Positions 1 through 64,000 of a stretch of DNA of 64,000 nucleotides are shown piece by piece. Position numbers and translations under genes: made by a program. Under the pieces are notes generated by a model that was not told the origin of the DNA, made no database searches, and saw nothing but the letters and a program-made list of their open reading frames with translations. The stretch's first letter is position 1. Each line of letters begins with the position of its first letter. Source of the DNA: Chlorobium sp. (GTDB lineage: Bacteria; Bacteroidota; Chlorobiia; Chlorobiales; Chlorobiaceae); contig SZYA01000026.1 of NCBI GenBank assembly GCA_005843815.1, positions 3,949-67,948 on the forward strand. Direction: 5' to 3'.

Positions 1-720
1 ATGACATCAGCAGCTCAAACGGTTGTTGGCGATATAACGGTACTGAATGCTCAAAAAACAGCCATTGCTGATGCTACTGCTCTGATTAACAGCAAAACAG
101 GAACGGCCTCAAATAGCAGTGATCTCCCTGGCAGCATAACCAGTATGGTGGCAGCTCAGATTGTGGCACAGGAGACGCTTGCAAGCCAGGCTTCGCATGC
201 GGTACAAAACAACAGTAGCACCTATCTTACTCTTGATAGTGGAAATATTGATAGTGCAATAAGTGCAGCAGCCTCTCAAGTCGGCGTCATTCATCCACCA
301 ACCATTACCAATTTTTCTCCGCTCGATGGGGCAACTTACGTACCGGTTGACAGCGATCTGCATTTCACCTTCTCGGATGCTATCCAGCGCGGAATCGGCC
401 TGATTGAGATTCACCGTGATTCGGCAACAGGCCCTGTTGTTGAAAGTTACGATCCTCTGCACAGCGGTAATCTCTCTATTTCAGGTAATGTGCTCACCGT
501 TAACCCCACGAACAACCTGGGTCATAATTCCCATTATTATGTCACTTTTGCCCAAAGTTCGATTGATAATCTTTTTGGAGATCATTTTATCGGCACTATT
601 GATTATGATCTGTTTACCGTAGCCGATCCTTATGCTGGAAGTGATGGAAATGGTGATTCCACACCGAACGTACTTTTGGGTATTGGTGGTTTAGCTTTTC
701 TTGCATGGGCACTCCTGTAA
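1..720 (+). CDS. 3' end of a large surface/adhesin-like protein (ORF open at the window edge): Ala/Thr/Ser-rich segment, one SbsA/Big_5-type bacterial Ig-like domain, short C-terminal hydrophobic tail
   Basis: The frame is open from base 1 to TAA at 718-720. 'PPTITNFSPLDGATYVPVDSDLHFTFSDAIQRG...LTVNPTNNLGHNSHYYVTF' fits the SbsA-type Ig-like pattern. 'VAAQIVAQETLASQA..NNSST' and the terminal 'VLLGIGGLAFLAWALL' are paralogous to segments of the 35742..40697 ORF. Confidence 0.6.
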   Translation: MTSAAQTVVGDITVLNAQKTAIADATALINSKTGTASNSSDLPGSITSMVAAQIVAQETLASQASHAVQNNSSTYLTLDSGNIDSAISAAASQVGVIHPPTITNFSPLDGATYVPVDSDLHFTFSDAIQRGIGLIEIHRDSATGPVVESYDPLHSGNLSISGNVLTVNPTNNLGHNSHYYVTFAQSSIDNLFGDHFIGTIDYDLFTVADPYAGSDGNGDSTPNVLLGIGGLAFLAWALL

Positions 721-793
721 TCAGTTACCGCTAACTTCGCAGGGAATATGGGGTACATTTTAATAGTGCTCGTGCCGGATACTGTTTATGCTA

Positions 794-2938
794 TCATAAC
801 ATGACCAGCGCAAGCCGATAGACAACAAACGAGAGTATCCACGCCACCGAGAGAGAATAGGCAGAGTAGAGCAATACTGGCCTCCACTTGCCAACCTCTT
901 TTTTCATCACGCCGATTGCGGCGACGCAGGGGATATAGAGCAGCACAAAGACCATCAGACTCAGTGCGGTTGCGCGGCTGAATGAGGGGTCGTGCCGGAG
1001 AATTGATTTCAGCTCTACCGGAGAGTCATTGCTCTTGCCGATAGAGTAGATGGTGCCAAGGGTCGAGACAACAACCTCTTTTGCTGCCAGGCCGGTCACA
1101 AGGGCGATACCAATCTTCCAGTCGAACCCAAGCGGCTTGATAAGCGGTTCAAGCACTTTGCCTGCTCGTCCAGCCAGAGAGAACTCCAGTTGTTCTGATT
1201 TGATGCGCACTTCAAGCGATTTTCTCAATGCTTTCTTGCTGCCTTCGCTCATGCCACTCTCTGCGATCCCGTTGCTCTCGGCGGTGTATGCCCTGTCAAG
1301 AGCACTGTTGTGCGGATAGTTGCTGACCGCCCAGATAATAATGACCGCGCCAAGAATAAGTGTGCCCGCTTTTTTCAGGTACATCAAGGCTTTGACTTTC
1401 GCCTGAAAAAAAACCGATGCCAGGGTTGGCCAGCGATAGGGTGGAAGCTCCATCACAAAGGGCTCAGAGTCGCTTTTCATCACCGTTTTTTTCAGGATCA
1501 ATGCCGTCCATAGACCAACGACAATGCCAAGCAGATAGATGCCGAACATGATGTTTGCGGCAATTTCCGGCGGAAAAAAAGCAGCAGTGAGCAGCACATA
1601 GACCGGCAGTTTTGCCCCGCAACTCATAAACGGGATGATCATGATGGTAACCAGCCGGTCGGTGCGGCTTTTCAGAGTGCGTGTGGCCATAATGGCGGGA
1701 ATTGAACAGCCGAAGCCCGTGACCATGGGGATAAACGATTTACCATGCAGGCCGAAGCGGTGCATGACCCGGTCAATCACAAAGGCGGCGCGGGCCATAT
1801 AGCCTGATGCCTCAAGAAAAGAGAGTCCAACAAACAGAAGCACAATATTGGGAAGAAAGACCAGTACCCCTCCGACACCGGCGATAATGCCGTCAATGAC
1901 AATGGAGCGGAGCGTCTCATTGGGCAGCAGGGGCTCAATGGTCGAGCCGATAAGGCCGAAAAGAAGCTCCAGCCCCCCCATCAGGGGAGCGCCCAGCGTG
2001 AAGGTCAGTTGGAATATTGCCCAAACGACCAGTAAAAATATTGGCAGGCCAAGGATCCTGTTGAGTACCACCATGTCGATATAGTCGGTTGGAGTTGCCT
2101 TTACTCCTCCCGGCTGCTGGACGCACTCCTGCATTGCTCCACGAATGAATGCGTGACGATCTTCGGTAATGAGAATCTCCGGCTCTGAATCGTGCATCCG
2201 TTCAGCCTCTTTGAGCGCCTCCTGAAGAGCCAGCTCAACCTTGACCCAGACGGGATGGTGCTGTACCTCCTGATAGACTTCACGGTCATTCTCCAGCAGC
2301 TTGATTGCCAGCCATCGGGGGTTGAAGCCCTCCAGCTCCTTCTGACGAGTGAGTATTGTGGTAATCTTTTCAACTGATGCTTCCAGCCCGGGGCGGAAAA
2401 AGAGCTTGTTTTTGCGAATCGTTATATCCTTGCGTGCAACCCTGATGACGTGGTCAAGCAGTGCATCCAGCCCGATACTTTTTTTTGCCGATGTTGGAAT
2501 AATATGACAGCCGAGCAGTTGCTGTAACTGCTTTATCTCAATGACGATGCCTTTCTCCTCTACCTCGTCAATCATGTTGAGGGCAACCAGAAAATCAACC
2601 TCCAGCTCCATGAGCTGGGTGGTCAGCAGCAGGTTGCGCTCCAGGTTCGGCCCTTCGAGCACATTGACCACCACATCCGGTGGCTCTTTAATAAGATATT
2701 CGCGAGTGACAATCTCCTCAGGAGAGTAAGGTGTGAGCGAATAAATGCCAGGCAGATCAACCACCGTAATCCTGTATCCCTTGTAGTCGAGATACCCTTC
2801 ATGCTTTTCAACCGTGACACCGGAAAAATTTCCAACTTTCTGGTGAGCGCCGGTGAGTGCATTAAAAAGAGAGGTCTTTCCGCAATTTGGATTACCTGCA
2901 AGCGCGATACGAATCTCGTTCGGTTCACTCATGGTCAC
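794..2938 (-). CDS. feoB: Ferrous iron transporter FeoB (G-domain plus polytopic membrane domain)
   Basis: P-loop 'IALAGNPNCGKTSLFNALTG' and a GTPase domain are followed by multiple TM segments; 714 aa. The start is GTG at 2938 (overlapping the feoA stop) or ATG at 2932. Confidence 0.95.
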   Translation of the reverse strand: MTMSEPNEIRIALAGNPNCGKTSLFNALTGAHQKVGNFSGVTVEKHEGYLDYKGYRITVVDLPGIYSLTPYSPEEIVTREYLIKEPPDVVVNVLEGPNLERNLLLTTQLMELEVDFLVALNMIDEVEEKGIVIEIKQLQQLLGCHIIPTSAKKSIGLDALLDHVIRVARKDITIRKNKLFFRPGLEASVEKITTILTRQKELEGFNPRWLAIKLLENDREVYQEVQHHPVWVKVELALQEALKEAERMHDSEPEILITEDRHAFIRGAMQECVQQPGGVKATPTDYIDMVVLNRILGLPIFLLVVWAIFQLTFTLGAPLMGGLELLFGLIGSTIEPLLPNETLRSIVIDGIIAGVGGVLVFLPNIVLLFVGLSFLEASGYMARAAFVIDRVMHRFGLHGKSFIPMVTGFGCSIPAIMATRTLKSRTDRLVTIMIIPFMSCGAKLPVYVLLTAAFFPPEIAANIMFGIYLLGIVVGLWTALILKKTVMKSDSEPFVMELPPYRWPTLASVFFQAKVKALMYLKKAGTLILGAVIIIWAVSNYPHNSALDRAYTAESNGIAESGMSEGSKKALRKSLEVRIKSEQLEFSLAGRAGKVLEPLIKPLGFDWKIGIALVTGLAAKEVVVSTLGTIYSIGKSNDSPVELKSILRHDPSFSRATALSLMVFVLLYIPCVAAIGVMKKEVGKWRPVLLYSAYSLSVAWILSFVVYRLALVML

Positions 2939-3267
2939 TCTGACCCTTTATCAGGCTGTTCAACAACAAAAATTCCCTCAGCCTCATTTTTTCTCAGGGC
3001 AAGATGGAGCCCTTTGAAAAAAATCTCCATTGGATCGCCGAGGGGGGCGACTCTGACCACTTTGAATCTGGTCCCTTTGATGAGTCCCATATCCATAATT
3101 CTCCTTCTCACAGCCCCTTCGGCCTTGACCGCCGTCACTTCAGCCTCCTTGCCAACCTTCAACTCTGATAGCCGCATTCCATGATCTCCAGTACTAACAA
3201 TGAAAAAATAAATCGGACTGATTATAACCAGTATAACAGCAAGGAGCAAAAAATAATTCATGGGCAT
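2935..3267 (-). CDS. feoA: FeoA family protein
   Basis: FeoA core 'MRLSELKVGKEAEVTAVKA..RRRIMDMGLIKGTRFKVVRVAPLGDPMEI'. ATG at 3177 has GGAGA 7 nt upstream and gives an 80-aa product, the typical FeoA size. The longest ORF, from 3267, adds a 30-aa hydrophobic N-extension with no visible SD. Confidence 0.85.
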   Translation of the reverse strand: MPMNYFLLLAVILVIISPIYFFIVSTGDHGMRLSELKVGKEAEVTAVKAEGAVRRRIMDMGLIKGTRFKVVRVAPLGDPMEIFFKGLHLALRKNEAEGIFVVEQPDKGSE

Positions 3268-3313
3268 CGATTGTTTTTGCAGAAAAAGTGGTGCAAAGCT
3301 GTAACGATGATGA

Positions 3314-3673
3314 TCAGGGAAAAGGTGGCCAGCCCATCTGTTGACCGCCTATCAGATGGGCGTGGATATGAAAGACGCTCTGCATGGCATCAGCGCCGGA
3401 GTTAAAGACAAGCCGATAGCCAGATGCTTTGATACCCAGTATTTCAGCAACCGCTCCGGCGGCAAGAAGAATCTGACCGGCGATTGCTTCATCTTCGGGC
3501 TGGAGCTCACTCAGTGAAGAGATATGTTTGACAGGAATAATTAGCGCATGTTGGGGAGCAACCGGGGTAATATCTCTGAAAGCCACAACCTGCTCGTTGC
3601 GGTAGATAATCTTGGCGGGGATCTCTCCGCGCACGATGCGACAAAAGAGACAATCTGCTTCCTGATGTTTCAT
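3314..3673 (-). CDS. HIT (histidine triad) family nucleotide hydrolase
   Basis: Histidine triad 'HIHAHLIGG' and N-terminal 'CLFCRIVRGEIPA'; 119 aa. Confidence 0.9.
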   Translation of the reverse strand: MKHQEADCLFCRIVRGEIPAKIIYRNEQVVAFRDITPVAPQHALIIPVKHISSLSELQPEDEAIAGQILLAAGAVAEILGIKASGYRLVFNSGADAMQSVFHIHAHLIGGQQMGWPPFP

Positions 3674-3742
3674 AACTGGTTAACTTCCTTTATGTTAACA
3701 ATATTCTGAATTTCCCTGTGCTTGCGTATAGTGCTGCCATGA

Positions 3743-5074
3743 TCACTCTGCTGGTGTGGTATTGGGTGAGTTTTCTGCCTCTTGTTGTGGGACGTCAGAG
3801 AGCTTCGATGCCAGCACCTTGTCAATTCTTTGGCCGTCAAGGTCAACAATTTCGAGGCTCCAGCTCTCCCAGGTCATGATGTCGCCGGTTCGGGGCATAC
3901 GCCCGAGCAGCCACATCATCAGGCCGCTGAGTGTATGATAGAGCCCTTTATCCTCTTCTGGTACGCTTTTCAGTTCAAGGGTATCCTTAAGCTCTGGAAC
4001 AGGAATAAGGCCATCAAGCAGCCATGAGCCGTCATGCCGCTGCACAGCCCATGAATCTTCCAGATTTCTTGGAACAAACTCTCCGGTAACAGCTTCGAGC
4101 ATATCTTGCAGGGTGACCAGCCCCTGAATTTCACCATATTCGTCAACAACAAAAACCATCTGGCTGCCTGATGTCCTGAAATGGTCGAGCAGCTCCATAC
4201 CGGTAAGGGTCTCTGGCACATAAACACAGGGCTGCAACTGGGAGGTAAATTCTGTCAAGCCACCCTTCAGGGTTTTCGACAAAAGCTGTTTGGCGTTGAC
4301 CACCCCAATCAGAGACTGGAGATCGCCGTTACAGACAGGAAAGCGTGAGTGCTCAGACTCTGTCACCCTGCGGATATTCTCTTCCAGCGCCTGTGAGACA
4401 TCAAGAAAGACAATGTCAGCTCTCGGAACCATCAGCGAACCCAGTTGACGATCATCCAGACGGAAGACATTGCGCACCATCTCATGCTCCTGCTGCTCAA
4501 TCACCCCGGCTTCAGAGCCCTCCTCAAGCATCGCATGAATCTCCTCTTCCGTAACGCTCGGCATGGTTTGTGAGTGGTTTCCCAGCAGACGGAGAACCGC
4601 ATCGGTTGAGGCCGAAAGCAGATGCCCAAACGGTCGGGTTATTGCCGAGAGGGTGAGCATGGGGCGCGCAACCAGGCAGGCAATCCCCTCTGGATTCAAC
4701 TGCCCAAGTCGTTTTGGCACAAGCTCACCGATGACGATGGTGATGTAGGTGATGGCAAGAACCACAACTGCTGTTGCAAAAATATGGCTTGGTTCAGGAT
4801 TCATTCCCAATGTCTGCAGCGTCTTGGCCAAAGGGGCCGCAAGAGCGCTCTCCCCGACAATACCGTTGAGAATCCCGATAGAGGTAATGCCAATCTGGAT
4901 GGTCGAGAGAAACCTTGTTGAGTCCTGGCCAAGTTTCAGCGCAGTTACCGCAGACCTCTCCCCATCTTCTGCAAGTTTTGAAAGGCGGGAGCGCTTTGCG
5001 GTCACCAGCGCAATTTCTGACATGGCAAAAAGGCCGTTAAGAACAATCAGGGCAAAAAGAAAAAGTATTTCCAT
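3743..5074 (-). CDS. CNNM/CorC/TlyC-family membrane protein (DUF21 - CBS pair - CorC_HlyC)
   Basis: 'LNGLFAMSEIALVTAKRSRL' is the DUF21 N-terminus with about 4 TM segments, followed by a CBS-pair region and a C-terminal transporter-associated domain; 443 aa. Confidence 0.85.
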   Translation of the reverse strand: MEILFLFALIVLNGLFAMSEIALVTAKRSRLSKLAEDGERSAVTALKLGQDSTRFLSTIQIGITSIGILNGIVGESALAAPLAKTLQTLGMNPEPSHIFATAVVVLAITYITIVIGELVPKRLGQLNPEGIACLVARPMLTLSAITRPFGHLLSASTDAVLRLLGNHSQTMPSVTEEEIHAMLEEGSEAGVIEQQEHEMVRNVFRLDDRQLGSLMVPRADIVFLDVSQALEENIRRVTESEHSRFPVCNGDLQSLIGVVNAKQLLSKTLKGGLTEFTSQLQPCVYVPETLTGMELLDHFRTSGSQMVFVVDEYGEIQGLVTLQDMLEAVTGEFVPRNLEDSWAVQRHDGSWLLDGLIPVPELKDTLELKSVPEEDKGLYHTLSGLMMWLLGRMPRTGDIMTWESWSLEIVDLDGQRIDKVLASKLSDVPQQEAENSPNTTPAE

Positions 5075-5404
5075 AAATTCAGTTTAGAAGCTTCAGAGAT
5101 ATCGGTGCCAGTGCGGCGACAGATTTCTGTAACGCTTCGTTTACAAGGACAAACTGTTATCGTTAAGATACCAGCCTGCACATTTCTACCGCATTCTACG
5201 AATAATTGTTGACATTATTCATTTGCAACGCCAATCAACTCCTGCGCTTCATGCTCTGAACAAAACTTCTGCAGTGATAGGGTTGTGGCATCTCCCTATA
5301 GGTTTTCGGTGTTTGAGAGGCTATCTTCCTGAACAATAATCAATGACACAGGGGGAAACTAACCTCTCTTCACCTCTTCAGCAAGTACTGTTGACCTAAA
5401 AAGT

Positions 5405-5866
5405 ATGATGGATTTTACCTGGTGTATGGAGCTGGCTTTTCGGGAAGCCATGAAAGCGTTTGAACGAAAGGAGGTTCCCGTTGGCGCAATTGTGTTCGAC
5501 AGCAGTGGTCGCGTTATTGGCAGGGGGTATAACCAGGTGGAGTCACTGTGCGATGCTACAGCGCATGCCGAGATGATTGCCTTGACCTCCGCAATGGCAA
5601 CTATCGGCAGCAAATACCTCAACGATTGTACGCTTGCCGTAACGCTGGAGCCCTGCCCCATGTGTGCCGGAGCTATTGTCAACGCAAAGGTAGGTCGTGT
5701 TATCTTTGGCGCATACGACCCAAAAGCGGGGGCATCAGGCACCGTCTTGAACGTGACCGGCTGCCAGCAACTCAACCATCAACCAGAGGTCTTCGGTGGC
5801 ATCATGGAGCACAAATGCCAGACCCTTCTACAGGACTTCTTCCGCCAACTCCGCCAAACCAACTAA
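5405..5866 (+). CDS. tadA: tRNA-specific adenosine deaminase
   Basis: CMP/dCMP-type zinc motifs 'HAEMIAL' and 'PCPMCAGAI'; 153 aa. Confidence 0.9.
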   Translation: MMDFTWCMELAFREAMKAFERKEVPVGAIVFDSSGRVIGRGYNQVESLCDATAHAEMIALTSAMATIGSKYLNDCTLAVTLEPCPMCAGAIVNAKVGRVIFGAYDPKAGASGTVLNVTGCQQLNHQPEVFGGIMEHKCQTLLQDFFRQLRQTN

Positions 5867-5883
5867 CAATTCATAACTGCCCG

Positions 5884-6885
5884 CTACCCATTCTCCTTCA
5901 ACATACTCTTCAACGAGCTGGCCAGATGAGAGACAATCTCTTTGGCCATGCCGCTTCCGGCGGAGGGGGAGTGCATGGTGTCGAGACTGTCGATACCAGC
6001 TTTTTTTATAGCATTACTGATGGTGACCGATAAAATCGGGTTACACTCCCTGACAATCTCTTTCAGCATGAATGAAGCTTCGAATATGCTCTGTTGAATA
6101 ATCTCCCTTTCGTCTTCACTCGTCGTGGTCTGGCAGTGGCGAGTGGCGATAATTCCGGCAAGACAGGTGAGGTAGGTGTTGGTGGCTCCGGCCAGAAAAA
6201 GGTTGAGGAAAAATGGAGCGAGCAGATTCCCGGCTGGCAGCAGGGAGGAGAGGGTATTGCTGAACGCTGACTGGATAATCGGTTTGATATGCGCCTGAAT
6301 GTCCTCCTTTTTAAAGTCAGACAGGGGAAGATATTCGTAAACGGAACGAGAGAGGGTTATGAACTCCCTGAAGTGTTGATCGCGGTTGTGGCTGGTGTAG
6401 ATATTCCACACCAGCTTGAGATTATTGAGCAGAGATGTGGTTGTTCCGTAGGATGTGTTTTGGGCAAAAGCTCCTACAAAAAAATTTCGGGTGGCAATCT
6501 CCCTGGTTATGTTGAGTGCGTCTGTATCAAGAAGCTTAAGGTTGGTGCGAAGCCATCGCTGATCTTTTTTATTTTTTGATGGTTCAGGATGCATGGGATG
6601 AACCGGAAGCCGTCCGGTCATATAGGCAAGGTATGCGGCCATTACCTTTGCATTATCATCAGTCGGAAGCGCCGGCTTTTTTGGCAGAGAAAAAAAACGG
6701 AGTCCGGTAATGAGAGAAAAGAGGAGAACCGCCGAGCTGAACAGCAGGAAAAAAGCTCCTGCTGCGGGATGAAGGGAGCTGATAAGCCCGGCGAGCGCTA
6801 TAAACTGGTTTGCGACAGAAACAACCACAAGAAGCGTTGTTATTGCAACGGTGGCTGAGAGAAACAGGCTCGCTTTTCGTTTCAT
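5884..6885 (-). CDS. Hypothetical membrane protein (two N-terminal TM helices plus a helical domain)
   Basis: Long ORF of 333 aa with N-terminal hydrophobic helices. Its ATG overlaps the stop of the upstream gene (ATGA at 6882-6885). I do not recognise a family motif. Confidence 0.5.
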   Translation of the reverse strand: MKRKASLFLSATVAITTLLVVVSVANQFIALAGLISSLHPAAGAFFLLFSSAVLLFSLITGLRFFSLPKKPALPTDDNAKVMAAYLAYMTGRLPVHPMHPEPSKNKKDQRWLRTNLKLLDTDALNITREIATRNFFVGAFAQNTSYGTTTSLLNNLKLVWNIYTSHNRDQHFREFITLSRSVYEYLPLSDFKKEDIQAHIKPIIQSAFSNTLSSLLPAGNLLAPFFLNLFLAGATNTYLTCLAGIIATRHCQTTTSEDEREIIQQSIFEASFMLKEIVRECNPILSVTISNAIKKAGIDSLDTMHSPSAGSGMAKEIVSHLASSLKSMLKENG

Positions 6886-8138
6886 GTTATCTCAGGTTCT
6901 GGAAGCCTGATGGAGTGATCGCTGCTGAACTGATAGTCATGAAAAATATCTTCTGCTTTGGGAAGTTGCCATTTTCCGTCCGGCAGGAGGTTGGTTGTCT
7001 CCTTGAGCCGGTAGGTAGTGTGGCCGCAAGTCCAGCAGTCATAATTGGCCATACCGGTACAGAGACAGGTCTTCTCCTTGACAACAAGCGGAGATCCCGC
7101 TTTCCTTTCCGCAAGGGCTTGATAATACTCGTCGATATAGGTGCACTTTCCACCGTTTTCGAGGAGGTAGCCGAGCCCCTCGCAGTTTGGTTTTATTGCA
7201 TAGCGCAGGGTTGGTGAGGAGGTGAGCATGCGCATTGGATAGCCTGTGGTTGAGGCCATGTTGACGACAATATCCTCCTCTCTGGCATTGATATAGTTCT
7301 GTTTAACGTCGGCAGGTAATCCAGCCTCCTTGCTGATGGTGAATCGGGTTGCAACTTGCACCCCACCGGCCCCCATCTGGAGATAATCGACAGCATCAGT
7401 GCCGGTAAAAATACCACCTGCCGGGATAACCGGAATGTTCAGCCCCTCTTTTTTAAGAAAATCCAGTACGTCCGAAAAAATTGTTTTGAGATCAAAGGTG
7501 TGCCAGTCGGCAGGTCCAAACCCAAGGTGTCCTCCGGCAAGTGGCCCCTCAACAATAATGTAGTCCGGAACCCGGTTCAGGCGTATGGCACGTTTCAGAA
7601 ATATGGCAAGTGCCCTGACTGAGGAGATGATAATACCTATGTTGACATCGCGGAATCTTGGGTGATCCTGGATAAGGTCGAGTGTCCGAAGGTTAAGACC
7701 AGCCGCCAAAGTCAACCCGTCAATACCAGCATCCATTGCAGCGGAAAGTCTTACTTTCAAGGTTTCAATACCGCTGTTCATGGTCAGCTTCTCCATACAG
7801 TTCAGAAAAACAGCGCCCTTGCCTGTTTTTTGGGAGATGGTGTGTTCAATATATTTTTTTTGAGCCTCAGCAAGCTCTTCAAGGTCAAAGCGTACCGCTG
7901 ATTTATCAGGGGTTGCGCTGTATTGGGAGTATTGTTTCCTTTTTCGACTGACATAAGAGGTGCTGAAGATTCTGTCGCAGACATAAGTGATCAGGGCATC
8001 GGAGATATGGCCGATGCCGCCAAGCTTTTCAGCAGCAAGAGCAAGTTCTGTTGTCGAAATATTTACTCCCATCCCCCCGATAATGATAGGGACATACTCT
8101 TTTCCGCCTAATTGCAGTCTGAAATTGTCTACGTTCAT
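6882..8138 (-). CDS. Nitronate monooxygenase / FabK-like FMN oxidoreductase family protein with a Cys-rich C-terminal extension
   Basis: 'PIIIGGMGVNISTTELALAAEKLGGIGHIS' and 'IIVEGPLAGGHLG' fit the NMO/TIM-barrel FMN pattern. The C-terminal ~100 aa carries 'CEGLGY..GGKCTY...CLCTGMANYDCWTCGH'. Confidence 0.7.
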   Translation of the reverse strand: MNVDNFRLQLGGKEYVPIIIGGMGVNISTTELALAAEKLGGIGHISDALITYVCDRIFSTSYVSRKRKQYSQYSATPDKSAVRFDLEELAEAQKKYIEHTISQKTGKGAVFLNCMEKLTMNSGIETLKVRLSAAMDAGIDGLTLAAGLNLRTLDLIQDHPRFRDVNIGIIISSVRALAIFLKRAIRLNRVPDYIIVEGPLAGGHLGFGPADWHTFDLKTIFSDVLDFLKKEGLNIPVIPAGGIFTGTDAVDYLQMGAGGVQVATRFTISKEAGLPADVKQNYINAREEDIVVNMASTTGYPMRMLTSSPTLRYAIKPNCEGLGYLLENGGKCTYIDEYYQALAERKAGSPLVVKEKTCLCTGMANYDCWTCGHTTYRLKETTNLLPDGKWQLPKAEDIFHDYQFSSDHSIRLPEPEIT

Positions 8139-8447
8139 TGTTGTGTAAGTCAGTATAAGAGCATTTACAGATCAATCACTACCACTGAGCTCAGGAGACA
8201 AGCGCACGTACGGCCCCCGTACCCTGTACCAAAATTACCTAAGATATCACATTTCAGATTATAAATCTACAGCCATTTCTTTCAAAATCCACGGCTTTTC
8301 AACTATTCCATTCCTTCTTGGGTAAACTTTAGGGCTCTGGGGAGGATGAAGTTTGAGAAAAGGAGAAGAGAATATTAAATTGCGGGCCAAAGAGGCGAAG
8401 CGGAAAAATTATTCGGAATAAAAAAATCCAGAAAAGGGAGTGCTACT

Positions 8448-9191
8448 ATGATAAAACTTGTCTTGTTGCGGCATGGTGAGAGTCAGTGGAACCGTGAGAA
8501 CCGCTTTACTGGATGGTATGATATTGATCTGAGCGAGCAGGGCCGGGCAGAGGCTGCAAACGCAGGAAAGCTGCTTCGAGAGGGGGGATTTGTTTTTGAT
8601 GTTGCCTATACCTCGGTGCTGAAGCGCGCCATCAGGACGCTCTGGGGAGCGCTTGATGCCATGGATTTAATGTGGATCCCGGTCTTCAAAAGCTGGAGGT
8701 TGAACGAGCGCCATTATGGTGCGTTGCAGGGACTCAATAAATCGGAGACATCCCAGAAATATGGTGAAGAGCAGGTGCTGGTGTGGAGGAGAAGTTACGA
8801 CACGCCTCCCCCTGCCCTTGAAAAAAGTGATGAGCGCTATCCTGGAACAGAACCTCGATATGCTGCTCTGAGCGAAGAGGAGATTCCTTTGAGTGAATGC
8901 CTGAAAGATACGGTTGAGAGGTTCCTGCCATTGTGGCACGAGACCATAGCGCCTGAAATCCGCAAAGGCCGGAAGGTTATTATTGCCGCTCATGGCAATT
9001 CATTGCGTGCCCTGGTTAAATATCTTGACAACATCTCCGAAGAGGATATTGTTGGTTTGAATATTCCTACAGGCATCCCCCTGGTATACGAGCTTGATGA
9101 TAATCTTAAGCCGCTGAGAAGTTATTACCTTGGCGATCAGGATGCCTTGAAGAGGGCTGTTGATGCGGTGGCCAGCCAGGGGAAAGCATAG
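8448..9191 (+). CDS. gpmA: 2,3-bisphosphoglycerate-dependent phosphoglycerate mutase
   Basis: '[20 protein letters not shown]' catalytic His motif and '[10 protein letters not shown]'; 247 aa. Confidence 0.95.
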
Positions 9192-9291
9192 TTTGATGGA
9201 GAATGTGGTTTTCGGGTATATTGTTGAAAAACATTTATATTCTTCGCCACGCTCTTTATGTCGCCTTTTTTTTGAAACTGTTTGAAAAGTT

Positions 9292-12200
9292 TTGCCTGAA
9301 AATATGGATGTTACGTTAAATGCAGGGCTCTATGATCCTCAGTTTGAGCATGATGCTTGCGGTGTGGGTTTTATTGCCCATATCAAAGGTGTCAAGTCAC
9401 ACGATCTTGTCGAGCAAGGTTTACAGATCAATGAAAACCTGAAACATCGTGGAGCGTGTGGCTGTGAAAAAAATACCGGCGATGGTGCGGGAATTCTTCT
9501 TCAGGTGCCCGACAAGTTCCTGCGCCGGGTTTGTGCTGAGATAAATATTGATCTACCCCCGGAGAACAGGTATGGTGCAGGTATGCTTTTTCTGCCGCCG
9601 GATATCTCCCAGAGGCGCGCTATTGAGGATATTTGCCGTGTTATGATTCAGGCTGAGGGGCAGAAGTTTCTCGGTTTCAGAAAGGTGCCGACCTGCAACG
9701 ATTCACTTGGCGACACAGCACTTTCGCAGGAGCCGGTTGTCAAGCAACTTTTTGTTGGATGGGGCAAGGAGACGCAGTCAGAACTCGAATTTGAAAGGAA
9801 ACTCTATATCATCCGTCGTCGCATCACCAAACGGGTAAAATATACTGCCGGCCTTCTGGGAAGCAGCTTTTTCTATATCTCCAGTCTTTCCGGCAGGACT
9901 CTTGTCTACAAAGGGATGCTCCTGCCAGAGCAGGTTGGTCTGTTTTATCCTGAATTGCACGATCCTGATATGGAGAGCGCCATTGCCATGGTGCACTCAC
10001 GCTTCAGCACAAATACCTTCCCGAGCTGGGACAGGGCACATCCCTATCGCTTTTTGAGCCATAACGGCGAGATCAATACGCTCAAGGGGAACGTCAACTG
10101 GATGAAGGCGAGGGAAAAAAATATTGAGTCGACGGTTTTTGGGAATGCGCTGGAGAGTATCAAGCCGGTTATTCTGGAGGATGGGAGCGATTCGGCCATT
10201 CTCGACAATGCCTTTGAGTTTCTTGTTCTGTCGGGCCGTTCACTTGCCCACGCGGCGATGATGATTATACCTGAACCCTGGTCTGGCAATGATGCGATCT
10301 CTGCCGAGAAAAAAGCATTCTACGAGTATCATAGTTGCCTGATGGAACCATGGGACGGGCCAGCCTCTGTCACCTTTACGGATGGAGTGCAAATCGGCGC
10401 GGTGCTCGACCGGAATGGTCTGCGCCCTTCACGCTATTACATCACCAAAGATGATCTTGTGATTATGGCATCCGAGGTTGGTGTGCTTGATATTGCGCCG
10501 GAGAGGATTCTTAAAAAAGATCGTTTACAGCCAGGTCGAATGTTTCTGGTTGATACAGCCCAGGGGCGCATCATCTCAGATGAGGAGATCAAGAGTGGCA
10601 TTGCTGCTGAACAGCCTTATAGTGAGTGGATAGAGCGGAACATTATCGATCTGGATTCTCTTCCTGATCATCCGCAGATGAAGAATCCTGATGAGGATAA
10701 ATATAGCCTCACAGCCCGGCAGAAGGTCTTTGGCTATACCCAGGAGGATATCACTCTCCAGATAAAGATTATGAGCGAAAAGGGTGTGGAGCTGGTCGGC
10801 TCTATGGGCAATGACACTCCGCTTGCAGTGCTCTCCAACAAGCCAAAGATGCTGTATGACTATTTCAAGCAGCTTTTTGCCCAGGTGACCAACCCCCCCA
10901 TCGATTCGCTCCGCGAGGCGCTGATAACCTCTACCACCGTTATGCTTGGCACAGAGGGAAATCTGCTGGAGCCTACTGAGGTGAATTGCCGCCGTATTCG
11001 TTTGCCGCATCCTCTCTTGACGAACTACGCGCTTGAAAAGATTCGCGGCATTGACAAGCCTGGATTCAGGGCGGTGACGCTGCCTGTTTTTTATGCGGTC
11101 GCCGAGGGTGGCAAGGGTATCGAAGTGGCTATGCAGGCTCTCTATCGCCAGGCTGAGCAGGCGGCAAGCAAGGGCGTCAATATTATCATTCTCTCGGACA
11201 AGGGAGAGATTGATAGCAACCGGGCACCGATTCCTGCGCTGCTGGCAGTCTCAGGCTTGCATAACTTCCTCATTAATGCCGGGATAAGGACCCAGATCGG
11301 ACTTGTGCTCGAATCCGCAGAGCCGAGAACGGTGCATCATTTTGCCATGCTTATCAGTTATGGGGCTGGAGCGGTTAACCCCTATATGGCTTTCGAAACC
11401 ATTCACTCTCTGGTTGCATCAGGTCGTATCAAACTGGATGAGACGGTTGCGGTCAAGAACTATGTAAAGGCTGCGGTTAAAGGCGTGGTGAAGACCATGG
11501 CGAAAATGGGTATTTCCACCATTCAGAGCTATCGTGGTTCCCAGATTTTTGAGGCAGTTGGTCTAAATACCCAGCTTGTTGATGCCTATTTTACCCGTAC
11601 TCCTACCCGAATAGAGGGTATCGGGCTTGATACGGTTGCGGAGGAGGTACGAAGACGCCACGAAACGGTCTTTCCTCGTACAGGCAATAAGGTTGATCGT
11701 GGTCTTGAGGCTGGTGGAGAGAGAAAATGGCGTCATAGTGGTGAATTTCATCTTTTCAGTCCGGAAGCGATCCATCTTTTGCAACACTCTTGCCGCACTG
11801 AAGATTATGGGCTGTTCAAAAAGTATGAAAACCTTATTGATGATCAAAGCGAGCACCTCTGTACGATTCGAGGCTTGATGGATATTCGGTTCAGTGAACA
11901 ACCGGTTCCACTTGAGGAGGTTGAACCTGTCGAAGCAATCCTGAAAAGGTTCAAGACGGGGGCGATGTCTTATGGCTCTATCAGTCAGGAGGCTCACGAA
12001 ACGCTTGCTATTGCCATGAACAGGCTTGGCGGCAGGAGCAATACGGGCGAAGGTGGCGAAGATCCGGCGCGTTTCCTTAAAGATGCCAACGGCGACTCAA
12101 GAATGTCGGCCATCAAGCAGGTTGCTTCCGGACGGTTTGGGGTTACCAGTGAGTACCTTGCCAGCGCCAATGAGATTCAGATCAAGATGGCCCAGGGGGC

Positions 12201-13905
12201 AAAACCAGGTGAAGGGGGGCAGCTTCCAGGCTCAAAGGTCTATCCATGGGTTGCCAAGGTTCGTTATTCTACCCCTGGAGTTGGACTCATTTCTCCGCCA
12301 CCGCATCACGATATATATTCTATTGAGGATTTGGCCCAGCTCATCCATGACCTGAAGAATGCCAATCCCGAGGCTCGAATCAATGTCAAGCTTGTCTCTA
12401 CGGTTGGTGTTGGTACGATTGCGGCAGGTGTGGCAAAGGCTCATGCCGATGTTGTGCTGATCAGTGGTCATGATGGTGGCACCGGCGCTTCGCCTGTTTC
12501 GAGCATCATGCACGCGGGTATGCCGTGGGAGCTTGGCCTGGCTGAGGCGCACCAGACACTTTTGCTCAACAATCTGCGCAGACGTATTGTTGTTGAGACT
12601 GATGGCCAGTTGAAAACAGCAAGGGATATTATTGTTGCGGCCATGCTTGGCGCTGAGGAGTTCGGTTTTGCAACGACCACCCTTGTGGTGATGGGCTGTA
12701 TCATGATGCGCTGTTGCCAGGACGACTCCTGTCCGGTTGGTGTTGCCACCCAGAATCCGGAATTGCGCAAGCATTTCAAGGGAAAACCGGAGCATGTCGA
12801 AAACTTCATGCGCTTTCTTGCTGAAGGGGTGCGGGAGTATATGTCGCGTCTTGGAGTGCGTACCATCAACGAGCTTGTTGGACGTACTGAACTGCTCAGC
12901 ATGAAAAAAAATGTTCATCACTGGAAGGCGCAAGGGATCGACCTTTCAAAGATTCTCTATCAGGCAGAGGTTGGCGAGCATGAGACAAGGTACTGCACCA
13001 TTGCCCAGGAGCACGGCCTTGAAGAGAGTCTTGATCGTACGACATTGCTCTCGCTTTGTGAACCGGCGATCAAACGAAAGGAGAGGGTTTTTACCACTCT
13101 TCCGATAAAAAACACCAACAGGGTTGTCGGCACTATAGTTGGTTATGAGGTAACCAGGGCGCATGGCGCTTCAGGCTTGCCGGATGACACCATTCACCTG
13201 AAATTTATCGGTTCAGCCGGTCAGAGCTTTGGTGCGTTCATGCCGAAGGGGATGACGCTTGAGCTTGAAGGTGATGCCAATGACTATGTTGGCAAGGGGC
13301 TATCCGGTGGGAGAATTATTGTTTATCCCTCCAAGGGATCATCTTTTGTGCCGGAAGAGAACATCATCATTGGTAATGTCGGCTTTTACGGTGCAACCTC
13401 CGGCGAAGCTTTTATCAGAGGGATGGCTGGAGAGCGTTTCTGTGTTCGCAACAGCGGCCTTCGGGCTGTGGTTGAGGCAATTGGTGACCATGGGTGTGAG
13501 TACATGACCGGCGGAACCGTGATTATTCTTGGTAAAACAGGCCGGAATTTTGCTGCGGGTATGTCGGGTGGCGTTGCTTATGTGTATGATGTGGATGGCG
13601 CTTTGGCCAGCAACTGTAACCATGAGATGGTGGCTCTTTCGGCAATTGAGGATCCCGTTGAGTTGGCCGAGTTGCAGTTGATGATTCAGCGGCATGTCGA
13701 GAGTACGGGAAGTGAGCTGGGTCAGTCAATTCTTGGCGACGGAGAGCTTCTGTGCAAAAAATTTGTTAAAGTGATGCCGCATGATTACCGTCGGGCGCTG
13801 GAGGCCATGAAGGAGGTTGAGGCTGCTGGCCTCAGTGGTGAGGAGGCGGTTATGGCGGCATTTCATAAAAATATTCACGACCCGGCACGAGTTTCAGGGA
13901 ATTAA
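9292..13905 (+). CDS. gltB: Glutamate synthase large subunit
   Basis: Ntn-amidotransferase N-terminus '[11 protein letters not shown]', FMN-binding central domain and C-terminal GXGXG domain; 1537 aa. TTG at 9292; ATG at 9304 is an alternative start. Confidence 0.95.
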
Positions 13906-13930
13906 TGCCGTAAAAGATTAACTCATTGAT

Positions 13931-15406
13931 ATGGGCAAAGTTAAAGGTTTTATGGAGTTCCAGAGAGCGCTGCCAGTTGACAGGGAGCCTCTGGAGAGAA
14001 TACATGACTGGCAGGAGTTTCATAAGGAGATGGATCCTGCTGAGTTACAGAATCAGGGCGCTCGCTGTATGGATTGTGGCACCCCCTACTGTCATACCGG
14101 ATTCATGCTGAGCGGAATGGCTACCGGATGCCCGATTCACAATCTTGTGCCTGAGTGGAATGATTACCTCTATAATGGCTTCTGGCATGAAGCGTACGAG
14201 CGGCTGACCAAAACCAACAACTTTCCGGAGTTTACCGGCAGGGTCTGTCCTGCTCCGTGTGAGGGCTCCTGTGTTCTTGGCATTATTGAGCCTCCGGTGA
14301 CCATCAAGAATATTGAGTACTCAATTATTGAGCGCGCTTTTTCTGAAGGCTGGGTTGAGCCGAAACAGATTCTGCATAGAACGGGCAAGCGGGTTGCTAT
14401 AGTGGGATCAGGTCCTTCGGGCCTTGCCTGCGCTGACCAGCTTAACAAGGCTGGTCACAGTGTGACGGTGTTTGAGCGAGACGACCGTTTTGGCGGCCTT
14501 ATGATGTACGGCATTCCGAATATGAAGCTCAATAAAAAACTGGTGATTGATCGCCGAATTGATCTGATGAAGCAGGAGGGGATCGCCTTTATGGAGAGCA
14601 CCGAGGTAGGCGTTGATTATCCTGCGGACAAGCTTCTTGAAGAGTTTGATGCTGTTGTACTCTGTACCGGCGCTACAAAGCCCCGTAATCTGGATGCAGA
14701 GGGGCGTGACATTCCGGGAATACACTTTGCAATGGATTTTCTGCGTTCCAGCACCAAGGCTCTGCTTGACCAAACAGCGCCGCTTCTTTCCGCTGAGGGG
14801 AAGAATATGGTGGTTATCGGTGGTGGCGATACTGGTACTGACTGTGTTGCCACGTCACTGCGTCAAGGGTGCAAAAGCGTCATTCAGCTTGAAATTATGC
14901 CGAAGCCCCCTCTTGAGCGTCAACGGGATAATCCGTGGCCGGAGTGGCCGAAAACCTTTAAGGTCGATTATGGACAGGAGGAGGCGGCCTCTGTTCAGGG
15001 GGAGGATCCAAGAAAATACTCCATCATGACCAAGAAGTTTCTCGCTGATGATCAAGGGCTACTGGAGGCTGTTGAGGTCTCAAGAGTTGAGTGGATTGAG
15101 GTGGATGGGCGTTTTATGCCACAACCTGTAGCGGGTACAGAGCAGATGCTGCCTGCTGATTTTGTGCTGCTGGCGATGGGATTTATCGGGCCTGAGGAGC
15201 ATCTGTTGCAGCAGCTTCAGCTTCTCCAGGACGAGCGTTCGAACATTCGTGCAACGGATAAAACCTATCTCACCAATCGTGAGCGAATTTTTGCTGCTGG
15301 TGATGCTCGCCGAGGCCAGAGTCTTGTTGTCTGGGCAATTCATGAGGGGAGGGCTGCTGCCCGTGAGTGTGACCGGTTTTTGATGGGTGAAACGCATCTT
15401 CCGTAA
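13931..15406 (+). CDS. gltD: Glutamate synthase small subunit (NADPH)
   Basis: Fe-S cysteine clusters 'CMDCGTPYC' and 'CPAPCEGSC', dinucleotide fold '[14 protein letters not shown]'; 491 aa, immediately downstream of gltB. Confidence 0.92.
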
Positions 15407-15426
15407 ATTTTTATCAAGGATGGATT

Positions 15427-15696
15427 ATGGAACAGCAAAAGCTGAGGGAACTCCTAAAGACGCTTCATCAGGAGCTTGAACAGGTAGACTCTGTTGATGA
15501 AACCACGGAAGTTGTTCTCTCTAATCTCAGGGCGGATATGCAGCGACTTCTTGACGAAAAAGTTGGCACTGTTCACGAGGATGCCTCCCTCATGGAGCGG
15601 ATGAACGAGGCCCTCGACCACTTTAAGGGCGACCATCCAAAGTTGAGCTTGACCATTCAGCATCTTCTGGATAGTCTTGCCAGGATGGGATTTTAA
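15427..15696 (+). CDS. Small helical protein, DUF4404-like
   Basis: 89 aa. 'LRELLKTLHQELEQVDSVDE...' and C-terminal 'HPKLSLTIQHLLDSLARMGF' resemble the DUF4404 pattern as I recall it. Confidence 0.55.
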   Translation: MEQQKLRELLKTLHQELEQVDSVDETTEVVLSNLRADMQRLLDEKVGTVHEDASLMERMNEALDHFKGDHPKLSLTIQHLLDSLARMGF

Positions 15697-15738
15697 GATT
15701 GTATACCTTTTTAACGTGACAGAACGTGTGATTGTTTC

Positions 15739-17049
15739 ATGACCAGAGAACCAGCAAAAGGAAAAACAAGAGGAGGCAACGGCACCACTGACCAGGTTTA
15801 CTGCTCTTTTTGTGGCAGAAGCGCCCAGGAGGTCAACAGCATGATTGCCGGCCCGAATGCTTTTATATGTGACCGCTGTATCAAAACATCTTTTGATATT
15901 CTGCGCAAGGAGATCAACGTGGAGCCTCAACCTGAGCGGCTTCGTGAGCAGCCATTTCAGCCTCGCCTTGCAAACCCTAAAGCGATAATGAGTTCTCTTG
16001 ACCAGTACGTTGTTGGGCAGGAGAGAGCAAAAAAGTCGCTTGCCGTGGCGGTTTACAACCACTATAAGAGGATTGAGTCGCAGGAGCTTCAGAATGAGCA
16101 TGATGAAGTTGTTATCGAAAAAAGCAATATCATGCTCATCGGTCCGACGGGGACAGGAAAAACCCTGCTTGCCCAGACGCTTGCCAACTTGCTTGAAGTG
16201 CCCTTTTCCATTGTTGATGCCACATCGCTGACCGAGGCGGGATATGTTGGTGACGACGTTGAAACCATTCTTGCCCGACTGCTTCACGCTTCCGATTTCA
16301 ACCTCGAACGGGCGGAGCGTGGTATTATCTATGTTGATGAGATCGATAAAATTTCTCGTAAATCGGCAAATGTCTCCATCACCCGCGATGTTTCCGGCGA
16401 GGGTGTGCAGCAGGCGTTGCTGAAAATTCTTGAGGGTGCCGTTGTTGGTGTTCCACCAAAAGGAGGACGCAAACATCCTGAACAGCAACTGATCAACATT
16501 AACACCAAAAATATCCTTTTTATCTGTGGCGGAGCATTTGAGGGGCTTGACAAGATTATTGCCAAAAGGGTTTCAAAGTCCTCAATGGGCTTTGGTGCCA
16601 AGGTCAAAACGACTCAAATTGGCTACGATCCGGAAATTCTCAAACTTGTTATGCAGGATGATCTGCACGAGTATGGGCTTATTCCTGAATTTATCGGTCG
16701 TCTTCCTGTTATTTCGACTCTCGAAATGCTTGATGAAAAGGCATTGCGCAACATTTTGGTTGAGCCAAAAAACGCCATTACCAAGCAGTACAAAAAGCTC
16801 TTTGAGATGGATGGAGTGGAACTTGAGTTTACCGACGAGGCGCTGGACAAGGTGGTCAAGATCGCCATTGAACGGGGAACAGGTGCCCGTGCGTTACGCT
16901 CAGTACTTGAAAATGTGATGATTGATATCATGTTTGAGATTCCTTCGATGAAGAGTACCCATAAATGTGTTATCACGGCAGACACCATTGAGAACAAGAG
17001 CGAGCCTGAATATGTTACGGGGGAGAGAAAAAAGAAAAAAATTGCATAA
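15739..17049 (+). CDS. clpX: ATP-dependent Clp protease ATP-binding subunit ClpX
   Basis: Zinc finger '[18 protein letters not shown]', Walker A 'GPTGTGKT', Walker B 'IIYVDEIDK'; 436 aa. Confidence 0.97.
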
Positions 17050-17118
17050 AGTGCCGATTCATTGTGCTTGTTCTTTGTGTTTTTGTGTTGAAAGTCTATA
17101 TTGACAGCCTTTCGGTCA

Positions 17119-17192
17119 GGGCGATTAGCTCAGTTGGTTAGAGCGCTACATTGACACTGTAGAGGTCAGAAGTTCGAATCTTCTATCGCCCA
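17119..17192 (+). tRNA. tRNA-Val (anticodon GAC)
   Basis: Hand-folded cloverleaf: acceptor GGGCGAT/ATCGCCC, D-arm GCTC..GAGC, anticodon stem CTACA/TGTAG with loop TTGACAC, T-arm AGAAG-TTCGAAT-CTTCT, discriminator A; 74 nt, CCA not encoded. Confidence 0.9.
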
Positions 17193-17282
17193 CCCTTTCT
17201 TGACCTGTTACTCGCTGAATGTTTGCGGGTTCTGAGCTGTCCCGGTTAAACTTTTTGCTGAGTAGAAGATTTCAAGAATTTT

Positions 17283-17299
17283 CACCGGAAGTTCCGGTG
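17283..17299. promoter_or_regulatory. Perfect 8+1+8 palindrome CACCGGAA-G-TTCCGGTG inside a TTCACC-N16-TATATT promoter-like element upstream of the 86-aa ORF
   Basis: Read directly from the sequence: the palindrome is at 17283-17299 and TATATT at 17303-17308. Function not established. Confidence 0.25.
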
Positions 17300-17368
17300 T
17301 GATATATTGCTTTTCGGCAGTTATTTTTTATCGCATAATTACAATAAACATTTTACAGGGAGAAAAAT

Positions 17369-17629
17369 ATGCAGACAATTTATACCGATGGTATTGCCAA
17401 CATTACGCTGATTGATGGCATTATTCGTCTTGATCTGGTCAATATCACTCAGGTTGAGCAGGAAAAAGCCAATATCCGCCCAGTTGCAGCGTTGGCGTTA
17501 TCGGTACCAGCACTGCTTCGTACCCATGAGCAACTTTCACAGGCAATCAACAAGATGGTTGAAGATGGTATTCTGAAGAAGAATGATCCTGCAAATGCAG
17601 TTACCGATGGTGCCACCCAGCCTGGGTAA
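17369..17629 (+). CDS. Hypothetical 86-aa protein
   Basis: ATG preceded by 'GGGAGAAAAAT' (SD-like). No recognisable motif. It lies between tRNA-Val and the giant ORF. Confidence 0.4.
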   Translation: MQTIYTDGIANITLIDGIIRLDLVNITQVEQEKANIRPVAALALSVPALLRTHEQLSQAINKMVEDGILKKNDPANAVTDGATQPG

Positions 17630-17948
17630 TTTGCTGATTTTTTGGTAGAACAGGGCTCCATGATCACCACTCCTGCAACAGTCGGGAACCTTGGTGGTCA
17701 TGGTTTTCTGCAGATGGGTTCTGCCATACCGATAACTCCGCATACTATCAGCCCCCCCCGCATTTTTTGTTTCGCATGATCGGCACCAGCCTGATTAGCT
17801 TAATTCGATCAAATAGTCAATCCATCAACTCCGATAGTTTTGCTTTTGTGGCAGTGATTAGTCTATCAAGATTTTCACCTGATTTTGGTTGTCAAGGGTG
17901 ATGTTGATGAGAGCTGGCTGGCGTGATTTTTTTTAAATTTTTTATCGG

Positions 17949-17984
17949 AAAATGAAAAAGGTGTAATAATTATTATTTCATTTT
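17949..17984. promoter_or_regulatory. 9-bp inverted repeat AAAATGAAA-N18-TTTCATTTT in the AT-rich 5' region of the giant ORF
   Basis: Seen directly, about 160 bp upstream of the ATG at 18141 and flanked by A/T tracts. Candidate operator or curved DNA; function unknown. Confidence 0.2.
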
Positions 17985-18140
17985 TTTTAACTTGAATTAT
18001 ATACGCATTAGTTCGCACAGTGGTTGCTGCGGTCGATCAGACGCTATGCGGGTTGGAGGGAATTTTGTAAGATTCTGTTGCGTTGTTTGTTTATCAAATT
18101 GGTTTGCTGCGTTCACATGAAAATTTTCAAGGGGTGACTT

Positions 18141-21100
18141 ATGAATATTGATGCTGTTGTCGAATCCAATGGAGCAGCCTTGTCTGGCGCTGATCTTCTG
18201 AAGAACTTCTGCTCAATGGAGGAATTTGATACTACCGAAAACAGGGAGCTCCGGACGCTGGTTATTGCTGATACCGATATTGAGGATGCTGCTGTTTTAC
18301 TGGAGCAACTTGAGCCGGGGACTGAGCTTTGGCGGGTTGATTTACGGTCGGATTTTGCTGATACTCTTCATAATGCACTCTCAGGAGGATATGATAAACT
18401 TCATTTTGTTGGGCATGGTCAGCCCGGATCGATAACTCTTGGCGGCAAGGTGCTGGAGGCTGAAGATTTTACCGCATTGTCGGGTGCGCAGGTCGATGCC
18501 CCATCCATCCATTTCTGGTCGTGCATGACCGGCGCCGGGGCGAAAGGGCGGGCATTCGTTCATCATATAGCCGAGGCATTTGATACCGTTGTGACAGCTT
18601 TCGGTGGTCTGGTTGGTGCTGGCAACAAGGGTGGCAGTTGGATGCCTGATGTCTTTTCACGTGCAGATGCTTCTGTTGCGCCTCCTTTTGTGAATGCTTT
18701 GGCTTATCAGCACACACTGTTAGCTTCGGCGCTGAAACTGCTCTCAGTAGTTACTGCTACTGGTATAGATGTTCAGGTGAGGTTGGCAGCAGGTACTGTT
18801 ATTGACAAGGCGGATCTTGTTCTGAGTTATGATACTGCGAAGGCGAGCTATACGGGCGCGAAAGGCAATCCTGCCTTAACAGGTTGGAGCTGGGTGCCTA
18901 ATCTTGACTCCCCTGGTCATTTGCTTATAGGTGGTTCTAGCTTAACTTCAATAAACAACAGTACGTCTGAAGTTGTGCTGGCGCGAATCAGCTTTACGCT
19001 TCCTCAGGGAAGCACTGAATTTGGTGCATCATTGGCGAGTGGCACCACGCTTTTGGTCGGTAATTCACAAGTGTCATTGGGCACACTTCCGACACTGGAT
19101 ACCATCCTCATCTCATCGGTGCCTGTCTGGCAATCGTTTACACCGCCAAGTGATTTAACCTATACCGCCGGTTCGACAATTTCTCTTGATTTTCCTCTCT
19201 ATGCGACGGATCCGGATGGGGATGCCATAACCTACAAGGCTTCTGTGGGGCAAATGGTTGACAACATATTTTTTGGCGTAGCCAATGCTCAACAAATTTC
19301 TCTAACATTGTCGAACGGCCATTTGACAGGCAGTACAACTGTGCCTGCACAGGCTGCAGCGGGTAGCTATGTGATGCGCTTGCTTGCTGATGACAAACTC
19401 ACGGATACGAATAATGGAGCTGCTCTTGATGTGCCTTTTTCCGTGATCTCTACGGCGACCATCAATAATATCACCATTAACACCACCGGCAATGTCAGTG
19501 GAACTCCTCTTCCAAGCGAGAGCTACTATGCATTCCATTCAGCCACAGATGTTCTTGCCGCAATTGGAGATTACGGTTTCAGCCTTAATCTCAAGACTGA
19601 TACCGACACCAATCCCCTTACCTTCAATGCAAGCTGGAACTGGCTGAACTCTTCGGGAAATATCAGCCAAACCAGTGCTGGCGTGCTGACGTTTCAGGAT
19701 ACTGATACCTCTAAATCTGGCCCTGAGCTATGGAGTGTAACATTCAACAATGTTGACACTGGAGTGCTTCTTGCGGATGGTACTGATGCCGATACTCTTC
19801 CTGATGGTTTTGTGAGCAATGATGTCAGCTTTCCGCTGGTGTGGCAGGCAAAAGATGCAAACAATGTCATTGCCACCTTTACAGCTACGGGGAAGGACTC
19901 CAGCAACTCTGATGTTACCATCAATGGCGTGTTGAAAGACACCAACAGTGATGGTAAACCAGATACCATAGCCGGAACACAGGGCACCCAGACCTTTAAT
20001 CTTCCCTTCAGTTTCACGGATACCAACAATGATAGCATACCTGATCATTTCACCATAACAGAATCCCAGATACGATCAGGTCGTGTTCAGGTGGATGCAT
20101 CGGGTAATCCTGCGGGGCTCTATCTCAATAATTCGATAACCTTTGACCTTGGCACCACCGGAGCTGCGCTTGCTTCATTGGGCTCGATTGTGGTCAAGCT
20201 GGCGACGGCAAACGCGGGTATGAACGGGGCTAATGTTTCGGTCGCTTCACTGACGTTTGATGGCACGCATCTTACGGTTCCTCTTTCAGGAACTGATGCA
20301 GTTACCTCCCAACCCTATTATTTGTACCCAAACTCCGGTGCAGATATTTTTGTTAAGGTGCCTGCAGGAGTTGTGGTGGGGCAAACTGATATCGTCAAGG
20401 CGTGGCAGGTGGGCAACGTGGACAACAACAGCTACTCACTTTCACCGATGACGGTTGTGGGGAGTAGCGGCACAAGTGGCGCAGACTGGGTAACGGGTAC
20501 CGCTGTTAATGACAGCATTGAGGCTGGAGCGGGGAATGACATCATTCAATGGTCGGCTGGAAATGATACGGTAGATGCTGGCGACGGCTATGATAAAGTG
20601 TATTTGCAGCTTTCAACTCCTGCTACATCAAAAGAGCTTGATGCCGCAGGGGTGCTTCATATTAAAACAGTGGCAATATCAGGTACAGGTACCAGTACTG
20701 GTACTGGTACTGGTACTGGTACTGGTACTGGTACTTCGACCATGGTTGATGCCTACAGGATTACGAAAGAAGCGGCTGCTGATTCTTTTAAGATCCAGAA
20801 AATGGATACCGCTGGCACCTCTGTTGCGCAGACCATGATCCTGAAAAATGCAGAGCTTGTTGCTGCTGGTTCCCAGACATTTCAGCTCAAGATTGCCTCT
20901 GGTGGTGGTCAGTATGTCAGTGGTACCCCCTGGGATGATCAAATCAATCTTGATGCAGCATCTCTTGGAAATTTGGTGCAGGTTTTTGGTGATACCGGCA
21001 AGGATCTTCTTGTGGTTGATATGGGCGCAGGATACAACAAGTTTGAGATGGTCAAAAGTGGAACCTCCTATCTTTTGAAGGGTACGCTCATTTCAGGTGG

Positions 21101-24100
21101 TTCCCTTGTTGAGCTGGGCCATCTAATGCCCTTACAATATGGCAACGGTGCTACGATGACGGTGGGTACAGGGACAACCGCCAAATCTTTCGGGGTTTAC
21201 GATATTGAATCATTCCGCCTTGTCTCTGGCAGTGTGATTTTTGATGTTGATTCATCACAGTTTGCTGAGGTTTCGTTTTATGGAAACAGTTATCAGAACA
21301 ACATCTATGGCACATCCAATGCAGATACTATTGATGCCGATGCTCTGGCTTCTGCCAACAGTGCCACCACAAATAAGGACTGGATCTATGGCATTGGCGG
21401 AGCCGACAGCATCAAGGCTGGTACTGGTGATGACTACATTGATGGTGGCACTGGTAATGACACGATTGACGGTGGCGCTGGCAATGACACTGCGTACTTC
21501 CAGGGCTCCAAGTCTGATTATACAGTGACCAAGGGCACGGATGCGGGGGGGAAATACCTTGAGGTAACGGGCAAAACCGGTGAGGTTGACAAGCTGTACA
21601 ACATTGAAGTGCTCCAGTTCATGGATGGCAGGCAGGAGTTCTCGGTCACCTTTAATGCTGCCTATGACAGCAACAACTGGTCGAGCAACACTATCAACGG
21701 CACGGGTCTGGATGATGTGATTGATGCTGATGCCCTGGCAGCGGAAAATCCATATAAGGGGAGCAAATGGCTTACGATCAACTTTACTCCGGGGCAGACG
21801 GACTATGTGCTTGGAGCAAAGGATTTTGCCAATAATGGTACGGTTTCCTTTACAGCCACAGAACTTTCAAGTCTGACTGCTGCCAATCTTGAACTCAGGC
21901 ATAACGGCCAAGTAGTTTCAACGCCTCTCAGTGGTGTTACTGTAGCAGACATAACTAATGGCAGCTATATTTTGCACTGGACTGGCACCACAACTCCGCT
22001 ATCGTCAGTATTCACTGTTGATGTGGAAGCGGTTAACAGCCATAACGACAGGATTGAGGGCAACGAGGGGAATGACTCTATTATTGCTGGTGCCGGTGAT
22101 GACACTGTTCATGGTGGAGCAGGTAATGATTCTATAGATGGCGGTTCAGGCAAGGATACTGCATCGTATAATGGAAATACGTCAGATTACACGATTACCA
22201 ACGCTAATGGCGTGTTGACGGTCACGGACAACAACACGACCAATGGTGATGATGGCACAGATACTCTCCTGAATATTGAGCGCTTGCAGTTCCTGGATGG
22301 TGATCAGGTTCTTGCGGTGAGCTTTACAGCGGCAAACGACAGTGGAAGTTATGCGCAGAATAATATCACCGGCACGCTGCGTGATGACACCATTGATGCC
22401 GACGCTCTTGCTGCGGCTTATGTTGGAACTCTGGCGACGCACCGTGACTCAATTGATGCAGGAGCGGGCAACGACTTGATAGATGCAGGGCTCGGAGGAG
22501 ATCAGATTCGTGGTGGAGTGGGTAATGATACCATTGATGGTGGTGAGGATACCCTGGCAGACCGACTTCTGACAGTTAATTCCAACAACGGTTTCGGTTT
22601 TGAAAACCGGGCGATATACACCGGCCAGGCAAAGAAATACACGATTACCGAACACATTGGCGAAGCAGGTAACAGCGATCATGTTCCTGCAGGGCAGCGC
22701 TATTATATTGTTGAGGATACCCGGAGCGGCTTCCCGGATGGCACAGACATTGTGTACAATGTTGATACCTTGCAATTCAGCGACAAGGAGGTGCGTCTTT
22801 CTGCCAGCCTCTGGTTTAACCGCTTTTCGCAGGATACACTTGTTACTCCGACTGGATCACTGGTCGATAGCGCGAAAACCGTTACTGCTGCCGATTTTGC
22901 GCCCGATCAGCAGTTGTCACAAGTGACGTTCAGTCGTGAACAGGTAAATGGTACCTTGAGGTTGAATGGGGTTGATTTAGTTTCGCTTGTTGTCAGTGGT
23001 GCTGATATTGCCGCAGGGAAACTCACCTTCCAGCCCTCTTCTGGTCAAGATTTCAGCCTCCGTGCCAATGTTGAAGTGTATAACCTCAATGCTGATGGCA
23101 CAGCTTATGCTGATACCATTGGTTATGCCTTCGGCGCTACGGTGCCCACGGGAAGTTACGACTTCAGCGGTTCCGATCGTCTGAATGGTGGAGCAGGGAA
23201 CGACAAGCTTTACGGTGGATCAGGAGCTGACACTTTCAGAGGAGATGCAGGCAATGATACTATTGATGGTGGAACAGGTCGTTCCTTGCTGAGCAAGGCT
23301 ACCTGGGATCCCAATGGCTCCAATGGCTATGATGTTGCCGAGTTTACAGGCATTGCCAGCCGTTACTCTATCACGTTCACGAATGATTTGGGTGTCACTG
23401 TTGATGGCTTCGATCCGGCAGGATCGGTTATTGTTAAAGACAGCAAGCTTGACAGCAAGGGTGGTGATGGCACGGATACGTTGAGCGGTGTTGAAGTGCT
23501 TCGTTTCTCCGACGGTGAGAAAAATCTTTCTGTTCTGGAGTATGAGAATTTCTACTATGACTGGCTGACCCAGGCAAAAATTTCCACAGGGTATCGCTGG
23601 GAGGGCAGCGATTATGCTGATACCATCACGTCGACTTCTCCCCTGCGCGATGAAGTGCATGCCAAGGCCGGAAATGACACGATATCGACCGGAGGAGGCG
23701 GTGACTGGATAGATGGAGGTGAAGGAAATGACACTATTGATGGCGGAACCAATGGTACACTTGATCAGTGGGTCAACATAGCCGTCGACATAGCAAATTA
23801 TGATGCTCCAATGCGCCGTTTCGATATCACAAAGAATGGTGACGGAAGTATCCAGGTAACTGATCGTCTTGGGGCGGAATTTGGCGGGTTTGGAAGTGAC
23901 AAGCTGAGCAATATCGAGCAACTGCAGTTCAATGATGGTTCAATTGACCTGGCGGTACAGTTTAATAGCAACAATGGCGCTTTTGGTCAGAATAACATTA
24001 CTGGTACTCAGTTTAAAGATGTCGTTGATGCAGACTCTTTTGTTACCATTCAGGGAGGCAATCACAACGATTACATTGACAGCAAGGCTGGCGATGATGT

Positions 24101-27100
24101 GGTCTATGCCGGCCTTGGCGCTGACCGGATCAAGGATGGCACCGGTAACGACTTCTATGATGGTGGAGCCAACGGGACATCTGAGCAGACTTTGAATAAT
24201 CAGGATGTGGTTGAGTTTACAGGGGCACAGAAACGTTATTCTGTTGATGTGATTAAATATGCCGATCTTGATAGCACCGTAAAGGCCAATATCACAGAGA
24301 AGTACTCGGGTGCAGATATTCCTGCGACGATAGTTCGTGTGACCGACAAGATTCCCGATGTTAGCGGTGGTGACGGGGTCAACTACCTCATCAACATTGA
24401 GCGCATCCAGTTCCAGGATGGCGGTATTGATCTCGGCATTAATTTTAACCCTGCATCTTCAGGAGCATCATGGGATCGTAACAATATTCAGGGTGGTCTG
24501 CTCGATGACAGTATCAATGCCGATACGCTTGGGAGCAGCGCACCAGTTCACCGCGATTATATTGATGGCGGCGCCGGTAATGACACCTTGCTTGGTGGGG
24601 CCGAGGGTGATGAACTGAGGGGAGGTCTCGGCAATGATGTGCTGGATGGAGGAGAGAACGGTGCGGCAGACGAAAATGGTTACTTCGATCCGTGGCAGGA
24701 TCTTGATCGTGCCACCTTCAGCAATTCCATCAATCGTTACGATATACAGTTTTTCCGCACAGAGTCGGGTGGTGGTTACAACAATATGGGTGTTGCCTTA
24801 GCGAATGGTGGTTATGCCAAGTCCGATTATTACACTGACTCGGGCATTATTGTGGTACAGGATCTCTATGATGCGGCACATGGTGGTGAAGGTCGTGATG
24901 TTTTGAGTAATATTGAGGTCTTGCAGTTCAGCGATACCTGGGAGCAGCTTAAGGTGCAGTACCAAAGCTCTTCCTATGACCAGTATGGATATGTAGACAA
25001 GGGGGCTGGTAACTGGAGCTGGGAGATGACTGGAACAATCAATCGCCTTGATGGTTGGGGTACTCGTTTCGGGGATCTGATGGTCGGGACAACCAATGCT
25101 CAAAACAATCTCAATGGCAACGGTGGTAACGACAGTCTTGTTGGTGGTGCCCTTCGTGACGACCTGCATGGTGGTGCCGGTAACGACACCATTGATGGTG
25201 GTGGCAACCCGAGTCCTAATCCGACCACACCCTGGGATACCAGCGGTTATGATGTTGCCTGGTTTGATGCCGATCGCAGTGAATTTGAAATTACTCAGAA
25301 TGGTAACAGCTTTACCGTCAAGCATCTTATTCCGGAAAGTCTTGGAGGACAAGGTACTGATATTGTGCGAAATGTCGAACGTTTGCAGTTCCGTGATACT
25401 TCTGAGGATCTTGTCGTTTTGGTTACGCAAGGAGCAAGTCATAAGAATGGTGACGTTTGGGTAACTTATTCAAACTACGTTGGCACTAATTTTGCCGATA
25501 ATGTTCAGGATGCCGTCGCCGGAGGAGAGAGCGACTTCCAGATGAAGAACGGCAACGACACGGTTGTCGCGGGCACTGGCAATGACCACGTCAAGGCAGG
25601 TGGTGGGGATGATCTCATCTATCTTGATACAACAGATATCAATGCTTCTGGTGGTGGTGATGACCAGGCCAACCTTGGCACAGGCAATGACACCGTCTAT
25701 GGAGGCACAGGCTATGACAATGTCTACTACGACGACGCCGTCCAACGCTATGCGATAACTGTTCATGCCTCAAATGGTAACGCACAACTGGCAACCTTCT
25801 CTCTGGCTGGCCCTCCTTCTGGGGCAGGTGTTTATTCAGGAACCCTTAACTTTACGAATACAACCCTGGGCAGCAGCTACGACGATACAACGATGTATGT
25901 CAAGGTTGTCGACACCCTTGCTGAGCAGTATGGCGGTGAGGGGACGGATCAGTTGCATGGCATTGAGCAGATAACCTTTGAGGGGGGAATCCTCCATCTG
26001 CAAACTGGCACGATCAATGAAGTGACTTACCAGACAGGTGATTTTGCAGTAAAGGAGACAACAGTTGGTACAGATGGCACAAATGGCACCAGCGCAAATG
26101 ATACTATCTCGGGTACCGACGGTACTGACTGGCTGCAGGGCTGGGCGGGCAATGATTTGCTGAGCGGAGGCGCCGGTGATGACTCACTCAACGGTGGTCT
26201 TGGCAACGACACTCTGATCGGTGGGCTCGACAATACCGCTGACCGGAACAGCTACTGGAACGCTGGCGACACGGCACAATATGCCGGTGCCGTCCGTGAA
26301 CGGCTGCATATCAGCGGGAAGATGACTGACTCCAACGGTTCTGTCACTGGGACGTCAGGAGAGAGCTATTATATCGTGACAGATCTTGCTTCATTGAAAG
26401 ACAAAACATTAGCAGACGAATTAAAATACTTTTCCAGTAATGTCAATCAAAACGTGGGTTACGGGCAGGATGCCCTTGTCGGAATTGAGCGCATACAGAT
26501 TGGCGATTCACTACTGCAGCTTGCACCGGTAACCAATACATCTACCTGGACAAGCTCCTGGTGGGATTATACGACAGGGCAGAGCCATGAGTATCAGGTG
26601 TCGCGCACCTATATTACCGGCACCTTCCTGGACGATCTCCTGATGAGCACAACAAACGGGGGCGATGAGATTGACGGCAAGGGAGGTAACGACACCATTG
26701 ATGGAGGCAATGAAACTGCCGCTCTTGGCAACCTTTGGGAAATTCAGGATGTGGTGCGCTACACTGGATCTCGGGAACGTTATATCGTCAAAGGTGTGCT
26801 TGTTGATATTGCAGGGACAACCTATACGATTGTTGACCCCTCCAATGCCAAAGCAACCTCCGTTTTTGGTATTCAGATCCAGGATGTGCTGCCTGACAGC
26901 GCGGGCGGTACCGGCACTGACCTGCTGGTGAACATTGAGCGGGTTGAATTCAACGGTTCACAGCTCAGTATCAAGCCAATGGTCAATACATCTTTTGATG
27001 GCTCAGTCAATGTTCAGGGTACCGAATTTGACGATGTGCTGAATGGCAAGGAGGGCAATGACCAGATCAGTGGCAATGCAGGCAATGATACCCTGCTTGG

Positions 27101-30100
27101 CGGTGCCGGAGGCGATAACCTTGAAGGCGGCGCGGGTAATGATGTGCTGGTTGGCGGTGCCGATGGTGCCAACTCCTGGGAAACCGATACTGCACGCTAC
27201 AATGCAAGTATTGACAGGTTTACCGTGGAATCGGTTTATGTGAACAGTAGCTATGCTGTTGTCGACTCTGGAACAACTGGTGCAATTGCGGCTTACCGTG
27301 TCACTGATATTTTGCCGGCAACTGACTCAGCGTCACTTGGCTCCGATATTCTTGTTGGTATTGAGAATCTCAGCTTCAGCGACCGCTGGGTGTCGCTTGC
27401 GGTGAACCGTTGGTCATGGAGTGACGGGCAGGGCAATACCAATGTCAATGCTGAAGGAACGATATTTAACGACATTATTATTGAGCAGGAATCCGGCTCT
27501 CGTGACTCTATGAATGGCAAGGAGGGCAACGACGTGCTGCTTGGTGGCGGTAATGGTGATGCCCTTCGTGGTGGTACCGGCAACGATGTGCTTGATGGTG
27601 GAGCCAATGGCACCAGTGGTCAGGGTTGGCAGGATCAGGATGTAGCTGAATTCAGTGGTCCAAAGGGGAGGTACCTCTGGACAGCCTTGATCACCACTGG
27701 CGATGCGACCACTGGTACGGTTGTATGGAATGGCAGTGAGGTCGGCACAGTTTCTTCTGGAGCATTAACGCTTTCTGACACGCTTTCAACCGATGCAGCC
27801 TCCGTACTGCGCCTTGCATTTACGACCGGCAACCTTTTTGGAAAAGGGGCTGGCTATCTTGTGGTTGATTCACTCTCGGCGGATCTTGGCGGCGATGGCA
27901 CCGATCTTGTCTTTAATGTTGAGCGGTTCCGCTTTAACGATGGTGATGTGGAGCTTGGCATCCGGGCCGATGCCTGGGACTGGAGTGGAGGTGAGGATGG
28001 CGGGCCTGACGGTAAACCCGATTCTGCCAATGTTGTCGGCACAGGCGGAGCTGATCATGTCACTCTCGGCGATATTGCGACACTGACTGCCAAGCCGGGT
28101 GTCTCTGTTGAGACTCAAATCGGTTATCTCGAAAAGATTCGTCTTGATGTTGATCTCAAGGAGGGCGATGATACCTATATTGGTGGCAAGGGAGGCGAAT
28201 CTATCCGTCCAGGGGCTGGAAACGACTACATTGATGCCGGCCTTAACGAGGGAACCGATCAGTGGGGCGCAGCCATGCGCGACGAGGTACATTTTGAAGG
28301 CAAGGTCTCGCGATATGTGATTGAGGATGTCGCCCTGACCAACAGCGGTGGTACCTGGTCTATTACCAGTGACCACGATACCTTGACTTTGACCTCCAAT
28401 ACAACGTTAACGTCAACCAATGCCACCTCACTCACTCTTGACCTTGCAGGGATGCAACAGGGTGTTCTTGCCATGATTGCTCACGCCGAAGGTGCGACCA
28501 CGGTCAACGGCTGGCTGGTGATCGACAAGCTCCCTGCAGAATTTGAGGGAACGGGTGTTGATGCCATTGTTGGCGCTGAGGCGTTTGCGTTCAGTGACTC
28601 CTGGATGCCGCTGACGGTTGATACCTTTTATCAAAGGGACTGGAAGTCGTCAGAGATTATCAGTGCCAATGTTCGTGGCACCGGTGGTGCTGATACCATC
28701 AAAGGCAATGCCACGTATGATTTCAACGGCAATGACTGGATTGAGGGTAACGGTGGCAACGACAAGATCCTTGCAGGAGCTGGTGGCGACAACATTCGCG
28801 GAGGCGATGGTGATGACACTATTGATGGCGGTGCCAATGGTACCCCGGATCAGTGGGGCTACACACCGACCGATACGGCCGCGTATTCCGGAGCCTTTGA
28901 TCGTTACGTTATCACCAGGGGTACCGATACGAATGGCCGCAGTTATGTAACGGTCAGCGATACTGACCCGGCGGGTGATGGCACCGATACGCTTTACAAC
29001 ATAGAAAATCTCGCATTCTCTGACCGTGGGGTACGACTCGGTGTGGAGAGCAACACGTGGCGTGACTGGCAGAGCGACAAGATCATGGGAGTCTCGGTCA
29101 ACGGTTCAATGCTGGCCGACCGCATCGATGCCTCTGCAGATGAATATGTCGGGCTGCCTCACAATATCCAGGGTATGGAGGGCAATGATACCCTCATTGG
29201 TGGCTCCGGACCGGATAACTTCCAGGGTGGCACCGGTGACGACGAGATCATTGGTGGAGAGAACGGGGTTGACCAGTTCGGGAACCCCGGTAATGATGTT
29301 GTTACCTACGATGGCATGTCTGACCGCTATACGGTTACTACTATTGCGGCGGGAACAAAGGTTACCATTGACGGCCATGACTATACCGCCGGAACAGATG
29401 GAGCTATCGTCCAGGTTGTTGACTCAATGAGCGCTGAAGATGGAGGCAATGGCACCGATACCCTTATCGGTATTGAGTCCATCAGCTTCTGGGACAAATG
29501 GATGCCTCTGCAGGTCACCAAAACATTTACCGACTTCAACGGTGATGGCAAGGCAGATGAGGCTTACCAGCGTGGTACAGATGGCGCTGATACGCTGGTT
29601 GGCGGGAGCGTCAATGACCGCATTGATGGCGGTGGAGGTAACGATACCATCACTTCCGCTGCTGGTGGAGATGTCATTACCGGTGGTGCTGGAGATGACA
29701 GTATTGATGGCGGTGATGACGGAACGGATACCTTGGGTAACCCCCTGGTTGATGTGGCTGTTTACTCCGGAAATTACTCAAACTATACCGTAAGTCGTTC
29801 GGTGAGTGGCGTTGTGACCGTAAAGGACAATCGTACCGGCACTGACAATGTGAGCGGCACCGATACCCTCGTCAACGTTGAAGCGTTGCAGTTCAGCGAC
29901 CGCTTTATCGGCCTGCAGTCAACCCGTGAAGTGAAAGACTTTAATTTCGACGGAGTTCCTGACCAGATTGTGCTGCGCGGCACGGATCTTCTTGGTGATA
30001 CGATGACAGTAACGCCTTTGGAAAGCAAAATTAACCATCTTTTCGAAGGGCTTGCCGGGGCCGACAGTTTGACTGGAGGTGAAGGTAACGATCTTTTCGA

Positions 30101-31727
30101 TGGTGGCGCAGGTAATGATACCATTTTTGCTGGTGCAGGCAACGACAAGGCGATTTTCAGCGGCAACTATGGAGATTATACTGTTGTCATGCCCGGTAGC
30201 GCAGGGGCTGATTTTACTGTCACCCACAACAATGGAGGAACAGATGGTGTAGATACCCTGAACAGTATTGAAGAGCTGCTTTTTGCCGACAAGGTTGTGA
30301 AAGTTATTGTTGGTGGGGTCGCGGCCAGTGTTACTTCAATACTTCTTGATACCGATGGTAACAAAAAGGTTGACCAGACCATCTGGACTGGTACCGATAA
30401 TGCCGACACGATTACCGGCAGTGCAAACATGACCAACATTATTGATGGTGGAGCAGGGAACGACACACTTACTGGCTCCAATCTGGCAGATACCTTTACA
30501 CCGGGCGCTGGTAACGATGTTATCGACGGAAAAGGTAACGAAGGGGTGGATGCCAGTGGTATGCAGTCTATGGATATTGTGCAGTTCAGTGGTAACAAGG
30601 CAGACTATACCATTTACACGGTAGAGAAGAGCAACTTCACCTTGTCGGGAGTTGTTGAGGCTGGCGACATCTATACCGTCGTGGTGGGCAGCCAGACTGT
30701 AACGTACACTGCATCTACAGGTGCAACATTGCCAACGGTGGCCACCGGTCTGGCAGCCGCTGTTCAGACAGCGGTAGATACCGCTTCAACGGTTTTCGCA
30801 GCCGCAGCAGATGGTGCCGCTATCACCCTGACAGGTGAGGATATGATATTTGCTGTTACCCCGTCAGTGACCAACGGCATTCGCTCTGCGACTGGTGCTA
30901 CAGGACTTGCCGTAACAGGTGTGACCGTCAGCGGAGCAAACCAGAGCGGCTCCTCTCTTGTGGTGAACAAAGTGGATGGATTGTCGGTGGGCGATTATGT
31001 TGCCTACAGCGTTTTGACGGATCTGAATGGCAACGGTAACACAAGCGATGCCGGGGAGACGGTGAGCTATGGACCCTACAAGATCACCTCAATTGATACA
31101 GGAACAACGAAGACGCTCACCTTGAACAGCACTCTTGGTGTGTCGCCAACTAATGGCGCGACGGTAACGCTGACTGAGGATAACCCCGATACAACGGGCG
31201 CAGTTACCGCAGTGACCTATGACCGTTCTGTTACCGTGAGCAAAGGTGGTGAGAGCGATATTCTGCGAAATATTGAAAATCTGGTATTCGATGACCAGTC
31301 CATGCAGCTCATTGCAAGTCATACATCCAAAGCTGTTATGACCACTTCTGGCCTTGTAACGACCAACTATATCACGGGGACAGCCCTTGCCGATCTGATA
31401 CTGGGAAGCAGCGCAAAAGAGATTTTTACCGGTGGCGATGGCAGCGATCACCTTGTGGTTGGCGATGGCAGCGGTGTGGATCAGGCGCAGGGGTTTGTGG
31501 CTGGTGCCGGTGGCGATGTGCTGTCGATTCTTCTCGGGGCCAATGATACCGATGGCTTGAACGGGACAAAAATAGACACTGTTTCCGGAATCATGGCGCA
31601 CGCCGCTCAACAGGGCAGCGATACCCTGGTAGACCTTGGCGCAGGCAACTCTATTCTGCTGGTGGGGGTTTCAAGCAGCAGCCTCACCGCTGCAAACTTT
31701 GAAATTGTTCATGCAGCAACCTTCTGA
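18141..31727 (+). CDS. Giant (4528 aa) RTX-type Ca-binding repeat protein, a probable T1SS-exported adhesin. Order: DUF4347-like N-domain, cohesin-like region, beta-rich region, about 19 RTX-containing modules, RTX-type C-terminal region
   Basis: Uninterrupted 13.6-kb ORF with an AAGGGG SD. It has dozens of GGxGxD nonapeptides (e.g. 'GGTGNDTIDGGAGNDTAYF'). Each module ends in a recurring 'G(T/S)D.L.N(I/V)E.LQF.D' motif, and I counted 19 occurrences with 390-1005 bp spacing. The C-terminus '..GSDTLVDLGAGNSILLVGVSSSSLTAANFEIV' is typical of T1SS substrates. There is no N-terminal signal peptide. Confidence 0.9.
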   Translation: MNIDAVVESNGAALSGADLLKNFCSMEEFDTTENRELRTLVIADTDIEDAAVLLEQLEPGTELWRVDLRSDFADTLHNALSGGYDKLHFVGHGQPGSITLGGKVLEAEDFTALSGAQVDAPSIHFWSCMTGAGAKGRAFVHHIAEAFDTVVTAFGGLVGAGNKGGSWMPDVFSRADASVAPPFVNALAYQHTLLASALKLLSVVTATGIDVQVRLAAGTVIDKADLVLSYDTAKASYTGAKGNPALTGWSWVPNLDSPGHLLIGGSSLTSINNSTSEVVLARISFTLPQGSTEFGASLASGTTLLVGNSQVSLGTLPTLDTILISSVPVWQSFTPPSDLTYTAGSTISLDFPLYATDPDGDAITYKASVGQMVDNIFFGVANAQQISLTLSNGHLTGSTTVPAQAAAGSYVMRLLADDKLTDTNNGAALDVPFSVISTATINNITINTTGNVSGTPLPSESYYAFHSATDVLAAIGDYGFSLNLKTDTDTNPLTFNASWNWLNSSGNISQTSAGVLTFQDTDTSKSGPELWSVTFNNVDTGVLLADGTDADTLPDGFVSNDVSFPLVWQAKDANNVIATFTATGKDSSNSDVTINGVLKDTNSDGKPDTIAGTQGTQTFNLPFSFTDTNNDSIPDHFTITESQIRSGRVQVDASGNPAGLYLNNSITFDLGTTGAALASLGSIVVKLATANAGMNGANVSVASLTFDGTHLTVPLSGTDAVTSQPYYLYPNSGADIFVKVPAGVVVGQTDIVKAWQVGNVDNNSYSLSPMTVVGSSGTSGADWVTGTAVNDSIEAGAGNDIIQWSAGNDTVDAGDGYDKVYLQLSTPATSKELDAAGVLHIKTVAISGTGTSTGTGTGTGTGTGTSTMVDAYRITKEAAADSFKIQKMDTAGTSVAQTMILKNAELVAAGSQTFQLKIASGGGQYVSGTPWDDQINLDAASLGNLVQVFGDTGKDLLVVDMGAGYNKFEMVKSGTSYLLKGTLISGGSLVELGHLMPLQYGNGATMTVGTGTTAKSFGVYDIESFRLVSGSVIFDVDSSQFAEVSFYGNSYQNNIYGTSNADTIDADALASANSATTNKDWIYGIGGADSIKAGTGDDYIDGGTGNDTIDGGAGNDTAYFQGSKSDYTVTKGTDAGGKYLEVTGKTGEVDKLYNIEVLQFMDGRQEFSVTFNAAYDSNNWSSNTINGTGLDDVIDADALAAENPYKGSKWLTINFTPGQTDYVLGAKDFANNGTVSFTATELSSLTAANLELRHNGQVVSTPLSGVTVADITNGSYILHWTGTTTPLSSVFTVDVEAVNSHNDRIEGNEGNDSIIAGAGDDTVHGGAGNDSIDGGSGKDTASYNGNTSDYTITNANGVLTVTDNNTTNGDDGTDTLLNIERLQFLDGDQVLAVSFTAANDSGSYAQNNITGTLRDDTIDADALAAAYVGTLATHRDSIDAGAGNDLIDAGLGGDQIRGGVGNDTIDGGEDTLADRLLTVNSNNGFGFENRAIYTGQAKKYTITEHIGEAGNSDHVPAGQRYYIVEDTRSGFPDGTDIVYNVDTLQFSDKEVRLSASLWFNRFSQDTLVTPTGSLVDSAKTVTAADFAPDQQLSQVTFSREQVNGTLRLNGVDLVSLVVSGADIAAGKLTFQPSSGQDFSLRANVEVYNLNADGTAYADTIGYAFGATVPTGSYDFSGSDRLNGGAGNDKLYGGSGADTFRGDAGNDTIDGGTGRSLLSKATWDPNGSNGYDVAEFTGIASRYSITFTNDLGVTVDGFDPAGSVIVKDSKLDSKGGDGTDTLSGVEVLRFSDGEKNLSVLEYENFYYDWLTQAKISTGYRWEGSDYADTITSTSPLRDEVHAKAGNDTISTGGGGDWIDGGEGNDTIDGGTNGTLDQWVNIAVDIANYDAPMRRFDITKNGDGSIQVTDRLGAEFGGFGSDKLSNIEQLQFNDGSIDLAVQFNSNNGAFGQNNITGTQFKDVVDADSFVTIQGGNHNDYIDSKAGDDVVYAGLGADRIKDGTGNDFYDGGANGTSEQTLNNQDVVEFTGAQKRYSVDVIKYADLDSTVKANITEKYSGADIPATIVRVTDKIPDVSGGDGVNYLINIERIQFQDGGIDLGINFNPASSGASWDRNNIQGGLLDDSINADTLGSSAPVHRDYIDGGAGNDTLLGGAEGDELRGGLGNDVLDGGENGAADENGYFDPWQDLDRATFSNSINRYDIQFFRTESGGGYNNMGVALANGGYAKSDYYTDSGIIVVQDLYDAAHGGEGRDVLSNIEVLQFSDTWEQLKVQYQSSSYDQYGYVDKGAGNWSWEMTGTINRLDGWGTRFGDLMVGTTNAQNNLNGNGGNDSLVGGALRDDLHGGAGNDTIDGGGNPSPNPTTPWDTSGYDVAWFDADRSEFEITQNGNSFTVKHLIPESLGGQGTDIVRNVERLQFRDTSEDLVVLVTQGASHKNGDVWVTYSNYVGTNFADNVQDAVAGGESDFQMKNGNDTVVAGTGNDHVKAGGGDDLIYLDTTDINASGGGDDQANLGTGNDTVYGGTGYDNVYYDDAVQRYAITVHASNGNAQLATFSLAGPPSGAGVYSGTLNFTNTTLGSSYDDTTMYVKVVDTLAEQYGGEGTDQLHGIEQITFEGGILHLQTGTINEVTYQTGDFAVKETTVGTDGTNGTSANDTISGTDGTDWLQGWAGNDLLSGGAGDDSLNGGLGNDTLIGGLDNTADRNSYWNAGDTAQYAGAVRERLHISGKMTDSNGSVTGTSGESYYIVTDLASLKDKTLADELKYFSSNVNQNVGYGQDALVGIERIQIGDSLLQLAPVTNTSTWTSSWWDYTTGQSHEYQVSRTYITGTFLDDLLMSTTNGGDEIDGKGGNDTIDGGNETAALGNLWEIQDVVRYTGSRERYIVKGVLVDIAGTTYTIVDPSNAKATSVFGIQIQDVLPDSAGGTGTDLLVNIERVEFNGSQLSIKPMVNTSFDGSVNVQGTEFDDVLNGKEGNDQISGNAGNDTLLGGAGGDNLEGGAGNDVLVGGADGANSWETDTARYNASIDRFTVESVYVNSSYAVVDSGTTGAIAAYRVTDILPATDSASLGSDILVGIENLSFSDRWVSLAVNRWSWSDGQGNTNVNAEGTIFNDIIIEQESGSRDSMNGKEGNDVLLGGGNGDALRGGTGNDVLDGGANGTSGQGWQDQDVAEFSGPKGRYLWTALITTGDATTGTVVWNGSEVGTVSSGALTLSDTLSTDAASVLRLAFTTGNLFGKGAGYLVVDSLSADLGGDGTDLVFNVERFRFNDGDVELGIRADAWDWSGGEDGGPDGKPDSANVVGTGGADHVTLGDIATLTAKPGVSVETQIGYLEKIRLDVDLKEGDDTYIGGKGGESIRPGAGNDYIDAGLNEGTDQWGAAMRDEVHFEGKVSRYVIEDVALTNSGGTWSITSDHDTLTLTSNTTLTSTNATSLTLDLAGMQQGVLAMIAHAEGATTVNGWLVIDKLPAEFEGTGVDAIVGAEAFAFSDSWMPLTVDTFYQRDWKSSEIISANVRGTGGADTIKGNATYDFNGNDWIEGNGGNDKILAGAGGDNIRGGDGDDTIDGGANGTPDQWGYTPTDTAAYSGAFDRYVITRGTDTNGRSYVTVSDTDPAGDGTDTLYNIENLAFSDRGVRLGVESNTWRDWQSDKIMGVSVNGSMLADRIDASADEYVGLPHNIQGMEGNDTLIGGSGPDNFQGGTGDDEIIGGENGVDQFGNPGNDVVTYDGMSDRYTVTTIAAGTKVTIDGHDYTAGTDGAIVQVVDSMSAEDGGNGTDTLIGIESISFWDKWMPLQVTKTFTDFNGDGKADEAYQRGTDGADTLVGGSVNDRIDGGGGNDTITSAAGGDVITGGAGDDSIDGGDDGTDTLGNPLVDVAVYSGNYSNYTVSRSVSGVVTVKDNRTGTDNVSGTDTLVNVEALQFSDRFIGLQSTREVKDFNFDGVPDQIVLRGTDLLGDTMTVTPLESKINHLFEGLAGADSLTGGEGNDLFDGGAGNDTIFAGAGNDKAIFSGNYGDYTVVMPGSAGADFTVTHNNGGTDGVDTLNSIEELLFADKVVKVIVGGVAASVTSILLDTDGNKKVDQTIWTGTDNADTITGSANMTNIIDGGAGNDTLTGSNLADTFTPGAGNDVIDGKGNEGVDASGMQSMDIVQFSGNKADYTIYTVEKSNFTLSGVVEAGDIYTVVVGSQTVTYTASTGATLPTVATGLAAAVQTAVDTASTVFAAAADGAAITLTGEDMIFAVTPSVTNGIRSATGATGLAVTGVTVSGANQSGSSLVVNKVDGLSVGDYVAYSVLTDLNGNGNTSDAGETVSYGPYKITSIDTGTTKTLTLNSTLGVSPTNGATVTLTEDNPDTTGAVTAVTYDRSVTVSKGGESDILRNIENLVFDDQSMQLIASHTSKAVMTTSGLVTTNYITGTALADLILGSSAKEIFTGGDGSDHLVVGDGSGVDQAQGFVAGAGGDVLSILLGANDTDGLNGTKIDTVSGIMAHAAQQGSDTLVDLGAGNSILLVGVSSSSLTAANFEIVHAATF
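18249..18650 (+). other. DUF4347-like N-terminal domain of the giant protein
   Basis: 'LVIADTDIEDAAVLLEQLEPGTELW...YDKLHFVGHGQPGSITLGG..L' matches the pattern I associate with DUF4347, which is found at the N-termini of very large RTX/cadherin proteins. Confidence 0.6.
18726..19085 (+). other. Cohesin-like beta-sandwich region (hypothetical assignment)
   Basis: 'GIDVQVRLAAGTVIDKADLVLSYDTAKASYTGAKG....GHLLIGGSS.....EVVLARISFTLPQG' resembles the cohesin hallmark of a hydrophobic strand, then 'x-(L/F)-x-(Y)-D..(L/A)' and a later 'G.i.fa...g.l..i.F.v'. No HMM was run. Confidence 0.35.
20682..20735 (+). repeat. In-frame hexanucleotide microsatellite: GGTACA GGTACC AGTACT followed by 6 perfect GGTACT units, encoding (Gly-Thr)n
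   Basis: Counted directly: perfect (GGTACT)6 at 20700-20735 with imperfect units from 20682. The translation is 'GTGTSTGTGTGTGTGTGT'. Confidence 0.95.
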
Positions 31728-31732
31728 CCACT

Positions 31733-31770
31733 CCCTGTTCACCCGCCATCATGGCGGGTGAACAGGGTTT
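31733..31770 (+). terminator. Strong hairpin (15-bp perfect stem CCCTGTTCACCCGCC / GGCGGGTGAACAGGG, loop ATCAT) followed by a short TTT, 6 nt after the giant ORF stop
   Basis: Stem complementarity was verified by hand. The U-tract is only 3 nt, so termination efficiency is uncertain. Confidence 0.55.
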
Positions 31771-31814
31771 ACTCCTGTCGGTATTCTAATAATTAACGGT
31801 AAGGTACTTTACAC

Positions 31815-34800
31815 ATGGCATACGAAACCGAACACAGCCTGAGTACAGGCGTATCGAATGGTACTGCGGCACAAGCCAATCTTCTCAGTGATGGAGTTCT
31901 CACCATTGGAGCATTGGGCAGTGCCAGCGATGTTGATTATTATAAGGTAGTCACCACCGGTCCTGCCCTGATCAACCTGAGTTTTGCGACAAGTATTACC
32001 TCCAGCTCCACCTACTGGAATATAGGGTTGCTTGATTCGGCCGCCCTCGATTATCTCGTCTCTCCGACTCGATCCTTGACCGGAACACCACAGATTTCTG
32101 GCGCAAGCCAGTCAGGCACCACGCTTAATGTCAAGGGTTTGTCGACGACCCTGCCTGCAGCAGGCAGCCGCTTTACCATTGCCACCTCAGGCGCTGATAC
32201 CACCATTTATACGGTGGTCAGCGCAACCGCAATAAGTTCAGGGACTTCAACATTCACGCTTGACAAGGCGGTATCCTCTCCTGCTGATGCAGCCTCTCTT
32301 GTTTTTGACCCGGTCAATACATCGGTTGGCGCATCAACAACCCTGAAGGCATTGGTGGGTGCGGCGAAAACCTACTATGTCAAGGTAGCAAAGGGAGATG
32401 TAGCATCAACCCAGGAGTACAGTGTAACAGCCACGGTAACCTCTACCGTGGAGAGTGGTTTTAATGATACCAAGGCTGCCGCTGCAACGAGCAATAACCA
32501 TCTGCTGAGTGGTGTGGCGATGACCGGTAACCTGTCGGGTGATACGGATAAAGATGTCTGGCTCTTCACCACAGCGGCAGCATCTGATTTTACTCTCGAT
32601 TTTGCCGCTGCCAGCGGCAGTGCGGCATCAGCCGACTGGAAAACGACGGTCACTGACTGGAATGGGCAGAGTATCCTGAACAGCAATGGGGCTGCGATCT
32701 CTCTCAGTGCAGGCACATCAGCTACGGCCTCCATCTCCCAGGCCTATAATCCCGCACCAAAGACTTATGTTGTTATCGTTGAAGCGGCGAAAACAGGAGC
32801 AAGCACCAGTAATTACACACTGAAGGTGAGCGGCACCGCTCTGGACCTGAATGATACGCCGGTTATGACGGTTGGATCGGTCAGCTCCTCGGCCAGCAAT
32901 ACGGTTATCGATACAGGGGTGATAAAGAGCATTCAGGCAGGCGCAGACTCAACACTGTTGCTCTCCAGCCTTTTTTCAGCCACTGACGCAGATACGTCGC
33001 AGACACTCAGCTATGTGCTAAGTCTTGTCAAGCCTGCCGGATCTGGAAGTGGCGGATACCTTAAGGTTGGTGATGTCGCTTATGGGTTTGGTACAGGGAT
33101 GACATCGCCGGCCAATGTTGCCTTAAGTGCCGCTCAGATGGCGACGGCAAAGTTTTATGCAGGCACAGCAACTGGCGACTTGACCCTTACCCTTCAGGCG
33201 CGCGACAGCTCGGGTGCCAGCGATGGTTCTGATTATGGTGCCTATATGCAGCAGACCCTGCGCGTGGTCGATGCCGGTTATGCCGTCAAAGTATCGGCCC
33301 ATACAACGACTACTCTTCAGGAAGGCGCCAGCAGCAGCACCGATACCCTGAGTATTACTCTTGGGAAAGCGCCGGCCGCAGGTGAAACCGTTACTCTCTA
33401 TCTTGAGCATGGTGGTGAAGCATCCAGCGCTTTCCAGTTGAGTTACAGCACTTCAGTTCTTGGCTTTACCAGTACGAACTATGCAACGCCCCAGACGGTG
33501 ACGGTTACTGCTCGCGAGGATGGCCTGAAAGAGAGCAGCCAGACCGGCAAGGTCAGCTTCAGGGTGGTGAGCAGTGTTACGAATTCGGCGTTCAATGATC
33601 TTCTTGTGGATACACTCACCTACACGTTGACTGATGCCTCGAACCATTCGCCGACCGGTTCGGTTACGGTCACCGGTACTGCAACCCAAGGGCAGACTTT
33701 GACAGCCGCAAATACTCTTGCGGATTCCGATGGTCTTGGCACCATCACCTACCTTTGGCAGCAGAGTAGTGACGATACCAACTGGAGCACCATCGCTGGC
33801 TCGGGGACAGGTTCAACCTATACTCTGGCCAATGCACAGGTGGAGAGGTATGTTCGGGTGCTGGCCAACTACACTGATGCCTTGTCAAATGCCGAATCCA
33901 TCGCCAGCGCGACTCTCTCCAGCAGCGGCTCTTCGGTAAAAATCGGCAATATCAATGACGCACCCACCCTGGCCAACGCCATTGCTGATCAAACAGCCGT
34001 GCGTGGCAACATCTACAATTTCACTGTTCCGGCCACTGCTTTCAGCGATATCGATCCGGCTAACAGCGGCGGCACCCTGAGCTACACGGCAACTCTTGAA
34101 GATGGGTCAGCGCTCCCATCCTGGCTGACGTTTGCTCCTGCTACGCGTACGTTTTCCAGTACCAATGTAACGGCAGCAGCCTATTCGGTTATCAGTGTGA
34201 AGGTGACGGCTACCGATAATGCTGCAACGCCACTTTCGGTGAGCGATATCTTCACGATAACAGCAGGCGATCCCGTCAAAGGTTCTCCCGTGCTGGCGAA
34301 AGCTCTGGTTGACCAGTCGGCGACCCAGGCAGTCTCTTTTTCTTATACGGCGGCGGCGGCCTCCTTTACCGATACGGCTCCTGATGGCACAACAGATACC
34401 AGTGGAGCCCTCACCTATACTGCCACTCTTGCTGATGGCTCAATCCTGCCGACATGGCTGAACTTCTCCAGCAGTAGCGGCCTTGTTTTTAGCGGAACTC
34501 CGGGGAATGCTGATGTTGGCACCCTGTCGGTCAAGGTGACGGCTTCGGATGGCACCTCTTCGGCAAGTGATATATTTGGCATTGTTGTGGCTAACGTCAA
34601 TGATCTGCCAACGGGATCGGTTGCACTTGCAGGTACTCCGATTCAGGGAAATACCTTGACGGCAAGCAATTCCCTTGCAGATATTGATGGCATGGGCACG
34701 GTGTTTTACCAGTGGCAGTCCTCTTCAAATGGAACGGACTGGAGCAGTATCAGTGGAGCCAACAGTTCAACGATCAACCTTGCCCAGGAGCAGGTGGGCA

Positions 34801-35675
34801 AGCTGGTTCGTGTGGTTGCCAGTTATACGGACGCAAGGGGAACGTTGGAAAGTTACTTGACTAATACAAGTGAGAGGAGCTCAGCGACGACATCAGTAGT
34901 GAACATCAACGATGCACCCACGGGTGAAGTGACTATTACCGGAACCACCAGAGTGGGTCAGACACTTACGGCTGACGACCATACGCTGGCGGATGCAGAC
35001 GTTCTTGGTACGATCCACTACCAGTGGCAGGCCGGGGGTGTGGATATCAGCGGAGCGACGAATAAAACTTATGGATTGACCGCTTCTGAGCTTGGCAAGG
35101 TGATAACGGTCAAGGAGAGCTACACTGATGGAGGCGGAGCATCAGAGAGTGTGACAAGTGGAGCTACAACAGCGGTTTCGGCATCATCCTATGGTATCAC
35201 GGTCAATACCAAATATTGGAATAGTGAGACACTGATCAAGGGTGTAGAGCTGAAAACAGGGGCTCAAACTGGTGATACAGGTTCAGTGGTGCTGAGTGGC
35301 CATGCCGCGGGTCAAACGACCCTTACCCCTGCATTGACAGCGGATAGTGCGGCCAAAGGCGCTGTCGATCTGCTTGATACCATCGCTATTCTCAAGAGTA
35401 TTGTAGGACTGACGACCCTGAATGGCTATCAGCAGGTTGCTGCCGATTTTGACAAGGCTAACGGGGTAGATTTGAATGACGCTATTGCCATTCTCAAACA
35501 TGTTGTCGGTCTTCCAGCCCCGACACCGGAGTGGGCGTTTGTGGACAAGAGCGTTCTGCAGCCTGATCCTGCCCTCGCCATATCGCTCAATCTGACTGCC
35601 GATACCACGGTTGACCTGGTGGGCATTCTGAGAGGCGATGTTGATGGAAGCTGGTCTACCGCATTGCATGTATAA
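31815..35675 (+). CDS. 1286-aa mosaic surface protein: two PPC-like regions, a Calx-beta-like region, three copies of an ~80-aa 'GQTLTA..LAD.DGLG..YQW..YTD' module, two dystroglycan-type cadherin-like (CADG/He_PIG) domains and a dockerin-like C-terminus. No RTX repeats and no signal peptide.
   Basis: 'SASDVDYYKV' and 'GDTDKDVWLF' fit the PPC pattern. 'NDAPTL..IADQTAVRGNIYNFTVPATAFSDID...LSYTATLEDGSALPSWLTFAPATRTFSST' and 'LTYTATLADGSILPTWLNFSSSSGLVFSGTPGNADVGTLSVKVTASDG' fit the CADG pattern. The N-terminus is 'MAYETEHSLSTG'. Confidence 0.85.
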   Translation: MAYETEHSLSTGVSNGTAAQANLLSDGVLTIGALGSASDVDYYKVVTTGPALINLSFATSITSSSTYWNIGLLDSAALDYLVSPTRSLTGTPQISGASQSGTTLNVKGLSTTLPAAGSRFTIATSGADTTIYTVVSATAISSGTSTFTLDKAVSSPADAASLVFDPVNTSVGASTTLKALVGAAKTYYVKVAKGDVASTQEYSVTATVTSTVESGFNDTKAAAATSNNHLLSGVAMTGNLSGDTDKDVWLFTTAAASDFTLDFAAASGSAASADWKTTVTDWNGQSILNSNGAAISLSAGTSATASISQAYNPAPKTYVVIVEAAKTGASTSNYTLKVSGTALDLNDTPVMTVGSVSSSASNTVIDTGVIKSIQAGADSTLLLSSLFSATDADTSQTLSYVLSLVKPAGSGSGGYLKVGDVAYGFGTGMTSPANVALSAAQMATAKFYAGTATGDLTLTLQARDSSGASDGSDYGAYMQQTLRVVDAGYAVKVSAHTTTTLQEGASSSTDTLSITLGKAPAAGETVTLYLEHGGEASSAFQLSYSTSVLGFTSTNYATPQTVTVTAREDGLKESSQTGKVSFRVVSSVTNSAFNDLLVDTLTYTLTDASNHSPTGSVTVTGTATQGQTLTAANTLADSDGLGTITYLWQQSSDDTNWSTIAGSGTGSTYTLANAQVERYVRVLANYTDALSNAESIASATLSSSGSSVKIGNINDAPTLANAIADQTAVRGNIYNFTVPATAFSDIDPANSGGTLSYTATLEDGSALPSWLTFAPATRTFSSTNVTAAAYSVISVKVTATDNAATPLSVSDIFTITAGDPVKGSPVLAKALVDQSATQAVSFSYTAAAASFTDTAPDGTTDTSGALTYTATLADGSILPTWLNFSSSSGLVFSGTPGNADVGTLSVKVTASDGTSSASDIFGIVVANVNDLPTGSVALAGTPIQGNTLTASNSLADIDGMGTVFYQWQSSSNGTDWSSISGANSSTINLAQEQVGKLVRVVASYTDARGTLESYLTNTSERSSATTSVVNINDAPTGEVTITGTTRVGQTLTADDHTLADADVLGTIHYQWQAGGVDISGATNKTYGLTASELGKVITVKESYTDGGGASESVTSGATTAVSASSYGITVNTKYWNSETLIKGVELKTGAQTGDTGSVVLSGHAAGQTTLTPALTADSAAKGAVDLLDTIAILKSIVGLTTLNGYQQVAADFDKANGVDLNDAIAILKHVVGLPAPTPEWAFVDKSVLQPDPALAISLNLTADTTVDLVGILRGDVDGSWSTALHV
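35339..35513 (+). other. Dockerin-like duplicated Ca-loop/helix segment (hypothetical assignment)
   Basis: 'ADSAAKGAVDLLDTIAILKSIVGL' and 'ADFDKANGVDLNDAIAILKHVVGL' are two ~24-aa repeats spaced ~34 aa apart. They resemble dockerin repeats (D.D..G.v...D...iLk..vG). A third partial loop, 'RGDVDGSW', lies at the extreme C-terminus. Confidence 0.45.
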
Positions 35676-35741
35676 GGTATTATAATGTATATTATTCTAT
35701 ATTGAAAAGCGCTGAAGCATAAAACCAAAAAGGAGTAATGG

Positions 35742-36191
35742 ATGGCTGATTTTATTACAATTGCAAATAAGACGTATACCTACACCGCCGCAACTGACAA
35801 GACCACAGTTCAGTTTGACCTTTACTTTGCTGCCGCACTGATTGGTGGCTCAAAGATCAGTGGTGCGGTGATTGATCTGGCCTATCAATACTCATCTGTC
35901 AGTGCAAGTCAGGTAACCAATCCGTCATTCAGTTATACTGATGATTTTGGAGCTCAAACCGCCAAAGTCTGGTCCGATCCTCCTACAGTTAACCTGAACG
36001 GTGCCTCATCGAATGGCAAGATTGCCTTGGTGGCCGATCCAAAACTTCTGGCACAGAATCCGATTATTGGGACGGCCGGGCAAGTTCTTACGGTTAAGTT
36101 AGTGGTTTCCGGAAATGTGACTGATTTTGCAGTGACGTTACAAACTGATGCAAACGGTGGTGATAATTATATCACAACATCAGATGCGGTG
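35742..36191 (+). other. Cohesin-like N-terminal region (hypothetical assignment)
   Basis: 'VQFDLYFAAALIGGSKISGAVIDLAYQYSSVSASQV....NGKIALVADP......GQVLTVKLVVSGNVTDFAVTLQ' has cohesin-style strand spacing. No HMM was run. Confidence 0.3.
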
Positions 36192-39100
36192 AAGCATGAT
36201 TTTGATGGTGGCTACGCTAATATCAATGCGCCCGTGCTGACTGTCGAGAATGCCACGGTATCTCTTCCGGAGAACACTCCTGCAGGCCCAATAAGCGGCG
36301 CTGCTGCACATGCGACCGACGCTGATGGTGGTACTCTCGCCTTCAGTCTGGTTAACCCTCCAACGAATGGCAGTAATCAGCCGATTTTTGCCATTGATTC
36401 CGTTACTGGCCAGATCAGCCTGACAAGTGTCGGCGCGGCATTGATTGATTTTGAAAATCCTGATCACCAGGCAATTCTTACGGTGAAGGTGAGCGACGGT
36501 CTTGCCGCTCACGACCAGACCAAAACCATCACATTGAATGTCACTAATGTGAACGACAACCCGCCTCTCTTTACCTCGGGCGCAACAGGCACTGTCATTG
36601 AAAACGCCCCATCGACTACCGTGATCTATACAGCGGCCACGACGGATGCTGATAACCTTGGAGCGCCAACCTATACGCTTGGCGGCACCGATGCAGCGCT
36701 GCTGAACATCAATGCGAGCACGGGAGCTGTAACACTTAAAAATTCTGCTGATTACGAGTCACCGCAAAAGAGTTATAGCTTCACCGTCACTGCAAATGAT
36801 GGAGCAAACTCAAAAGATCAGGCGGTTGTTGTTTCAGTCACCAATGCTAACGATCCAGCCACTGGTGCCGCTGTTATTAGCGGTCAACCGGCAGTTGGGG
36901 CAACATTGACAGCCGATATTACCACCCTGGCTGATCAGGATGGCCTCAACAATGTAACCTATCAATGGCAAGCAAATGGTGTAGATATCGCTGGTGCAAC
37001 GACCAGTACACTGGTTTTGGATGCAACACAAACCAACCTTCCCATAACAGTAAAGGTTACCTATACAGACAGCTTTGGAAATACTACCGTTACGAGTGCT
37101 GAGAAAGTGTGGAATCAAGCGCCGGTTATCACGGTGGACAACGCAACAGTCAGCCTCGCAGAAAACGCGGCGGCCGGTGAAATTGGTGCACAAGCTACTG
37201 CAACTGATGCAGATAGCGATTCTGTTACCTTGAGCCTTGTTTCACCTGTTAATGGCGCTAACGCGCCACTGTTTGCAATTGATGCAGCGACAGGGAAGAT
37301 CAGCCTGACTGCTGCCGGCGCTGCAGCTCTTGATTACGAGTCAAGCAACAAGAGCTATACCTTGACCGTTACCGCAAGTGATGCTCATCATACTGGCGCT
37401 TCAGCAACAACAAAAACGGTTACCGTAAACATCACGGATGTTAACGAAGCGCCAACAGCCGTTGCGTTGAACAATGCGATTACAAGCATAGCAGAAAATA
37501 CAAGCACGGCATCTCATGTTAAAGTTGCCGATATTGCCGTTACTGATGACGCGCCTGGAACAAATGTAGTCACCCTTTCAGGGGCTGATGCCAACAGCTT
37601 TGAGGTTGTTGGTACAGCACTGTATCTGAAAGCAGGTGAAACATTGAACTATGAAGCAAAGAGCAGCTACGCCGTAACAGTTAATGTTGCTGATAGTACG
37701 GTTACGGGAAGCTCTGCCGTTACCAACAATTATACGCTCACAGTAACGGATGTCAACGAAGCACCGACAGCAGTTGCGTTACATAATGCGACCACAAGCA
37801 TCGTTGAGAATACCAGTACCACGACATCCATTAAGGTTGCCGATATCGCTGTTACTGATGATGCCATTGGAACAAATACAGTTACCCTTTCAGGTGCCGA
37901 TGCTAATAGTTTTGAGGTTGTTGGTACAGCACTGTATCTGAAAGCAGGTGAGACGTTGAACTATGAAGCAAAGAGTAGCTACGCCGTAACGGTTACTGTT
38001 GCTGACAGTACTGTTTCGGGTAGTGCAGCAGTTACAGGCAATTATACACTTGCGGTAACGAACGTCAACGATGCGCCAACAGGCAGTGTCACTATCGAGG
38101 GCACAGCAACGCAAGGCCAGACACTAACGGCCAAAACAAGCACACTTGCAGACGAAGATGGACTTGGGGCAATAACACTTCAGTGGAAAGCTGATGGCGT
38201 GATTATATCGGGTGCCACAGGGAGTACCCTGCTTTTGGGCGGCGGGCAGAAAGATAAGGTCATTACTGTGGAAGCCAGTTACACCGATGGCCTTGGAAAT
38301 CTGGAACATGCAAGCAGCACAGGTACTGCAGCAGTGGTTGGCACACAAAGTGGTATTGTCCAGGATGGTTATCTCTCGAAAGCGCTTGTCTGGGTTGACA
38401 GCACCGCTAACGGCATACGTGATTGGACGGATGCAAATGGCAATGGCACCTGGGATAGTGGAGAGGGTGAATCATGGACAATTACTGACAGTACCGGACA
38501 ATTTACCGGCCTTGTTGGTTCAGGCACTATTCGTATTACAGCCAATCCGGCAAATCCATCGGCAACAATTGATATTTCCACAGGCAAGCCATTTACCGGA
38601 AACTATTCCGCACCCACCGGTTCAACCGTTGTCAATCCACTGACCACGCTTGTTGTTGCAGCCCTGGCGACGAATAACAATGATGTTGCAGCGGCGAATA
38701 TGGCAGTCAAGACAGCACTGGGTCTTGATTCTTCTGTGGACTTAAAGACCTATGATGCGCTTGCCGAAGCAAACAAGACGGGAGCCAGCAGTGCGAATTT
38801 GGCAAAGGCCATCAAGGTGCAGAGTGCAGCGACGCAGGTTTCCAACATCATAAGTATTGCCGAAAATGTAGCAACGGGGGCAGGAGCTACAAGTGTAACG
38901 GGGGTTGCCGCCAGTGTTGCCACTGCATTGATGACAGCCGCAGGAACCGGTACAGTTAATCTTGCCAACGCTACTGTTATTGCCAATACCATTACTACTG
39001 CGGCCACCAATGCTGGAGGTAATACAACAGGTTTGACAACGGTTATCACCTCAGTTGCAGACTCGTCAGCAGCGGTGAACAGCAATATTGGAGCTGTATC

Positions 39101-40697
39101 GAGCGCCGCTGCAACCACAGCGAGTTCGGGCGGAACGGTCAATATTGCTGATAGCATGAAACAGGTGGTCGCGGCGCAGATTGTTGCTCAGGATACATTA
39201 GCGAGCCAGGCCAAAACTGCTGCAGCAAATAATTCTTCAACTGGCATCACGGTGACGAGTGCAACTGTTACCAATGATGTAAACACAGCAAAGACGCAAG
39301 TCCAGACAATATTCGCGAATCATGCCCCGGCAGGCGACGTGACCATGGCGGGTACAGCGACACAGGGCCACACACTGACCGCTGGAAATACCCTTGCCGA
39401 TATTGACGGACTTGGCACTATCAGCTACAAGTGGCAAGTGTCGCAAGATGGCACAATATGGAGCGACATCACCGGCGCCACAAGCAACTCGCTGGCTCTC
39501 GGTGAAGCACAGGTTGGCCGTCAGGTGCGGATTATGGCAAGCTATACCGATGGTGCCGGCAAGCTCGAAAGCGTGAACAGCAATGCAACCTCTGTTGCGA
39601 GCCAGAGCTCCCCGACAGGCAGTGTAAAGATCACTGGCACAGCTACCACCGGTTTTCAATTGACTGCCAGCAATACCCTTGCCGATAGTGATGGACTTGG
39701 TACCATCAGCTATCAATGGTATTCGGGAAGCACGGCAATCATTGGAGCTGCGGGCACGACCCTGATTGTCAGCAATGCGCAGGAGGGCCAGACAATTTCG
39801 GTCAAAGCGAGTTATACTGATGGCCATGGAACTACCGAAAGTGTGAGCAGTGACGGTACTCCTTATGGTGCAGGTTTGAGCGTTACATCCGTTACAAGTG
39901 CCAGCGATTTAAACACTACGCTGGCTCCATACTTTGCCGCGTTTACCAATAAGGCCGATGTTCAAAGCAGAATTGCCACTTACTATGCGAATCCTGTGGT
40001 GGTTCAGCACAGAGACTTTTCTGCGAGTACCGCAGGCACATTCGATGTGAACTCTTCCGGTCGTGAAGCCTTCGCAATTGATTTGCCAACAGATGCCACT
40101 CTGAAAACTCTTACGTTGAACAATGTCGAGTTTGCCATTATCACCGGCGATAATCTTCGCATCATCGGTGGTGCTGGCAATAACATTGTCTTTGCAGGCG
40201 CTGGCAGCCAGAATATTTTGCTTGGTGTTGGTAATGATGAGCTGCATGGCGGTGATGGTAATGATACTATTGCCTCTACCACTGGTGATGATTACCTTTA
40301 TGGTGATGGCGGTAATGACAGTGTCAGTGGCGGCGCTGACAATGATCATCTCTATGGTGGTGATGGTGATGATACCCTTGATGGCGGCGATGGTAATGAC
40401 TGGCTGGTTGGTGGCGCGGGTAATGACCTGATCAATGGCGGCGCTGGTGATGATACGGCGGAGTTCAGCGGCACTCGTGCCCAATACACGATAGGTGCCT
40501 ATAATGCGGCGACACTAAGCTATGCTATAGCAGGTCCGGACGGTACAGATACAATCACCAGCATTGAGCATTTGAAGTTTGCAGATCAAACCATTGCAGA
40601 CCCCTATGCCACATTTAGTAGCCCTGTCACTCCTGAAAGCAACTCAATTTTGATCGGGGTTGGGGCGATTGGTCTTCTGGCGTGGGTGTTTTTATAG
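35742..40697 (+). CDS. 1651-aa cadherin-repeat / RTX protein. Order: cohesin-like N-region, about 6 cadherin-type repeats, four ~80-aa 'GQTLTA..YQW' modules, Ala/Thr-rich helical region, RTX block, one 'GTD..IE.L.F.D' module, C-terminal hydrophobic tail
   Basis: AAGGAG SD. Cadherin-like repeat boundaries are 'VTNVNDNPPLFT', 'ITDVNEAPTAVAL' and 'VTNVNDAPTG'. RTX block: 'GGDGNDTIASTTGDDYLYGDGGNDSVSGGADNDHLYGGDGDDTLDGGDGNDWLVGGAGNDLINGGAGDD'. The N-terminus 'MADFITIANK' is not a signal peptide. Confidence 0.88.
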   Translation: MADFITIANKTYTYTAATDKTTVQFDLYFAAALIGGSKISGAVIDLAYQYSSVSASQVTNPSFSYTDDFGAQTAKVWSDPPTVNLNGASSNGKIALVADPKLLAQNPIIGTAGQVLTVKLVVSGNVTDFAVTLQTDANGGDNYITTSDAVKHDFDGGYANINAPVLTVENATVSLPENTPAGPISGAAAHATDADGGTLAFSLVNPPTNGSNQPIFAIDSVTGQISLTSVGAALIDFENPDHQAILTVKVSDGLAAHDQTKTITLNVTNVNDNPPLFTSGATGTVIENAPSTTVIYTAATTDADNLGAPTYTLGGTDAALLNINASTGAVTLKNSADYESPQKSYSFTVTANDGANSKDQAVVVSVTNANDPATGAAVISGQPAVGATLTADITTLADQDGLNNVTYQWQANGVDIAGATTSTLVLDATQTNLPITVKVTYTDSFGNTTVTSAEKVWNQAPVITVDNATVSLAENAAAGEIGAQATATDADSDSVTLSLVSPVNGANAPLFAIDAATGKISLTAAGAAALDYESSNKSYTLTVTASDAHHTGASATTKTVTVNITDVNEAPTAVALNNAITSIAENTSTASHVKVADIAVTDDAPGTNVVTLSGADANSFEVVGTALYLKAGETLNYEAKSSYAVTVNVADSTVTGSSAVTNNYTLTVTDVNEAPTAVALHNATTSIVENTSTTTSIKVADIAVTDDAIGTNTVTLSGADANSFEVVGTALYLKAGETLNYEAKSSYAVTVTVADSTVSGSAAVTGNYTLAVTNVNDAPTGSVTIEGTATQGQTLTAKTSTLADEDGLGAITLQWKADGVIISGATGSTLLLGGGQKDKVITVEASYTDGLGNLEHASSTGTAAVVGTQSGIVQDGYLSKALVWVDSTANGIRDWTDANGNGTWDSGEGESWTITDSTGQFTGLVGSGTIRITANPANPSATIDISTGKPFTGNYSAPTGSTVVNPLTTLVVAALATNNNDVAAANMAVKTALGLDSSVDLKTYDALAEANKTGASSANLAKAIKVQSAATQVSNIISIAENVATGAGATSVTGVAASVATALMTAAGTGTVNLANATVIANTITTAATNAGGNTTGLTTVITSVADSSAAVNSNIGAVSSAAATTASSGGTVNIADSMKQVVAAQIVAQDTLASQAKTAAANNSSTGITVTSATVTNDVNTAKTQVQTIFANHAPAGDVTMAGTATQGHTLTAGNTLADIDGLGTISYKWQVSQDGTIWSDITGATSNSLALGEAQVGRQVRIMASYTDGAGKLESVNSNATSVASQSSPTGSVKITGTATTGFQLTASNTLADSDGLGTISYQWYSGSTAIIGAAGTTLIVSNAQEGQTISVKASYTDGHGTTESVSSDGTPYGAGLSVTSVTSASDLNTTLAPYFAAFTNKADVQSRIATYYANPVVVQHRDFSASTAGTFDVNSSGREAFAIDLPTDATLKTLTLNNVEFAIITGDNLRIIGGAGNNIVFAGAGSQNILLGVGNDELHGGDGNDTIASTTGDDYLYGDGGNDSVSGGADNDHLYGGDGDDTLDGGDGNDWLVGGAGNDLINGGAGDDTAEFSGTRAQYTIGAYNAATLSYAIAGPDGTDTITSIEHLKFADQTIADPYATFSSPVTPESNSILIGVGAIGLLAWVFL
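37434..38057 (+). repeat. Two tandem 312-bp (104-aa) near-identical cadherin-type repeat units
   Basis: Unit starts at 37434 and 37746, with the next boundary at 38058 (period exactly 312). Long identical DNA runs include 'tttgaggttgttggtacagcactgtatctgaaagcaggtga'. The protein units differ at roughly 15 of 104 positions. Confidence 0.9.
40167..40466 (+). other. RTX nonapeptide block (about 11 GGxGxD-type repeats) of the 1651-aa protein
   Basis: Direct reading of the translation from 'GGAGNNIVFAGAGSQNILLGVGNDELHGGDGNDT...' to 'GGAGDDTAEF'. Confidence 0.85.
40644..40694 (+). other. C-terminal hydrophobic tail 'SILIGVGAIGLLAWVFL-COOH', paralogous to the tail at 670..717
   Basis: Aligned from the C-terminus against 'VLLGIGGLAFLAWALL', the tail is identical at 6 of 16 positions and conservative hydrophobic at the rest. 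Consensus: (V/I)L(L/I)G(I/V)G(G/A)(L/I)(A/G)(F/L)LAW(A/V)(L/F)L. No basic residues follow. Confidence 0.6.
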
Positions 40698-40712
40698 CTT
40701 TTGAGCGGGAGG

Positions 40713-40745
40713 CGGGCTGATATTATAAAGTATCAGCCCGGTTTT
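40713..40745 (+). terminator. Rho-independent terminator-like hairpin (CGGGCTGATA / TATCAGCCCG, 8-nt loop) followed by GTTTT
   Basis: The 10-bp perfect stem was verified by hand. It lies between the convergent 1651-aa ORF and cimA. Confidence 0.65.
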
Positions 40746-40772
40746 CGTCAGGTTGACATGGCTATTATCTTT

Positions 40773-42350
40773 TTATGCTTTAACGGTAAAAAGATGGTAG
40801 TTCATGCTGTCCTGCAGTGCCAGCAGGCTTGCTTCAATAATGTTGGTCGAGACACCAACAGTGCCCCAGGTGTTGCGGCCATTGCTTGATGCAATAAGCA
40901 CCCGCACCTTGGCGCTGGTTCCTCTTTTCTCTTCCAGTACCCGCACTTTATAGTCAACCAGTTTGATGTTCTTGATCTCCGGGTAAAAATGGATCAGCGC
41001 TTTGCGGAGCGCCTTGTCGAGGGCGTTGACCGGGCCATCGCCATCGGCGGCAATGTGTTCAATCTCCTCTCCAACCTTCACCTTCAGCACAGCCTGATCC
41101 ACATTTTTGGCATCCTTGCTCGATTCGATATGGACTTTTGTTTCAAGCACCTCAAAGAATGGCTTGAAGTTCCCAAGCTCCCTTTGCAAAAGCAGCTCAA
41201 ACGACGCTTCAGCGCCGTCAAACTGGTACCCTTTGTGTTCGAGCTCCTTGATGGAGTGGACAATATTTTTAAACAGCTCGTTTTTATCGGGCAGGGTAAT
41301 ACCAAGCTCCTGTGCTTTGTAACGGATGTTACTCTGTCCGGCAAGCTCTGAAACCAGAACCCGCTGGTGGTTGCCGACCAGAGTCGGGTCGATGTGCTCG
41401 TAGAGCGAACTCTCCTTCATCACCGCGCTGACATGAATCCCCCCTTTATGGGCAAAGGCTGATTTGCCGACAAAGGGCGCCCTGGTATTCGAGGGCATAT
41501 TCAGAATCTCATAAACAAACTTCGAGAGCGAGGTGAGTTGATTGAGATGATCGACAGAGGCAAACGTGCGACCCAGCTTCAGCATGAGATTGGGAATAAT
41601 GCTGATAAGGTTAGCGTTGCCGCATCGTTCACCGATACCGTTGATGGTACCCTGAATATGGGTAGCTCCCGCCATGATGGCGGCAATGGAGTTTGCCACA
41701 GCAAGATCGCCATCATTGTGGCTGTGAATGCCCACCGGCACGCCGGTGACCGTCACTACATCAGCCACAATAGTGGCAATTTCATGGGGCAGTGCTCCGC
41801 CGTTGGTATCGCAAAGGACAAGTCGCGAGGCTCCACCCTCCACTGCTGAGCGCAGCATGGTCAGGGCAAAGTTGCGGTCGTCCTTGTAGCCGTCAAAAAA
41901 ATGTTCGGCATCAAAAAATACCTCACGTCCCTCTTGTTTGAGGAATGCAACTGAGCGCTGGATAAGCTCGGCATTCTCTTCGTCGGAGATGCCAAGACTC
42001 TTTATCGAGTGGGCTCTCCATGTTTTTCCAAAGATGGTGATCACCGGAGTTTCGGAGTGCAGCAGACCGAGCAGGTTAGGGTCGCTTTCAACGCTGGCCA
42101 CAAAGCGGGCTGTTGAACCGAAGGAGGTGAGTTTTGCCTGTTTGAGGTCAAGCTGTCGGGCCTTGATGAAAAACTCCTCATCTTTCGGGTTGCTGCTTGG
42201 CCATCCCCCTTCAATATAGTCCATGCCAAACTCGTCAAGCTTTTGCGCAATCAGCAGTTTGTCCTGCACTGAAAGGTTGATATGCTCACCCTGCGTACCG
42301 TCACGCAGGGTGGTGTCGTATAGTTCTATAGCGCCAGTTGCAGCAGTCAT
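40773..42350 (-). CDS. cimA: (R)-citramalate synthase / 2-isopropylmalate synthase family (CimA-type)
   Basis: 'YDTTLRDGTQGEHINLSVQDKL.IA.KLDEFGMDYIEGGWPSSNPKDEEFF' fits the CimA-type HMGL-like pattern and there is a C-terminal LeuA-dimer-like domain; 525 aa, first gene downstream of leuD. Confidence 0.75.
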   Translation of the reverse strand: MTAATGAIELYDTTLRDGTQGEHINLSVQDKLLIAQKLDEFGMDYIEGGWPSSNPKDEEFFIKARQLDLKQAKLTSFGSTARFVASVESDPNLLGLLHSETPVITIFGKTWRAHSIKSLGISDEENAELIQRSVAFLKQEGREVFFDAEHFFDGYKDDRNFALTMLRSAVEGGASRLVLCDTNGGALPHEIATIVADVVTVTGVPVGIHSHNDGDLAVANSIAAIMAGATHIQGTINGIGERCGNANLISIIPNLMLKLGRTFASVDHLNQLTSLSKFVYEILNMPSNTRAPFVGKSAFAHKGGIHVSAVMKESSLYEHIDPTLVGNHQRVLVSELAGQSNIRYKAQELGITLPDKNELFKNIVHSIKELEHKGYQFDGAEASFELLLQRELGNFKPFFEVLETKVHIESSKDAKNVDQAVLKVKVGEEIEHIAADGDGPVNALDKALRKALIHFYPEIKNIKLVDYKVRVLEEKRGTSAKVRVLIASSNGRNTWGTVGVSTNIIEASLLALQDSMNYHLFTVKA

Positions 42351-42353
42351 AAA

Positions 42354-42920
42354 TCAGCTTTGAGCCATTAAATTTTCCTGTCGGGCATAGGCAAAAATAC
42401 CTCCAGCCTCGACGATGTTAAAGACACTGCCAAGTGGATTGAGCCTCCAGGTGACTTTGCTTGTCAAGTTTTCGATGGTGTTCGCCTCAACATCGATTTT
42501 CAGCTCATCACCAGTTTTAATAATTTGGTTGAGCTGCTCTGCGGTTTCATAAGGAATTGCAAATCCGCCATCGACACAGTTGCGATAAAAGATTCTCGCG
42601 TACGACTCTGCAATAATGGCTTTGACACCTGCCACTTTTAAGGCAAAAGGGGCATGCTCCCTCGATGATCCGCATCCAAAGTTTGGACCGGCAATGATGA
42701 TGGTGAATGCTGAGCGTACTTCGCCCTCTGCGATAAAGGGGATGTTTCCTGCCGGTAGTCCGCCCTGCTCGGGGGGGACACCAGAGAGCGCATATTTACC
42801 GTAGAGCACAACCTCCTCAGGATCGGAGAGGCTGTAGACCAGATGTTCTGCAGGAATAATCTGGTCGGTATCAATATTTTTGCCTAAAACGTAGGCTTTG
42901 CCCTGAATGATTTTTTCCAT
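42354..42920 (-). CDS. leuD: 3-isopropylmalate (or citramalate) dehydratase small subunit
   Basis: 'GKNIDTDQIIPA' and 'IIAGPNFGCGSSREHAP' motifs. The ATG at 42920 (MEKIIQGKAY) follows AGGAG; the ORF-track start at 42941 is TTG. Confidence 0.9.
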   Translation of the reverse strand: MEKIIQGKAYVLGKNIDTDQIIPAEHLVYSLSDPEEVVLYGKYALSGVPPEQGGLPAGNIPFIAEGEVRSAFTIIIAGPNFGCGSSREHAPFALKVAGVKAIIAESYARIFYRNCVDGGFAIPYETAEQLNQIIKTGDELKIDVEANTIENLTSKVTWRLNPLGSVFNIVEAGGIFAYARQENLMAQS

Positions 42921-42947
42921 AGTGTTTGTTCTCCTGTACAAGTGCGA

Positions 42948-44243
42948 TCAGAGAAAATCTCTCGGATCGGTGAGTTTGCCCGTAATTGCCGAAGCGGCTG
43001 CCGTGAGCGGGGAGGCAAGGTAGACTCCCGCATGTTTGCTGCCCATACGTCCGGGGAAATTGCGGTTTGTGGTAGAGACGACGACATCGTTATCAACCGA
43101 ACGCCCGACGGTATCGGCAGGGCCACCCAGGCATGCTGCGCATGAAGGGAGGGCAACGCTGCATCCCGCATCTTCAAAAATCTTTTTCAGGCTTACCCCT
43201 TCGTACTGTTCAGTTTCAAGGCTGCGTGCAACAAGCACCGTTGCTGGTACAATGTTGGTGGTTACCGAAACCTTCTGCCCCTTCAGGATTTTTGCCGCCA
43301 GCATAAAATCGGTCAGCTTGCCGCCGGTGCAGGAGCCGATGTAGGACTTGGTGATTTTTGTGCCAGCGACACTCCTCACCGTCGCACGGTTGTCAGGGCT
43401 GTGGGGCTGGGCAACAACTGGTTCAAGGTCACGGACATTGTAGTGGTACTTGCTGTGATACCGGGCATCGGGATCACTCTGGAAGAGTTCGTAAGGCTTG
43501 TTGCTTCTCGCCTTCACATACTCCTCGGCAATTTTGTCTGCGGCAATAATACCATTCATGCCACCGCCCTCAATAGCCATGTTGGTCAGCGTCATTCTCT
43601 CCTCCATCGGGAGTGAAAAAATCGCCTCGCCATCAAACTCCATCGCCATGTAGGTTGCACCATCGGTGGTGATATCGCCGAGAATCTGCAGAATGAGATC
43701 TTTTGCGGTAAGATATGCGGGCATCTCTCCATCAAAGGTGAACTTGATGGATTCAGGTACCTTCTCCCAGAGTTTGCCGGTGCCAAGAATGAAGGCAGCG
43801 TCCGTGTTGCCAATGCCGGTGCCGAACATACCGAATGCGCCAGAGGTGCAGGTGTGGGAATCTGTTCCAAAAAGCACAGTGCCGGGGAGGTTGAACCCCT
43901 CTTCGGCAAGGGCGACATGGCAGACACCTTTGTAGCGGTCAGTGCCAACATCGTAGTAGTGGTTGAGCCCCTGCTCTTTGGCAAACTGCCTCAGGAGGTC
44001 AATGTTGCGGTGAGCGTGCTCGTTGGCGGTAAAGATATAGTGGTCGGGCAGCACAACAACCTTGTCGGTGTTCCACACTTTTGCGTCGGCGCCAAACTCC
44101 TCCCTGAAAATATCAATGGTTGGCGGGCCGCAGACATCGTGGGTCAAAAGAATGTCAACATTCAGCCATACGCTCTCCCCTGGCTCTACAAACTTCCGGT
44201 TTGCTGCCTTTGCAAGAATTTTTTGTGTTATCGTCTGTGCCAT
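42948..44243 (-). CDS. leuC: 3-isopropylmalate dehydratase large subunit
   Basis: Aconitase-family motifs 'DHYIFT', 'GTDSHTCTSGAFG' and 'IGSCTGG'. The likely ATG at 44243 (MAQTITQKIL) avoids overlap with leuB; the track start at 44291 is TTG. Confidence 0.92.
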   Translation of the reverse strand: MAQTITQKILAKAANRKFVEPGESVWLNVDILLTHDVCGPPTIDIFREEFGADAKVWNTDKVVVLPDHYIFTANEHAHRNIDLLRQFAKEQGLNHYYDVGTDRYKGVCHVALAEEGFNLPGTVLFGTDSHTCTSGAFGMFGTGIGNTDAAFILGTGKLWEKVPESIKFTFDGEMPAYLTAKDLILQILGDITTDGATYMAMEFDGEAIFSLPMEERMTLTNMAIEGGGMNGIIAADKIAEEYVKARSNKPYELFQSDPDARYHSKYHYNVRDLEPVVAQPHSPDNRATVRSVAGTKITKSYIGSCTGGKLTDFMLAAKILKGQKVSVTTNIVPATVLVARSLETEQYEGVSLKKIFEDAGCSVALPSCAACLGGPADTVGRSVDNDVVVSTTNRNFPGRMGSKHAGVYLASPLTAAASAITGKLTDPRDFL

Positions 44244-44268
44244 AGGTATAGTAAATGGAGTTATTTCA

Positions 44269-45327
44269 TCAGGCTCCGAGATGCTGCACAATTGCCTCTG
44301 TCATCTCAGTTGTGGAGACCACAGGCTCACCAGGAGCGGCGATATCGGCAGTGCGCAATCCCTTTGCCAGGGTTGCCTCAATTGCCAGCTCAATCTCACG
44401 GGCAATCTCCGGTTTCTTGAAGCTGTGTTCAAACATCATGGCAACCGATGCGATGGTGGCAATCGGGTTGGCCTTGTTCTGTCCCGCAATATCAGGCGCG
44501 CTGCCATGGATTGGCTCGTAAAGCGCATGTTTTGTGCCGATACTTGCCGAAGGGAGCATACCGAGACTTCCTGTAATCATTCCGGCAATATCACTCAGTA
44601 TATCACCAAAGAGGTTGCCGGTGACGATAACGTCAAACTGTTTTGGATTACGGACAATCTGCATGGCGGCGTTATCCACATACATATCACTCAGCTCAAC
44701 ATCGGCAAAATCCTTGTGTACCTCATGCACCACATTGCGCCAAAACTGTGAGACCTCAAGCACATTTGCCTTGTCGATGGACATCACTCTGCCCTTGCGC
44801 TTGCGGGCGGCCTCAAAGGCAAGACGGGCAATACGCTCAACCTCAAAGTCCTCATAGACCATGGTGTTCCAACCCTTGTGCTCATCAAAGCCACGTGGCT
44901 GACCAAAATAGATGCCACCGGTCAGCTCCCTGAATACCACAAAATCAGTGCCGCGAACCACATCTGCTTTCAGTGAAGAGGCATCAATCAGTGCGTCATA
45001 GACTTTTGCCGGGCGGAGGTTGGCAAAGAGCTCAAGCTCCTTGCGGATTTTAAGCAGCGCCGCCTCCGGCTTGTGTTCGTGTGGCAGCTTTTCCCATTTT
45101 GGGCCACCAACTGCTCCCAGCAGCACAGCGTCGCACCTCCGGCAGGCTTCAAGCGCTTCCTGGGTGAGCATTTCACCGTGCAGGTCATAAGAGGCACCAC
45201 CGAAGGGGTGCTCCTCAATGACGATTTCAAAGCCATGTTTTATTGAGAGCTGCTCCAGCACTGCAACAGCTCCCGCTACCACCTCCGGGCCGATACCATC
45301 ACCGGGTATTGAGACAATCTTGTACAT
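44269..45327 (-). CDS. leuB: 3-isopropylmalate dehydrogenase
   Basis: 'MYKIVSIPGDGIGPEV' and 'NLFGDILSD' are signatures of isocitrate/isopropylmalate dehydrogenases; 352 aa. Confidence 0.95.
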   Translation of the reverse strand: MYKIVSIPGDGIGPEVVAGAVAVLEQLSIKHGFEIVIEEHPFGGASYDLHGEMLTQEALEACRRCDAVLLGAVGGPKWEKLPHEHKPEAALLKIRKELELFANLRPAKVYDALIDASSLKADVVRGTDFVVFRELTGGIYFGQPRGFDEHKGWNTMVYEDFEVERIARLAFEAARKRKGRVMSIDKANVLEVSQFWRNVVHEVHKDFADVELSDMYVDNAAMQIVRNPKQFDVIVTGNLFGDILSDIAGMITGSLGMLPSASIGTKHALYEPIHGSAPDIAGQNKANPIATIASVAMMFEHSFKKPEIAREIELAIEATLAKGLRTADIAAPGEPVVSTTEMTEAIVQHLGA

Positions 45328-45437
45328 TCTTTTCTTTTGAATCGCTATAGGAAATATTCCTCGAAGCTGTGCTTCGTGAAGAAATTCTTAAACATGAACT
45401 TACACCCCGTAGCCCTGCTGCGGGGTGGTTTATTGCA

Positions 45438-46430
45438 TTATTTTTTGATCAGCCAGCTCATCATATCGCGAAGTTTCGATCCCACTTTCTCAATTGCATG
45501 GCCGCTGTTCTCCGCTCTCAGCTTGCTCAGCTTCTTGTAGCCGCCGTTACATTCATCAATGAACTCTTTGGCAAAACGTCCATCCTGAACCTCTTCCAGA
45601 ATTTTTTTCATCTCAGCCTTCACCGCAGGCGTGATGAGGCGGGGGCCACGGGTCATGCCACCGTATTCTGCCGTATCGCTCACGGAGTAGTTCATTCTTG
45701 AAAGACCGCCTTCATAATAGAGATCCACAATCAGCTTCAGTTCGTGCATACACTCAAAGTAGGCAAGCTCTTCAGGGTAACCAGCTTCCACAAGGGTTTC
45801 AAATCCAGCCTTGATCAGTTCGGCGGAGCCGCCACAAAGGACAGCCTGCTCACCAAAGAGATCGGTCTCCGTTTCGTTCTTGATGGTGGTCTCAATAACA
45901 CCGGCCTTGGTGCCGCCAAGAGCCTTTGCCCATGCGAGCGCCTGCTGCTTTGCTTCACCGGTATAGTCCTGGTGAACGGCGATAAGACAGGGGACACCGT
46001 TGCCCTGGGTAAAGGTACGGCGCACAAGGTGGCCCGGGCTTTTCGGGGCAATCATGATGACGTTGATCGTCTCGGCAGGGATAATCTGCTTGTAGTGAAT
46101 ATTGAAGCCATGACCAAAGGCAAGGGTGTTGCCTGCCACAAGGTTCGGCGCAATCTCTGCGTCGTAGACCGCTTTCTGGTTCTGGTCAGGAAGAAGCACC
46201 ATCACAATATCAGCCCATTTGGTGGCTTCAACAACCGTTGTGACCTCCAGTCCAGCCTCGCGTGCCTTGGCGCAAGAAGCGCTTTCAGGGCGAAGGCCAA
46301 CACGGACGTTCAGGCCGCTCTCCTTGAGGTTCAGGGCATGGGCATGGCCCTGACTGCCGTAACCGAGAATAGCAATATTTTTGCCCTGCAGATAGCTGAG
46401 ATCGGCATCCTTCTCATAAAAAACGTTCAT
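45438..46430 (-). CDS. ilvC: Ketol-acid reductoisomerase
   Basis: '[21 protein letters not shown]' NADP fold; likely ATG at 46430 (MNVFYEKD). Confidence 0.95.
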
Positions 46431-46474
46431 CGCATACAATGGTTTTGATTAAATAATACCTGTTCAAAATAGTG

Positions 46475-46951
46475 TCACTCTCCCCGGTGGATTGCCACAG
46501 CGCCGGAACGAGCAAGTTCCTTGATGCCGTAGGGTCTGAAGATATCAATGGTTGTGTTGATCTTGTCCGGCGATCCAATGACCTCAATAGTAATAGATTT
46601 TTGTTTTATATCCACCACTTTTCCTTTAAAAACATTGATCAGCTCAAAAATCTCGTGCTGCTGTGTTTTGGTGAGTTTCAGGGTCATCAGAAGCAGCTCC
46701 CGTTCAACATGGGGTTGCCGCGTCAGATCGATAACCTTGATGGTATCGACAAGCCTGTTCAACTGCTTGAGCACCTGACTGATAATCTGGTCTTCACCCC
46801 TGGTGACAATGGTCATGCGCGATATTTCCGCATCCTCGGTTTCGCCAATGGAGATGCTTTCAAGGTTAAATCCCCGGGCGCTGAACATGGCGGCCACCCG
46901 GTTAAGGGAGCCAAACTTGTTTTCAACGAGTACTGATATGAGATGTTTCAT
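46475..46951 (-). CDS. ilvN: Acetolactate synthase small (regulatory) subunit
   Basis: ACT-domain N-terminus 'HLISVLVENKFGSLNRVAAMFSARGFNLESISIG'; 158 aa. Confidence 0.9.
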   Translation of the reverse strand: MKHLISVLVENKFGSLNRVAAMFSARGFNLESISIGETEDAEISRMTIVTRGEDQIISQVLKQLNRLVDTIKVIDLTRQPHVERELLLMTLKLTKTQQHEIFELINVFKGKVVDIKQKSITIEVIGSPDKINTTIDIFRPYGIKELARSGAVAIHRGE

Positions 46952-46955
46952 AGAT

Positions 46956-48677
46956 TCAAACCATTGTTTTTGGGTTTAACCGGGCAAGGAGCATGTCGGA
47001 AATTGAGCCTCCGGCAGGCACCATCGGAAAGACCATATCTTTTTTGACCACCCTGAAATCAACCAGAATCGGCCCGTCATTCCAGGCAAGCGCCTCCTCA
47101 ATAGCCGCTTTTGCGCTGTCGGGGTTATCTGCCTTGAGCGCCCTGCAGCCGAATGCTTCGGCCACCTTGACAAAGTCGGGATTGCTGTCGCCCAGATCGG
47201 TAAAGGAGTACTTCTCCTTGTGGAAGAGCTCCTGCCATTGGCGAACCATGCCGAGAAAGCTGTTGTTGATAAGGAATATCTTGATCGGGATCTTGTGGTG
47301 AACAGCCGTCACCAGCTCCTGGATATTCATCATGAAGCCACCATCTCCGCAAAAGAGCACTACCGGGCGATCCTTGATGCCAAAGGCTGCGCCGATGGCA
47401 GCGGGCAAGCCGTAGCCCATGGTGCCAAGCCCTCCGCTGGTAATGATGGAGCGTGGATTGATAAAGGTATAAAACTGAGATGTCCACATCTGGTGCTGGC
47501 CGACATCGGTAACAACAACAGCATTGCCTTTGGTCTGTTTTGAGACCTCTTCAATGACGAATTCAGTTCGCAGCGCGTTATCCTCGTTGCTGTAGCTCAA
47601 GGGGCACTGTTGGCGCCATGCGTTGATTTCTGCCAGCCAGGGGTCACGGTTCTCTGTCGTTTTCGGCATCACCTCAAAGAGTCCCGCGAGAAAGTTTTTG
47701 GCATCACCGACAACCGGCAGGTCAACCTTCACATTTTTATCAACATTGGTTGGATCAATGTCGTTATGGATTTTGTATGCCTGTGGCGCAAAGGTCTCCA
47801 CTTTTCCGGTGACCCGGTCATCAAAACGAGCGCCAACGGCAATCAGAAGATCGCATCGGTTGACCGCCTGATTTGCCCAATAGGTGCCGTGCATTCCGAG
47901 CATCCCCATACTGAGCGGATGGTTTCCGGGAAAGGCACCAAGTCCCTGCAAGGTCATGGTAACGGGGATATTTAGCTGAATCGCCAGCTTTTGCAGCTCC
48001 TGGGATGCTTCAGCGCTGATAACACCGCCGCCGATATAGAGGAGCGGACGTTTGGAGGCAGCAATTTTTTGCGCTGCCTTTTCAACCTGGTTGATGTGGC
48101 ATTTGATGGTGGGCTTGAATCCCCGGATTTCAACAGTTTCGGGCCACTCAAAATTGCACGACGCATTCAGGATATCTTTTGGCATATCAACAAGCACCGG
48201 CCCCGGTCTGCCGGTTGTCGCCAGATAAAAAGCCTTGCTGATGGTTGCAGCAAGCTCTTTAACATCCTTGACAAGGAAATTGTGCTTGGTGATTGGCCGG
48301 GTGATGCCGACAATATCAGCCTCCTGAAAGGCATCGTTGCCGATCAGCGAGCTTGGTACCTGCCCGGTAAAGACAACCATTGGCGATGAGTCCATATAGG
48401 CGTTTGCAATGCCGGTGACGGTGTTGGTTGCACCGGGGCCTGAGGTGACCAGCACCACGCCGGGCTTTCCTGTGGCACGGGCATAGCCTTCCGCCATGTG
48501 GGTTGCCCCCTGTTCATGACGGACAAGGATGTGCTGAATGTCATGGACATCATAAAGAGTTTCATAAACTTTCAGCAGGGAGCCGCCCGGATATCCGAAA
48601 ATATAGTCAACGTTTTCACGTCGCAGACATTCAATAAATATCTCTGAGCCATTCAGAGTCTTGCCTGATGAGTGCAT
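46956..48677 (-). CDS. ilvB: Acetolactate synthase large subunit
   Basis: ThDP enzyme with 'GYPGGSLL', 'GPGATN' and the ThDP motif 'GDGGFMMNIQEL'; 573 aa. Confidence 0.95.
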   Translation of the reverse strand: MHSSGKTLNGSEIFIECLRRENVDYIFGYPGGSLLKVYETLYDVHDIQHILVRHEQGATHMAEGYARATGKPGVVLVTSGPGATNTVTGIANAYMDSSPMVVFTGQVPSSLIGNDAFQEADIVGITRPITKHNFLVKDVKELAATISKAFYLATTGRPGPVLVDMPKDILNASCNFEWPETVEIRGFKPTIKCHINQVEKAAQKIAASKRPLLYIGGGVISAEASQELQKLAIQLNIPVTMTLQGLGAFPGNHPLSMGMLGMHGTYWANQAVNRCDLLIAVGARFDDRVTGKVETFAPQAYKIHNDIDPTNVDKNVKVDLPVVGDAKNFLAGLFEVMPKTTENRDPWLAEINAWRQQCPLSYSNEDNALRTEFVIEEVSKQTKGNAVVVTDVGQHQMWTSQFYTFINPRSIITSGGLGTMGYGLPAAIGAAFGIKDRPVVLFCGDGGFMMNIQELVTAVHHKIPIKIFLINNSFLGMVRQWQELFHKEKYSFTDLGDSNPDFVKVAEAFGCRALKADNPDSAKAAIEEALAWNDGPILVDFRVVKKDMVFPMVPAGGSISDMLLARLNPKTMV

Positions 48678-48684
48678 AGCGGAT

Positions 48685-50382
48685 TTATTTTAGTTCACAG
48701 GAGACAGGACTTTTCAGAATTGCACCGGTATTGGCCGATGTGACCATTTGCGCATACCTGGCCAGATAGCCCTTTTTTATTTTTGGCTCAAACGGTTTCA
48801 ATGCGGCAAGCCGTTTACTGATAACATCGTCTGAAAGGTTGACCGAAAGGCTCCTCTCGGGAATATTGATGGTAATCATATCGCCGTTGTTCAGGGCTGC
48901 AATCGGACCACGTTCGGCTGCTTCGGGTGAGATGTGGCCGATGCAGGCACCTCTTGAGCCTCCGGAGAAGCGCCCGTCAGTGATAAGTGCAACAGAGTCT
49001 CCCAGACCGCGCCCCATGATGGCGCTGGTGGGGGAGAGCATTTCAGGCATGCCCGGTCCTCCTTTTGGCCCTTCATAGCGAATGACCACAACGTCTCCTG
49101 CCTTGACATCATCACCCATAATTCCTTTGATGGCATCCTCCTGGCAGTCATAGACCTTTGCCGGGCCAGTATGGTTCAACATTTGCGGGCTCACCGCGCC
49201 GGTTTTAACGACGGAGCCCTTTGGTGCCAGATTTCCATACAGAACAGCAAGGCCGCCTGTTGCAGAGTAGGGATCGTCAAGAGTTCTGATGACGGTGTTG
49301 TCCATGATCTCTGCGTCGGCAATGTTTTCACCAAGGCTCTTTCCGGTAACAGTCAACGCCGAGAGGTCAAGAAGGCCATCTCTTTTACTCAGTTCATGAA
49401 GGATGGCAGAGACTCCGCCAGCCCGATCGACATCTTCAATATGGACTGCCATGGTAGCCGGACTCACCTTGCAGATGTAGGGAGTTTTGGCTGAAAGGGC
49501 GTTAAGTTCGGAAAAATCAAAGTCCAGTTCAGCTTCGTTGGCAATGGCAAGAGCGTGCAGGATGGTGTTGGTGCTGCCTCCCATCGCAAAATCAAGGGTA
49601 AAGGCATTGAGCAGTGCGCTTCTTGTCAGAATATCCCTCGGTCTGATATCCTTGTTGACCAGGTCGATAATCCTGCGGGAGGCCTCCCTGACCAGATCAT
49701 TGCGACGGGGGTCGATGGCAAGAATGGTGCCGTTGCCCGGCAGGGCAAAGCCAAGCGCTTCGCTGAGGCAGTTCATGGAGTTGGCCGTGAACATTCCCGA
49801 ACACGATCCACATCCAGGGCAGGCGCTCTCCTCTATCGACTCCAGCTCTTTTTCGTCAATTTTTCCGGCGCTCAACTGACCGACTGCCTCAAAGACCGAA
49901 ATCAGATCAACTGTTTTACCGGATGGGGTGCGGCCTGCTTTCATGGGGCCACCGGAGACAAAGATGACCGGAATGTTGATGCGCAGCGCCGCCATCATCA
50001 TGCCAGGGGTGATTTTGTCGCAGTTTGGAATACAGACCAGTCCGTCGAGACGGTGCGCTTCGGCCACGGTTTCGACACTGTCGGCAATCAGTTCGCGGCT
50101 GGCAAGAGAGTAGCGCATACCGATATGGCCCATCGCAATACCATCACAAACTCCTATAGTATTAAATTCAAAGGGAACCCCCCCCGCCTTGCGAACCTCC
50201 TCTTTGGCGATTTTTCCCAGTTCCTGCAGGTGAGAATGGCCGGGGATCAGCTCATTATAGGAGTTGCAGATCCCGATAAAGGGCTTGCGAAAATCGTTGT
50301 TTGAGACGATAGAGCCTGTGGCTTTCAGAAGGCTGCGGTGTGGAGCTTTTTCAAACCCCTTTTTTATGGTATCAGATCTCAT
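48685..50382 (-). CDS. ilvD: Dihydroxy-acid dehydratase
   Basis: '[23 protein letters not shown]', 'CDKITPGM' and 'TDGRFSGG' motifs. ATG at 50382; the track start at 50403 is TTG. Confidence 0.95.
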
Positions 50383-50493
50383 TTTCAAATAAAAATTTAG
50401 CAATTAGTCAAACACTCCCCCCGGGTAGCCGTTACCAAAGTTACAGTGAAGATTCGTGTGAAGAGAATGATTAACTTGGGTGCGGCTCTTGAC

Positions 50494-50619
50494 TCAGAGC
50501 ACAAGAATAAGTGCTCGCACGATCACAACAGGAATGATGATGCCGACCCGTGAGCCAGTGGATTGTAACAGATACGCGGTACTGCTGCCGGATGTATTTT
50601 TCCTGCATGGCTCCACCAT
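50494..50619 (-). promoter_or_regulatory. Candidate ilv-leu leader peptide ORF (41 codons from ATG 50619) ending 'VGIIIPVVIVRALILVL-stop'
   Basis: 13 of the last 17 codons (50497-50547) are Ile/Val/Leu, located 112-162 nt upstream of the ilvD ATG. Two mutually exclusive stems overlap the last codons: GAGCAC/GTGCTC, and GTGCGAGC/GCCGCAC within 50480-50520. I found no clear U-tract terminator. Confidence 0.4.
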
Positions 50620-50763
50620 TCCAGAGCGGTTGCGTGAGCTGAAAGAGAGTAAGCTGAATACAGACATTGCCTGATATGTATAAGCGAACAGAATTTTTAC
50701 CGGTATTAAACGAAAACTTGACACAAATTACATTTAATGTTTTATTAAAACAAAAATTAAAAA

Positions 50764-50772
50764 TGCTATAAT
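50764..50772 (+). promoter_or_regulatory. Extended -10-like element TGcTATAAT, 45 bp upstream of the 50817 ORF
   Basis: Read directly. There is no good -35, and sigma-70 consensus usage in this lineage is assumed rather than known. Confidence 0.3.
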
Positions 50773-50816
50773 CAAGCGGGAATGTGCAGTTTATTCCTTA
50801 ACCAAACATTGGCACC

Positions 50817-52397
50817 ATGCTGAATCTTCAAGTCGCTTTACCCCAGGATGTACCACCCTTTTTTCTGACAATCTGCTTTGTCTCTCTTTTTATTTTTCTG
50901 GCAGAGTTGCTGACCAGGCGCTTCAGTGTCAGTGCACTTGTTGTAAGGAAAATTGTCCATCTCTCCATGGGAGTGGTGATTTTTTTTATTCCTGGCTATT
51001 TCCAGTCCAATTTTTATCCCGCCATTGCGGCGCTGCTTTTGCTGCTTTTCAGCGCGCTGAACATTCGATTCAAGTGGGTTCTCTCCCTGCTGGCTCTTCC
51101 TGATGATGATAAAACTCATGCCCCTGCTGTAAAAAGCTATGGCACTCTTCTTTTTCCTCTTGTGTTTTTGTTGCAGCTTCTTTTTCTCTGGGAATCCCAC
51201 AAATGGATATTGCAGACCTCCATGCTTGTGATGGGTGTCAGCGACTCCCTTGCTGCGCTTGTTGGCAGTTCGGTCGGCAAAAAGCATATTGAGCACCTGA
51301 CAAAAAACCCCAAGACAATTGAGGGATCGCTGACCATGTTTTTCAGCGCTTATGTGCTTATCAGTGCCTCACTCTTTGTTTTCAGTCCCTGGTTCACGGG
51401 CTCTCTGGCGAGTGCTCCGATAGTGATGCTTTTTGCTCTGGCCCTCTTGCTGGCGCTTGTTGCCACCGCTGTCGAAGCTCTTTTGTCACACGGGCTTGAC
51501 AATTTTTTTATTCCGGTATCCATTGCCTATATACTGTATCTGCTCCAGATGAATCAGCCAGTTTTTCTTGAGCGCTTTCTTCTTGGTGGACTCTTTGCCT
51601 TTTTTCTTGCTGTTTTTTCGATCAAGGTCAAGTTTCTCACAAACAGTGGCGCAACAGCGACATTTCTGCTTGGAACCACTATCTTTGGAATTGGTGGCAT
51701 GGAATGGACAGTGCCACTTCTCACCTTTTATCTTCTCTCGTCGGTGCTTTCAAAACTTGGCAAGAAACGTAAGGCGAAGTTTGACCTTGTTTTTGAAAAA
51801 GGTTCTCAGCGCGATGCCGGTCAGGTGTATGCCAACGGAGGTATTGCATGGGTGCTCATGATTATGTATTCGCTGAACAACGATCCGGCAATCTTTTTCG
51901 CTTATCTTGGTACGCTTGCTGCGGTGCAGGCTGATACCTGGGCAACTGAAATCGGTACCCTGTGGCCAAATCCCAAGGCGTGGTTGGTGACCAGCTTTAA
52001 AGAGGTGCCTGTTGGTACCTCAGGCGGTGTCTCTGTGCCAGGTACCTCCGCAGCATTTTTTGGTTCGCTTCTGATCTGTGCGAGCGCTCTTGCTATTAAT
52101 GTTCAGTGGTTGTCTGAGTTTGGGTGGGTTCAATCGCTTCTTCTCATTGGCTTTTCAGGGCTTCTTGCAAGTCTGGTTGACAGCTTTTTAGGTGCGACCG
52201 TGCAGGCTCAGTATTTCGATCCTGTCCGCGAAAAAGTGACGGAGAGAACTCACAGTCTTGCGCCCGACGGCATCATGGTTGAGAACAGGCTTATCAAGGG
52301 AACACCACTGGTCAATAATGATCTGGTCAATACACTTTGTGCTTTGTCGGGTTCTGCATTGGCTTATCTGGTTATCCGAAGTCTCCATTTTTTTTAA
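50817..52397 (+). CDS. Fusion protein: N-terminal phytol/dolichol-kinase-like (CTP-dependent, COG0170) domain plus C-terminal DUF92/TMEM19 (COG1836, VTE6-like) domain
   Basis: The N-half has 'VRKIVHLSMG' and 'GVSDSLAALVGSSVGKKHI....KTIEGSLTMF'. The C-half has 'GG..W...LL.FYLLSSVLSKLGKKRK', 'QVYANGG', 'VQADTWATEIG' and 'VGTSGGVSVPGT'. It is polytopic throughout; 526 aa. Confidence 0.75.
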   Translation: MLNLQVALPQDVPPFFLTICFVSLFIFLAELLTRRFSVSALVVRKIVHLSMGVVIFFIPGYFQSNFYPAIAALLLLLFSALNIRFKWVLSLLALPDDDKTHAPAVKSYGTLLFPLVFLLQLLFLWESHKWILQTSMLVMGVSDSLAALVGSSVGKKHIEHLTKNPKTIEGSLTMFFSAYVLISASLFVFSPWFTGSLASAPIVMLFALALLLALVATAVEALLSHGLDNFFIPVSIAYILYLLQMNQPVFLERFLLGGLFAFFLAVFSIKVKFLTNSGATATFLLGTTIFGIGGMEWTVPLLTFYLLSSVLSKLGKKRKAKFDLVFEKGSQRDAGQVYANGGIAWVLMIMYSLNNDPAIFFAYLGTLAAVQADTWATEIGTLWPNPKAWLVTSFKEVPVGTSGGVSVPGTSAAFFGSLLICASALAINVQWLSEFGWVQSLLLIGFSGLLASLVDSFLGATVQAQYFDPVREKVTERTHSLAPDGIMVENRLIKGTPLVNNDLVNTLCALSGSALAYLVIRSLHFF

Positions 52398-53080
52398 TGA
52401 ACAATATTGCCTCTACCAGTATGTTTGACTCGAAACTCGGCATTATCACTCTCTTGTCTGATGCCGGAGCTGTTGTCTATTTTGTGCTTGCCACACTGCT
52501 TTTGTTTTCCATTGTATCGTGGGCAATCATTGCTTTCAAATTTGGATATGTCCGCAAATCGCTGAAAGAGTCCAAGGCATTTCTTGACTATTTTTTTGAA
52601 GTCAGCAGTGTTGACAAAGCGTTTACAAAAAGCGAGGAGTACAGAAGCGGCTCCCTTTCCAGAGTTTTTCGTTCGGGCTATATCGAATATCAGGCTCTCA
52701 ATTGCAAGGGGGAGAGTCGCCATTCGAGAGCTCGCGTTGCACTGGCGATCAAGCGTGAGGCTAATGCCGAGAACAAGAGGCTTGCCTCCCTTGTACCATT
52801 TCTTGCAACAGTAGGCAACACAGCGCCATTTATAGGGCTGTTCGGGACGGTTTGGGGAATCATGACATCATTTCATTCCATTGGGCTTACCCAGTCGGCC
52901 TCGCTTGCTGTTGTGGCCCCTGGTATTTCGGAGGCACTGATTGCTACAGCAGCAGGCTTGGCCGCAGCGATTCCTGCCGTTATGGGTTATAACTATTTTA
53001 CCCAGAAGATCACTATTATCGAGCGGGATATTGAAGAGTTTTCTTCAGACTTTCTTGATTCCTTTTTTAACGAACTCTAG
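52397..53080 (+). CDS. tolQ: TolQ (MotA/TolQ/ExbB proton channel)
   Basis: 'LATVGNTAPFIGLFGTVWGIM' and 'APGISEALIATAAGLAAAIPAV'. The ATG at 52397 overlaps the upstream stop (TAATG). Confidence 0.9.
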   Translation: MNNIASTSMFDSKLGIITLLSDAGAVVYFVLATLLLFSIVSWAIIAFKFGYVRKSLKESKAFLDYFFEVSSVDKAFTKSEEYRSGSLSRVFRSGYIEYQALNCKGESRHSRARVALAIKREANAENKRLASLVPFLATVGNTAPFIGLFGTVWGIMTSFHSIGLTQSASLAVVAPGISEALIATAAGLAAAIPAVMGYNYFTQKITIIERDIEEFSSDFLDSFFNEL

Positions 53081-53093
53081 GGAGAGAGTCTGT

Positions 53094-53516
53094 ATGATCA
53101 TGTCAGGAAAAGGTCGGTTGATGAGTGACATTAATGTTACTCCGTTTGTTGATGTCATGCTGGTACTGTTGATCATTTTTATGGTAACGGCTCCGATGAT
53201 GACCCATGGAATCAAGGTTGATACGCCGAAAACAACGCTCAAGAAGATGGATGTCGAGGAGCACGCCGTGGTGATCACTATTGATGCATCACGTCGGGTT
53301 TCCATTAATAATGATCAGTTAGATGTTTCGGAGGTTCGCGACAGACTTCCAGCTCTTCTTGACATCAACAGTACACCGGAGATTTATCTTAAAGCGGATA
53401 AATCTCTGCCTTATGGAGTGGTGATGGAGCTGATTGCACAGATCAAGGATGCCGGAATTGAAAAGATCGGTATGGTCACTGAACCAGTTTTGGCTGCACA
53501 GCAAGGTGGAAGGTAG
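53094..53516 (+). CDS. tolR: TolR (ExbD/TolR family)
   Basis: 'DINVTPFVDVMLVLLIIFMVTAPMM'. The ATG at 53094 follows GGGAGAGAG. Confidence 0.9.
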   Translation: MIMSGKGRLMSDINVTPFVDVMLVLLIIFMVTAPMMTHGIKVDTPKTTLKKMDVEEHAVVITIDASRRVSINNDQLDVSEVRDRLPALLDINSTPEIYLKADKSLPYGVVMELIAQIKDAGIEKIGMVTEPVLAAQQGGR

Positions 53517-53525
53517 GGTGGCTGT

Positions 53526-54377
53526 ATGAAAAAGGGTCAGATATTGTACTCCGAAAAAAGGTTTTATCTCTGGCTGGCAGTTGCTGTACTGCTGCATGGT
53601 GTTGTGCTTTCAGCTCCTTATGTTTTGCCGTTGTTCGATGTTCGCAAGCATGTTGAGCCGAAAGTAGTGAGTATCACTCTTGTCTCATTACCTGGCGCAG
53701 AAAGTGCTCCCGCTCTTGTGGCGAACCCTTCGCCGTCGGCTTTGCCTCAGCAAGAAAAATCAGGTCAGCATCCCGAATCAGCACCTTCGTTACCCAGCAC
53801 ATCCAGGGCAGCCAGGATCGAGGCTGTGGAGAAAACGGCATTGCCAAAATCCTCAGGGAAGCAGGAGTTATCCAACGCTCTTGAGCGTCTTAAACAGTCT
53901 GTTGGTAAAGCACAACCACAGTACTCCTCTTCCGCCAATACAGTGAAGAGTGCGCTTGCCGAACTTGAGAAGAGAGTTAATTCAGAAAAGGTGCTGGCTG
54001 TTGAAGGAGCTTCCAGAGGTGCTGGAGGTGGCGGTGTAGCAGGCGGCAATAGTGGAACAGGAAAAGAGTATAGAGGATCAAGCGCAGCAAATGCCTATAA
54101 AATGAAAATTACTACAATAATTAAGCGAAACTGGGAGCTCGCCAATCCACGGCTGAAGAGTAGTTTTGGTATGAAGGTGTCGGTTCGTATTACGATTTTT
54201 CCTGATGGATCAATCGGGCAGATTCTGTTTGTCAAGAAATCATCGAGTGAGTATCTGAACAATTCGGTCAAAAAAGCACTCGAGAAGTCATCACCACTTC
54301 CCCCCTTGCCAAAAGGAGATGGTTTTGGTGGTGTCTGGGTGGGTTTTGTCTTTACCCCGGAAGGTATTGAGAAGTAG
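53526..54377 (+). CDS. TolA / TonB-family protein (N-terminal anchor, Pro/Ala/Ser-rich linker, TonB_C-like domain)
   Basis: N-terminal TM segment 'LWLAVAVLLHGVVL', a low-complexity linker, and C-terminal '...VSVRITIFPDGSIGQILFVKKSSSEYLNNSVKKALEKSSPLPPLP'. It sits between tolR and tolB. Confidence 0.7.
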   Translation: MKKGQILYSEKRFYLWLAVAVLLHGVVLSAPYVLPLFDVRKHVEPKVVSITLVSLPGAESAPALVANPSPSALPQQEKSGQHPESAPSLPSTSRAARIEAVEKTALPKSSGKQELSNALERLKQSVGKAQPQYSSSANTVKSALAELEKRVNSEKVLAVEGASRGAGGGGVAGGNSGTGKEYRGSSAANAYKMKITTIIKRNWELANPRLKSSFGMKVSVRITIFPDGSIGQILFVKKSSSEYLNNSVKKALEKSSPLPPLPKGDGFGGVWVGFVFTPEGIEK

Positions 54378-54440
54378 GCGGATTTCTCTATTCCAGGAGA
54401 GATAACAATCAACCAACAACTTTTAACTTGTATACATACC

Positions 54441-55739
54441 ATGCAGCTCACCAGACATATCATCGCCGCTATTTTTGTATTCTGTTGTTTTTTTGTGACA
54501 CCGATGCATCTTGTCGCAGCGCCGGAAGAAGAGTATATCATCATCAGCAAAACAGGGTCGGATAGTATTGCTCTGGCGCTCAATCAGCTTGATGTGAAGG
54601 GGGTGGGGAGCGGAAAGGTAGCCAATAGTCTTGATGTGATTATTCGTGATGCTCTTGATTTTCCGGGACTCTTTACCATTCTCTCTTCACAGGTTACTGT
54701 TGAGGAAAAGAGTGGCATTAATTTCAGCGCTCTTGGTTCGATACAGGCAGAGGTGTATGCACGAGGAGCGGTTGCCTCAACCGCCGGCAATGTCACTCTT
54801 GACATGAAGGTTTATAGTGTCGGCACCGCAAAATTATTGTTCTCCAAAACTTATGTGGGAAAGGAAAATAAGCTTCGTACAATAGGTCATGCATTTTGTG
54901 CTGATCTTGTTGAGCATCTTACCGGAAGCAGGTCTGTGTTTGGCAGCAAGATTGTTTTTGTTTCCAACAGTACAGGGTTTAAAGAGATCTATCAATGCGA
55001 TTTTGATGGAAAAAATGTGGAGCAATTAACCAACTCACGCTCTATCTCCCTGACGCCGGCCCTCTCTCCTGACGGAAAATATCTTGCCTATACCGATTAT
55101 TCGACCGGTCGCCCTGTATTGTATATCAGGAACCTGCTTAATGGAAAAACTGCATCTTCAGGCAAAAGCGGGATCAGCATTGATCCTGCCTGGAGAAATG
55201 GCAGAGAGCTTGCAACAACACTCTCTTTTGAAGGTGATCAGGAGATCTACCTGCTCAAAATTGACGGTTCAATATATCGAAGGCTGACCAAGAGTCGAGG
55301 AATAGACCTTTCGCCAACGTTTTCACCCGATGGCAACAAAATGGCCTACGTTTCCGAACGTAACGGACAGCCGCAGATATTTATACAGGAGCTTCTGTCG
55401 GATGAGGCGAGAAGAGTGACCTTTAACGGCGACTACAATACTCAGCCGTCATGGTCGCCTGCCGGGGATAAAATTGCCTATACTACATGCGAAAATAGTG
55501 GAGAATTCAATATATTTACGGTTGGAGCTGATGGAACGGGGTTGAGGCAGTTGACAGCTCAGTCAGGTCAGAACGAGTCTCCCTCCTGGTCTCCAGATGG
55601 CGAGATGGTTGTATTCACCTCTAACCGTGACGGGAAGAAGAGATTGTACACCATGAGCTCGACCGGCAAGAGTCAGCGAGCACTGTTTCGGATGAATGGG
55701 GAGCAGGCGCAGCCGTTTTGGTCGTTGTTTCGGAAGTAA
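54441..55739 (+). CDS. tolB: TolB periplasmic beta-propeller protein
   Basis: Signal peptide, then repeated 'SP.(W/F)SPDG..(I/L/M)A(Y/F)' propeller blades; 432 aa. Confidence 0.9.
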   Translation: MQLTRHIIAAIFVFCCFFVTPMHLVAAPEEEYIIISKTGSDSIALALNQLDVKGVGSGKVANSLDVIIRDALDFPGLFTILSSQVTVEEKSGINFSALGSIQAEVYARGAVASTAGNVTLDMKVYSVGTAKLLFSKTYVGKENKLRTIGHAFCADLVEHLTGSRSVFGSKIVFVSNSTGFKEIYQCDFDGKNVEQLTNSRSISLTPALSPDGKYLAYTDYSTGRPVLYIRNLLNGKTASSGKSGISIDPAWRNGRELATTLSFEGDQEIYLLKIDGSIYRRLTKSRGIDLSPTFSPDGNKMAYVSERNGQPQIFIQELLSDEARRVTFNGDYNTQPSWSPAGDKIAYTTCENSGEFNIFTVGADGTGLRQLTAQSGQNESPSWSPDGEMVVFTSNRDGKKRLYTMSSTGKSQRALFRMNGEQAQPFWSLFRK

Positions 55740-55861
55740 ATTTTTTTTAAACTGCGGAGGTGATCGTGGGAAAGAAAAAGCTTGATGTGTTTGTTTGATA
55801 AATGCTCAGAAGACGCAGTAATTTCTTCAATTTTTTTTTGTAATAAAACGGAGTCGTGATC

Positions 55862-56425
55862 ATGAAAAAATTTAATGGTGTTTTTGTTCTTCCATTGCTG
55901 GTTATTGCAGGATGCTCATCTGATGCAGCATTGACCTCTACAGGAAGTCAGGTTGTTCCAGTGCCGCTGGCCGTTGCCCCAGCGTTCTTAACCCCTCCAC
56001 CTGCCCCTGCCGCAGTTGCAGTGACTCCAGCACCCCCGGCACCGGACAAAGACTCACAGCCCCAGTCTGGCTATGGATTTGATCAGTGGCAGAAAGGGCC
56101 ACTCGGCGATGTCTTTTTTGCATTTGACAGTAGCGCGCTGAGTGACAAAGCTCAGGAGTTATTGGCGAAGAATGCGGCATGGTTTGGACGCAACCCATCG
56201 AAAAGTGCTCGCGTTGAGGGCCACTGTGATTCCAGGGGTACATCAGAATACAATATCGCGCTTGGTGAACGTCGTTCTACAGGTGTAAAGGAGTACCTGG
56301 TCAGGCTTGGAGTAGCATCAACTCGCCTTGAAACTGTCAGCTTTGGTGAAGAACGTCCTTTTGATTCCGGCAAAAACAGTGAGGCCATGGCAAACAACCG
56401 TCGCGCACATTTTATCGTAAAATAA
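55862..56425 (+). CDS. pal: Peptidoglycan-associated lipoprotein Pal (OmpA-like)
   Basis: Lipobox 'LVIAGCSS'; OmpA-C domain 'VEGHCDSRGTSEYNIALGERRSTGVKEYLVRLGV'. The ATG at 55862 follows GGAG. Confidence 0.9.
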   Translation: MKKFNGVFVLPLLVIAGCSSDAALTSTGSQVVPVPLAVAPAFLTPPPAPAAVAVTPAPPAPDKDSQPQSGYGFDQWQKGPLGDVFFAFDSSALSDKAQELLAKNAAWFGRNPSKSARVEGHCDSRGTSEYNIALGERRSTGVKEYLVRLGVASTRLETVSFGEERPFDSGKNSEAMANNRRAHFIVK

Positions 56426-56501
56426 TGAAGGCTATTTCGTTGGCAAATAAATAATGGTGAATCCGGATGCCGGTTTATTGATTTAACACAATAATTTATT
56501 T

Positions 56502-57338
56502 ATGAGCATAAAGGTAAACTCCATTCTTTTTTTGCCGTTAGTGATACTCTCAGCATGTGCGTCGAAGCAGGATCTGGTCTTGTTTAACGATGATCTTCGA
56601 AAGCTGAAAAACGAGTCCGATGCCATTAAGACGCAATCTGAAGGCTCTTCTACAGAAATTCAGCAGTTGCGTGCTGATATACAAAAACTGAAGAGTGAGA
56701 CTGAAGCAATTAAAGTCCAGTCTGCTGGGTCGTATTCTGAGGCTCAGCAGATTCGTGATGAGGTTTTTCGGTTACAGGGAAGTTTTGAGGGGAGTAACCA
56801 CAAGAACAGTGAGGCGTTCAAGCGTTTGGGTATGGAGGACTCTCTCCTCGTATACAAGGTCGATGATCTTGACGTGCGATTGCAGAAGCTGGAGCAGTTC
56901 GCAGGATTGGGTAAACAGGAAGGCGGAGTCGTGCAGAAAAAGGGAGATGCTTCGCTTCCTGCGCCAATGGATGATGTGGCGCTACTTAAAGATGGTTTAG
57001 CCAAGCTTGCTCAGAAAAACTATGTACTGGCAAGGGAAAGTTTCGGCGCGCTTTTAAAAAACCATCCAAAATCGGAGTTAGCCGACAGAGCCCAGTTTCA
57101 GCTTGCAGAGAGCTACTTCGGAGAAAAAAAATATGAGAACGCCATTCTTGCCTATCAAGTGGTGATTGCCAAATATCTGAAAAGCAGTAATCGTGCAGCA
57201 GCGCTCTTCAAGCAAGCGCGCTCCTTCGAGAAAATTGGGGATACCGTCAACGCATTGGCAAGGGACAAAGACCTGCTTAAAGTCTATCCAAATTCACCCG
57301 AAGCGGGACTTGTAAGGAAAAAACAAAAGAGCCAATAG
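56502..57338 (+). CDS. ybgF: Tol-Pal system protein YbgF/CpoB (coiled coil plus TPR)
   Basis: Lipobox-like 'ILSACAS'. Duplicated coiled-coil segment 'KLKNESDAIKTQSEGSSTEIQQLRADI' / 'KLKSETEAIKVQSAGSYSEAQQIRDEV'. C-terminal TPR-like 'AQFQLAESYFGEKKYENAILAYQVV'. Confidence 0.75.
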   Translation: MSIKVNSILFLPLVILSACASKQDLVLFNDDLRKLKNESDAIKTQSEGSSTEIQQLRADIQKLKSETEAIKVQSAGSYSEAQQIRDEVFRLQGSFEGSNHKNSEAFKRLGMEDSLLVYKVDDLDVRLQKLEQFAGLGKQEGGVVQKKGDASLPAPMDDVALLKDGLAKLAQKNYVLARESFGALLKNHPKSELADRAQFQLAESYFGEKKYENAILAYQVVIAKYLKSSNRAAALFKQARSFEKIGDTVNALARDKDLLKVYPNSPEAGLVRKKQKSQ

Positions 57339-57375
57339 TGTTCAGAGGTTTACTCTAAACGTTATTGGCTTTTTC
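57330..57375 (+). terminator. Possible terminator: AGCCAATA ... TATTGGCT stem followed by TTTTCC
   Basis: An 8-bp stem with a 25-nt loop that has some inner pairing, overlapping the ybgF stop. Weak. Confidence 0.35.
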
Positions 57376-57410
57376 CGTTTACTAATCAGCAGCGGTGTGG
57401 CTAACGTTCG

Positions 57411-57854
57411 CTACTTGAAAAACTCTTCAAGAGTATAGGTGCACCGATCAATTTCTACACAGAGCTTCTGGTCGAGCGAATTGTAAAAGACGGGGATATC
57501 TCTCATCGTCCATTTTATGCCTCGATTGTCAAAATCAATAACATAGCGGTTCTCGTTATCAACGATCTTCTTGTTGAGGTCAATACCAATATCCGGGTGC
57601 GTTGAAAGCACGAAGAGATCAATTTCTCCGTTAATAATTTTATTAATCATCTCTTTTGTTGGCGACAACTTTCTTCGCCCGGAAACAGGAGCGATCTCTA
57701 CCTGCAGTTTGTTGTACTGATCCCTTTTTGCTGAGGTGATATAATACTTCTCTACCTTATGAGCTGCGTTACCTGACCATGGTCCTGCGGTACTGACCCT
57801 GACCTGGTTTTTGCTGGTCTCCGGACGGCTGAGCTGAGGTTGCATTGTCTGCAC
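57411..57854 (-). CDS. Hypothetical protein (147 aa)
   Basis: Clean ORF upstream of dnaK on the same strand. No motif recognised. Confidence 0.5.
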
Positions 57855-57929
57855 AGTTTAAATTTGCAAAACGTAACACAGGCTTACTGTTTTCATCAAG
57901 GCTCAAATTAGTAAAAGCCGGTCAAATAA

Positions 57930-57956
57930 CAAAGGGATTCACAACGAATCCCTTTG
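57930..57956 (-). terminator. dnaK terminator hairpin (11-bp perfect stem CAAAGGGATTC / GAATCCCTTTG, loop of 5) followed on the minus strand by TTATTTG
   Basis: Verified by hand; it lies 26 nt downstream of the dnaK stop. Confidence 0.6.
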
Positions 57957-57981
57957 CGTAACATAACCCTTTTATTCAGGA

Positions 57982-59940
<1,959 letters not shown>

Positions 59941-60270
59941 TTATCAATATTCCCAAGCCAGCAAGTAGCCCGTTATCGGATGGATATCTCCGTTGACTTT
60001 TTTACCTACCGAGAAGGCCTTTGTCCACCAGGCCCTCGTCATCAAAGAGGTTGAGCGGATCTTTCGATAATGTTAACAACATATCATTCTCCTGGTGTTC
60101 CTGTTTTTGTCTATACATTGAGATAATCGGAGAGAAGTAACCGACCTGCACTTAATCAGCAAAAACCGTGCCATATTCGTTTGTCTCGTGGTTAAACGGA
60201 ATATGGATGTCAGATATGTCTATGTTGTGGTAATAATGTCATACAGTGGCTAAGGAAGAAGGACAACGTG

Positions 60271-60681
60271 TCAGTGTGTAGCGGCTGAGGTTTCGTTTGG
60301 AAGATTTGATTTAAAGTTCTGAATCTGGTCAAGTCGATGCTGAAGGTTTTCAACAACACTTTTTGAGGTCAGATAGCAGGCAAACACCGTGCTGTCATCA
60401 GCAATACGGTAATAGCATTTCAGACCCTCTTTTCTGCGGGTTACCATTCCGTTGTCGTGCATCAGTGCCAGATGTTTGGAGACGTTTGCCTGGTTTGCGT
60501 TGATGGTATTGACGATATCCTGAACAGTGCGTTCCCGCTCACAGAGGGAGCGTAATATTTTAAGTCTCATTGGTTCGGAGAGAAGCTTGAATCTATTGGA
60601 AACTGCTTCAAGCATTTCGTCCGGTAAAATAAGGTTCCACTTGGTTACCTCTTCGGTAGTGATAGTAATTGTTTTGTCCAT
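60271..60681 (-). CDS. ArsR/SmtB-family transcriptional regulator
   Basis: wHTH '[54 protein letters not shown]'. ATG at 60681; the track start at 60687 is TTG. Confidence 0.8.
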
Positions 60682-60811
60682 GATCAAACGGGGTTCTCTA
60701 TAGTGTTGTGTTTTTTGCCTTCCAGTGCTTGTTCGTGAGCATAATAATCATTATGATAACAATCGTTACGACGAGAAGCGTTTCGATGTATCTCTGGCAA
60801 AATTTTTTGTT

Positions 60812-61051
60812 TCAGAACGTCTCTTTTGGGCTGAGTGACGTGAGTTGCATGATAGAATTAATAAGGGTTTGAGGTGCTTTAAAGCGAACGACCCTCTCCT
60901 TGATGATCATTTTGGTTCTTTGGGCATCGTCAAACTCTCCGTAACACCCCTCGCATTTCGAGATGTGCAGGAGAAACTGCTGTTTCTCAGTAAAAGAGAG
61001 CTCACCGTCTACAGCAGCACTTATGAGCAGGAGGGCTTCATTACAGTTCAT
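60812..61051 (-). CDS. Zinc-binding anti-sigma factor (zf-HC2/ZAS domain), apparently cut off by an in-frame TGA before its TM helix
   Basis: The HxxxCxxC motif 'HISKCEGC' sits immediately downstream of the ECF sigma gene. The same frame continues after TGA (60812-60814) for 37 codons that encode '[24 protein letters not shown]'. Confidence 0.65.
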   Translation of the reverse strand: MNCNEALLLISAAVDGELSFTEKQQFLLHISKCEGCYGEFDDAQRTKMIIKERVVRFKAPQTLINSIMQLTSLSPKETF

Positions 61052-61078
61052 AGTGTAAGTAAGTTGTGCATCTTCAGT

Positions 61079-61708
61079 TTATTGATCTGTATCAGTAGTA
61101 AAGCCATTGGTTCTGGCATATCCTTCAAGCTGAGCACGAAGCAGTTTTCTTCCCCTGAACAGTCGTGATCTGACGGTGCCGATGGGACTATCCACCATAT
61201 TTGCGATCTCCTCATAAGTAAAGCCCTCAATATCACATAACTGAATCACCTCCCTGAACTCTTCCGGTAGTGAGAGAAGGGCCTGATAGACCTCTTCGTG
61301 CAGCATGGTATGGAAATAGTCGCTGTCAGCCTCAGTTGTGTCCCTTCGGGTATCCTTGATCGAATGGTAAAAGTCCTTGATAAGGTCATAATCTACCTTG
61401 CCAGGTTCCTTCGAGTTTTTTCGAAAAATGTTTATATAGTTATTCTTCAAAATTTTAAACAACCACGCCTTGCAGTTTGTTCCCCGCTCAAAAGAATTAA
61501 AAAAACGATAGGCTTTGAGATAGGTATCCTGCACCAAATCCTCCGCATCATCGGGATTCATGGTTATATGAAGCGCATAGTTATAAAGCGCATGGAGGTG
61601 AACGACGGCTTCATTCTGAAACTCGATCTGTTTTTTATGCTCTGCCGGGGAGAGTAGCTCATGAGTTTGCATATTAATTCTCTGTTGAGCTGGATCGGGT
61701 TTGTCCAT
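61079..61708 (-). CDS. ECF-type RNA polymerase sigma factor (sigma-70 regions 2 and 4)
   Basis: Region 2 '[44 protein letters not shown]'; region 4 '[44 protein letters not shown]'. Confidence 0.9.
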
Positions 61709-61972
61709 AAGCTGAAATCTTCCGGGTTCAGATGTCGTTGATCTCTTAAAACTTCACTCCGCGTTGAAAATACTTATGCAAATATAAATGTTTTTCAGTA
61801 AACAGTGTTACATCTCTTTTTTTTGGTCTTCTCTTTCAGAGCATCTATCTCCTTCTGGATACCGATTTATCAGACAAGAAAAATAAAAACCGCTTCAAAC
61901 ATAATTTAAAACGATATATTTCAAGCCATTTCCAGGCTTTCGTCATCTGTCAACTTTAACAACCACTCCTCG

Positions 61973-63496
61973 ATGGCTTCCACAACTCAATCGTCTGATG
62001 TCATCGTTATTGGCTCCGGTATTGGAGGGTTGACCGCAGCGGCGCTGCTCCAGGAGAGGGGCATTTCGACGCTGGTGTTCGAAAAGAATCGTTATCCCGG
62101 TGGCAGTTGCTCCTCTTTTCTGCGGGATGGTTACCGGTTTGATGCCGGAGCGTCGGTGTTTTATGGCTTCGGTGAAAATGGCACCAGCGGTACACTGAAT
62201 CTGCACACCAGAATATTCAGGAAGCTGGGGGTTGAGGTTCGCACGATTCCCGATCCGGTACAGATTCATTATCATTTGCCAGAGGGTTTTGCCGTAGCGG
62301 CTTGTTATGATCGATTGGCATTTCTTGGGGCTCTTGCTGCCCGCTTTCCTCATGAAGCTGAGGGAATTACAAAGTTTTACCGTGAACTTGATGAGGTTCA
62401 TGAGATTATCAGTTCACTGCCCGCCGGCTCGCTTGAGGATGTAACACATCTGCTCTCGGTTGGTGGCGCTTTTCCCCTCAAGACGGTGGCGCTTGCCTTG
62501 AAGACCTTCCGATCAATGGGGAAAACGGCACGGAGGTATATTCGTGATGAGGAGCTGCTGCATTTCATTGATATAGAAGCCTACTCCTGGGCAGTACAGG
62601 ACGCAGTTTCAACACCGTTGGTCAATGCGGGTATCTGTCTTGCCGATCGACATTTTGGCGGAATCAATTACCCAGTAGGGGGAGCTGGAGCCATTCCTGC
62701 TGCCTTATGCCAGGGGATCGAGAAATTTGGGGGCGCTATCCGTTATCAATCCGAGGTGACAGAGATTCTGGTCGACCATGGAGAGGCGCGCGGGGTCAGG
62801 CTTGCTGACGGCACGGAGCATTATACCAGAGCTGTTATCAGTAACGCCACCGTTTGGGATACCTTCAACCGGCTTGTTGCCGATTCGCGATATCGGGTAG
62901 ATGAAAAGCGGTTTCTACAGGCACCAAGCTGGTTTCAGCTTTTTCTTGGTGTCGATGCCGCCGTTATTCCCGCCGGATTTGATGTGCACCATATTCTTGT
63001 TGATGACTGGAAGAGCTACGACAAGCTGGGCGGAACCATCTATTTTTCTGCCCCGACAATTCTTGACCCATCTCTGGCACCTCCTGGCAAGCATATTGTT
63101 CATGCCTTTGTGACCGGAGAGGTGGAGCAGTGGACGCAGTATGAGCGAGGAAGCAGTGCCTACAAGAGCGCCAAAGAGGAGGTGGCTGCCGGGATTATTG
63201 CAAGGACGGAACGAATTCTCCCTGGCCTTTCAAAAGCGGTTGATCTGAAAGTTCTTGCTACACCACTGACGCATCAGCGTTACCTTAATCGCTTCAAAGG
63301 CTCTTATGGGCCCCTGCTTAAATCGGGTCAAAACATTTTGCAGAAACCCCAGAATACAACTCCAGTGAAAAACCTTTTTGCTGCGGGGGACAGCACCTTT
63401 CCGGGGCAGGGTGTCATAGCCGTCACCTATTCTGGCGTATCCTGCGCATCCTATATCGCCAGACGATTCGGCAAGCCGCTTGATGAGCTGCGGTAG
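61973..63496 (+). CDS. crtH: Carotenoid cis-trans isomerase-like FAD oxidoreductase (phytoene desaturase/CRTISO family)
   Basis: 'DVIVIGSGIGGLTAAALLQERG', 'GGSCSSFLRDGYRFDAGASVFYGFGENGTSGTLNL' and C-terminal 'LFAAGDSTFPGQGV' resemble CrtH/CRTISO. Subfamily assignment is tentative. Confidence 0.65.
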   Translation: MASTTQSSDVIVIGSGIGGLTAAALLQERGISTLVFEKNRYPGGSCSSFLRDGYRFDAGASVFYGFGENGTSGTLNLHTRIFRKLGVEVRTIPDPVQIHYHLPEGFAVAACYDRLAFLGALAARFPHEAEGITKFYRELDEVHEIISSLPAGSLEDVTHLLSVGGAFPLKTVALALKTFRSMGKTARRYIRDEELLHFIDIEAYSWAVQDAVSTPLVNAGICLADRHFGGINYPVGGAGAIPAALCQGIEKFGGAIRYQSEVTEILVDHGEARGVRLADGTEHYTRAVISNATVWDTFNRLVADSRYRVDEKRFLQAPSWFQLFLGVDAAVIPAGFDVHHILVDDWKSYDKLGGTIYFSAPTILDPSLAPPGKHIVHAFVTGEVEQWTQYERGSSAYKSAKEEVAAGIIARTERILPGLSKAVDLKVLATPLTHQRYLNRFKGSYGPLLKSGQNILQKPQNTTPVKNLFAAGDSTFPGQGVIAVTYSGVSCASYIARRFGKPLDELR

Positions 63497-63736
63497 GTTG
63501 ATGCTCAACTGGCAGCGAAGAGAACAAGGATTTGCTGATTTCGTTGATCAACGCCACTGTTTCGGAACGGGAGCAGGGGGTGGAGCTGAAAATGGTCGCC
63601 GGGCTCCACTTTAAGGCACTATTAAATTCGCCGTCCTGAGATAAATTACAATTTCTTGAATCCCTTACGCTTTGTATTTTTAACCTTGAGCCTTTTATCC
63701 TTACTCAGCTCTTCATAACATCAAAAAAAGAGTGTC

Positions 63737-64000
63737 ATGCGCTTGACAACAGCTCAAATTAACACCATAAAAAAGGAGGTTCAGCGATGTTTAGGGCAAT
63801 CAGCCGTTATCTGGCTTTTTGGCTCCCGTCTTGACGATCAGAAAAAAGGGGGAGATGTTGATTTGTATGTTGAAACAACAAAGCACCGATTACTTGATGA
63901 ACTATCGTGCAAAATTACTCTGGAAGAGCAACTGGAGATGCCTGTTGATTTAATCGTTCGTCAGCCTCTGGATAGCGCCATTATTGCCAACATAGCCAAA
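63737..64000 (+). CDS. Nucleotidyltransferase-domain protein (MNT-like; 5' part, ORF runs off the window)
   Basis: Hand translation: 'MRLTTAQINTIKKEVQRCLGQSAVIWLFGSRLDDQKKGGDVDLYVE...'. 'GSR..D....GGDVDL' is the Pol-beta-type NTase motif. There is no stop before base 64000. Confidence 0.65.
   Translation, partial: MRLTTAQINTIKKEVQRCLGQSAVIWLFGSRLDDQKKGGDVDLYVETTKHRLLDELSCKITLEEQLEMPVDLIVRQPLDSAIIANIAK

Follow-up and report, generated by a model that had tools for sequence, protein, structure and literature searches.

Our preferred reading, to which we give somewhat better than even chances, is that two of three consecutive giant genes in a freshwater Chlorobium genome (B and C, preceded by A) form a cassette which is the conserved core of the block: an Ig-rich stalk protein with a dockerin end is followed by a cohesin-headed protein made of cadherin, Ig, RTX and tail modules, the two proteins pair in a Ca-dependent manner, and the cassette occupies a chromosomal slot of variable content.

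Under this reading, A, B and C would be exported without Sec, C-terminus first, via a type I secretion system (T1SS) encoded elsewhere in the genome, and would fold outside the cell upon Ca2+ binding. The dockerin of B and the N-terminal cohesin of C would then bind in a Ca-dependent manner, so that the two stalks form one long surface-associated filament, whose distal RTX/tail end would touch another surface (another cell, a partner organism or the matrix). A, headed by DUF4347, would be another RTX giant of the T1SS type, the third of the locus, located in or alongside the same surface structure, and recombination would exchange its head with dockerin-bearing genes of relatives. For the block as a whole, we infer a role in adhesion or in a matrix.

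The slot and its variable content

The source is a MAG of an uncultured lake Chlorobium, sampled in a stratified lake, and the presence of PscD in the window (the whole 64-kb stretch of DNA analysed) identifies the organism as a green sulfur bacterium. All three genes are on the plus strand and together represent 7465 codons (35% of the window), the ORF listing being in exact agreement with the coordinates and sizes given in an earlier note made from the sequence alone (Table 1). The block does lie between housekeeping genes, as stated in that note: gltB, gltD, clpX and tRNA-Val(GAC) upstream and, in convergent orientation, cimA/leuA-like, leuD, leuC, leuB, ilvC, ilvN, ilvB and ilvD downstream. 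An 86-aa ORF without Pfam match, which follows the tRNA gene, is part of the conserved flank and lies outside the variable block, and the hairpin between C and cimA is the only terminator-like site that the terminator scan found around the block.

Table 1. Positions of the features of the three-gene block and its borders in the window.
Feature	Position	Strand	Description
tRNA-Val(GAC)	17119-17194	+	ARAGORN and Rfam; with clpX, the conserved left flank
86-aa ORF	17369-17629	+	Orthologue (83% identity) immediately follows tRNA-Val in L004
Decayed 3' end of a former dockerin-module gene	17822-17923	+	'...LILVVKGDVDESWLA*', in-frame stop
Gene A	18141-31727	+	4528 aa; DUF4347 head, 19 RTX + 'NIE' units, RTX-type C-terminus
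DUF4347 domain (A aa 40-168)	18258-18644	+	Pfam E=1.5e-17; invariant HG...C pair in 12-head alignment
Conserved module after DUF4347 (A aa ~189-330)	18705-19130	+	Family alignment A4
Segment with no collinear match in L090, a relative with two genes	21265-34917	+	13.65 kb; blastn and blastp, L090 versus window
Array of 19 RTX beta-roll + 'YxV...GTDxLxNIExLxFxD' units (A aa 1120-4391)	21498-31313	+	Iterated HMM
Hairpin just after the stop codon of A	31733-31767	+	Perfect 15-bp stem; RNA fold -34.1 kcal/mol, z=-6.55
Gene B (TLU55670.1)	31815-35675	+	1286 aa; Ig-rich, 2 He_PIG, 3 GQT units, no RTX, C-terminal module with predicted dockerin
C-terminal module of B (aa 1119-1286)	35169-35672	+	Predicted CnaB/transthyretin-like beta-sandwich with inserted dockerin (helices ~aa 1178-1230); ends '...GDVDGSW'
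B-C spacer	35676-35741	+	66 bp; invariant AAGGAG Shine-Dalgarno; 7-locus alignment A3
Gene C (TLU55671.1)	35742-40697	+	1651 aa; predicted cohesin-like head, cadherin and GQT Ig repeats, RTX, one NIE unit, hydrophobic tail
Predicted cohesin-like N-terminal beta-sandwich (C aa 1-157)	35742-36212	+	51 cluster representatives; AF2 pLDDT 90.5, all-beta
RTX beta-roll (C aa ~1473-1576) and one NIE unit (aa 1575-1619)	40158-40598	+	Pfam, NCBIfam, HMM
C-terminal 'ADPY', spacer and Gly-rich hydrophobic tail of C	40599-40694	+	'ILIGVGAIGLLAWVFL' at carboxyl end; tail aa ~1636-1651; KD15 2.5
Terminator-like hairpin between convergent C and cimA	40713-40740	+	12-bp stem, then GTTTTCG

Comparison of the interval from clpX-tRNA-Val to cimA among relatives reveals a conserved position (the clpX-tRNA-Val order is kept in L004-L008) in which the content of giant surface-protein genes varies from genome to genome. 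For example, the slot is filled with unrelated giants (Big_5/DUF5122 proteins) in L004 and L099. An orthologous A-B-C trio is found in two other loci (L095 and L096). The block is one filling of a hypervariable slot for giant surface proteins, which in freshwater Chlorobium is bordered by clpX-tRNA-Val on one side and by the cimA-leu-ilv operon on the other. The earlier description of an accessory block is thus apt in that the interval content differs among relatives, but a one-off insertion can be discarded, as the slot beside cimA is itself conserved, with variable filling, and neither integrase nor att repeat is present in this genome. Similarly, we rejected a tRNA-linked integrative island: there is no integrase between tRNA-Val and cimA and no direct repeat of the tRNA 3' end (no second copy within the window, up to 3 mismatches being allowed). 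The GC content of the block resembles that of its flanks. In L006, an ICE uses this tRNA-Val.

Modules of B and C

Among the Pfam families proposed for the block, DUF4347, HemolysinCabind, Cadherin and He_PIG were found (DUF4347 and 17 HemolysinCabind stretches in A, 2 He_PIG in B, 4 Cadherin and 2 HemolysinCabind in C), and PPC and Calx-beta were undetected in A, B and C, the Cohesin and Dockerin_1 models also being without match. The modules said to be common to the three proteins turned out to be shared only pairwise: RTX and the 'GTDxLxNIE' unit (19 in A, 1 in C, 0 in B) link A and C, and the 'GQTLTA..YQW..YTD' Ig unit, or GQT unit (3 in B, 4 in C, 0 in A), links B and C. B carries no RTX repeats (Pfam and core motifs), and A and B have no detectable similarity or module in common.

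The C-terminal module of B belongs to a family of 137 homologues (alignment A1), in which the terminal 'GDVDGSW' is nearly invariant and whose profile retrieves dockerins 4UYP_B and 4UYQ_B from PDB (E=0.003-0.004). With Foldseek, the AF2 model of the module (pLDDT 93.2) matches 1OHZ_B (TMt 0.74, probability 0.96), 8X39_A (rmsd 0.9 A over 49 columns, 39% identity) and 4UYQ_B (rmsd 1.5 A); the E-values of these dockerin matches are weak (~0.4-0.6), the domain being small and only a part of the model. Two 'DAIxxLKxxVGL' helices in alignment A1 indicate the duplicated segment of dockerins, in which an EF-hand-like Ca loop precedes a helix within ~22 residues; here, the second Ca-loop ('DFDxxxGxVxLxD') shows a canonical spacing of 12 residues and the first one is degenerate. 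Pfam Dockerin_1 (PF00404) matches neither whole B at E<=0.01 nor its C-terminal 157 aa at E<=10. B is predicted, by sequence profile and fold and not by the curated Pfam model, to end in a beta-sandwich with an inserted dockerin. Over aa 1-1035, B is 83-84% identical to the B-like proteins of L095 and L096.

Cohesins are nine-stranded jelly-roll sandwiches of about 140-150 aa. In C, the best Foldseek superpositions of aa 1-157 are cohesins (2W1N, TMq 0.52, probability 0.99; 2JH2_C, TMt 0.53, probability 1.00; 2O4E, 0.47), followed by type II cohesins 4U3S_A (0.43) and 2BM3 (0.41), with weak E-values (>=0.01) and TM-scores of about 0.5. Pfam Cohesin (PF00963) does not match C aa 1-160 at E<=10, and the profile of the module found no cohesin among PDB sequences. 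We thus predict from the structural model that C starts with a cohesin-like beta-sandwich.

At the other end of C, the RTX region (2 HemolysinCabind stretches, E=1.9e-16; 6 core motifs) matches PDB sequences of CyaA (1e-41), lipases, a LapA-type adhesin and AlgE R-modules. C aa 1361-1480 have no PDB sequence match, and a search of C aa 1361-1651, at sequence level only, yielded no alginate epimerase/lyase A-module. The terminal tail belongs to a family with 23 distinct members, in which the last 16 positions are free of acidic residues, and no NCBIfam model matches it at E<=10. This tail could serve for anchoring, sorting or secretion. New here are the predicted dockerin in the C-terminal module of B, the cohesin-like head at residue 3 of C, and the RTX region and conserved Gly-rich tail of C.

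B and C as a probable pair

In all seven independent Chlorobium loci (7/7), a dockerin-ending gene is located 66-77 bp upstream of a cohesin-headed gene. The spacer shows 79% column identity across the seven loci (alignment A3) and, here, no terminator-like site (terminator scan), although the upstream genes vary from 820 to 2689 aa. Between loci, dockerin modules are 69-96% identical and cohesin modules 65-94%, versus mostly 32-62% for the C-terminal 200 aa of C-type proteins. Besides, both module types occur in one polypeptide in 12 of the 51 cohesin-module proteins. The constant arrangement, the fold evidence and the same architecture in Chl. chlorochromatii make it very likely that B and C work as a pair and are not simply unrelated genes lying side by side. 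They are probably co-transcribed, judging from the sequence, and the dockerin of B would bind the cohesin-like head of C. A recently described kind of cohesin-dockerin pair gains a new member. The suggestion that the block is a multi-component system, not unrelated adhesins, stands in this sense for B and C and is less secure for A, whose membership is backed only by co-location, by the trio in two other loci and by head exchange.

Alternatively, the three proteins could be independent adhesins gathered in a recombination-prone slot, with modules that bind glycans, LPS or partner cells instead of each other. The unrelated giants in the slot of L004 and L099 fit this view, as do the lack of a module common to A and B, the many dockerin-module proteins without cohesin-headed neighbour (such as those of L085 and L086), a further dockerin-module protein encoded elsewhere in the same MAG, and the lack of significant co-divergence between dockerins and cohesins (r=0.39, Mantel p=0.16). 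It does not, however, account for an adjacency that is strict despite the mosaic nature of the genes, nor for dockerin and cohesin modules conserved well above the remaining protein, and the equivalent Chl. chlorochromatii pair has been modelled as binding (bioRxiv 10.64898/2026.03.19.712371). We thus regard independent adhesins as unlikely, if still deserving serious attention.

Export

The signatures of Ca-binding extracellular proteins devoid of signal peptides are present, namely RTX in A and C and, in all three proteins, N-termini which are as first quoted and in which the maximum Kyte-Doolittle 15-residue window of the first 60 aa is only 1.3-1.5, too low for the h-region of a signal peptide. 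The ORFs already begin at the first possible start codon after the upstream stop, their N-termini are conserved in orthologues and, in C, the cohesin-like module starts at residue 3, leaving no room for a signal peptide. All three proteins are acidic, Gly, Thr and Ser are abundant in them, and Cys is absent from B and C and occurs twice in A. As previously noticed, the 64-kb window has, among its main ORFs, no ABC, HlyD-type MFP or TolC gene, and T1SS genes are likewise absent from the vicinity of the ~10 related loci examined.

From these sequence features, secretion of A, B and C by a T1SS appears probable, with candidate C-terminal ends that differ among them (weakly EglC-like in A, the hydrophobic tail in C, the dockerin module in B). 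The export route of B would be the least certain of the three because B has no RTX repeats. Two other systems were rejected: T9SS, as A, B and C have no CTD match (Pfam and NCBIfam) and no signal peptide, and a PEP-CTERM or GlyGly-CTERM signal in C, as there is no NCBIfam match, no terminal basic cluster in the 23 tails and no signal peptide. Pfam and NCBIfam matches do not suggest a LapA-like N-terminal retention module either.

These considerations bear on a second alternative, in which the beta-sandwich/dockerin module of B is mainly a T1SS targeting domain or a Ca-dependent envelope anchor, cohesin binding being secondary or absent. The module always lies at the extreme C-terminus (the site of T1SS signals), directly after RTX and NIE units in many homologues (P0086, P0117, P0118 and the L085/L086 giants), its 'GDVDGSW' end hardly varies, and B has no other candidate export signal. 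Yet classical T1SS signals are short and disordered, whereas a compact folded domain is predicted here (pLDDT 93), the match to the dockerin fold is specific, and the conserved pairing with cohesin-headed genes would be left unexplained. A main role in targeting or anchoring is thus quite unlikely, and such a role and cohesin binding are in any case not mutually exclusive.

Comparison with known systems

The closest parallel to the B-C cassette comes from Chl. chlorochromatii, the epibiont of 'Chlorochromatium aggregatum', in which Cag_2037 (= Cag_1919) has an N-terminal type II cohesin, BIg folds, RTX and a C-terminal TM helix, and Cag_2038, located upstream, has BIg folds and a C-terminal dockerin (Kuzyk et al., bioRxiv 10.64898/2026.03.19.712371). 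The two genes are bicistronic, and their products were AF3-modelled to bind, exported and immunogold-localised; the candidate T1SS is unlinked (bioRxiv 10.64898/2026.03.19.712371). Cag_2037 also carries an alginate epimerase/lyase-like region before RTX, shows weak alginate lyase activity and sits at the envelope of the partner (bioRxiv 10.64898/2026.03.19.712371). The pertinent counterpart is this smaller pair (Cag_1919/Cag_1920-type, Cag_2037/2038), and not the huge haemagglutinin-like ORFs of that species with which the block had been compared.

Both pairs belong to green sulfur bacteria, with an Ig stalk and C-terminal dockerin (predicted here) upstream and, downstream, a protein with a cohesin head (here a predicted cohesin-like one), Ig repeats, RTX and a hydrophobic helix; the match is one of architecture and gene order, and none of the homologues of C or its cohesin module found here was named Chl. 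chlorochromatii. Gene linkage is tight in both cases (bicistronic there; a 66 bp spacer with a Shine-Dalgarno site and no terminator-like site here), and T1SS genes are not adjacent. Unlike in Cag_2037, cadherin and GQT Ig modules build up the stalk of C, and no alginate epimerase/lyase-like region was detected. In addition, a third giant (A, with DUF4347 and 19 RTX units) precedes B-C, and the host is an uncultured lake MAG.

This resemblance raises a third alternative, in which B-C is the equivalent of Cag_2038/Cag_2037, the MAG is itself an epibiont, and C is delivered to a partner whose alginate capsule it degrades. Architecture and gene order are those of the characterised pair, the location and weak lyase activity of Cag_2037 point the same way, and consortia occur in stratified lakes such as the one sampled. 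However, C resembles AlgE only through RTX R-modules, with no epimerase/lyase A-module detected, its stalk differs from the BIg folds of Cag_2037, and C-type genes are present in numerous Chlorobium populations from lakes, which need not be epibionts. A symbiosis factor of this kind is therefore improbable.

The preferred reading, a dockerin-cohesin pair, also invites comparison with the cellulosomal pairs of Clostridia (1OHZ, 4UYP/4UYQ, 2BM3 and 4U3S), which likewise combine a duplicated Ca-loop/helix dockerin fold at a C-terminus with a ~150-aa beta-sandwich partner, and in which, as in this family, some proteins (scaffoldins) carry both module types. They differ in that Pfam Cohesin and Dockerin_1 are not reached here, the predicted dockerin of B is inserted in a CnaB/transthyretin-like sandwich and followed by 'GDVDGSW', glycoside hydrolases and CBMs are absent, and the host is a Gram-negative phototroph whose proteins have no Sec signals, in contrast to the Sec-exported components of cellulosomes.

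LapA of Pseudomonas and MpIBP of Marinomonas share with the block proteins a very large size, an acidic and Cys-poor composition, tandem Ig/cadherin-type extenders, C-terminal RTX and the lack of a signal peptide, and the RTX region of C matches 9CSE, a 'Large adhesion protein', at 3e-12. By contrast, no LapA-type N-terminal retention module, LapD/LapG or adjacent T1SS genes were identified here, the heads are DUF4347 or cohesin-like, and C has a hydrophobic tail after its RTX block. The likeness of C to the AlgE mannuronan C5-epimerases of Azotobacter vinelandii (RTX R-modules; 2AGM, 1e-7; 2ML1, 2e-6) is confined to the RTX repeats, with no similarity to the catalytic A-module detected. Finally, as in the PEP-CTERM/exosortase and GlyGly-CTERM/rhombosortase systems, C is a large surface protein ending in an 'ADPY' motif, a Gly/Ser-rich spacer and a single hydrophobic helix, but its tail has no Arg/Lys cluster and it lacks the N-terminal signal peptide that those systems need.

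Gene A and the mosaic structure of the locus

The 19 RTX-NIE units of A are old and diverged, judging from their spacing (131-334 aa) and pairwise identity (20-57%), and the protein contains 28 RTX core motifs (17 HemolysinCabind stretches, E=3.5e-84). Counterparts of its C-terminal 1100 aa, with 79-83% identity, are found in L095 and L096, and its end weakly resembles EglC, a T1SS glycanase of rhizobia (NCBIfam, 9e-7, far below cut-off), and has no PDB match. Cys128, in DUF4347, is one of only two Cys among the 7465 residues of A, B and C. The conserved module which follows (aa ~189-330) may be a cohesin-type beta-sandwich, as its best PDB sequence matches are cohesin chains 5NRK_A and 5NRM_A (marginal E=0.04); it has no similarity to the cohesin-like module of C, and Pfam Cohesin matches neither A aa 171-340 (E<=10) nor five further members of this module family.

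In L090, a two-gene relative, the first ~1044 aa of A (74-76% identical) are fused to a B-type dockerin end. The segment without collinear counterpart there comprises the RTX-NIE array, the C-terminus of A, the A-B gap and the N-terminal ~1030 aa of B, with mosaic junctions at both ends, and its GQT Ig units match L090 only as repeats. Upstream of A, the decayed dockerin-gene end resembles a 170-aa dockerin-ending ORF of L093 (tblastn E=1e-5) and, both here and in L093, lies ~210 bp before the DUF4347 gene. This remnant, together with C-like genes split in two in L096 and L097, could suggest that the whole block is a decaying or non-expressed leftover of giant genes in a recombination hotspot, which is hardly credible given three ORFs intact over 22.5 kb, N-termini, Shine-Dalgarno sites and modules conserved across loci, and a corresponding Chl. 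chlorochromatii pair that is transcribed and translated.

Given that it has no dockerin, a marginal cohesin match and a strong hairpin after its stop codon, A may be separate in function from B-C. No second copy of this hairpin occurs in the window, L095 has a degraded version and L096 has none; it may act as a partial terminator or as an mRNA-stabilising element.

Three giant genes without signal peptides

The ORFs A, B and C, whose overall extent and lengths in the earlier note proved exact in the ORF listing, start at the earliest codon possible after an upstream stop, and their N-termini are repeated in orthologues. The first 60 residues of each lack a hydrophobic core (maximum KD15 1.3-1.5), which bears out the reported absence of signal peptides, and an ABC exporter, a HlyD-type MFP and TolC are indeed all absent among the main ORFs of the window, as had been stated for T1SS neighbours. 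PscD of the P840 reaction centre is also encoded in the window, so the host is a green sulfur bacterium. An identical ClpX sequence is present in a MAG (GCA_037132885.1) and a lake metagenome (JGI 3300021070), and database records list B (TLU55670.1) and C (TLU55671.1) as hypothetical proteins of a Chlorobium sp. MAG.

Table. Features of the window and sequences found after tRNA-Val at five related loci
Sequence	Positions	Feature	Remarks
Window		gltB, gltD, clpX, tRNA-Val(GAC)	Upstream flank
Window	17369-17629	86-aa ORF	Between tRNA-Val and A; no Pfam match
Window	17822-17923	Decayed 3' end of dockerin-module gene	'...LILVVKGDVDESWLA*', in-frame stop; ~210 bp upstream of A
Window	18141-31727 (+)	A	4528 aa; Pfam: DUF4347, 17 HemolysinCabind stretches
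Window	18258-18644	DUF4347 domain	A residues 40-168
Window	31733-31767	Perfect 15-bp-stem hairpin	Directly 3' of A stop codon; -34.1 kcal/mol, z=-6.55
Window	31815-35675 (+)	B	1286 aa; Pfam: 2 He_PIG
Window	35742-40697 (+)	C	1651 aa; Pfam: 4 Cadherin, 2 HemolysinCabind
Window		cimA/leuA-like gene, leuD, leuC, leuB, ilvC, ilvN, ilvB, ilvD	Downstream flank, convergent
L004	13813-18684	Big_5/DUF5122 beta-propeller giant	After tRNA-Val
L005			Contig stops just past tRNA
L006	11552-20474	ICE: integrase, relaxase, T4SS coupling protein (T4CP)	After tRNA-Val
L007	11722-13621	Hypoth_Ymh-type gene	After tRNA-Val
L008	12615-19681	TIR/E2-like genes, PPDK-radical SAM fusion	After tRNA-Val

Among the Pfam models named in the earlier note, DUF4347, HemolysinCabind, Cadherin and He_PIG were recovered, while PPC, Calx-beta, Cohesin and Dockerin_1 gave zero matches on A, B and C; the dockerin and cohesin assignments below thus rest on fold and profile evidence. 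RTX nonapeptides and NIE units ('YxV...GTDxLxNIExLxFxD') are found in A, with 19 units, and in C, with one; the GQT Ig unit of ~80 aa ('GQTLTA..YQW..YTD') is found three times in B and four times in C. The modules described as common to all three proteins are therefore shared by A with C and by B with C, whereas nothing detectable is common to A and B. The observation of the earlier note is confirmed, and its idea of a multi-component adhesion or matrix system is partly supported, through the pairing of B with C.

A predicted dockerin in B and a cohesin-like module in C

The C-terminal module of B (last 168 residues) is predicted to contain a dockerin. Its unannotated homologues number 137 and come from Chlorobium, Rhodocyclales and metagenomes; several of them carry the module after RTX and NIE units. 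The family alignment displays two 'DAIxxLKxxVGL' helices, with a canonical 12-residue Ca loop before the second, and a near-invariant 'GDVDGSW' that forms the protein terminus; its profile matches the cellulosomal dockerins 4UYP_B and 4UYQ_B (E=0.003-0.004). In the AF2 model (pLDDT 93.2, pTM 0.86), helices are inserted into a beta-sandwich of CnaB/transthyretin type, and this insert superposes on 1OHZ_B (TM 0.74, target-normalised), 8X39_A (rmsd 0.9 A, 39% identity) and 4UYQ_B (rmsd 1.5 A).

Residues 1-157 of C probably form a cohesin-like beta-sandwich. Their AF2 model is all-beta (pLDDT 90.5), and cohesins have the top TM-score or probability among its better-superposing matches (2W1N, 0.52; 2JH2_C, probability 1.00; 2O4E), to which the type II cohesins 4U3S_A and 2BM3 can be added; support is only moderate because the E-values of these structure matches are weak. 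The module is mobile and present in 51 cluster representatives, where it occupies three contexts: at residue 3 of C-like proteins, near the '...DFxGDVTxxLTPAxLTFI' C-terminus of giant Ig-rich proteins and, in 12 of the 51, ahead of a dockerin-type C-terminus at a distance of 60 to about 1100 residues (mostly 60-150). In many Ig-rich giants (homologous proteins P0128-P0157), it lies about 90-250 residues before their terminus and is preceded by the motif 'GDKIDLSALLG'; a hydrophobic stretch is present inside the N-terminal ~250 residues of most full-length members.

Conserved adjacency and mosaic genes

In seven of seven independent loci (the window, L090, L091/L092, L093/L094, L095, L096 and L097), a gene with a dockerin-module end lies directly upstream of a cohesin-headed gene. 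The upstream protein varies from 820 to 2689 aa, and the spacer measures 66-77 bp, with 79% column identity and an invariant AAGGAG. Between loci, identity is 69-96% for dockerin modules and 65-94% for cohesin modules, and mostly 32-62% for the less conserved C-terminal 200 aa of C-type proteins. Co-divergence of dockerins and cohesins between loci (mirror-tree/Mantel) was not significant (r=0.39, p=0.16).

Orthologous A-B-C trios are found in L095 and L096, where the C-terminus of A is 79-83% identical and B 83-84% identical over residues 1-1035. L090 encodes one protein of 2689 aa in which the first ~1044 residues of A (74-76% identical) are fused with a dockerin end of the B type, so that window positions ~21265-34917 have no collinear counterpart there; the recombination junctions fall close to residue ~1044 of A and ~1030 of B. 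The C-type gene is divided into two ORFs in L096 (10001-16312; 1535 and 543 aa) and L097 (8080-13161; 782 and 897 aa), which could be due to pseudogenisation, to phase variation or to misassembly of repeats.

By published description, the architecture and gene order of B and C are like those of Cag_2038/Cag_2037 in the consortium epibiont Chl. chlorochromatii, and by this analogy we assign the B-C pair to this very recently described kind. In a 2026 preprint, a type II cohesin is described at the N-terminus of Cag_2037 (= Cag_1919), together with nine BIg folds, an alginate epimerase/lyase-like region, RTX repeats and a C-terminal TM helix; Cag_2038, encoded upstream and co-transcribed with it, carries 18 BIg folds and terminates in a dockerin (10.64898/2026.03.19.712371). 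AF3 modelling favours binding between the two; Cag_2037 was immunolocalised to the envelope of the partner bacterium, its alginate lyase activity in vitro is weak, and the candidate T1SS is unlinked to both genes (10.64898/2026.03.19.712371). Unlike in Cag_2037, a lyase-like region was not detected in C, whose AlgE matches among PDB sequences are confined to RTX R-modules, which at the sequence level speaks against an alginate lyase/epimerase. The Chl. chlorochromatii pair was presented in 2026 as unique to the consortium epibiont, in a comparison of type strains only (10.64898/2026.03.19.712371), and the many MAG homologues found here thus extend the known distribution. What this analysis adds is the hypervariable slot, the adjacency in seven of seven loci, heads and dockerin ends exchanged in mosaic fashion, a dockerin set within a beta-sandwich and a family of C-terminal tails.

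A conserved position with hypervariable content

The clpX-tRNA-Val...cimA interval is a conserved position with a hypervariable content of giant surface proteins, as judged from varied sequences to the right of tRNA-Val and tail-ending giants beside cimA. On the left, gltB-gltD-clpX-tRNA-Val is kept in five relatives, each with a different downstream content (Table); these are the five Chlorobiaceae loci among the matches listed in the ClpX search, the other 75 matches being from other phyla because ClpX is too conserved. On the right, a tail-ending giant gene adjoins cimA in L090, L093, L094, L096, L097 and L099. The same slot of another Chlorobium genome (L099, 1-9816) holds a Big_5/DUF5122 beta-propeller giant, and a further L099 protein, of 1281 aa, combines Peptidase_M10_C, GH113 and Big_5 domains. 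The block is thus accessory, as had been proposed, in that its giant-gene content varies, but a classic tRNA-linked island is ruled out in the window by the lack of an integrase, an att repeat or a GC anomaly.

The 86-aa ORF has an orthologue (83% identical) at the same place after tRNA-Val in L004 (11740-11985) and is therefore a conserved small flank gene, outside the variable block. The decayed dockerin-module end upstream of A corresponds to a 170-aa dockerin-ending ORF of L093, which is upstream of a DUF4347 gene there.

Transcription of A, B and C as a single operon is made somewhat less likely by the -34 kcal/mol hairpin after A, although this hairpin is degraded in L095 and absent in L096. 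The terminator scan detected a sole terminator-like site around the block, after C, and missed the hairpin because of its short T-run. Its single occurrence in the window speaks against a dispersed REP-like element.

The RTX array and head of A

The RTX-NIE units of A are only 20-57% identical pairwise, which indicates an old array and rules out recent amplification. In its DUF4347 head, a His-Gly...Cys pair invariant in 12 diverse heads resembles a cysteine-peptidase-type dyad, so the head could be catalytic or self-processing; A, B and C contain only two cysteines in all their 7465 residues, and Cys128 of A is one of them. After DUF4347, the family profile of residues ~189-330 matches the cohesin chain 5NRK_A marginally (E=0.04), hinting at a putative cohesin. 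A cohesin common to A and C was rejected, as this module and the C head were not detectably related by BLASTP, hhalign or profile-profile comparison. A word-index search with A residues 165-350 returned no homologues, and no PDB sequence relatives were found for DUF4347, the NIE unit or the C-terminus of A.

One contig of MAG GCA_037132885.1 (JBAXPG010000031.1, L001) ends inside gene A, at residue 1131, ~90 residues past the mosaic junction (residue ~1044) where L090 diverges. This break could be a sign that structural variants of the locus co-exist in the lake population.

A possible surface assembly

We lean slightly towards an account in which A, B and C would be exported without Sec by an unlinked T1SS and folded by Ca2+ binding outside the cell, where the B dockerin would bind the cohesin-like head of C to give a composite filament on the cell surface, and A would be an RTX giant associated with it; we infer the secretion, the binding and the role in adhesion. 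Residues 1119-1286 of B and 1-157 of C are a candidate binding pair with defined module boundaries, L090 and L093 are natural swap variants, and the C-terminal tail family is conserved, which opens the specificity of binding, the route of export and the function to direct tests. Uncultured lake Chlorobium carry the Cag-pair architecture at a fixed chromosomal slot in many mosaic versions, so that green sulfur bacteria may have here a general device for surface assembly, or consortium-type interactions may occur more widely than thought.

The tail concerned is the hydrophobic one of C, which ends, past the RTX block and one NIE unit, with 'ADPY', a spacer and ILIGVGAIGLLAWVFL. We found 23 distinct tails of this type, carried by proteins whose heads are cohesin-like, DUF4347 or 'MATY..TGTxGND'; the final 16 positions of these tails contain no acidic residue and a terminal basic cluster is absent. 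No NCBIfam sorting-signal model matches, which speaks against a known sorting signal.

More speculatively, and in our opinion rather doubtfully, the locus may be a combinatorial surface-assembly toolkit of freshwater Chlorobium populations. Heads (DUF4347, cohesin-like or 'MATY..TGTxGND'), stalks (cadherin, GQT Ig or Big_5 modules) and ends (sandwich-embedded dockerin or Gly-rich hydrophobic tail) may be combined in separately secreted giants, linked by dockerin-cohesin snaps into strain-specific filaments, and the 'ADPY...GLLAWxxF-COOH' tail would serve proteins that lack signal peptides (T1SS) as a sorting or anchoring signal of a kind not described before. If so, the 'symbiosis-specific' Cag_2037/2038 would be one case of a widespread system for recognition between cells or between cell and matrix, diversified by module shuffling.

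Dockerin-type ends at other loci

Clustered RTX giants (2071 to >3900 aa) with dockerin-type ends occur in L085 and L086 (Logan ERR9698313 and ERR9698321), together with a 242-aa protein with such an end; no cohesin-headed gene was seen near this cluster. At least one further dockerin-module protein, P0005 (68% identical to the end of B), is encoded in GCA_037132885.1 (contig JBAXPG010000090.1; L088, 1-364), whose contig begins within the gene, and in metagenome L089. Its locus is unrelated; the neighbours are a PIN toxin gene and an ABC importer of sulfate/molybdate type.

What the first reader, a model, noticed from the sequence alone, without database searches (positions are those of the whole stretch)
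18141..31727. Single uninterrupted 13.6-kb ORF built from about 19 iterated RTX-plus-beta modules behind a DUF4347-like head
Seen directly: after a ~780-aa non-RTX head, the protein is a chain of units. Each unit contains 2-5 GGxGxD nonapeptides followed by a segment ending in 'G(T/S)D.L.N(I/V)E.LQF.D'. I located 19 such endings from about 21591 to 31298, with irregular spacing of 390-1005 bp. The units are diverged at the DNA level, so this is old iteration rather than an assembly artefact. The last ~120 aa look like a classical uncleaved T1SS C-terminal region. Inference: the DUF4347-like head could serve as a retention or anchor module, as in other giant T1SS adhesins, but that is unproven.
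Basis: partly seen in the sequence, partly recalled or inferred. Interest (0 to 1): 0.65.

Follow-up and report, generated by a model that had tools for sequence, protein, structure and literature searches.

The report
Giant segmented RTX surface protein, Chlorobiaceae
This is a real 4,528-residue calcium-binding protein of a green sulfur bacterium, built from 19 copies of a known "RTX block plus linker" unit and probably exported by type I secretion; it is a large but fairly ordinary member of a widespread class.

Summary
ORF 18141-31727 is uninterrupted (4,528 aa, 470 kDa, pI 4.05). It has a DUF4347 head and 19 'G(T/S)DxLxN(I/V)ExLxFxD' endings at the stated spacing.

The unit is not a new fold. 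It matches the RTX block plus inter-block linker/cap module of Bordetella CyaA, including the conserved Tyr/Phe and the (I/V)E motif. It also matches the RTX-like domain of Aeromonas AhLap (PDB 9CSE).

The array is old. Each module has a colinear orthologue at 72-92% identity in a 5,219-aa Chlorobiaceae protein recovered on many independent contigs. The best paralogue reaches only 29-53%.

A cap-only profile finds 7,899 cluster representatives. Dozens of them are giants with 15-40 caps.

The last 138 aa form a domain that is always C-terminal. It resembles the C-terminus of T1SS lipases. Relatives carrying it lie beside complete T1SS gene sets, but none is in this window.

The head is not a LapA-type retention module. 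It is DUF4347 (possibly caspase-like, with invariant His92 and Cys128) followed by a cohesin-fold domain. The next gene ends in a dockerin-like module, an arrangement a 2026 preprint describes for Chlorobium chlorochromatii.

Verdict: new member of a known kind; modest interest.

The parts
18141..31727 (+). Whole ORF: 4,528 aa, 470 kDa, pI 4.05, only 2 Cys
18252..18710 (+). DUF4347 domain (aa 38-190). Alpha/beta fold. His92 ('HFVGHG') and Cys128 ('HFWSC') are invariant. Possibly caspase-like (clan CD).
   Evidence: Pfam E 1.5e-17. Invariant columns in 11 heads. AF2 secondary structure. Weak Peptidase_C25 hits in 8 of 11 heads and a weak CHAT hit. Caspase-like BFVD hit.
18723..19115 (+). Cohesin-fold beta-sandwich (aa 195-325)
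   Evidence: AF2 block-mean pLDDT about 73-89. All of the top 50 Foldseek PDB hits are cohesins, best E 2.6e-7, TM-score (target-normalised) up to 0.72.
19116..20480 (+). Uncharacterised beta-rich part of the head (aa 326-780). Contains a 'DPDGDAITY' Ig-like stretch. No significant Pfam match.
20481..21269 (+). Transition region (aa 781-1043): one short RTX run, a (GT)n linker encoded by GGTACT x9 at 20682-20735, and a degenerate unit with no recognisable cap
21270..31310 (+). 19 RTX block + linker/cap modules (aa 1044-4390), 124-335 aa each. Each has an N-terminal strand 'xIxGTxxxDxI', 3-6 nonapeptides, and a cap 'DxAx(Y/F)xGxxxxYxI ... VxD ... GxGTDxLxN(I/V)ExLxFxD'.
   Evidence: AF2 of modules 15-17. 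Foldseek to CyaA blocks and 9CSE.
30681..31166 (+). About 160-aa insertion inside the cap of module 19 (aa 4181-4342). The cap HMM match is split around it. No Pfam match.
31311..31727 (+). C-terminal 138-aa domain ending '...LLVGVSSSSLTAANFEIVHAATF'; presumed T1SS secretion region
   Evidence: Terminal in all 7 close homologues and in 19 of the 150 cap-bearing representatives listed. Matches NCBIfam PueAB profile positions 503-614 of 616, E 1e-6. Relatives lie beside T1SS genes.
31815..35675 (+). Downstream gene, 1,286 aa: He_PIG Ig-like domains and a dockerin-like C-terminal module (35298-35672). No N-terminal signal peptide is evident.
   Evidence: The same gene order occurs in L008, L010, L011, L013.
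35742..40697 (+). Third gene, 1,651 aa: cadherin domains, RTX, one cap ('GTDTITSIEHLKFAD') and a C-terminal hydrophobic tail 'ILIGVGAIGLLAWVFL'. Its domain order (Ig-like repeats, RTX, C-terminal hydrophobic tail) resembles that described for Cag_2037, but the N-terminal cohesin reported for Cag_2037 was not detected here.
40713..40740 (+). Strong terminator-like hairpin (12-bp stem). It is the only terminator-like hit outside the coding sequences after the three-gene run (four weaker hits lie inside the third gene, three on + and one on -), which suggests one operon.

Best explanation
The ORF encodes a giant, acidic, calcium-binding surface protein of a freshwater Chlorobiaceae bacterium. It is most likely exported C-terminus first by a type I secretion system encoded elsewhere in the genome.

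Body. The body is a segmented RTX domain of 19 modules. Each module is a short Ca2+-binding beta-roll closed by a small beta-sheet linker/cap. The conserved Glu of N(I/V)E probably completes the last Ca2+ site, and the conserved Tyr/Phe packs the core, as in the CyaA inter-block linkers. Outside the cell, Ca2+ would fold the modules one after another from C to N. Each folded module would template the next and prevent back-sliding (a ratchet). The product would be a long, kinked, stiff fibre. The variable cap loops (6 to about 240 aa) and a few inserted domains would be the likely binding surfaces.

Head. The N-terminal head emerges last. It consists of DUF4347 and a cohesin-fold domain. Its cohesin-like domain probably docks onto the dockerin-like C-terminus of the protein encoded immediately downstream, which would keep the fibre in a cell-surface assembly. 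The likely role is adhesion or cell-cell contact.

What is shown: the ORF, the modules, the folds, the homologies, the synteny, and the T1SS linkage in relatives.

What is inferred: secretion of this particular protein, folding order, the cohesin-dockerin interaction, and the adhesive role.
For: RTX character: PF00353 E 3.5e-84 over 17 stretches; pI 4.05 and no hydrophobic segment.

Module profile against PDB sequences: CyaA 7usl E 7e-32. 9CSE scores E 2e-13, and the alignment runs through the cap '...YDIELVQFDDG'.

Structure: AF2 of modules 15-17 has pLDDT 81. Best Foldseek hits are CyaA RTX fragments 7rah, 7usl and 6sus, MIS38 lipase, 9cse (28% identity) and block V 5cvw (TM-score, target-normalised, 0.57).

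CyaA linker signature: PMC8486122 describes a conserved Tyr/Phe and an (I/V)EN Glu that binds the Ca2+ of the preceding block. Here 19 of 19 caps have Y/F at DxAx(Y/F), and 18 of 19 have E at N(I/V)E.

Vectorial templated folding of CyaA blocks: abstracts of PMC9120197 and PMC10511787.

C-terminal domain: terminal in all relatives. [quoted passage not shown]

T1SS linkage: relatives with the same C-terminal domain lie next to OEP + AprE-type MFP + ABC genes (L008/L009 and L010).

Reality of the gene: full-length orthologues of 5,219, 5,206 and 5,518 aa have the same head, 21 caps and the same C-terminus. The 5,219-aa one is listed in 35 blocks of the collection; 21 contigs carrying it were read.

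Head and neighbour: cohesin fold; dockerin-like tail in the next gene and the same synteny in four other loci. The Cag_2037/Cag_2038 cohesin-dockerin model is in bioRxiv 10.64898/2026.03.19.712371.
Against: - No T1SS gene lies in the 64-kb window.
- The exact protein is not on record elsewhere, so its length rests on orthologues.
- The secretion signal is inferred by homology only.
- The dockerin assignment is weak at sequence level (PDB E 0.01-0.24), and no structure of it was predicted.
- Relatives L008 and L010 have the dockerin-like neighbour but no detectable cohesin head. The pairing may therefore not be specific to this protein.
- No binding or localisation data exist.
- The AF2 models used shallow alignments of 10-11 rows.
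Confidence: 0.65

Rival explanations
1. LapA/MpIBP/SiiE-type RTX adhesin. An N-terminal retention module plugs TolC, the protein stays threaded through the outer membrane, and a LapG-type protease releases it.
For: It is a giant T1SS-type protein with a distinct, well-conserved N-terminal head and a C-terminal RTX region. A folded alpha/beta DUF4347 domain could in principle not pass through TolC (inference).
Against: No NCBIfam retention-module or LapA-type match in the whole protein or in the head. The body is made of RTX blocks, not tandem Ig-like extender domains. No lapG/lapD-like genes in the window. In relatives the same head is joined to bodies that end in dockerin-like or hydrophobic tails rather than in this C-terminal domain.
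Confidence: 0.12
2. Released (not anchored) Ca2+-binding matrix or S-layer-like protein. The RTX chain forms an extracellular lattice or gel, and the head has another role, such as enzymatic self-processing.
For: The module profile also matches the RTX-containing S-layer protein RsaA (5n8p, E 7.5e-5). The protein has a very high Ca2+-site density and is acidic. A glycosyltransferase gene accompanies the T1SS in relatives, as is common for surface-layer glycoproteins (general knowledge).
Against: The cohesin fold in the head and the conserved dockerin-like neighbour point to a specific protein-protein tether. Modules are individually conserved between species, which suggests module-specific roles rather than bulk material.
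Confidence: 0.15
3. Pore-forming RTX cytotoxin of the HlyA/CyaA class.
For: The closest solved structures are CyaA RTX blocks. There are weak NCBIfam 'RTX family hemolysin' matches.
Against: The RTX_toxin score is 186 bits against a cut-off of 1000, and the match covers only the repeat region. There is no hydrophobic pore-forming segment: the maximum 19-residue Kyte-Doolittle window is 1.84, in a beta-strand junction. No acyltransferase gene lies nearby.
Confidence: 0.02
4. Assembly artefact: a collapsed, expanded or chimeric repeat region.
For: The protein is repetitive, the source is probably a metagenome-type assembly, and the exact sequence is not on record elsewhere.
Against: DNA repeats are only 60-86% identical and short. 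All 19 modules have colinear orthologues at 72-92% in P0288 and, for modules 3-19, at 47-73% in P0294 (modules 1-2 have only weak, out-of-order matches there). P0288 is assembled identically on many independent contigs.
Confidence: 0.04

Closest known systems
RTX domain of Bordetella pertussis adenylate cyclase toxin CyaA: five RTX blocks joined by conserved linkers L1-L4 plus a C-terminal cap (PDB 7RAH, 7USL, 6SUS, 5CVW; PMC8486122)
   Same: The repeating unit is the same: a nonapeptide beta-roll followed by a linker with an N-terminal Tyr/Phe and a C-terminal (I/V)E motif. It gives the best sequence-profile and Foldseek matches. C-to-N Ca2+-driven folding is presumed to be the same.
   Different: There are 19 modules instead of 5. 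Blocks are shorter (3-6 nonapeptides against 9-11 in CyaA). Cap loops are longer and highly variable, some with inserted domains. There is no adenylate cyclase, hydrophobic or acylation domain. The head is different (DUF4347 + cohesin fold).
RTX-like ligand-binding domain of Aeromonas hydrophila adhesin AhLap (PDB 9CSE; PMC12077191)
   Same: A single module of the same design: a short beta-roll of about four coils ending in a short beta-sandwich. The cap sequences align ('...SLYDIELVQFDDG'), with 28% identity in Foldseek.
   Different: In AhLap it is one domain that buds from an Ig-like split domain in an adhesin made mostly of Ig-like extenders. Here it is the chain itself, iterated 19 times head to tail.
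Cag_2037 / Cag_2038 of Chlorobium chlorochromatii (bioRxiv 10.64898/2026.03.19.712371)
   Same: Same bacterial family. An N-terminal cohesin module sits on an RTX protein presumed to use T1SS, with an adjacent gene for an Ig-repeat protein that has a C-terminal dockerin. The two genes downstream of the giant in this window resemble that pair in domain order, although the N-terminal cohesin reported for Cag_2037 was not detected in the third gene.
   Different: Cag_2037 is 1,527 aa, with Ig-like domains, one RTX region and a C-terminal hydrophobic helix. The giant here has DUF4347 before the cohesin, 19 RTX modules, and a different soluble C-terminal domain.
The 4,334-residue putative RTX protein of Chlorobium limicola noted by Linhartova et al. 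2010 (PMC3034196)
   Same: A giant Chlorobium RTX protein singled out for the highest predicted number of Ca2+ sites (almost 200). It is probably the same family.
LapA / MpIBP / SiiE-type giant T1SS adhesins
   Same: Giant size, RTX region near the C-terminus, T1SS export, and a presumed surface fibre with ligand-binding elements.
   Different: No retention-module match, no Ig-like extender array, and no LapG/LapD genes nearby.

Membership tests
RTX proteins / T1SS substrates (Linhartova et al. 2010) | Gly/Asp-rich Ca2+-binding nonapeptide repeats | tested here: met
   PF00353 E 3.5e-84, 17 stretches; 43 strict G(G)xGxD matches
RTX proteins / T1SS substrates (Linhartova et al. 2010) | Uncleaved C-terminal secretion region | tested here: inconclusive
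   The 138-aa domain is always at the extreme C-terminus in relatives. It matches the end of the PueAB T1SS lipase profile, positions 503-614 of 616, E 1e-6. No Pfam match.
RTX proteins / T1SS substrates (Linhartova et al. 2010) | Cognate ABC transporter, membrane fusion protein and TolC-like OMP | tested here: inconclusive
   None in the 64-kb window. Present right beside relatives with the same C-terminal domain in L008/L009 and L010. The rest of this genome was not available.
RTX proteins / T1SS substrates (Linhartova et al. 2010) | Acidic pI; no N-terminal Sec signal | tested here: met
   pI 4.05. The N-terminus 'MNIDAVVESNGAALSGADLL...' has no hydrophobic signal segment (direct reading; no signal-peptide predictor was run).
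CyaA-type segmented RTX domain (block + linker modules, PMC8486122) | Nonapeptide blocks separated by non-consensus linkers of conserved fold | tested here: met
   19 modules align end to end. The AF2 model gives Foldseek hits to 7rah, 7usl, 6sus and 5cvw.
CyaA-type segmented RTX domain (block + linker modules, PMC8486122) | Conserved Tyr/Phe at the linker N-terminus and (I/V)E(N) near its C-terminus | tested here: met
   Y/F in 19 of 19 caps. [IVA]E in 18 of 19; module 3 has VD.
CyaA-type segmented RTX domain (block + linker modules, PMC8486122) | The linker Glu coordinates the Ca2+ of the preceding block; Ca2+-dependent C-to-N folding | not testable with these tools
   Needs a structure with ions, or folding experiments
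LapA-like RTX adhesins | N-terminal retention module with a LapG cleavage site | tested here: not met
   No NCBIfam retention-module match in the whole protein (E <= 0.01) or in the head (E <= 1)
LapA-like RTX adhesins | Long array of tandem Ig-like extender domains | tested here: not met
   The body consists of RTX modules. The only Pfam hits are HemolysinCabind and DUF4347.
Pore-forming RTX toxins (HlyA/CyaA class) | Hydrophobic pore-forming domain, acylation by an RtxC-type enzyme, full-length family match | tested here: not met
   NF033943 scores 186 bits against a cut-off of 1000. No hydrophobic domain. No acyltransferase gene in the window.
Cohesin modules | Nine-stranded jelly-roll beta-sandwich of the cohesin fold | tested here: met
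   All of the top 50 Foldseek PDB hits are cohesins, E down to 2.6e-7, TM-score (target-normalised) up to 0.72. The model's block-mean pLDDT in this domain is about 73-89.
Cohesin modules | Binds a dockerin partner | not testable with these tools
   Only circumstantial: a dockerin-like module in the adjacent gene and the precedent of Cag_2037/2038
Clan CD cysteine peptidases (caspase/gingipain/CHAT) as the identity of DUF4347 | Alpha/beta fold with a His after one core strand and a Cys after the next; significant profile match | tested here: inconclusive
   His92 and Cys128 are invariant in 11 heads and follow strands 86-90 and 122-126. Peptidase_C25 is hit by 8 of 11 heads, but below the cut-off (best E 7e-4; 15 bits against 23). 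CHAT E 0.059. One caspase-like BFVD hit, E 7e-3. No PDB sequence hit.

The most novel reading that the evidence does not exclude
DUF4347 may be a previously unrecognised caspase-like (clan CD) cysteine peptidase domain. It sits at the extreme N-terminus of giant T1SS proteins of green sulfur bacteria. Its invariant His92/Cys128 dyad includes the only conserved Cys in 4,528 residues. It could process the protein itself or its cohesin-dockerin tether, giving a self-contained release switch analogous to LapG or the MARTX CPD, but built into the anchor.
Probability: 0.2. Interest if true: 0.55.

Novelty: new member of a known kind. Interest (0 to 1): 0.3.

Why it matters
- It shows that the CyaA-style 'RTX block + linker' unit can be iterated about 20-40 times to build half-megadalton proteins, and that this is a common design in environmental bacteria. 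No Pfam family matched the linker/cap (87-aa cap segment, E <= 10), although it occurs in thousands of protein clusters.
- For green sulfur bacteria, it adds a giant member to the cohesin/dockerin-linked surface protein sets recently implicated in cell-cell contact in phototrophic consortia.
- The individually conserved modules with hypervariable cap loops are natural candidates for ligand-binding sites.
- The shared head (DUF4347 + cohesin) is a tractable target for working out how these proteins are held on, or released from, the cell.

Tried and rejected
- An alignment of overlapping three-module windows (A3) was useless, because MAFFT aligned the identical overlaps. It was replaced by disjoint windows (A5).
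- The word-indexed homologue search with two modules returned only proteins under 520 aa, generic 'calcium-binding protein' hits. It missed the giants. The exhaustive cap-profile search was needed.
- A PDB sequence search with the head profile gave nothing.
- hhalign of the head against the N-terminus of the third gene gave no match, so I cannot say that gene starts with a cohesin.
- Pfam finds nothing in the C-terminal 138 aa, in an isolated cap, or in the module-19 insertion.
- NCBIfam finds nothing in the head or in the dockerin-like tail.
- An exact look-up of the window's own protein found no record.
DUF4347 alone could therefore not be compared with solved caspase-like structures.
- I considered and rejected the toxin, LapA-type and artefact readings (see rival explanations).
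Full report
**Observation**

The window holds one uninterrupted ORF at 18141..31727 (+) that encodes 4,528 aa. Pfam finds DUF4347 at aa 40-168 (E 1.5e-17) and RTX nonapeptides in 17 stretches (E 3.5e-84).

A pattern search finds exactly 19 'N(I/V)ExLxF' endings, from aa 1154 to 4377 (nt 21600-31269). All 19 units align end to end, and a cap HMM recovers all of them.

Within the ORF, DNA repeats are short, 60-86% identical, and limited to the nonapeptide-coding parts. The protein is 470 kDa, has pI 4.05, contains only two cysteines and has no hydrophobic segment.

**What the unit is**

Each module has three parts:
- an N-terminal strand, 'xIxGTxxxDxI';
- three to six nonapeptides;
VxD ... GxGTDxLxN(I/V)ExLxFxD'.

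A profile of 12 modules matches CyaA (7usl, E 7e-32). It also matches the Aeromonas hydrophila 'large adhesion protein' 9CSE (E 2e-13), and that alignment runs through the cap to '...YDIELVQFDDG'. The 9CSE paper describes a short helix, a four-coil RTX beta-roll and a terminal 'short beta-sandwich motif' (PMC12077191).

An AlphaFold2 model of modules 15-17 has mean pLDDT 80.7 and pTM 0.66. Its best Foldseek matches are CyaA RTX fragments 7rah, 7usl and 6sus, the two-roll MIS38 lipase, 9cse (28% identity) and CyaA block V 5cvw (TM-score, target-normalised, 0.57).

Goldsmith et al. [quoted passage not shown] They have an N-terminal Tyr/Phe in the core and a C-terminal (I/V)EN. The Glu of that motif coordinates the Ca2+ of the preceding block. 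The authors proposed that CyaA grew by duplication of block-plus-linker units.

Both signatures are present here: Y/F in 19 of 19 caps and E in 18 of 19. The 'NIExLQFxD' segment is therefore the known linker/cap of segmented RTX domains. It is not plain nonapeptide roll, and it is not a new independent fold. No Pfam family matched it: an isolated cap gave no hit.

**Age, reality and spread**

Related heads occur only in Chlorobiaceae metagenome-assembled genomes from freshwater sites.

Full-length orthologues of 5,219, 5,206 and 5,518 aa have the same head (the 5,518-aa one matches only its DUF4347 part), 21 caps and the same C-terminus. The 5,219-aa protein is listed in 35 blocks of the collection. 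The 24 blocks with the longest contigs were read, and 21 contigs carrying it were found, from ENA, JGI, NCBI and Logan.

Every one of the 19 modules has a colinear orthologue at 72-92% identity in the 5,219-aa protein. Modules 3-19 also have colinear matches at 47-73% in the 5,518-aa one; modules 1-2 have only weak, out-of-order matches there. The best paralogue within the protein reaches only 29-53%. The array therefore predates these lineages, the modules are individually conserved, and an assembly artefact is very unlikely. Module number does vary between species (19 against 21).

A cap-only profile of 58 positions was searched against 1.84 billion cluster representatives. It finds 7,899 proteins at E <= 1e-3 and 146 at E <= 1e-30. 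These include many giants of 2,600-6,200 aa with 15-40 matched caps.

A 2010 review already singled out a 4,334-residue Chlorobium limicola RTX protein as having the most predicted Ca2+ sites (PMC3034196). The architecture is recurrent, not unique.

**Secretion**

The last 138 aa end in '...LLVGVSSSSLTAANFEIVHAATF'. This domain sits at the extreme C-terminus in all seven close homologues and in 19 of the 150 cap-bearing representatives listed, most of them giants. It matches the final part (positions 503-614 of 616) of the NCBIfam profile for the T1SS-secreted polyurethane esterases PueA/B (E 1e-6).

There is no N-terminal signal peptide (direct reading).

The window contains no T1SS genes. 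The neighbours are gltBD, a clpX-like gene and the leu/ilv genes. However, two relatives with the same C-terminal domain (4,872 and 4,687 aa) lie directly beside OEP, AprE-type MFP and ABC transporter genes plus a glycosyltransferase.

T1SS export is therefore well supported by homology and by context in relatives. It is not shown for this protein.

**The head**

No LapA-type retention module is detectable.

The AlphaFold2 model of aa 1-330 (mean pLDDT 72) shows two domains.

- aa 38-155 is an alpha/beta domain, corresponding to DUF4347. His92 ('HFVGHG') and Cys128 ('HFWSC') directly follow core strands, and both are invariant in 11 homologous heads. Cys128 is one of only two cysteines in the whole protein.
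- aa 195-325 is a beta-sandwich. All of its top 50 Foldseek PDB matches are cohesins (E down to 2.6e-7, TM-score (target-normalised) up to 0.72).

For DUF4347, eight of the 11 heads give sub-threshold hits to Peptidase_C25, and there is one hit to CHAT, both over the His-Cys region. A caspase-like viral protein also appears among BFVD matches. This points to a caspase-like (clan CD) fold, but it remains unproven.

**Context**

The next gene (31815-35675) encodes a 1,286-aa protein with He_PIG domains. It ends in a two-repeat module, '...VDLLDTIAILKSIVGL...DFDKANGVDLNDAIAILKHVVGL...'. The only PDB sequence hits of this module, all weak, are dockerins in the top three places. These include 4uyp_B, the partner of a cohesin that matched the head.

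The same 'giant followed by a protein with a dockerin-like tail' order recurs in L008, L010, L011 and L013.

The third gene (35742-40697) encodes cadherin domains, RTX, one cap and a C-terminal hydrophobic tail.

Only one strong terminator-like hairpin follows the three genes, at 40713-40740; four weaker terminator-like hits fall inside the third gene.

A 2026 preprint describes the equivalent pair in Chlorobium chlorochromatii. Cag_2037 has an N-terminal cohesin, an RTX region and a C-terminal helix. Cag_2038 has a C-terminal dockerin. The preprint models their cohesin-dockerin interaction as a surface tether (bioRxiv 10.64898/2026.03.19.712371). I could not detect a cohesin at the N-terminus of the third gene by hhalign.

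**Mechanism proposed**

Inference is marked.
1. The protein is exported C-terminus first through a T1SS encoded elsewhere (inferred).
2. Extracellular Ca2+ folds the C-terminal domain and then each block-plus-cap module in turn. This gives a ratchet and a stiff, kinked fibre (inferred from CyaA work: PMC8486122, PMC9120197, PMC10511787).
3. The variable cap loops, and the insertions in modules 2, 4, 13, 14 and 19, are the likely interaction surfaces, as in CyaA, where the linkers bind antibodies and probably the receptor (inferred).
4. The head emerges last. Its cohesin-like domain binds the dockerin-like tail of the co-transcribed neighbour and keeps the fibre in a surface assembly (inferred).
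5. DUF4347 may act as a plug or as a processing peptidase (speculative).

**Verdict**

The finding is real and was accurately described. It is a new, large member of a known kind, the segmented-RTX T1SS proteins. The repeating unit has been structurally characterised in CyaA and AhLap, and its cohesin/dockerin context was recently described in the same bacterial family. Interest is modest. The most interesting open point is the nature of DUF4347.

Noticed in passing
window 18723-19115 and 35298-35672; also L001, L004, L008, L010, L011, L013: A cohesin-fold domain sits in the giant's head, and a dockerin-like two-repeat module (ending '...LVGILRGDVDGSW...') sits at the C-terminus of the next gene's product. 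Some small relatives (P0002, 820 aa) carry both head and tail in one protein. These loci look like islands of mix-and-match surface proteins.
   Followed up: partly
window 40245-40697 (C-terminus of the 35742-40697 product); P0004, P0005, P0007: A single RTX block + cap is followed directly by a hydrophobic tail ('ILIGVGAIGLLAWVFL', 'GALGILAWVIF') with no basic residues after it. This is a third type of C-terminus in this protein set. The 2026 preprint calls the equivalent in Cag_2037 a T1SS signal/TM helix, but its sorting role is unclear.
   Followed up: no
window 18141-31727 (aa 24 and 128): There are only two cysteines in 4,528 residues. Cys128 lies in the invariant 'HFWSC' motif of DUF4347.
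   Followed up: partly
window 20682-20735: In-frame hexanucleotide tandem repeat GGTACT x9 encoding a (Gly-Thr)n linker between the first short RTX run and the module array. It could vary in length by slippage.
   Followed up: no
L008 8543-9778, L010 6790-7977, L005 18267-19544: A Glyco_trans_4_3/Glycos_transf_1 glycosyltransferase gene accompanies the T1SS genes or the giant gene in relatives, which hints that these proteins may be glycosylated. No such gene was seen next to the giant in this window.
   Followed up: no
window 1-720: An ORF at the left edge of the window encodes a Big_5 (bacterial Ig-like) domain. It may be the tail of another large surface protein cut by the window edge.
   Followed up: no
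window 15739-17049: A ClpX-like AAA+ gene (zf-C4_ClpX + AAA_2) lies about 1.1 kb upstream of the giant, followed by a long AT-richer non-coding gap (17050-18140, GC about 0.44). Any link to the giant is unknown.
   Followed up: no
P0288 versus window protein: The orthologue carries about 325 extra residues in the head (after aa 465) and two extra modules near modules 2-3. Whole-module gain or loss therefore occurs between closely related populations.
   Followed up: partly
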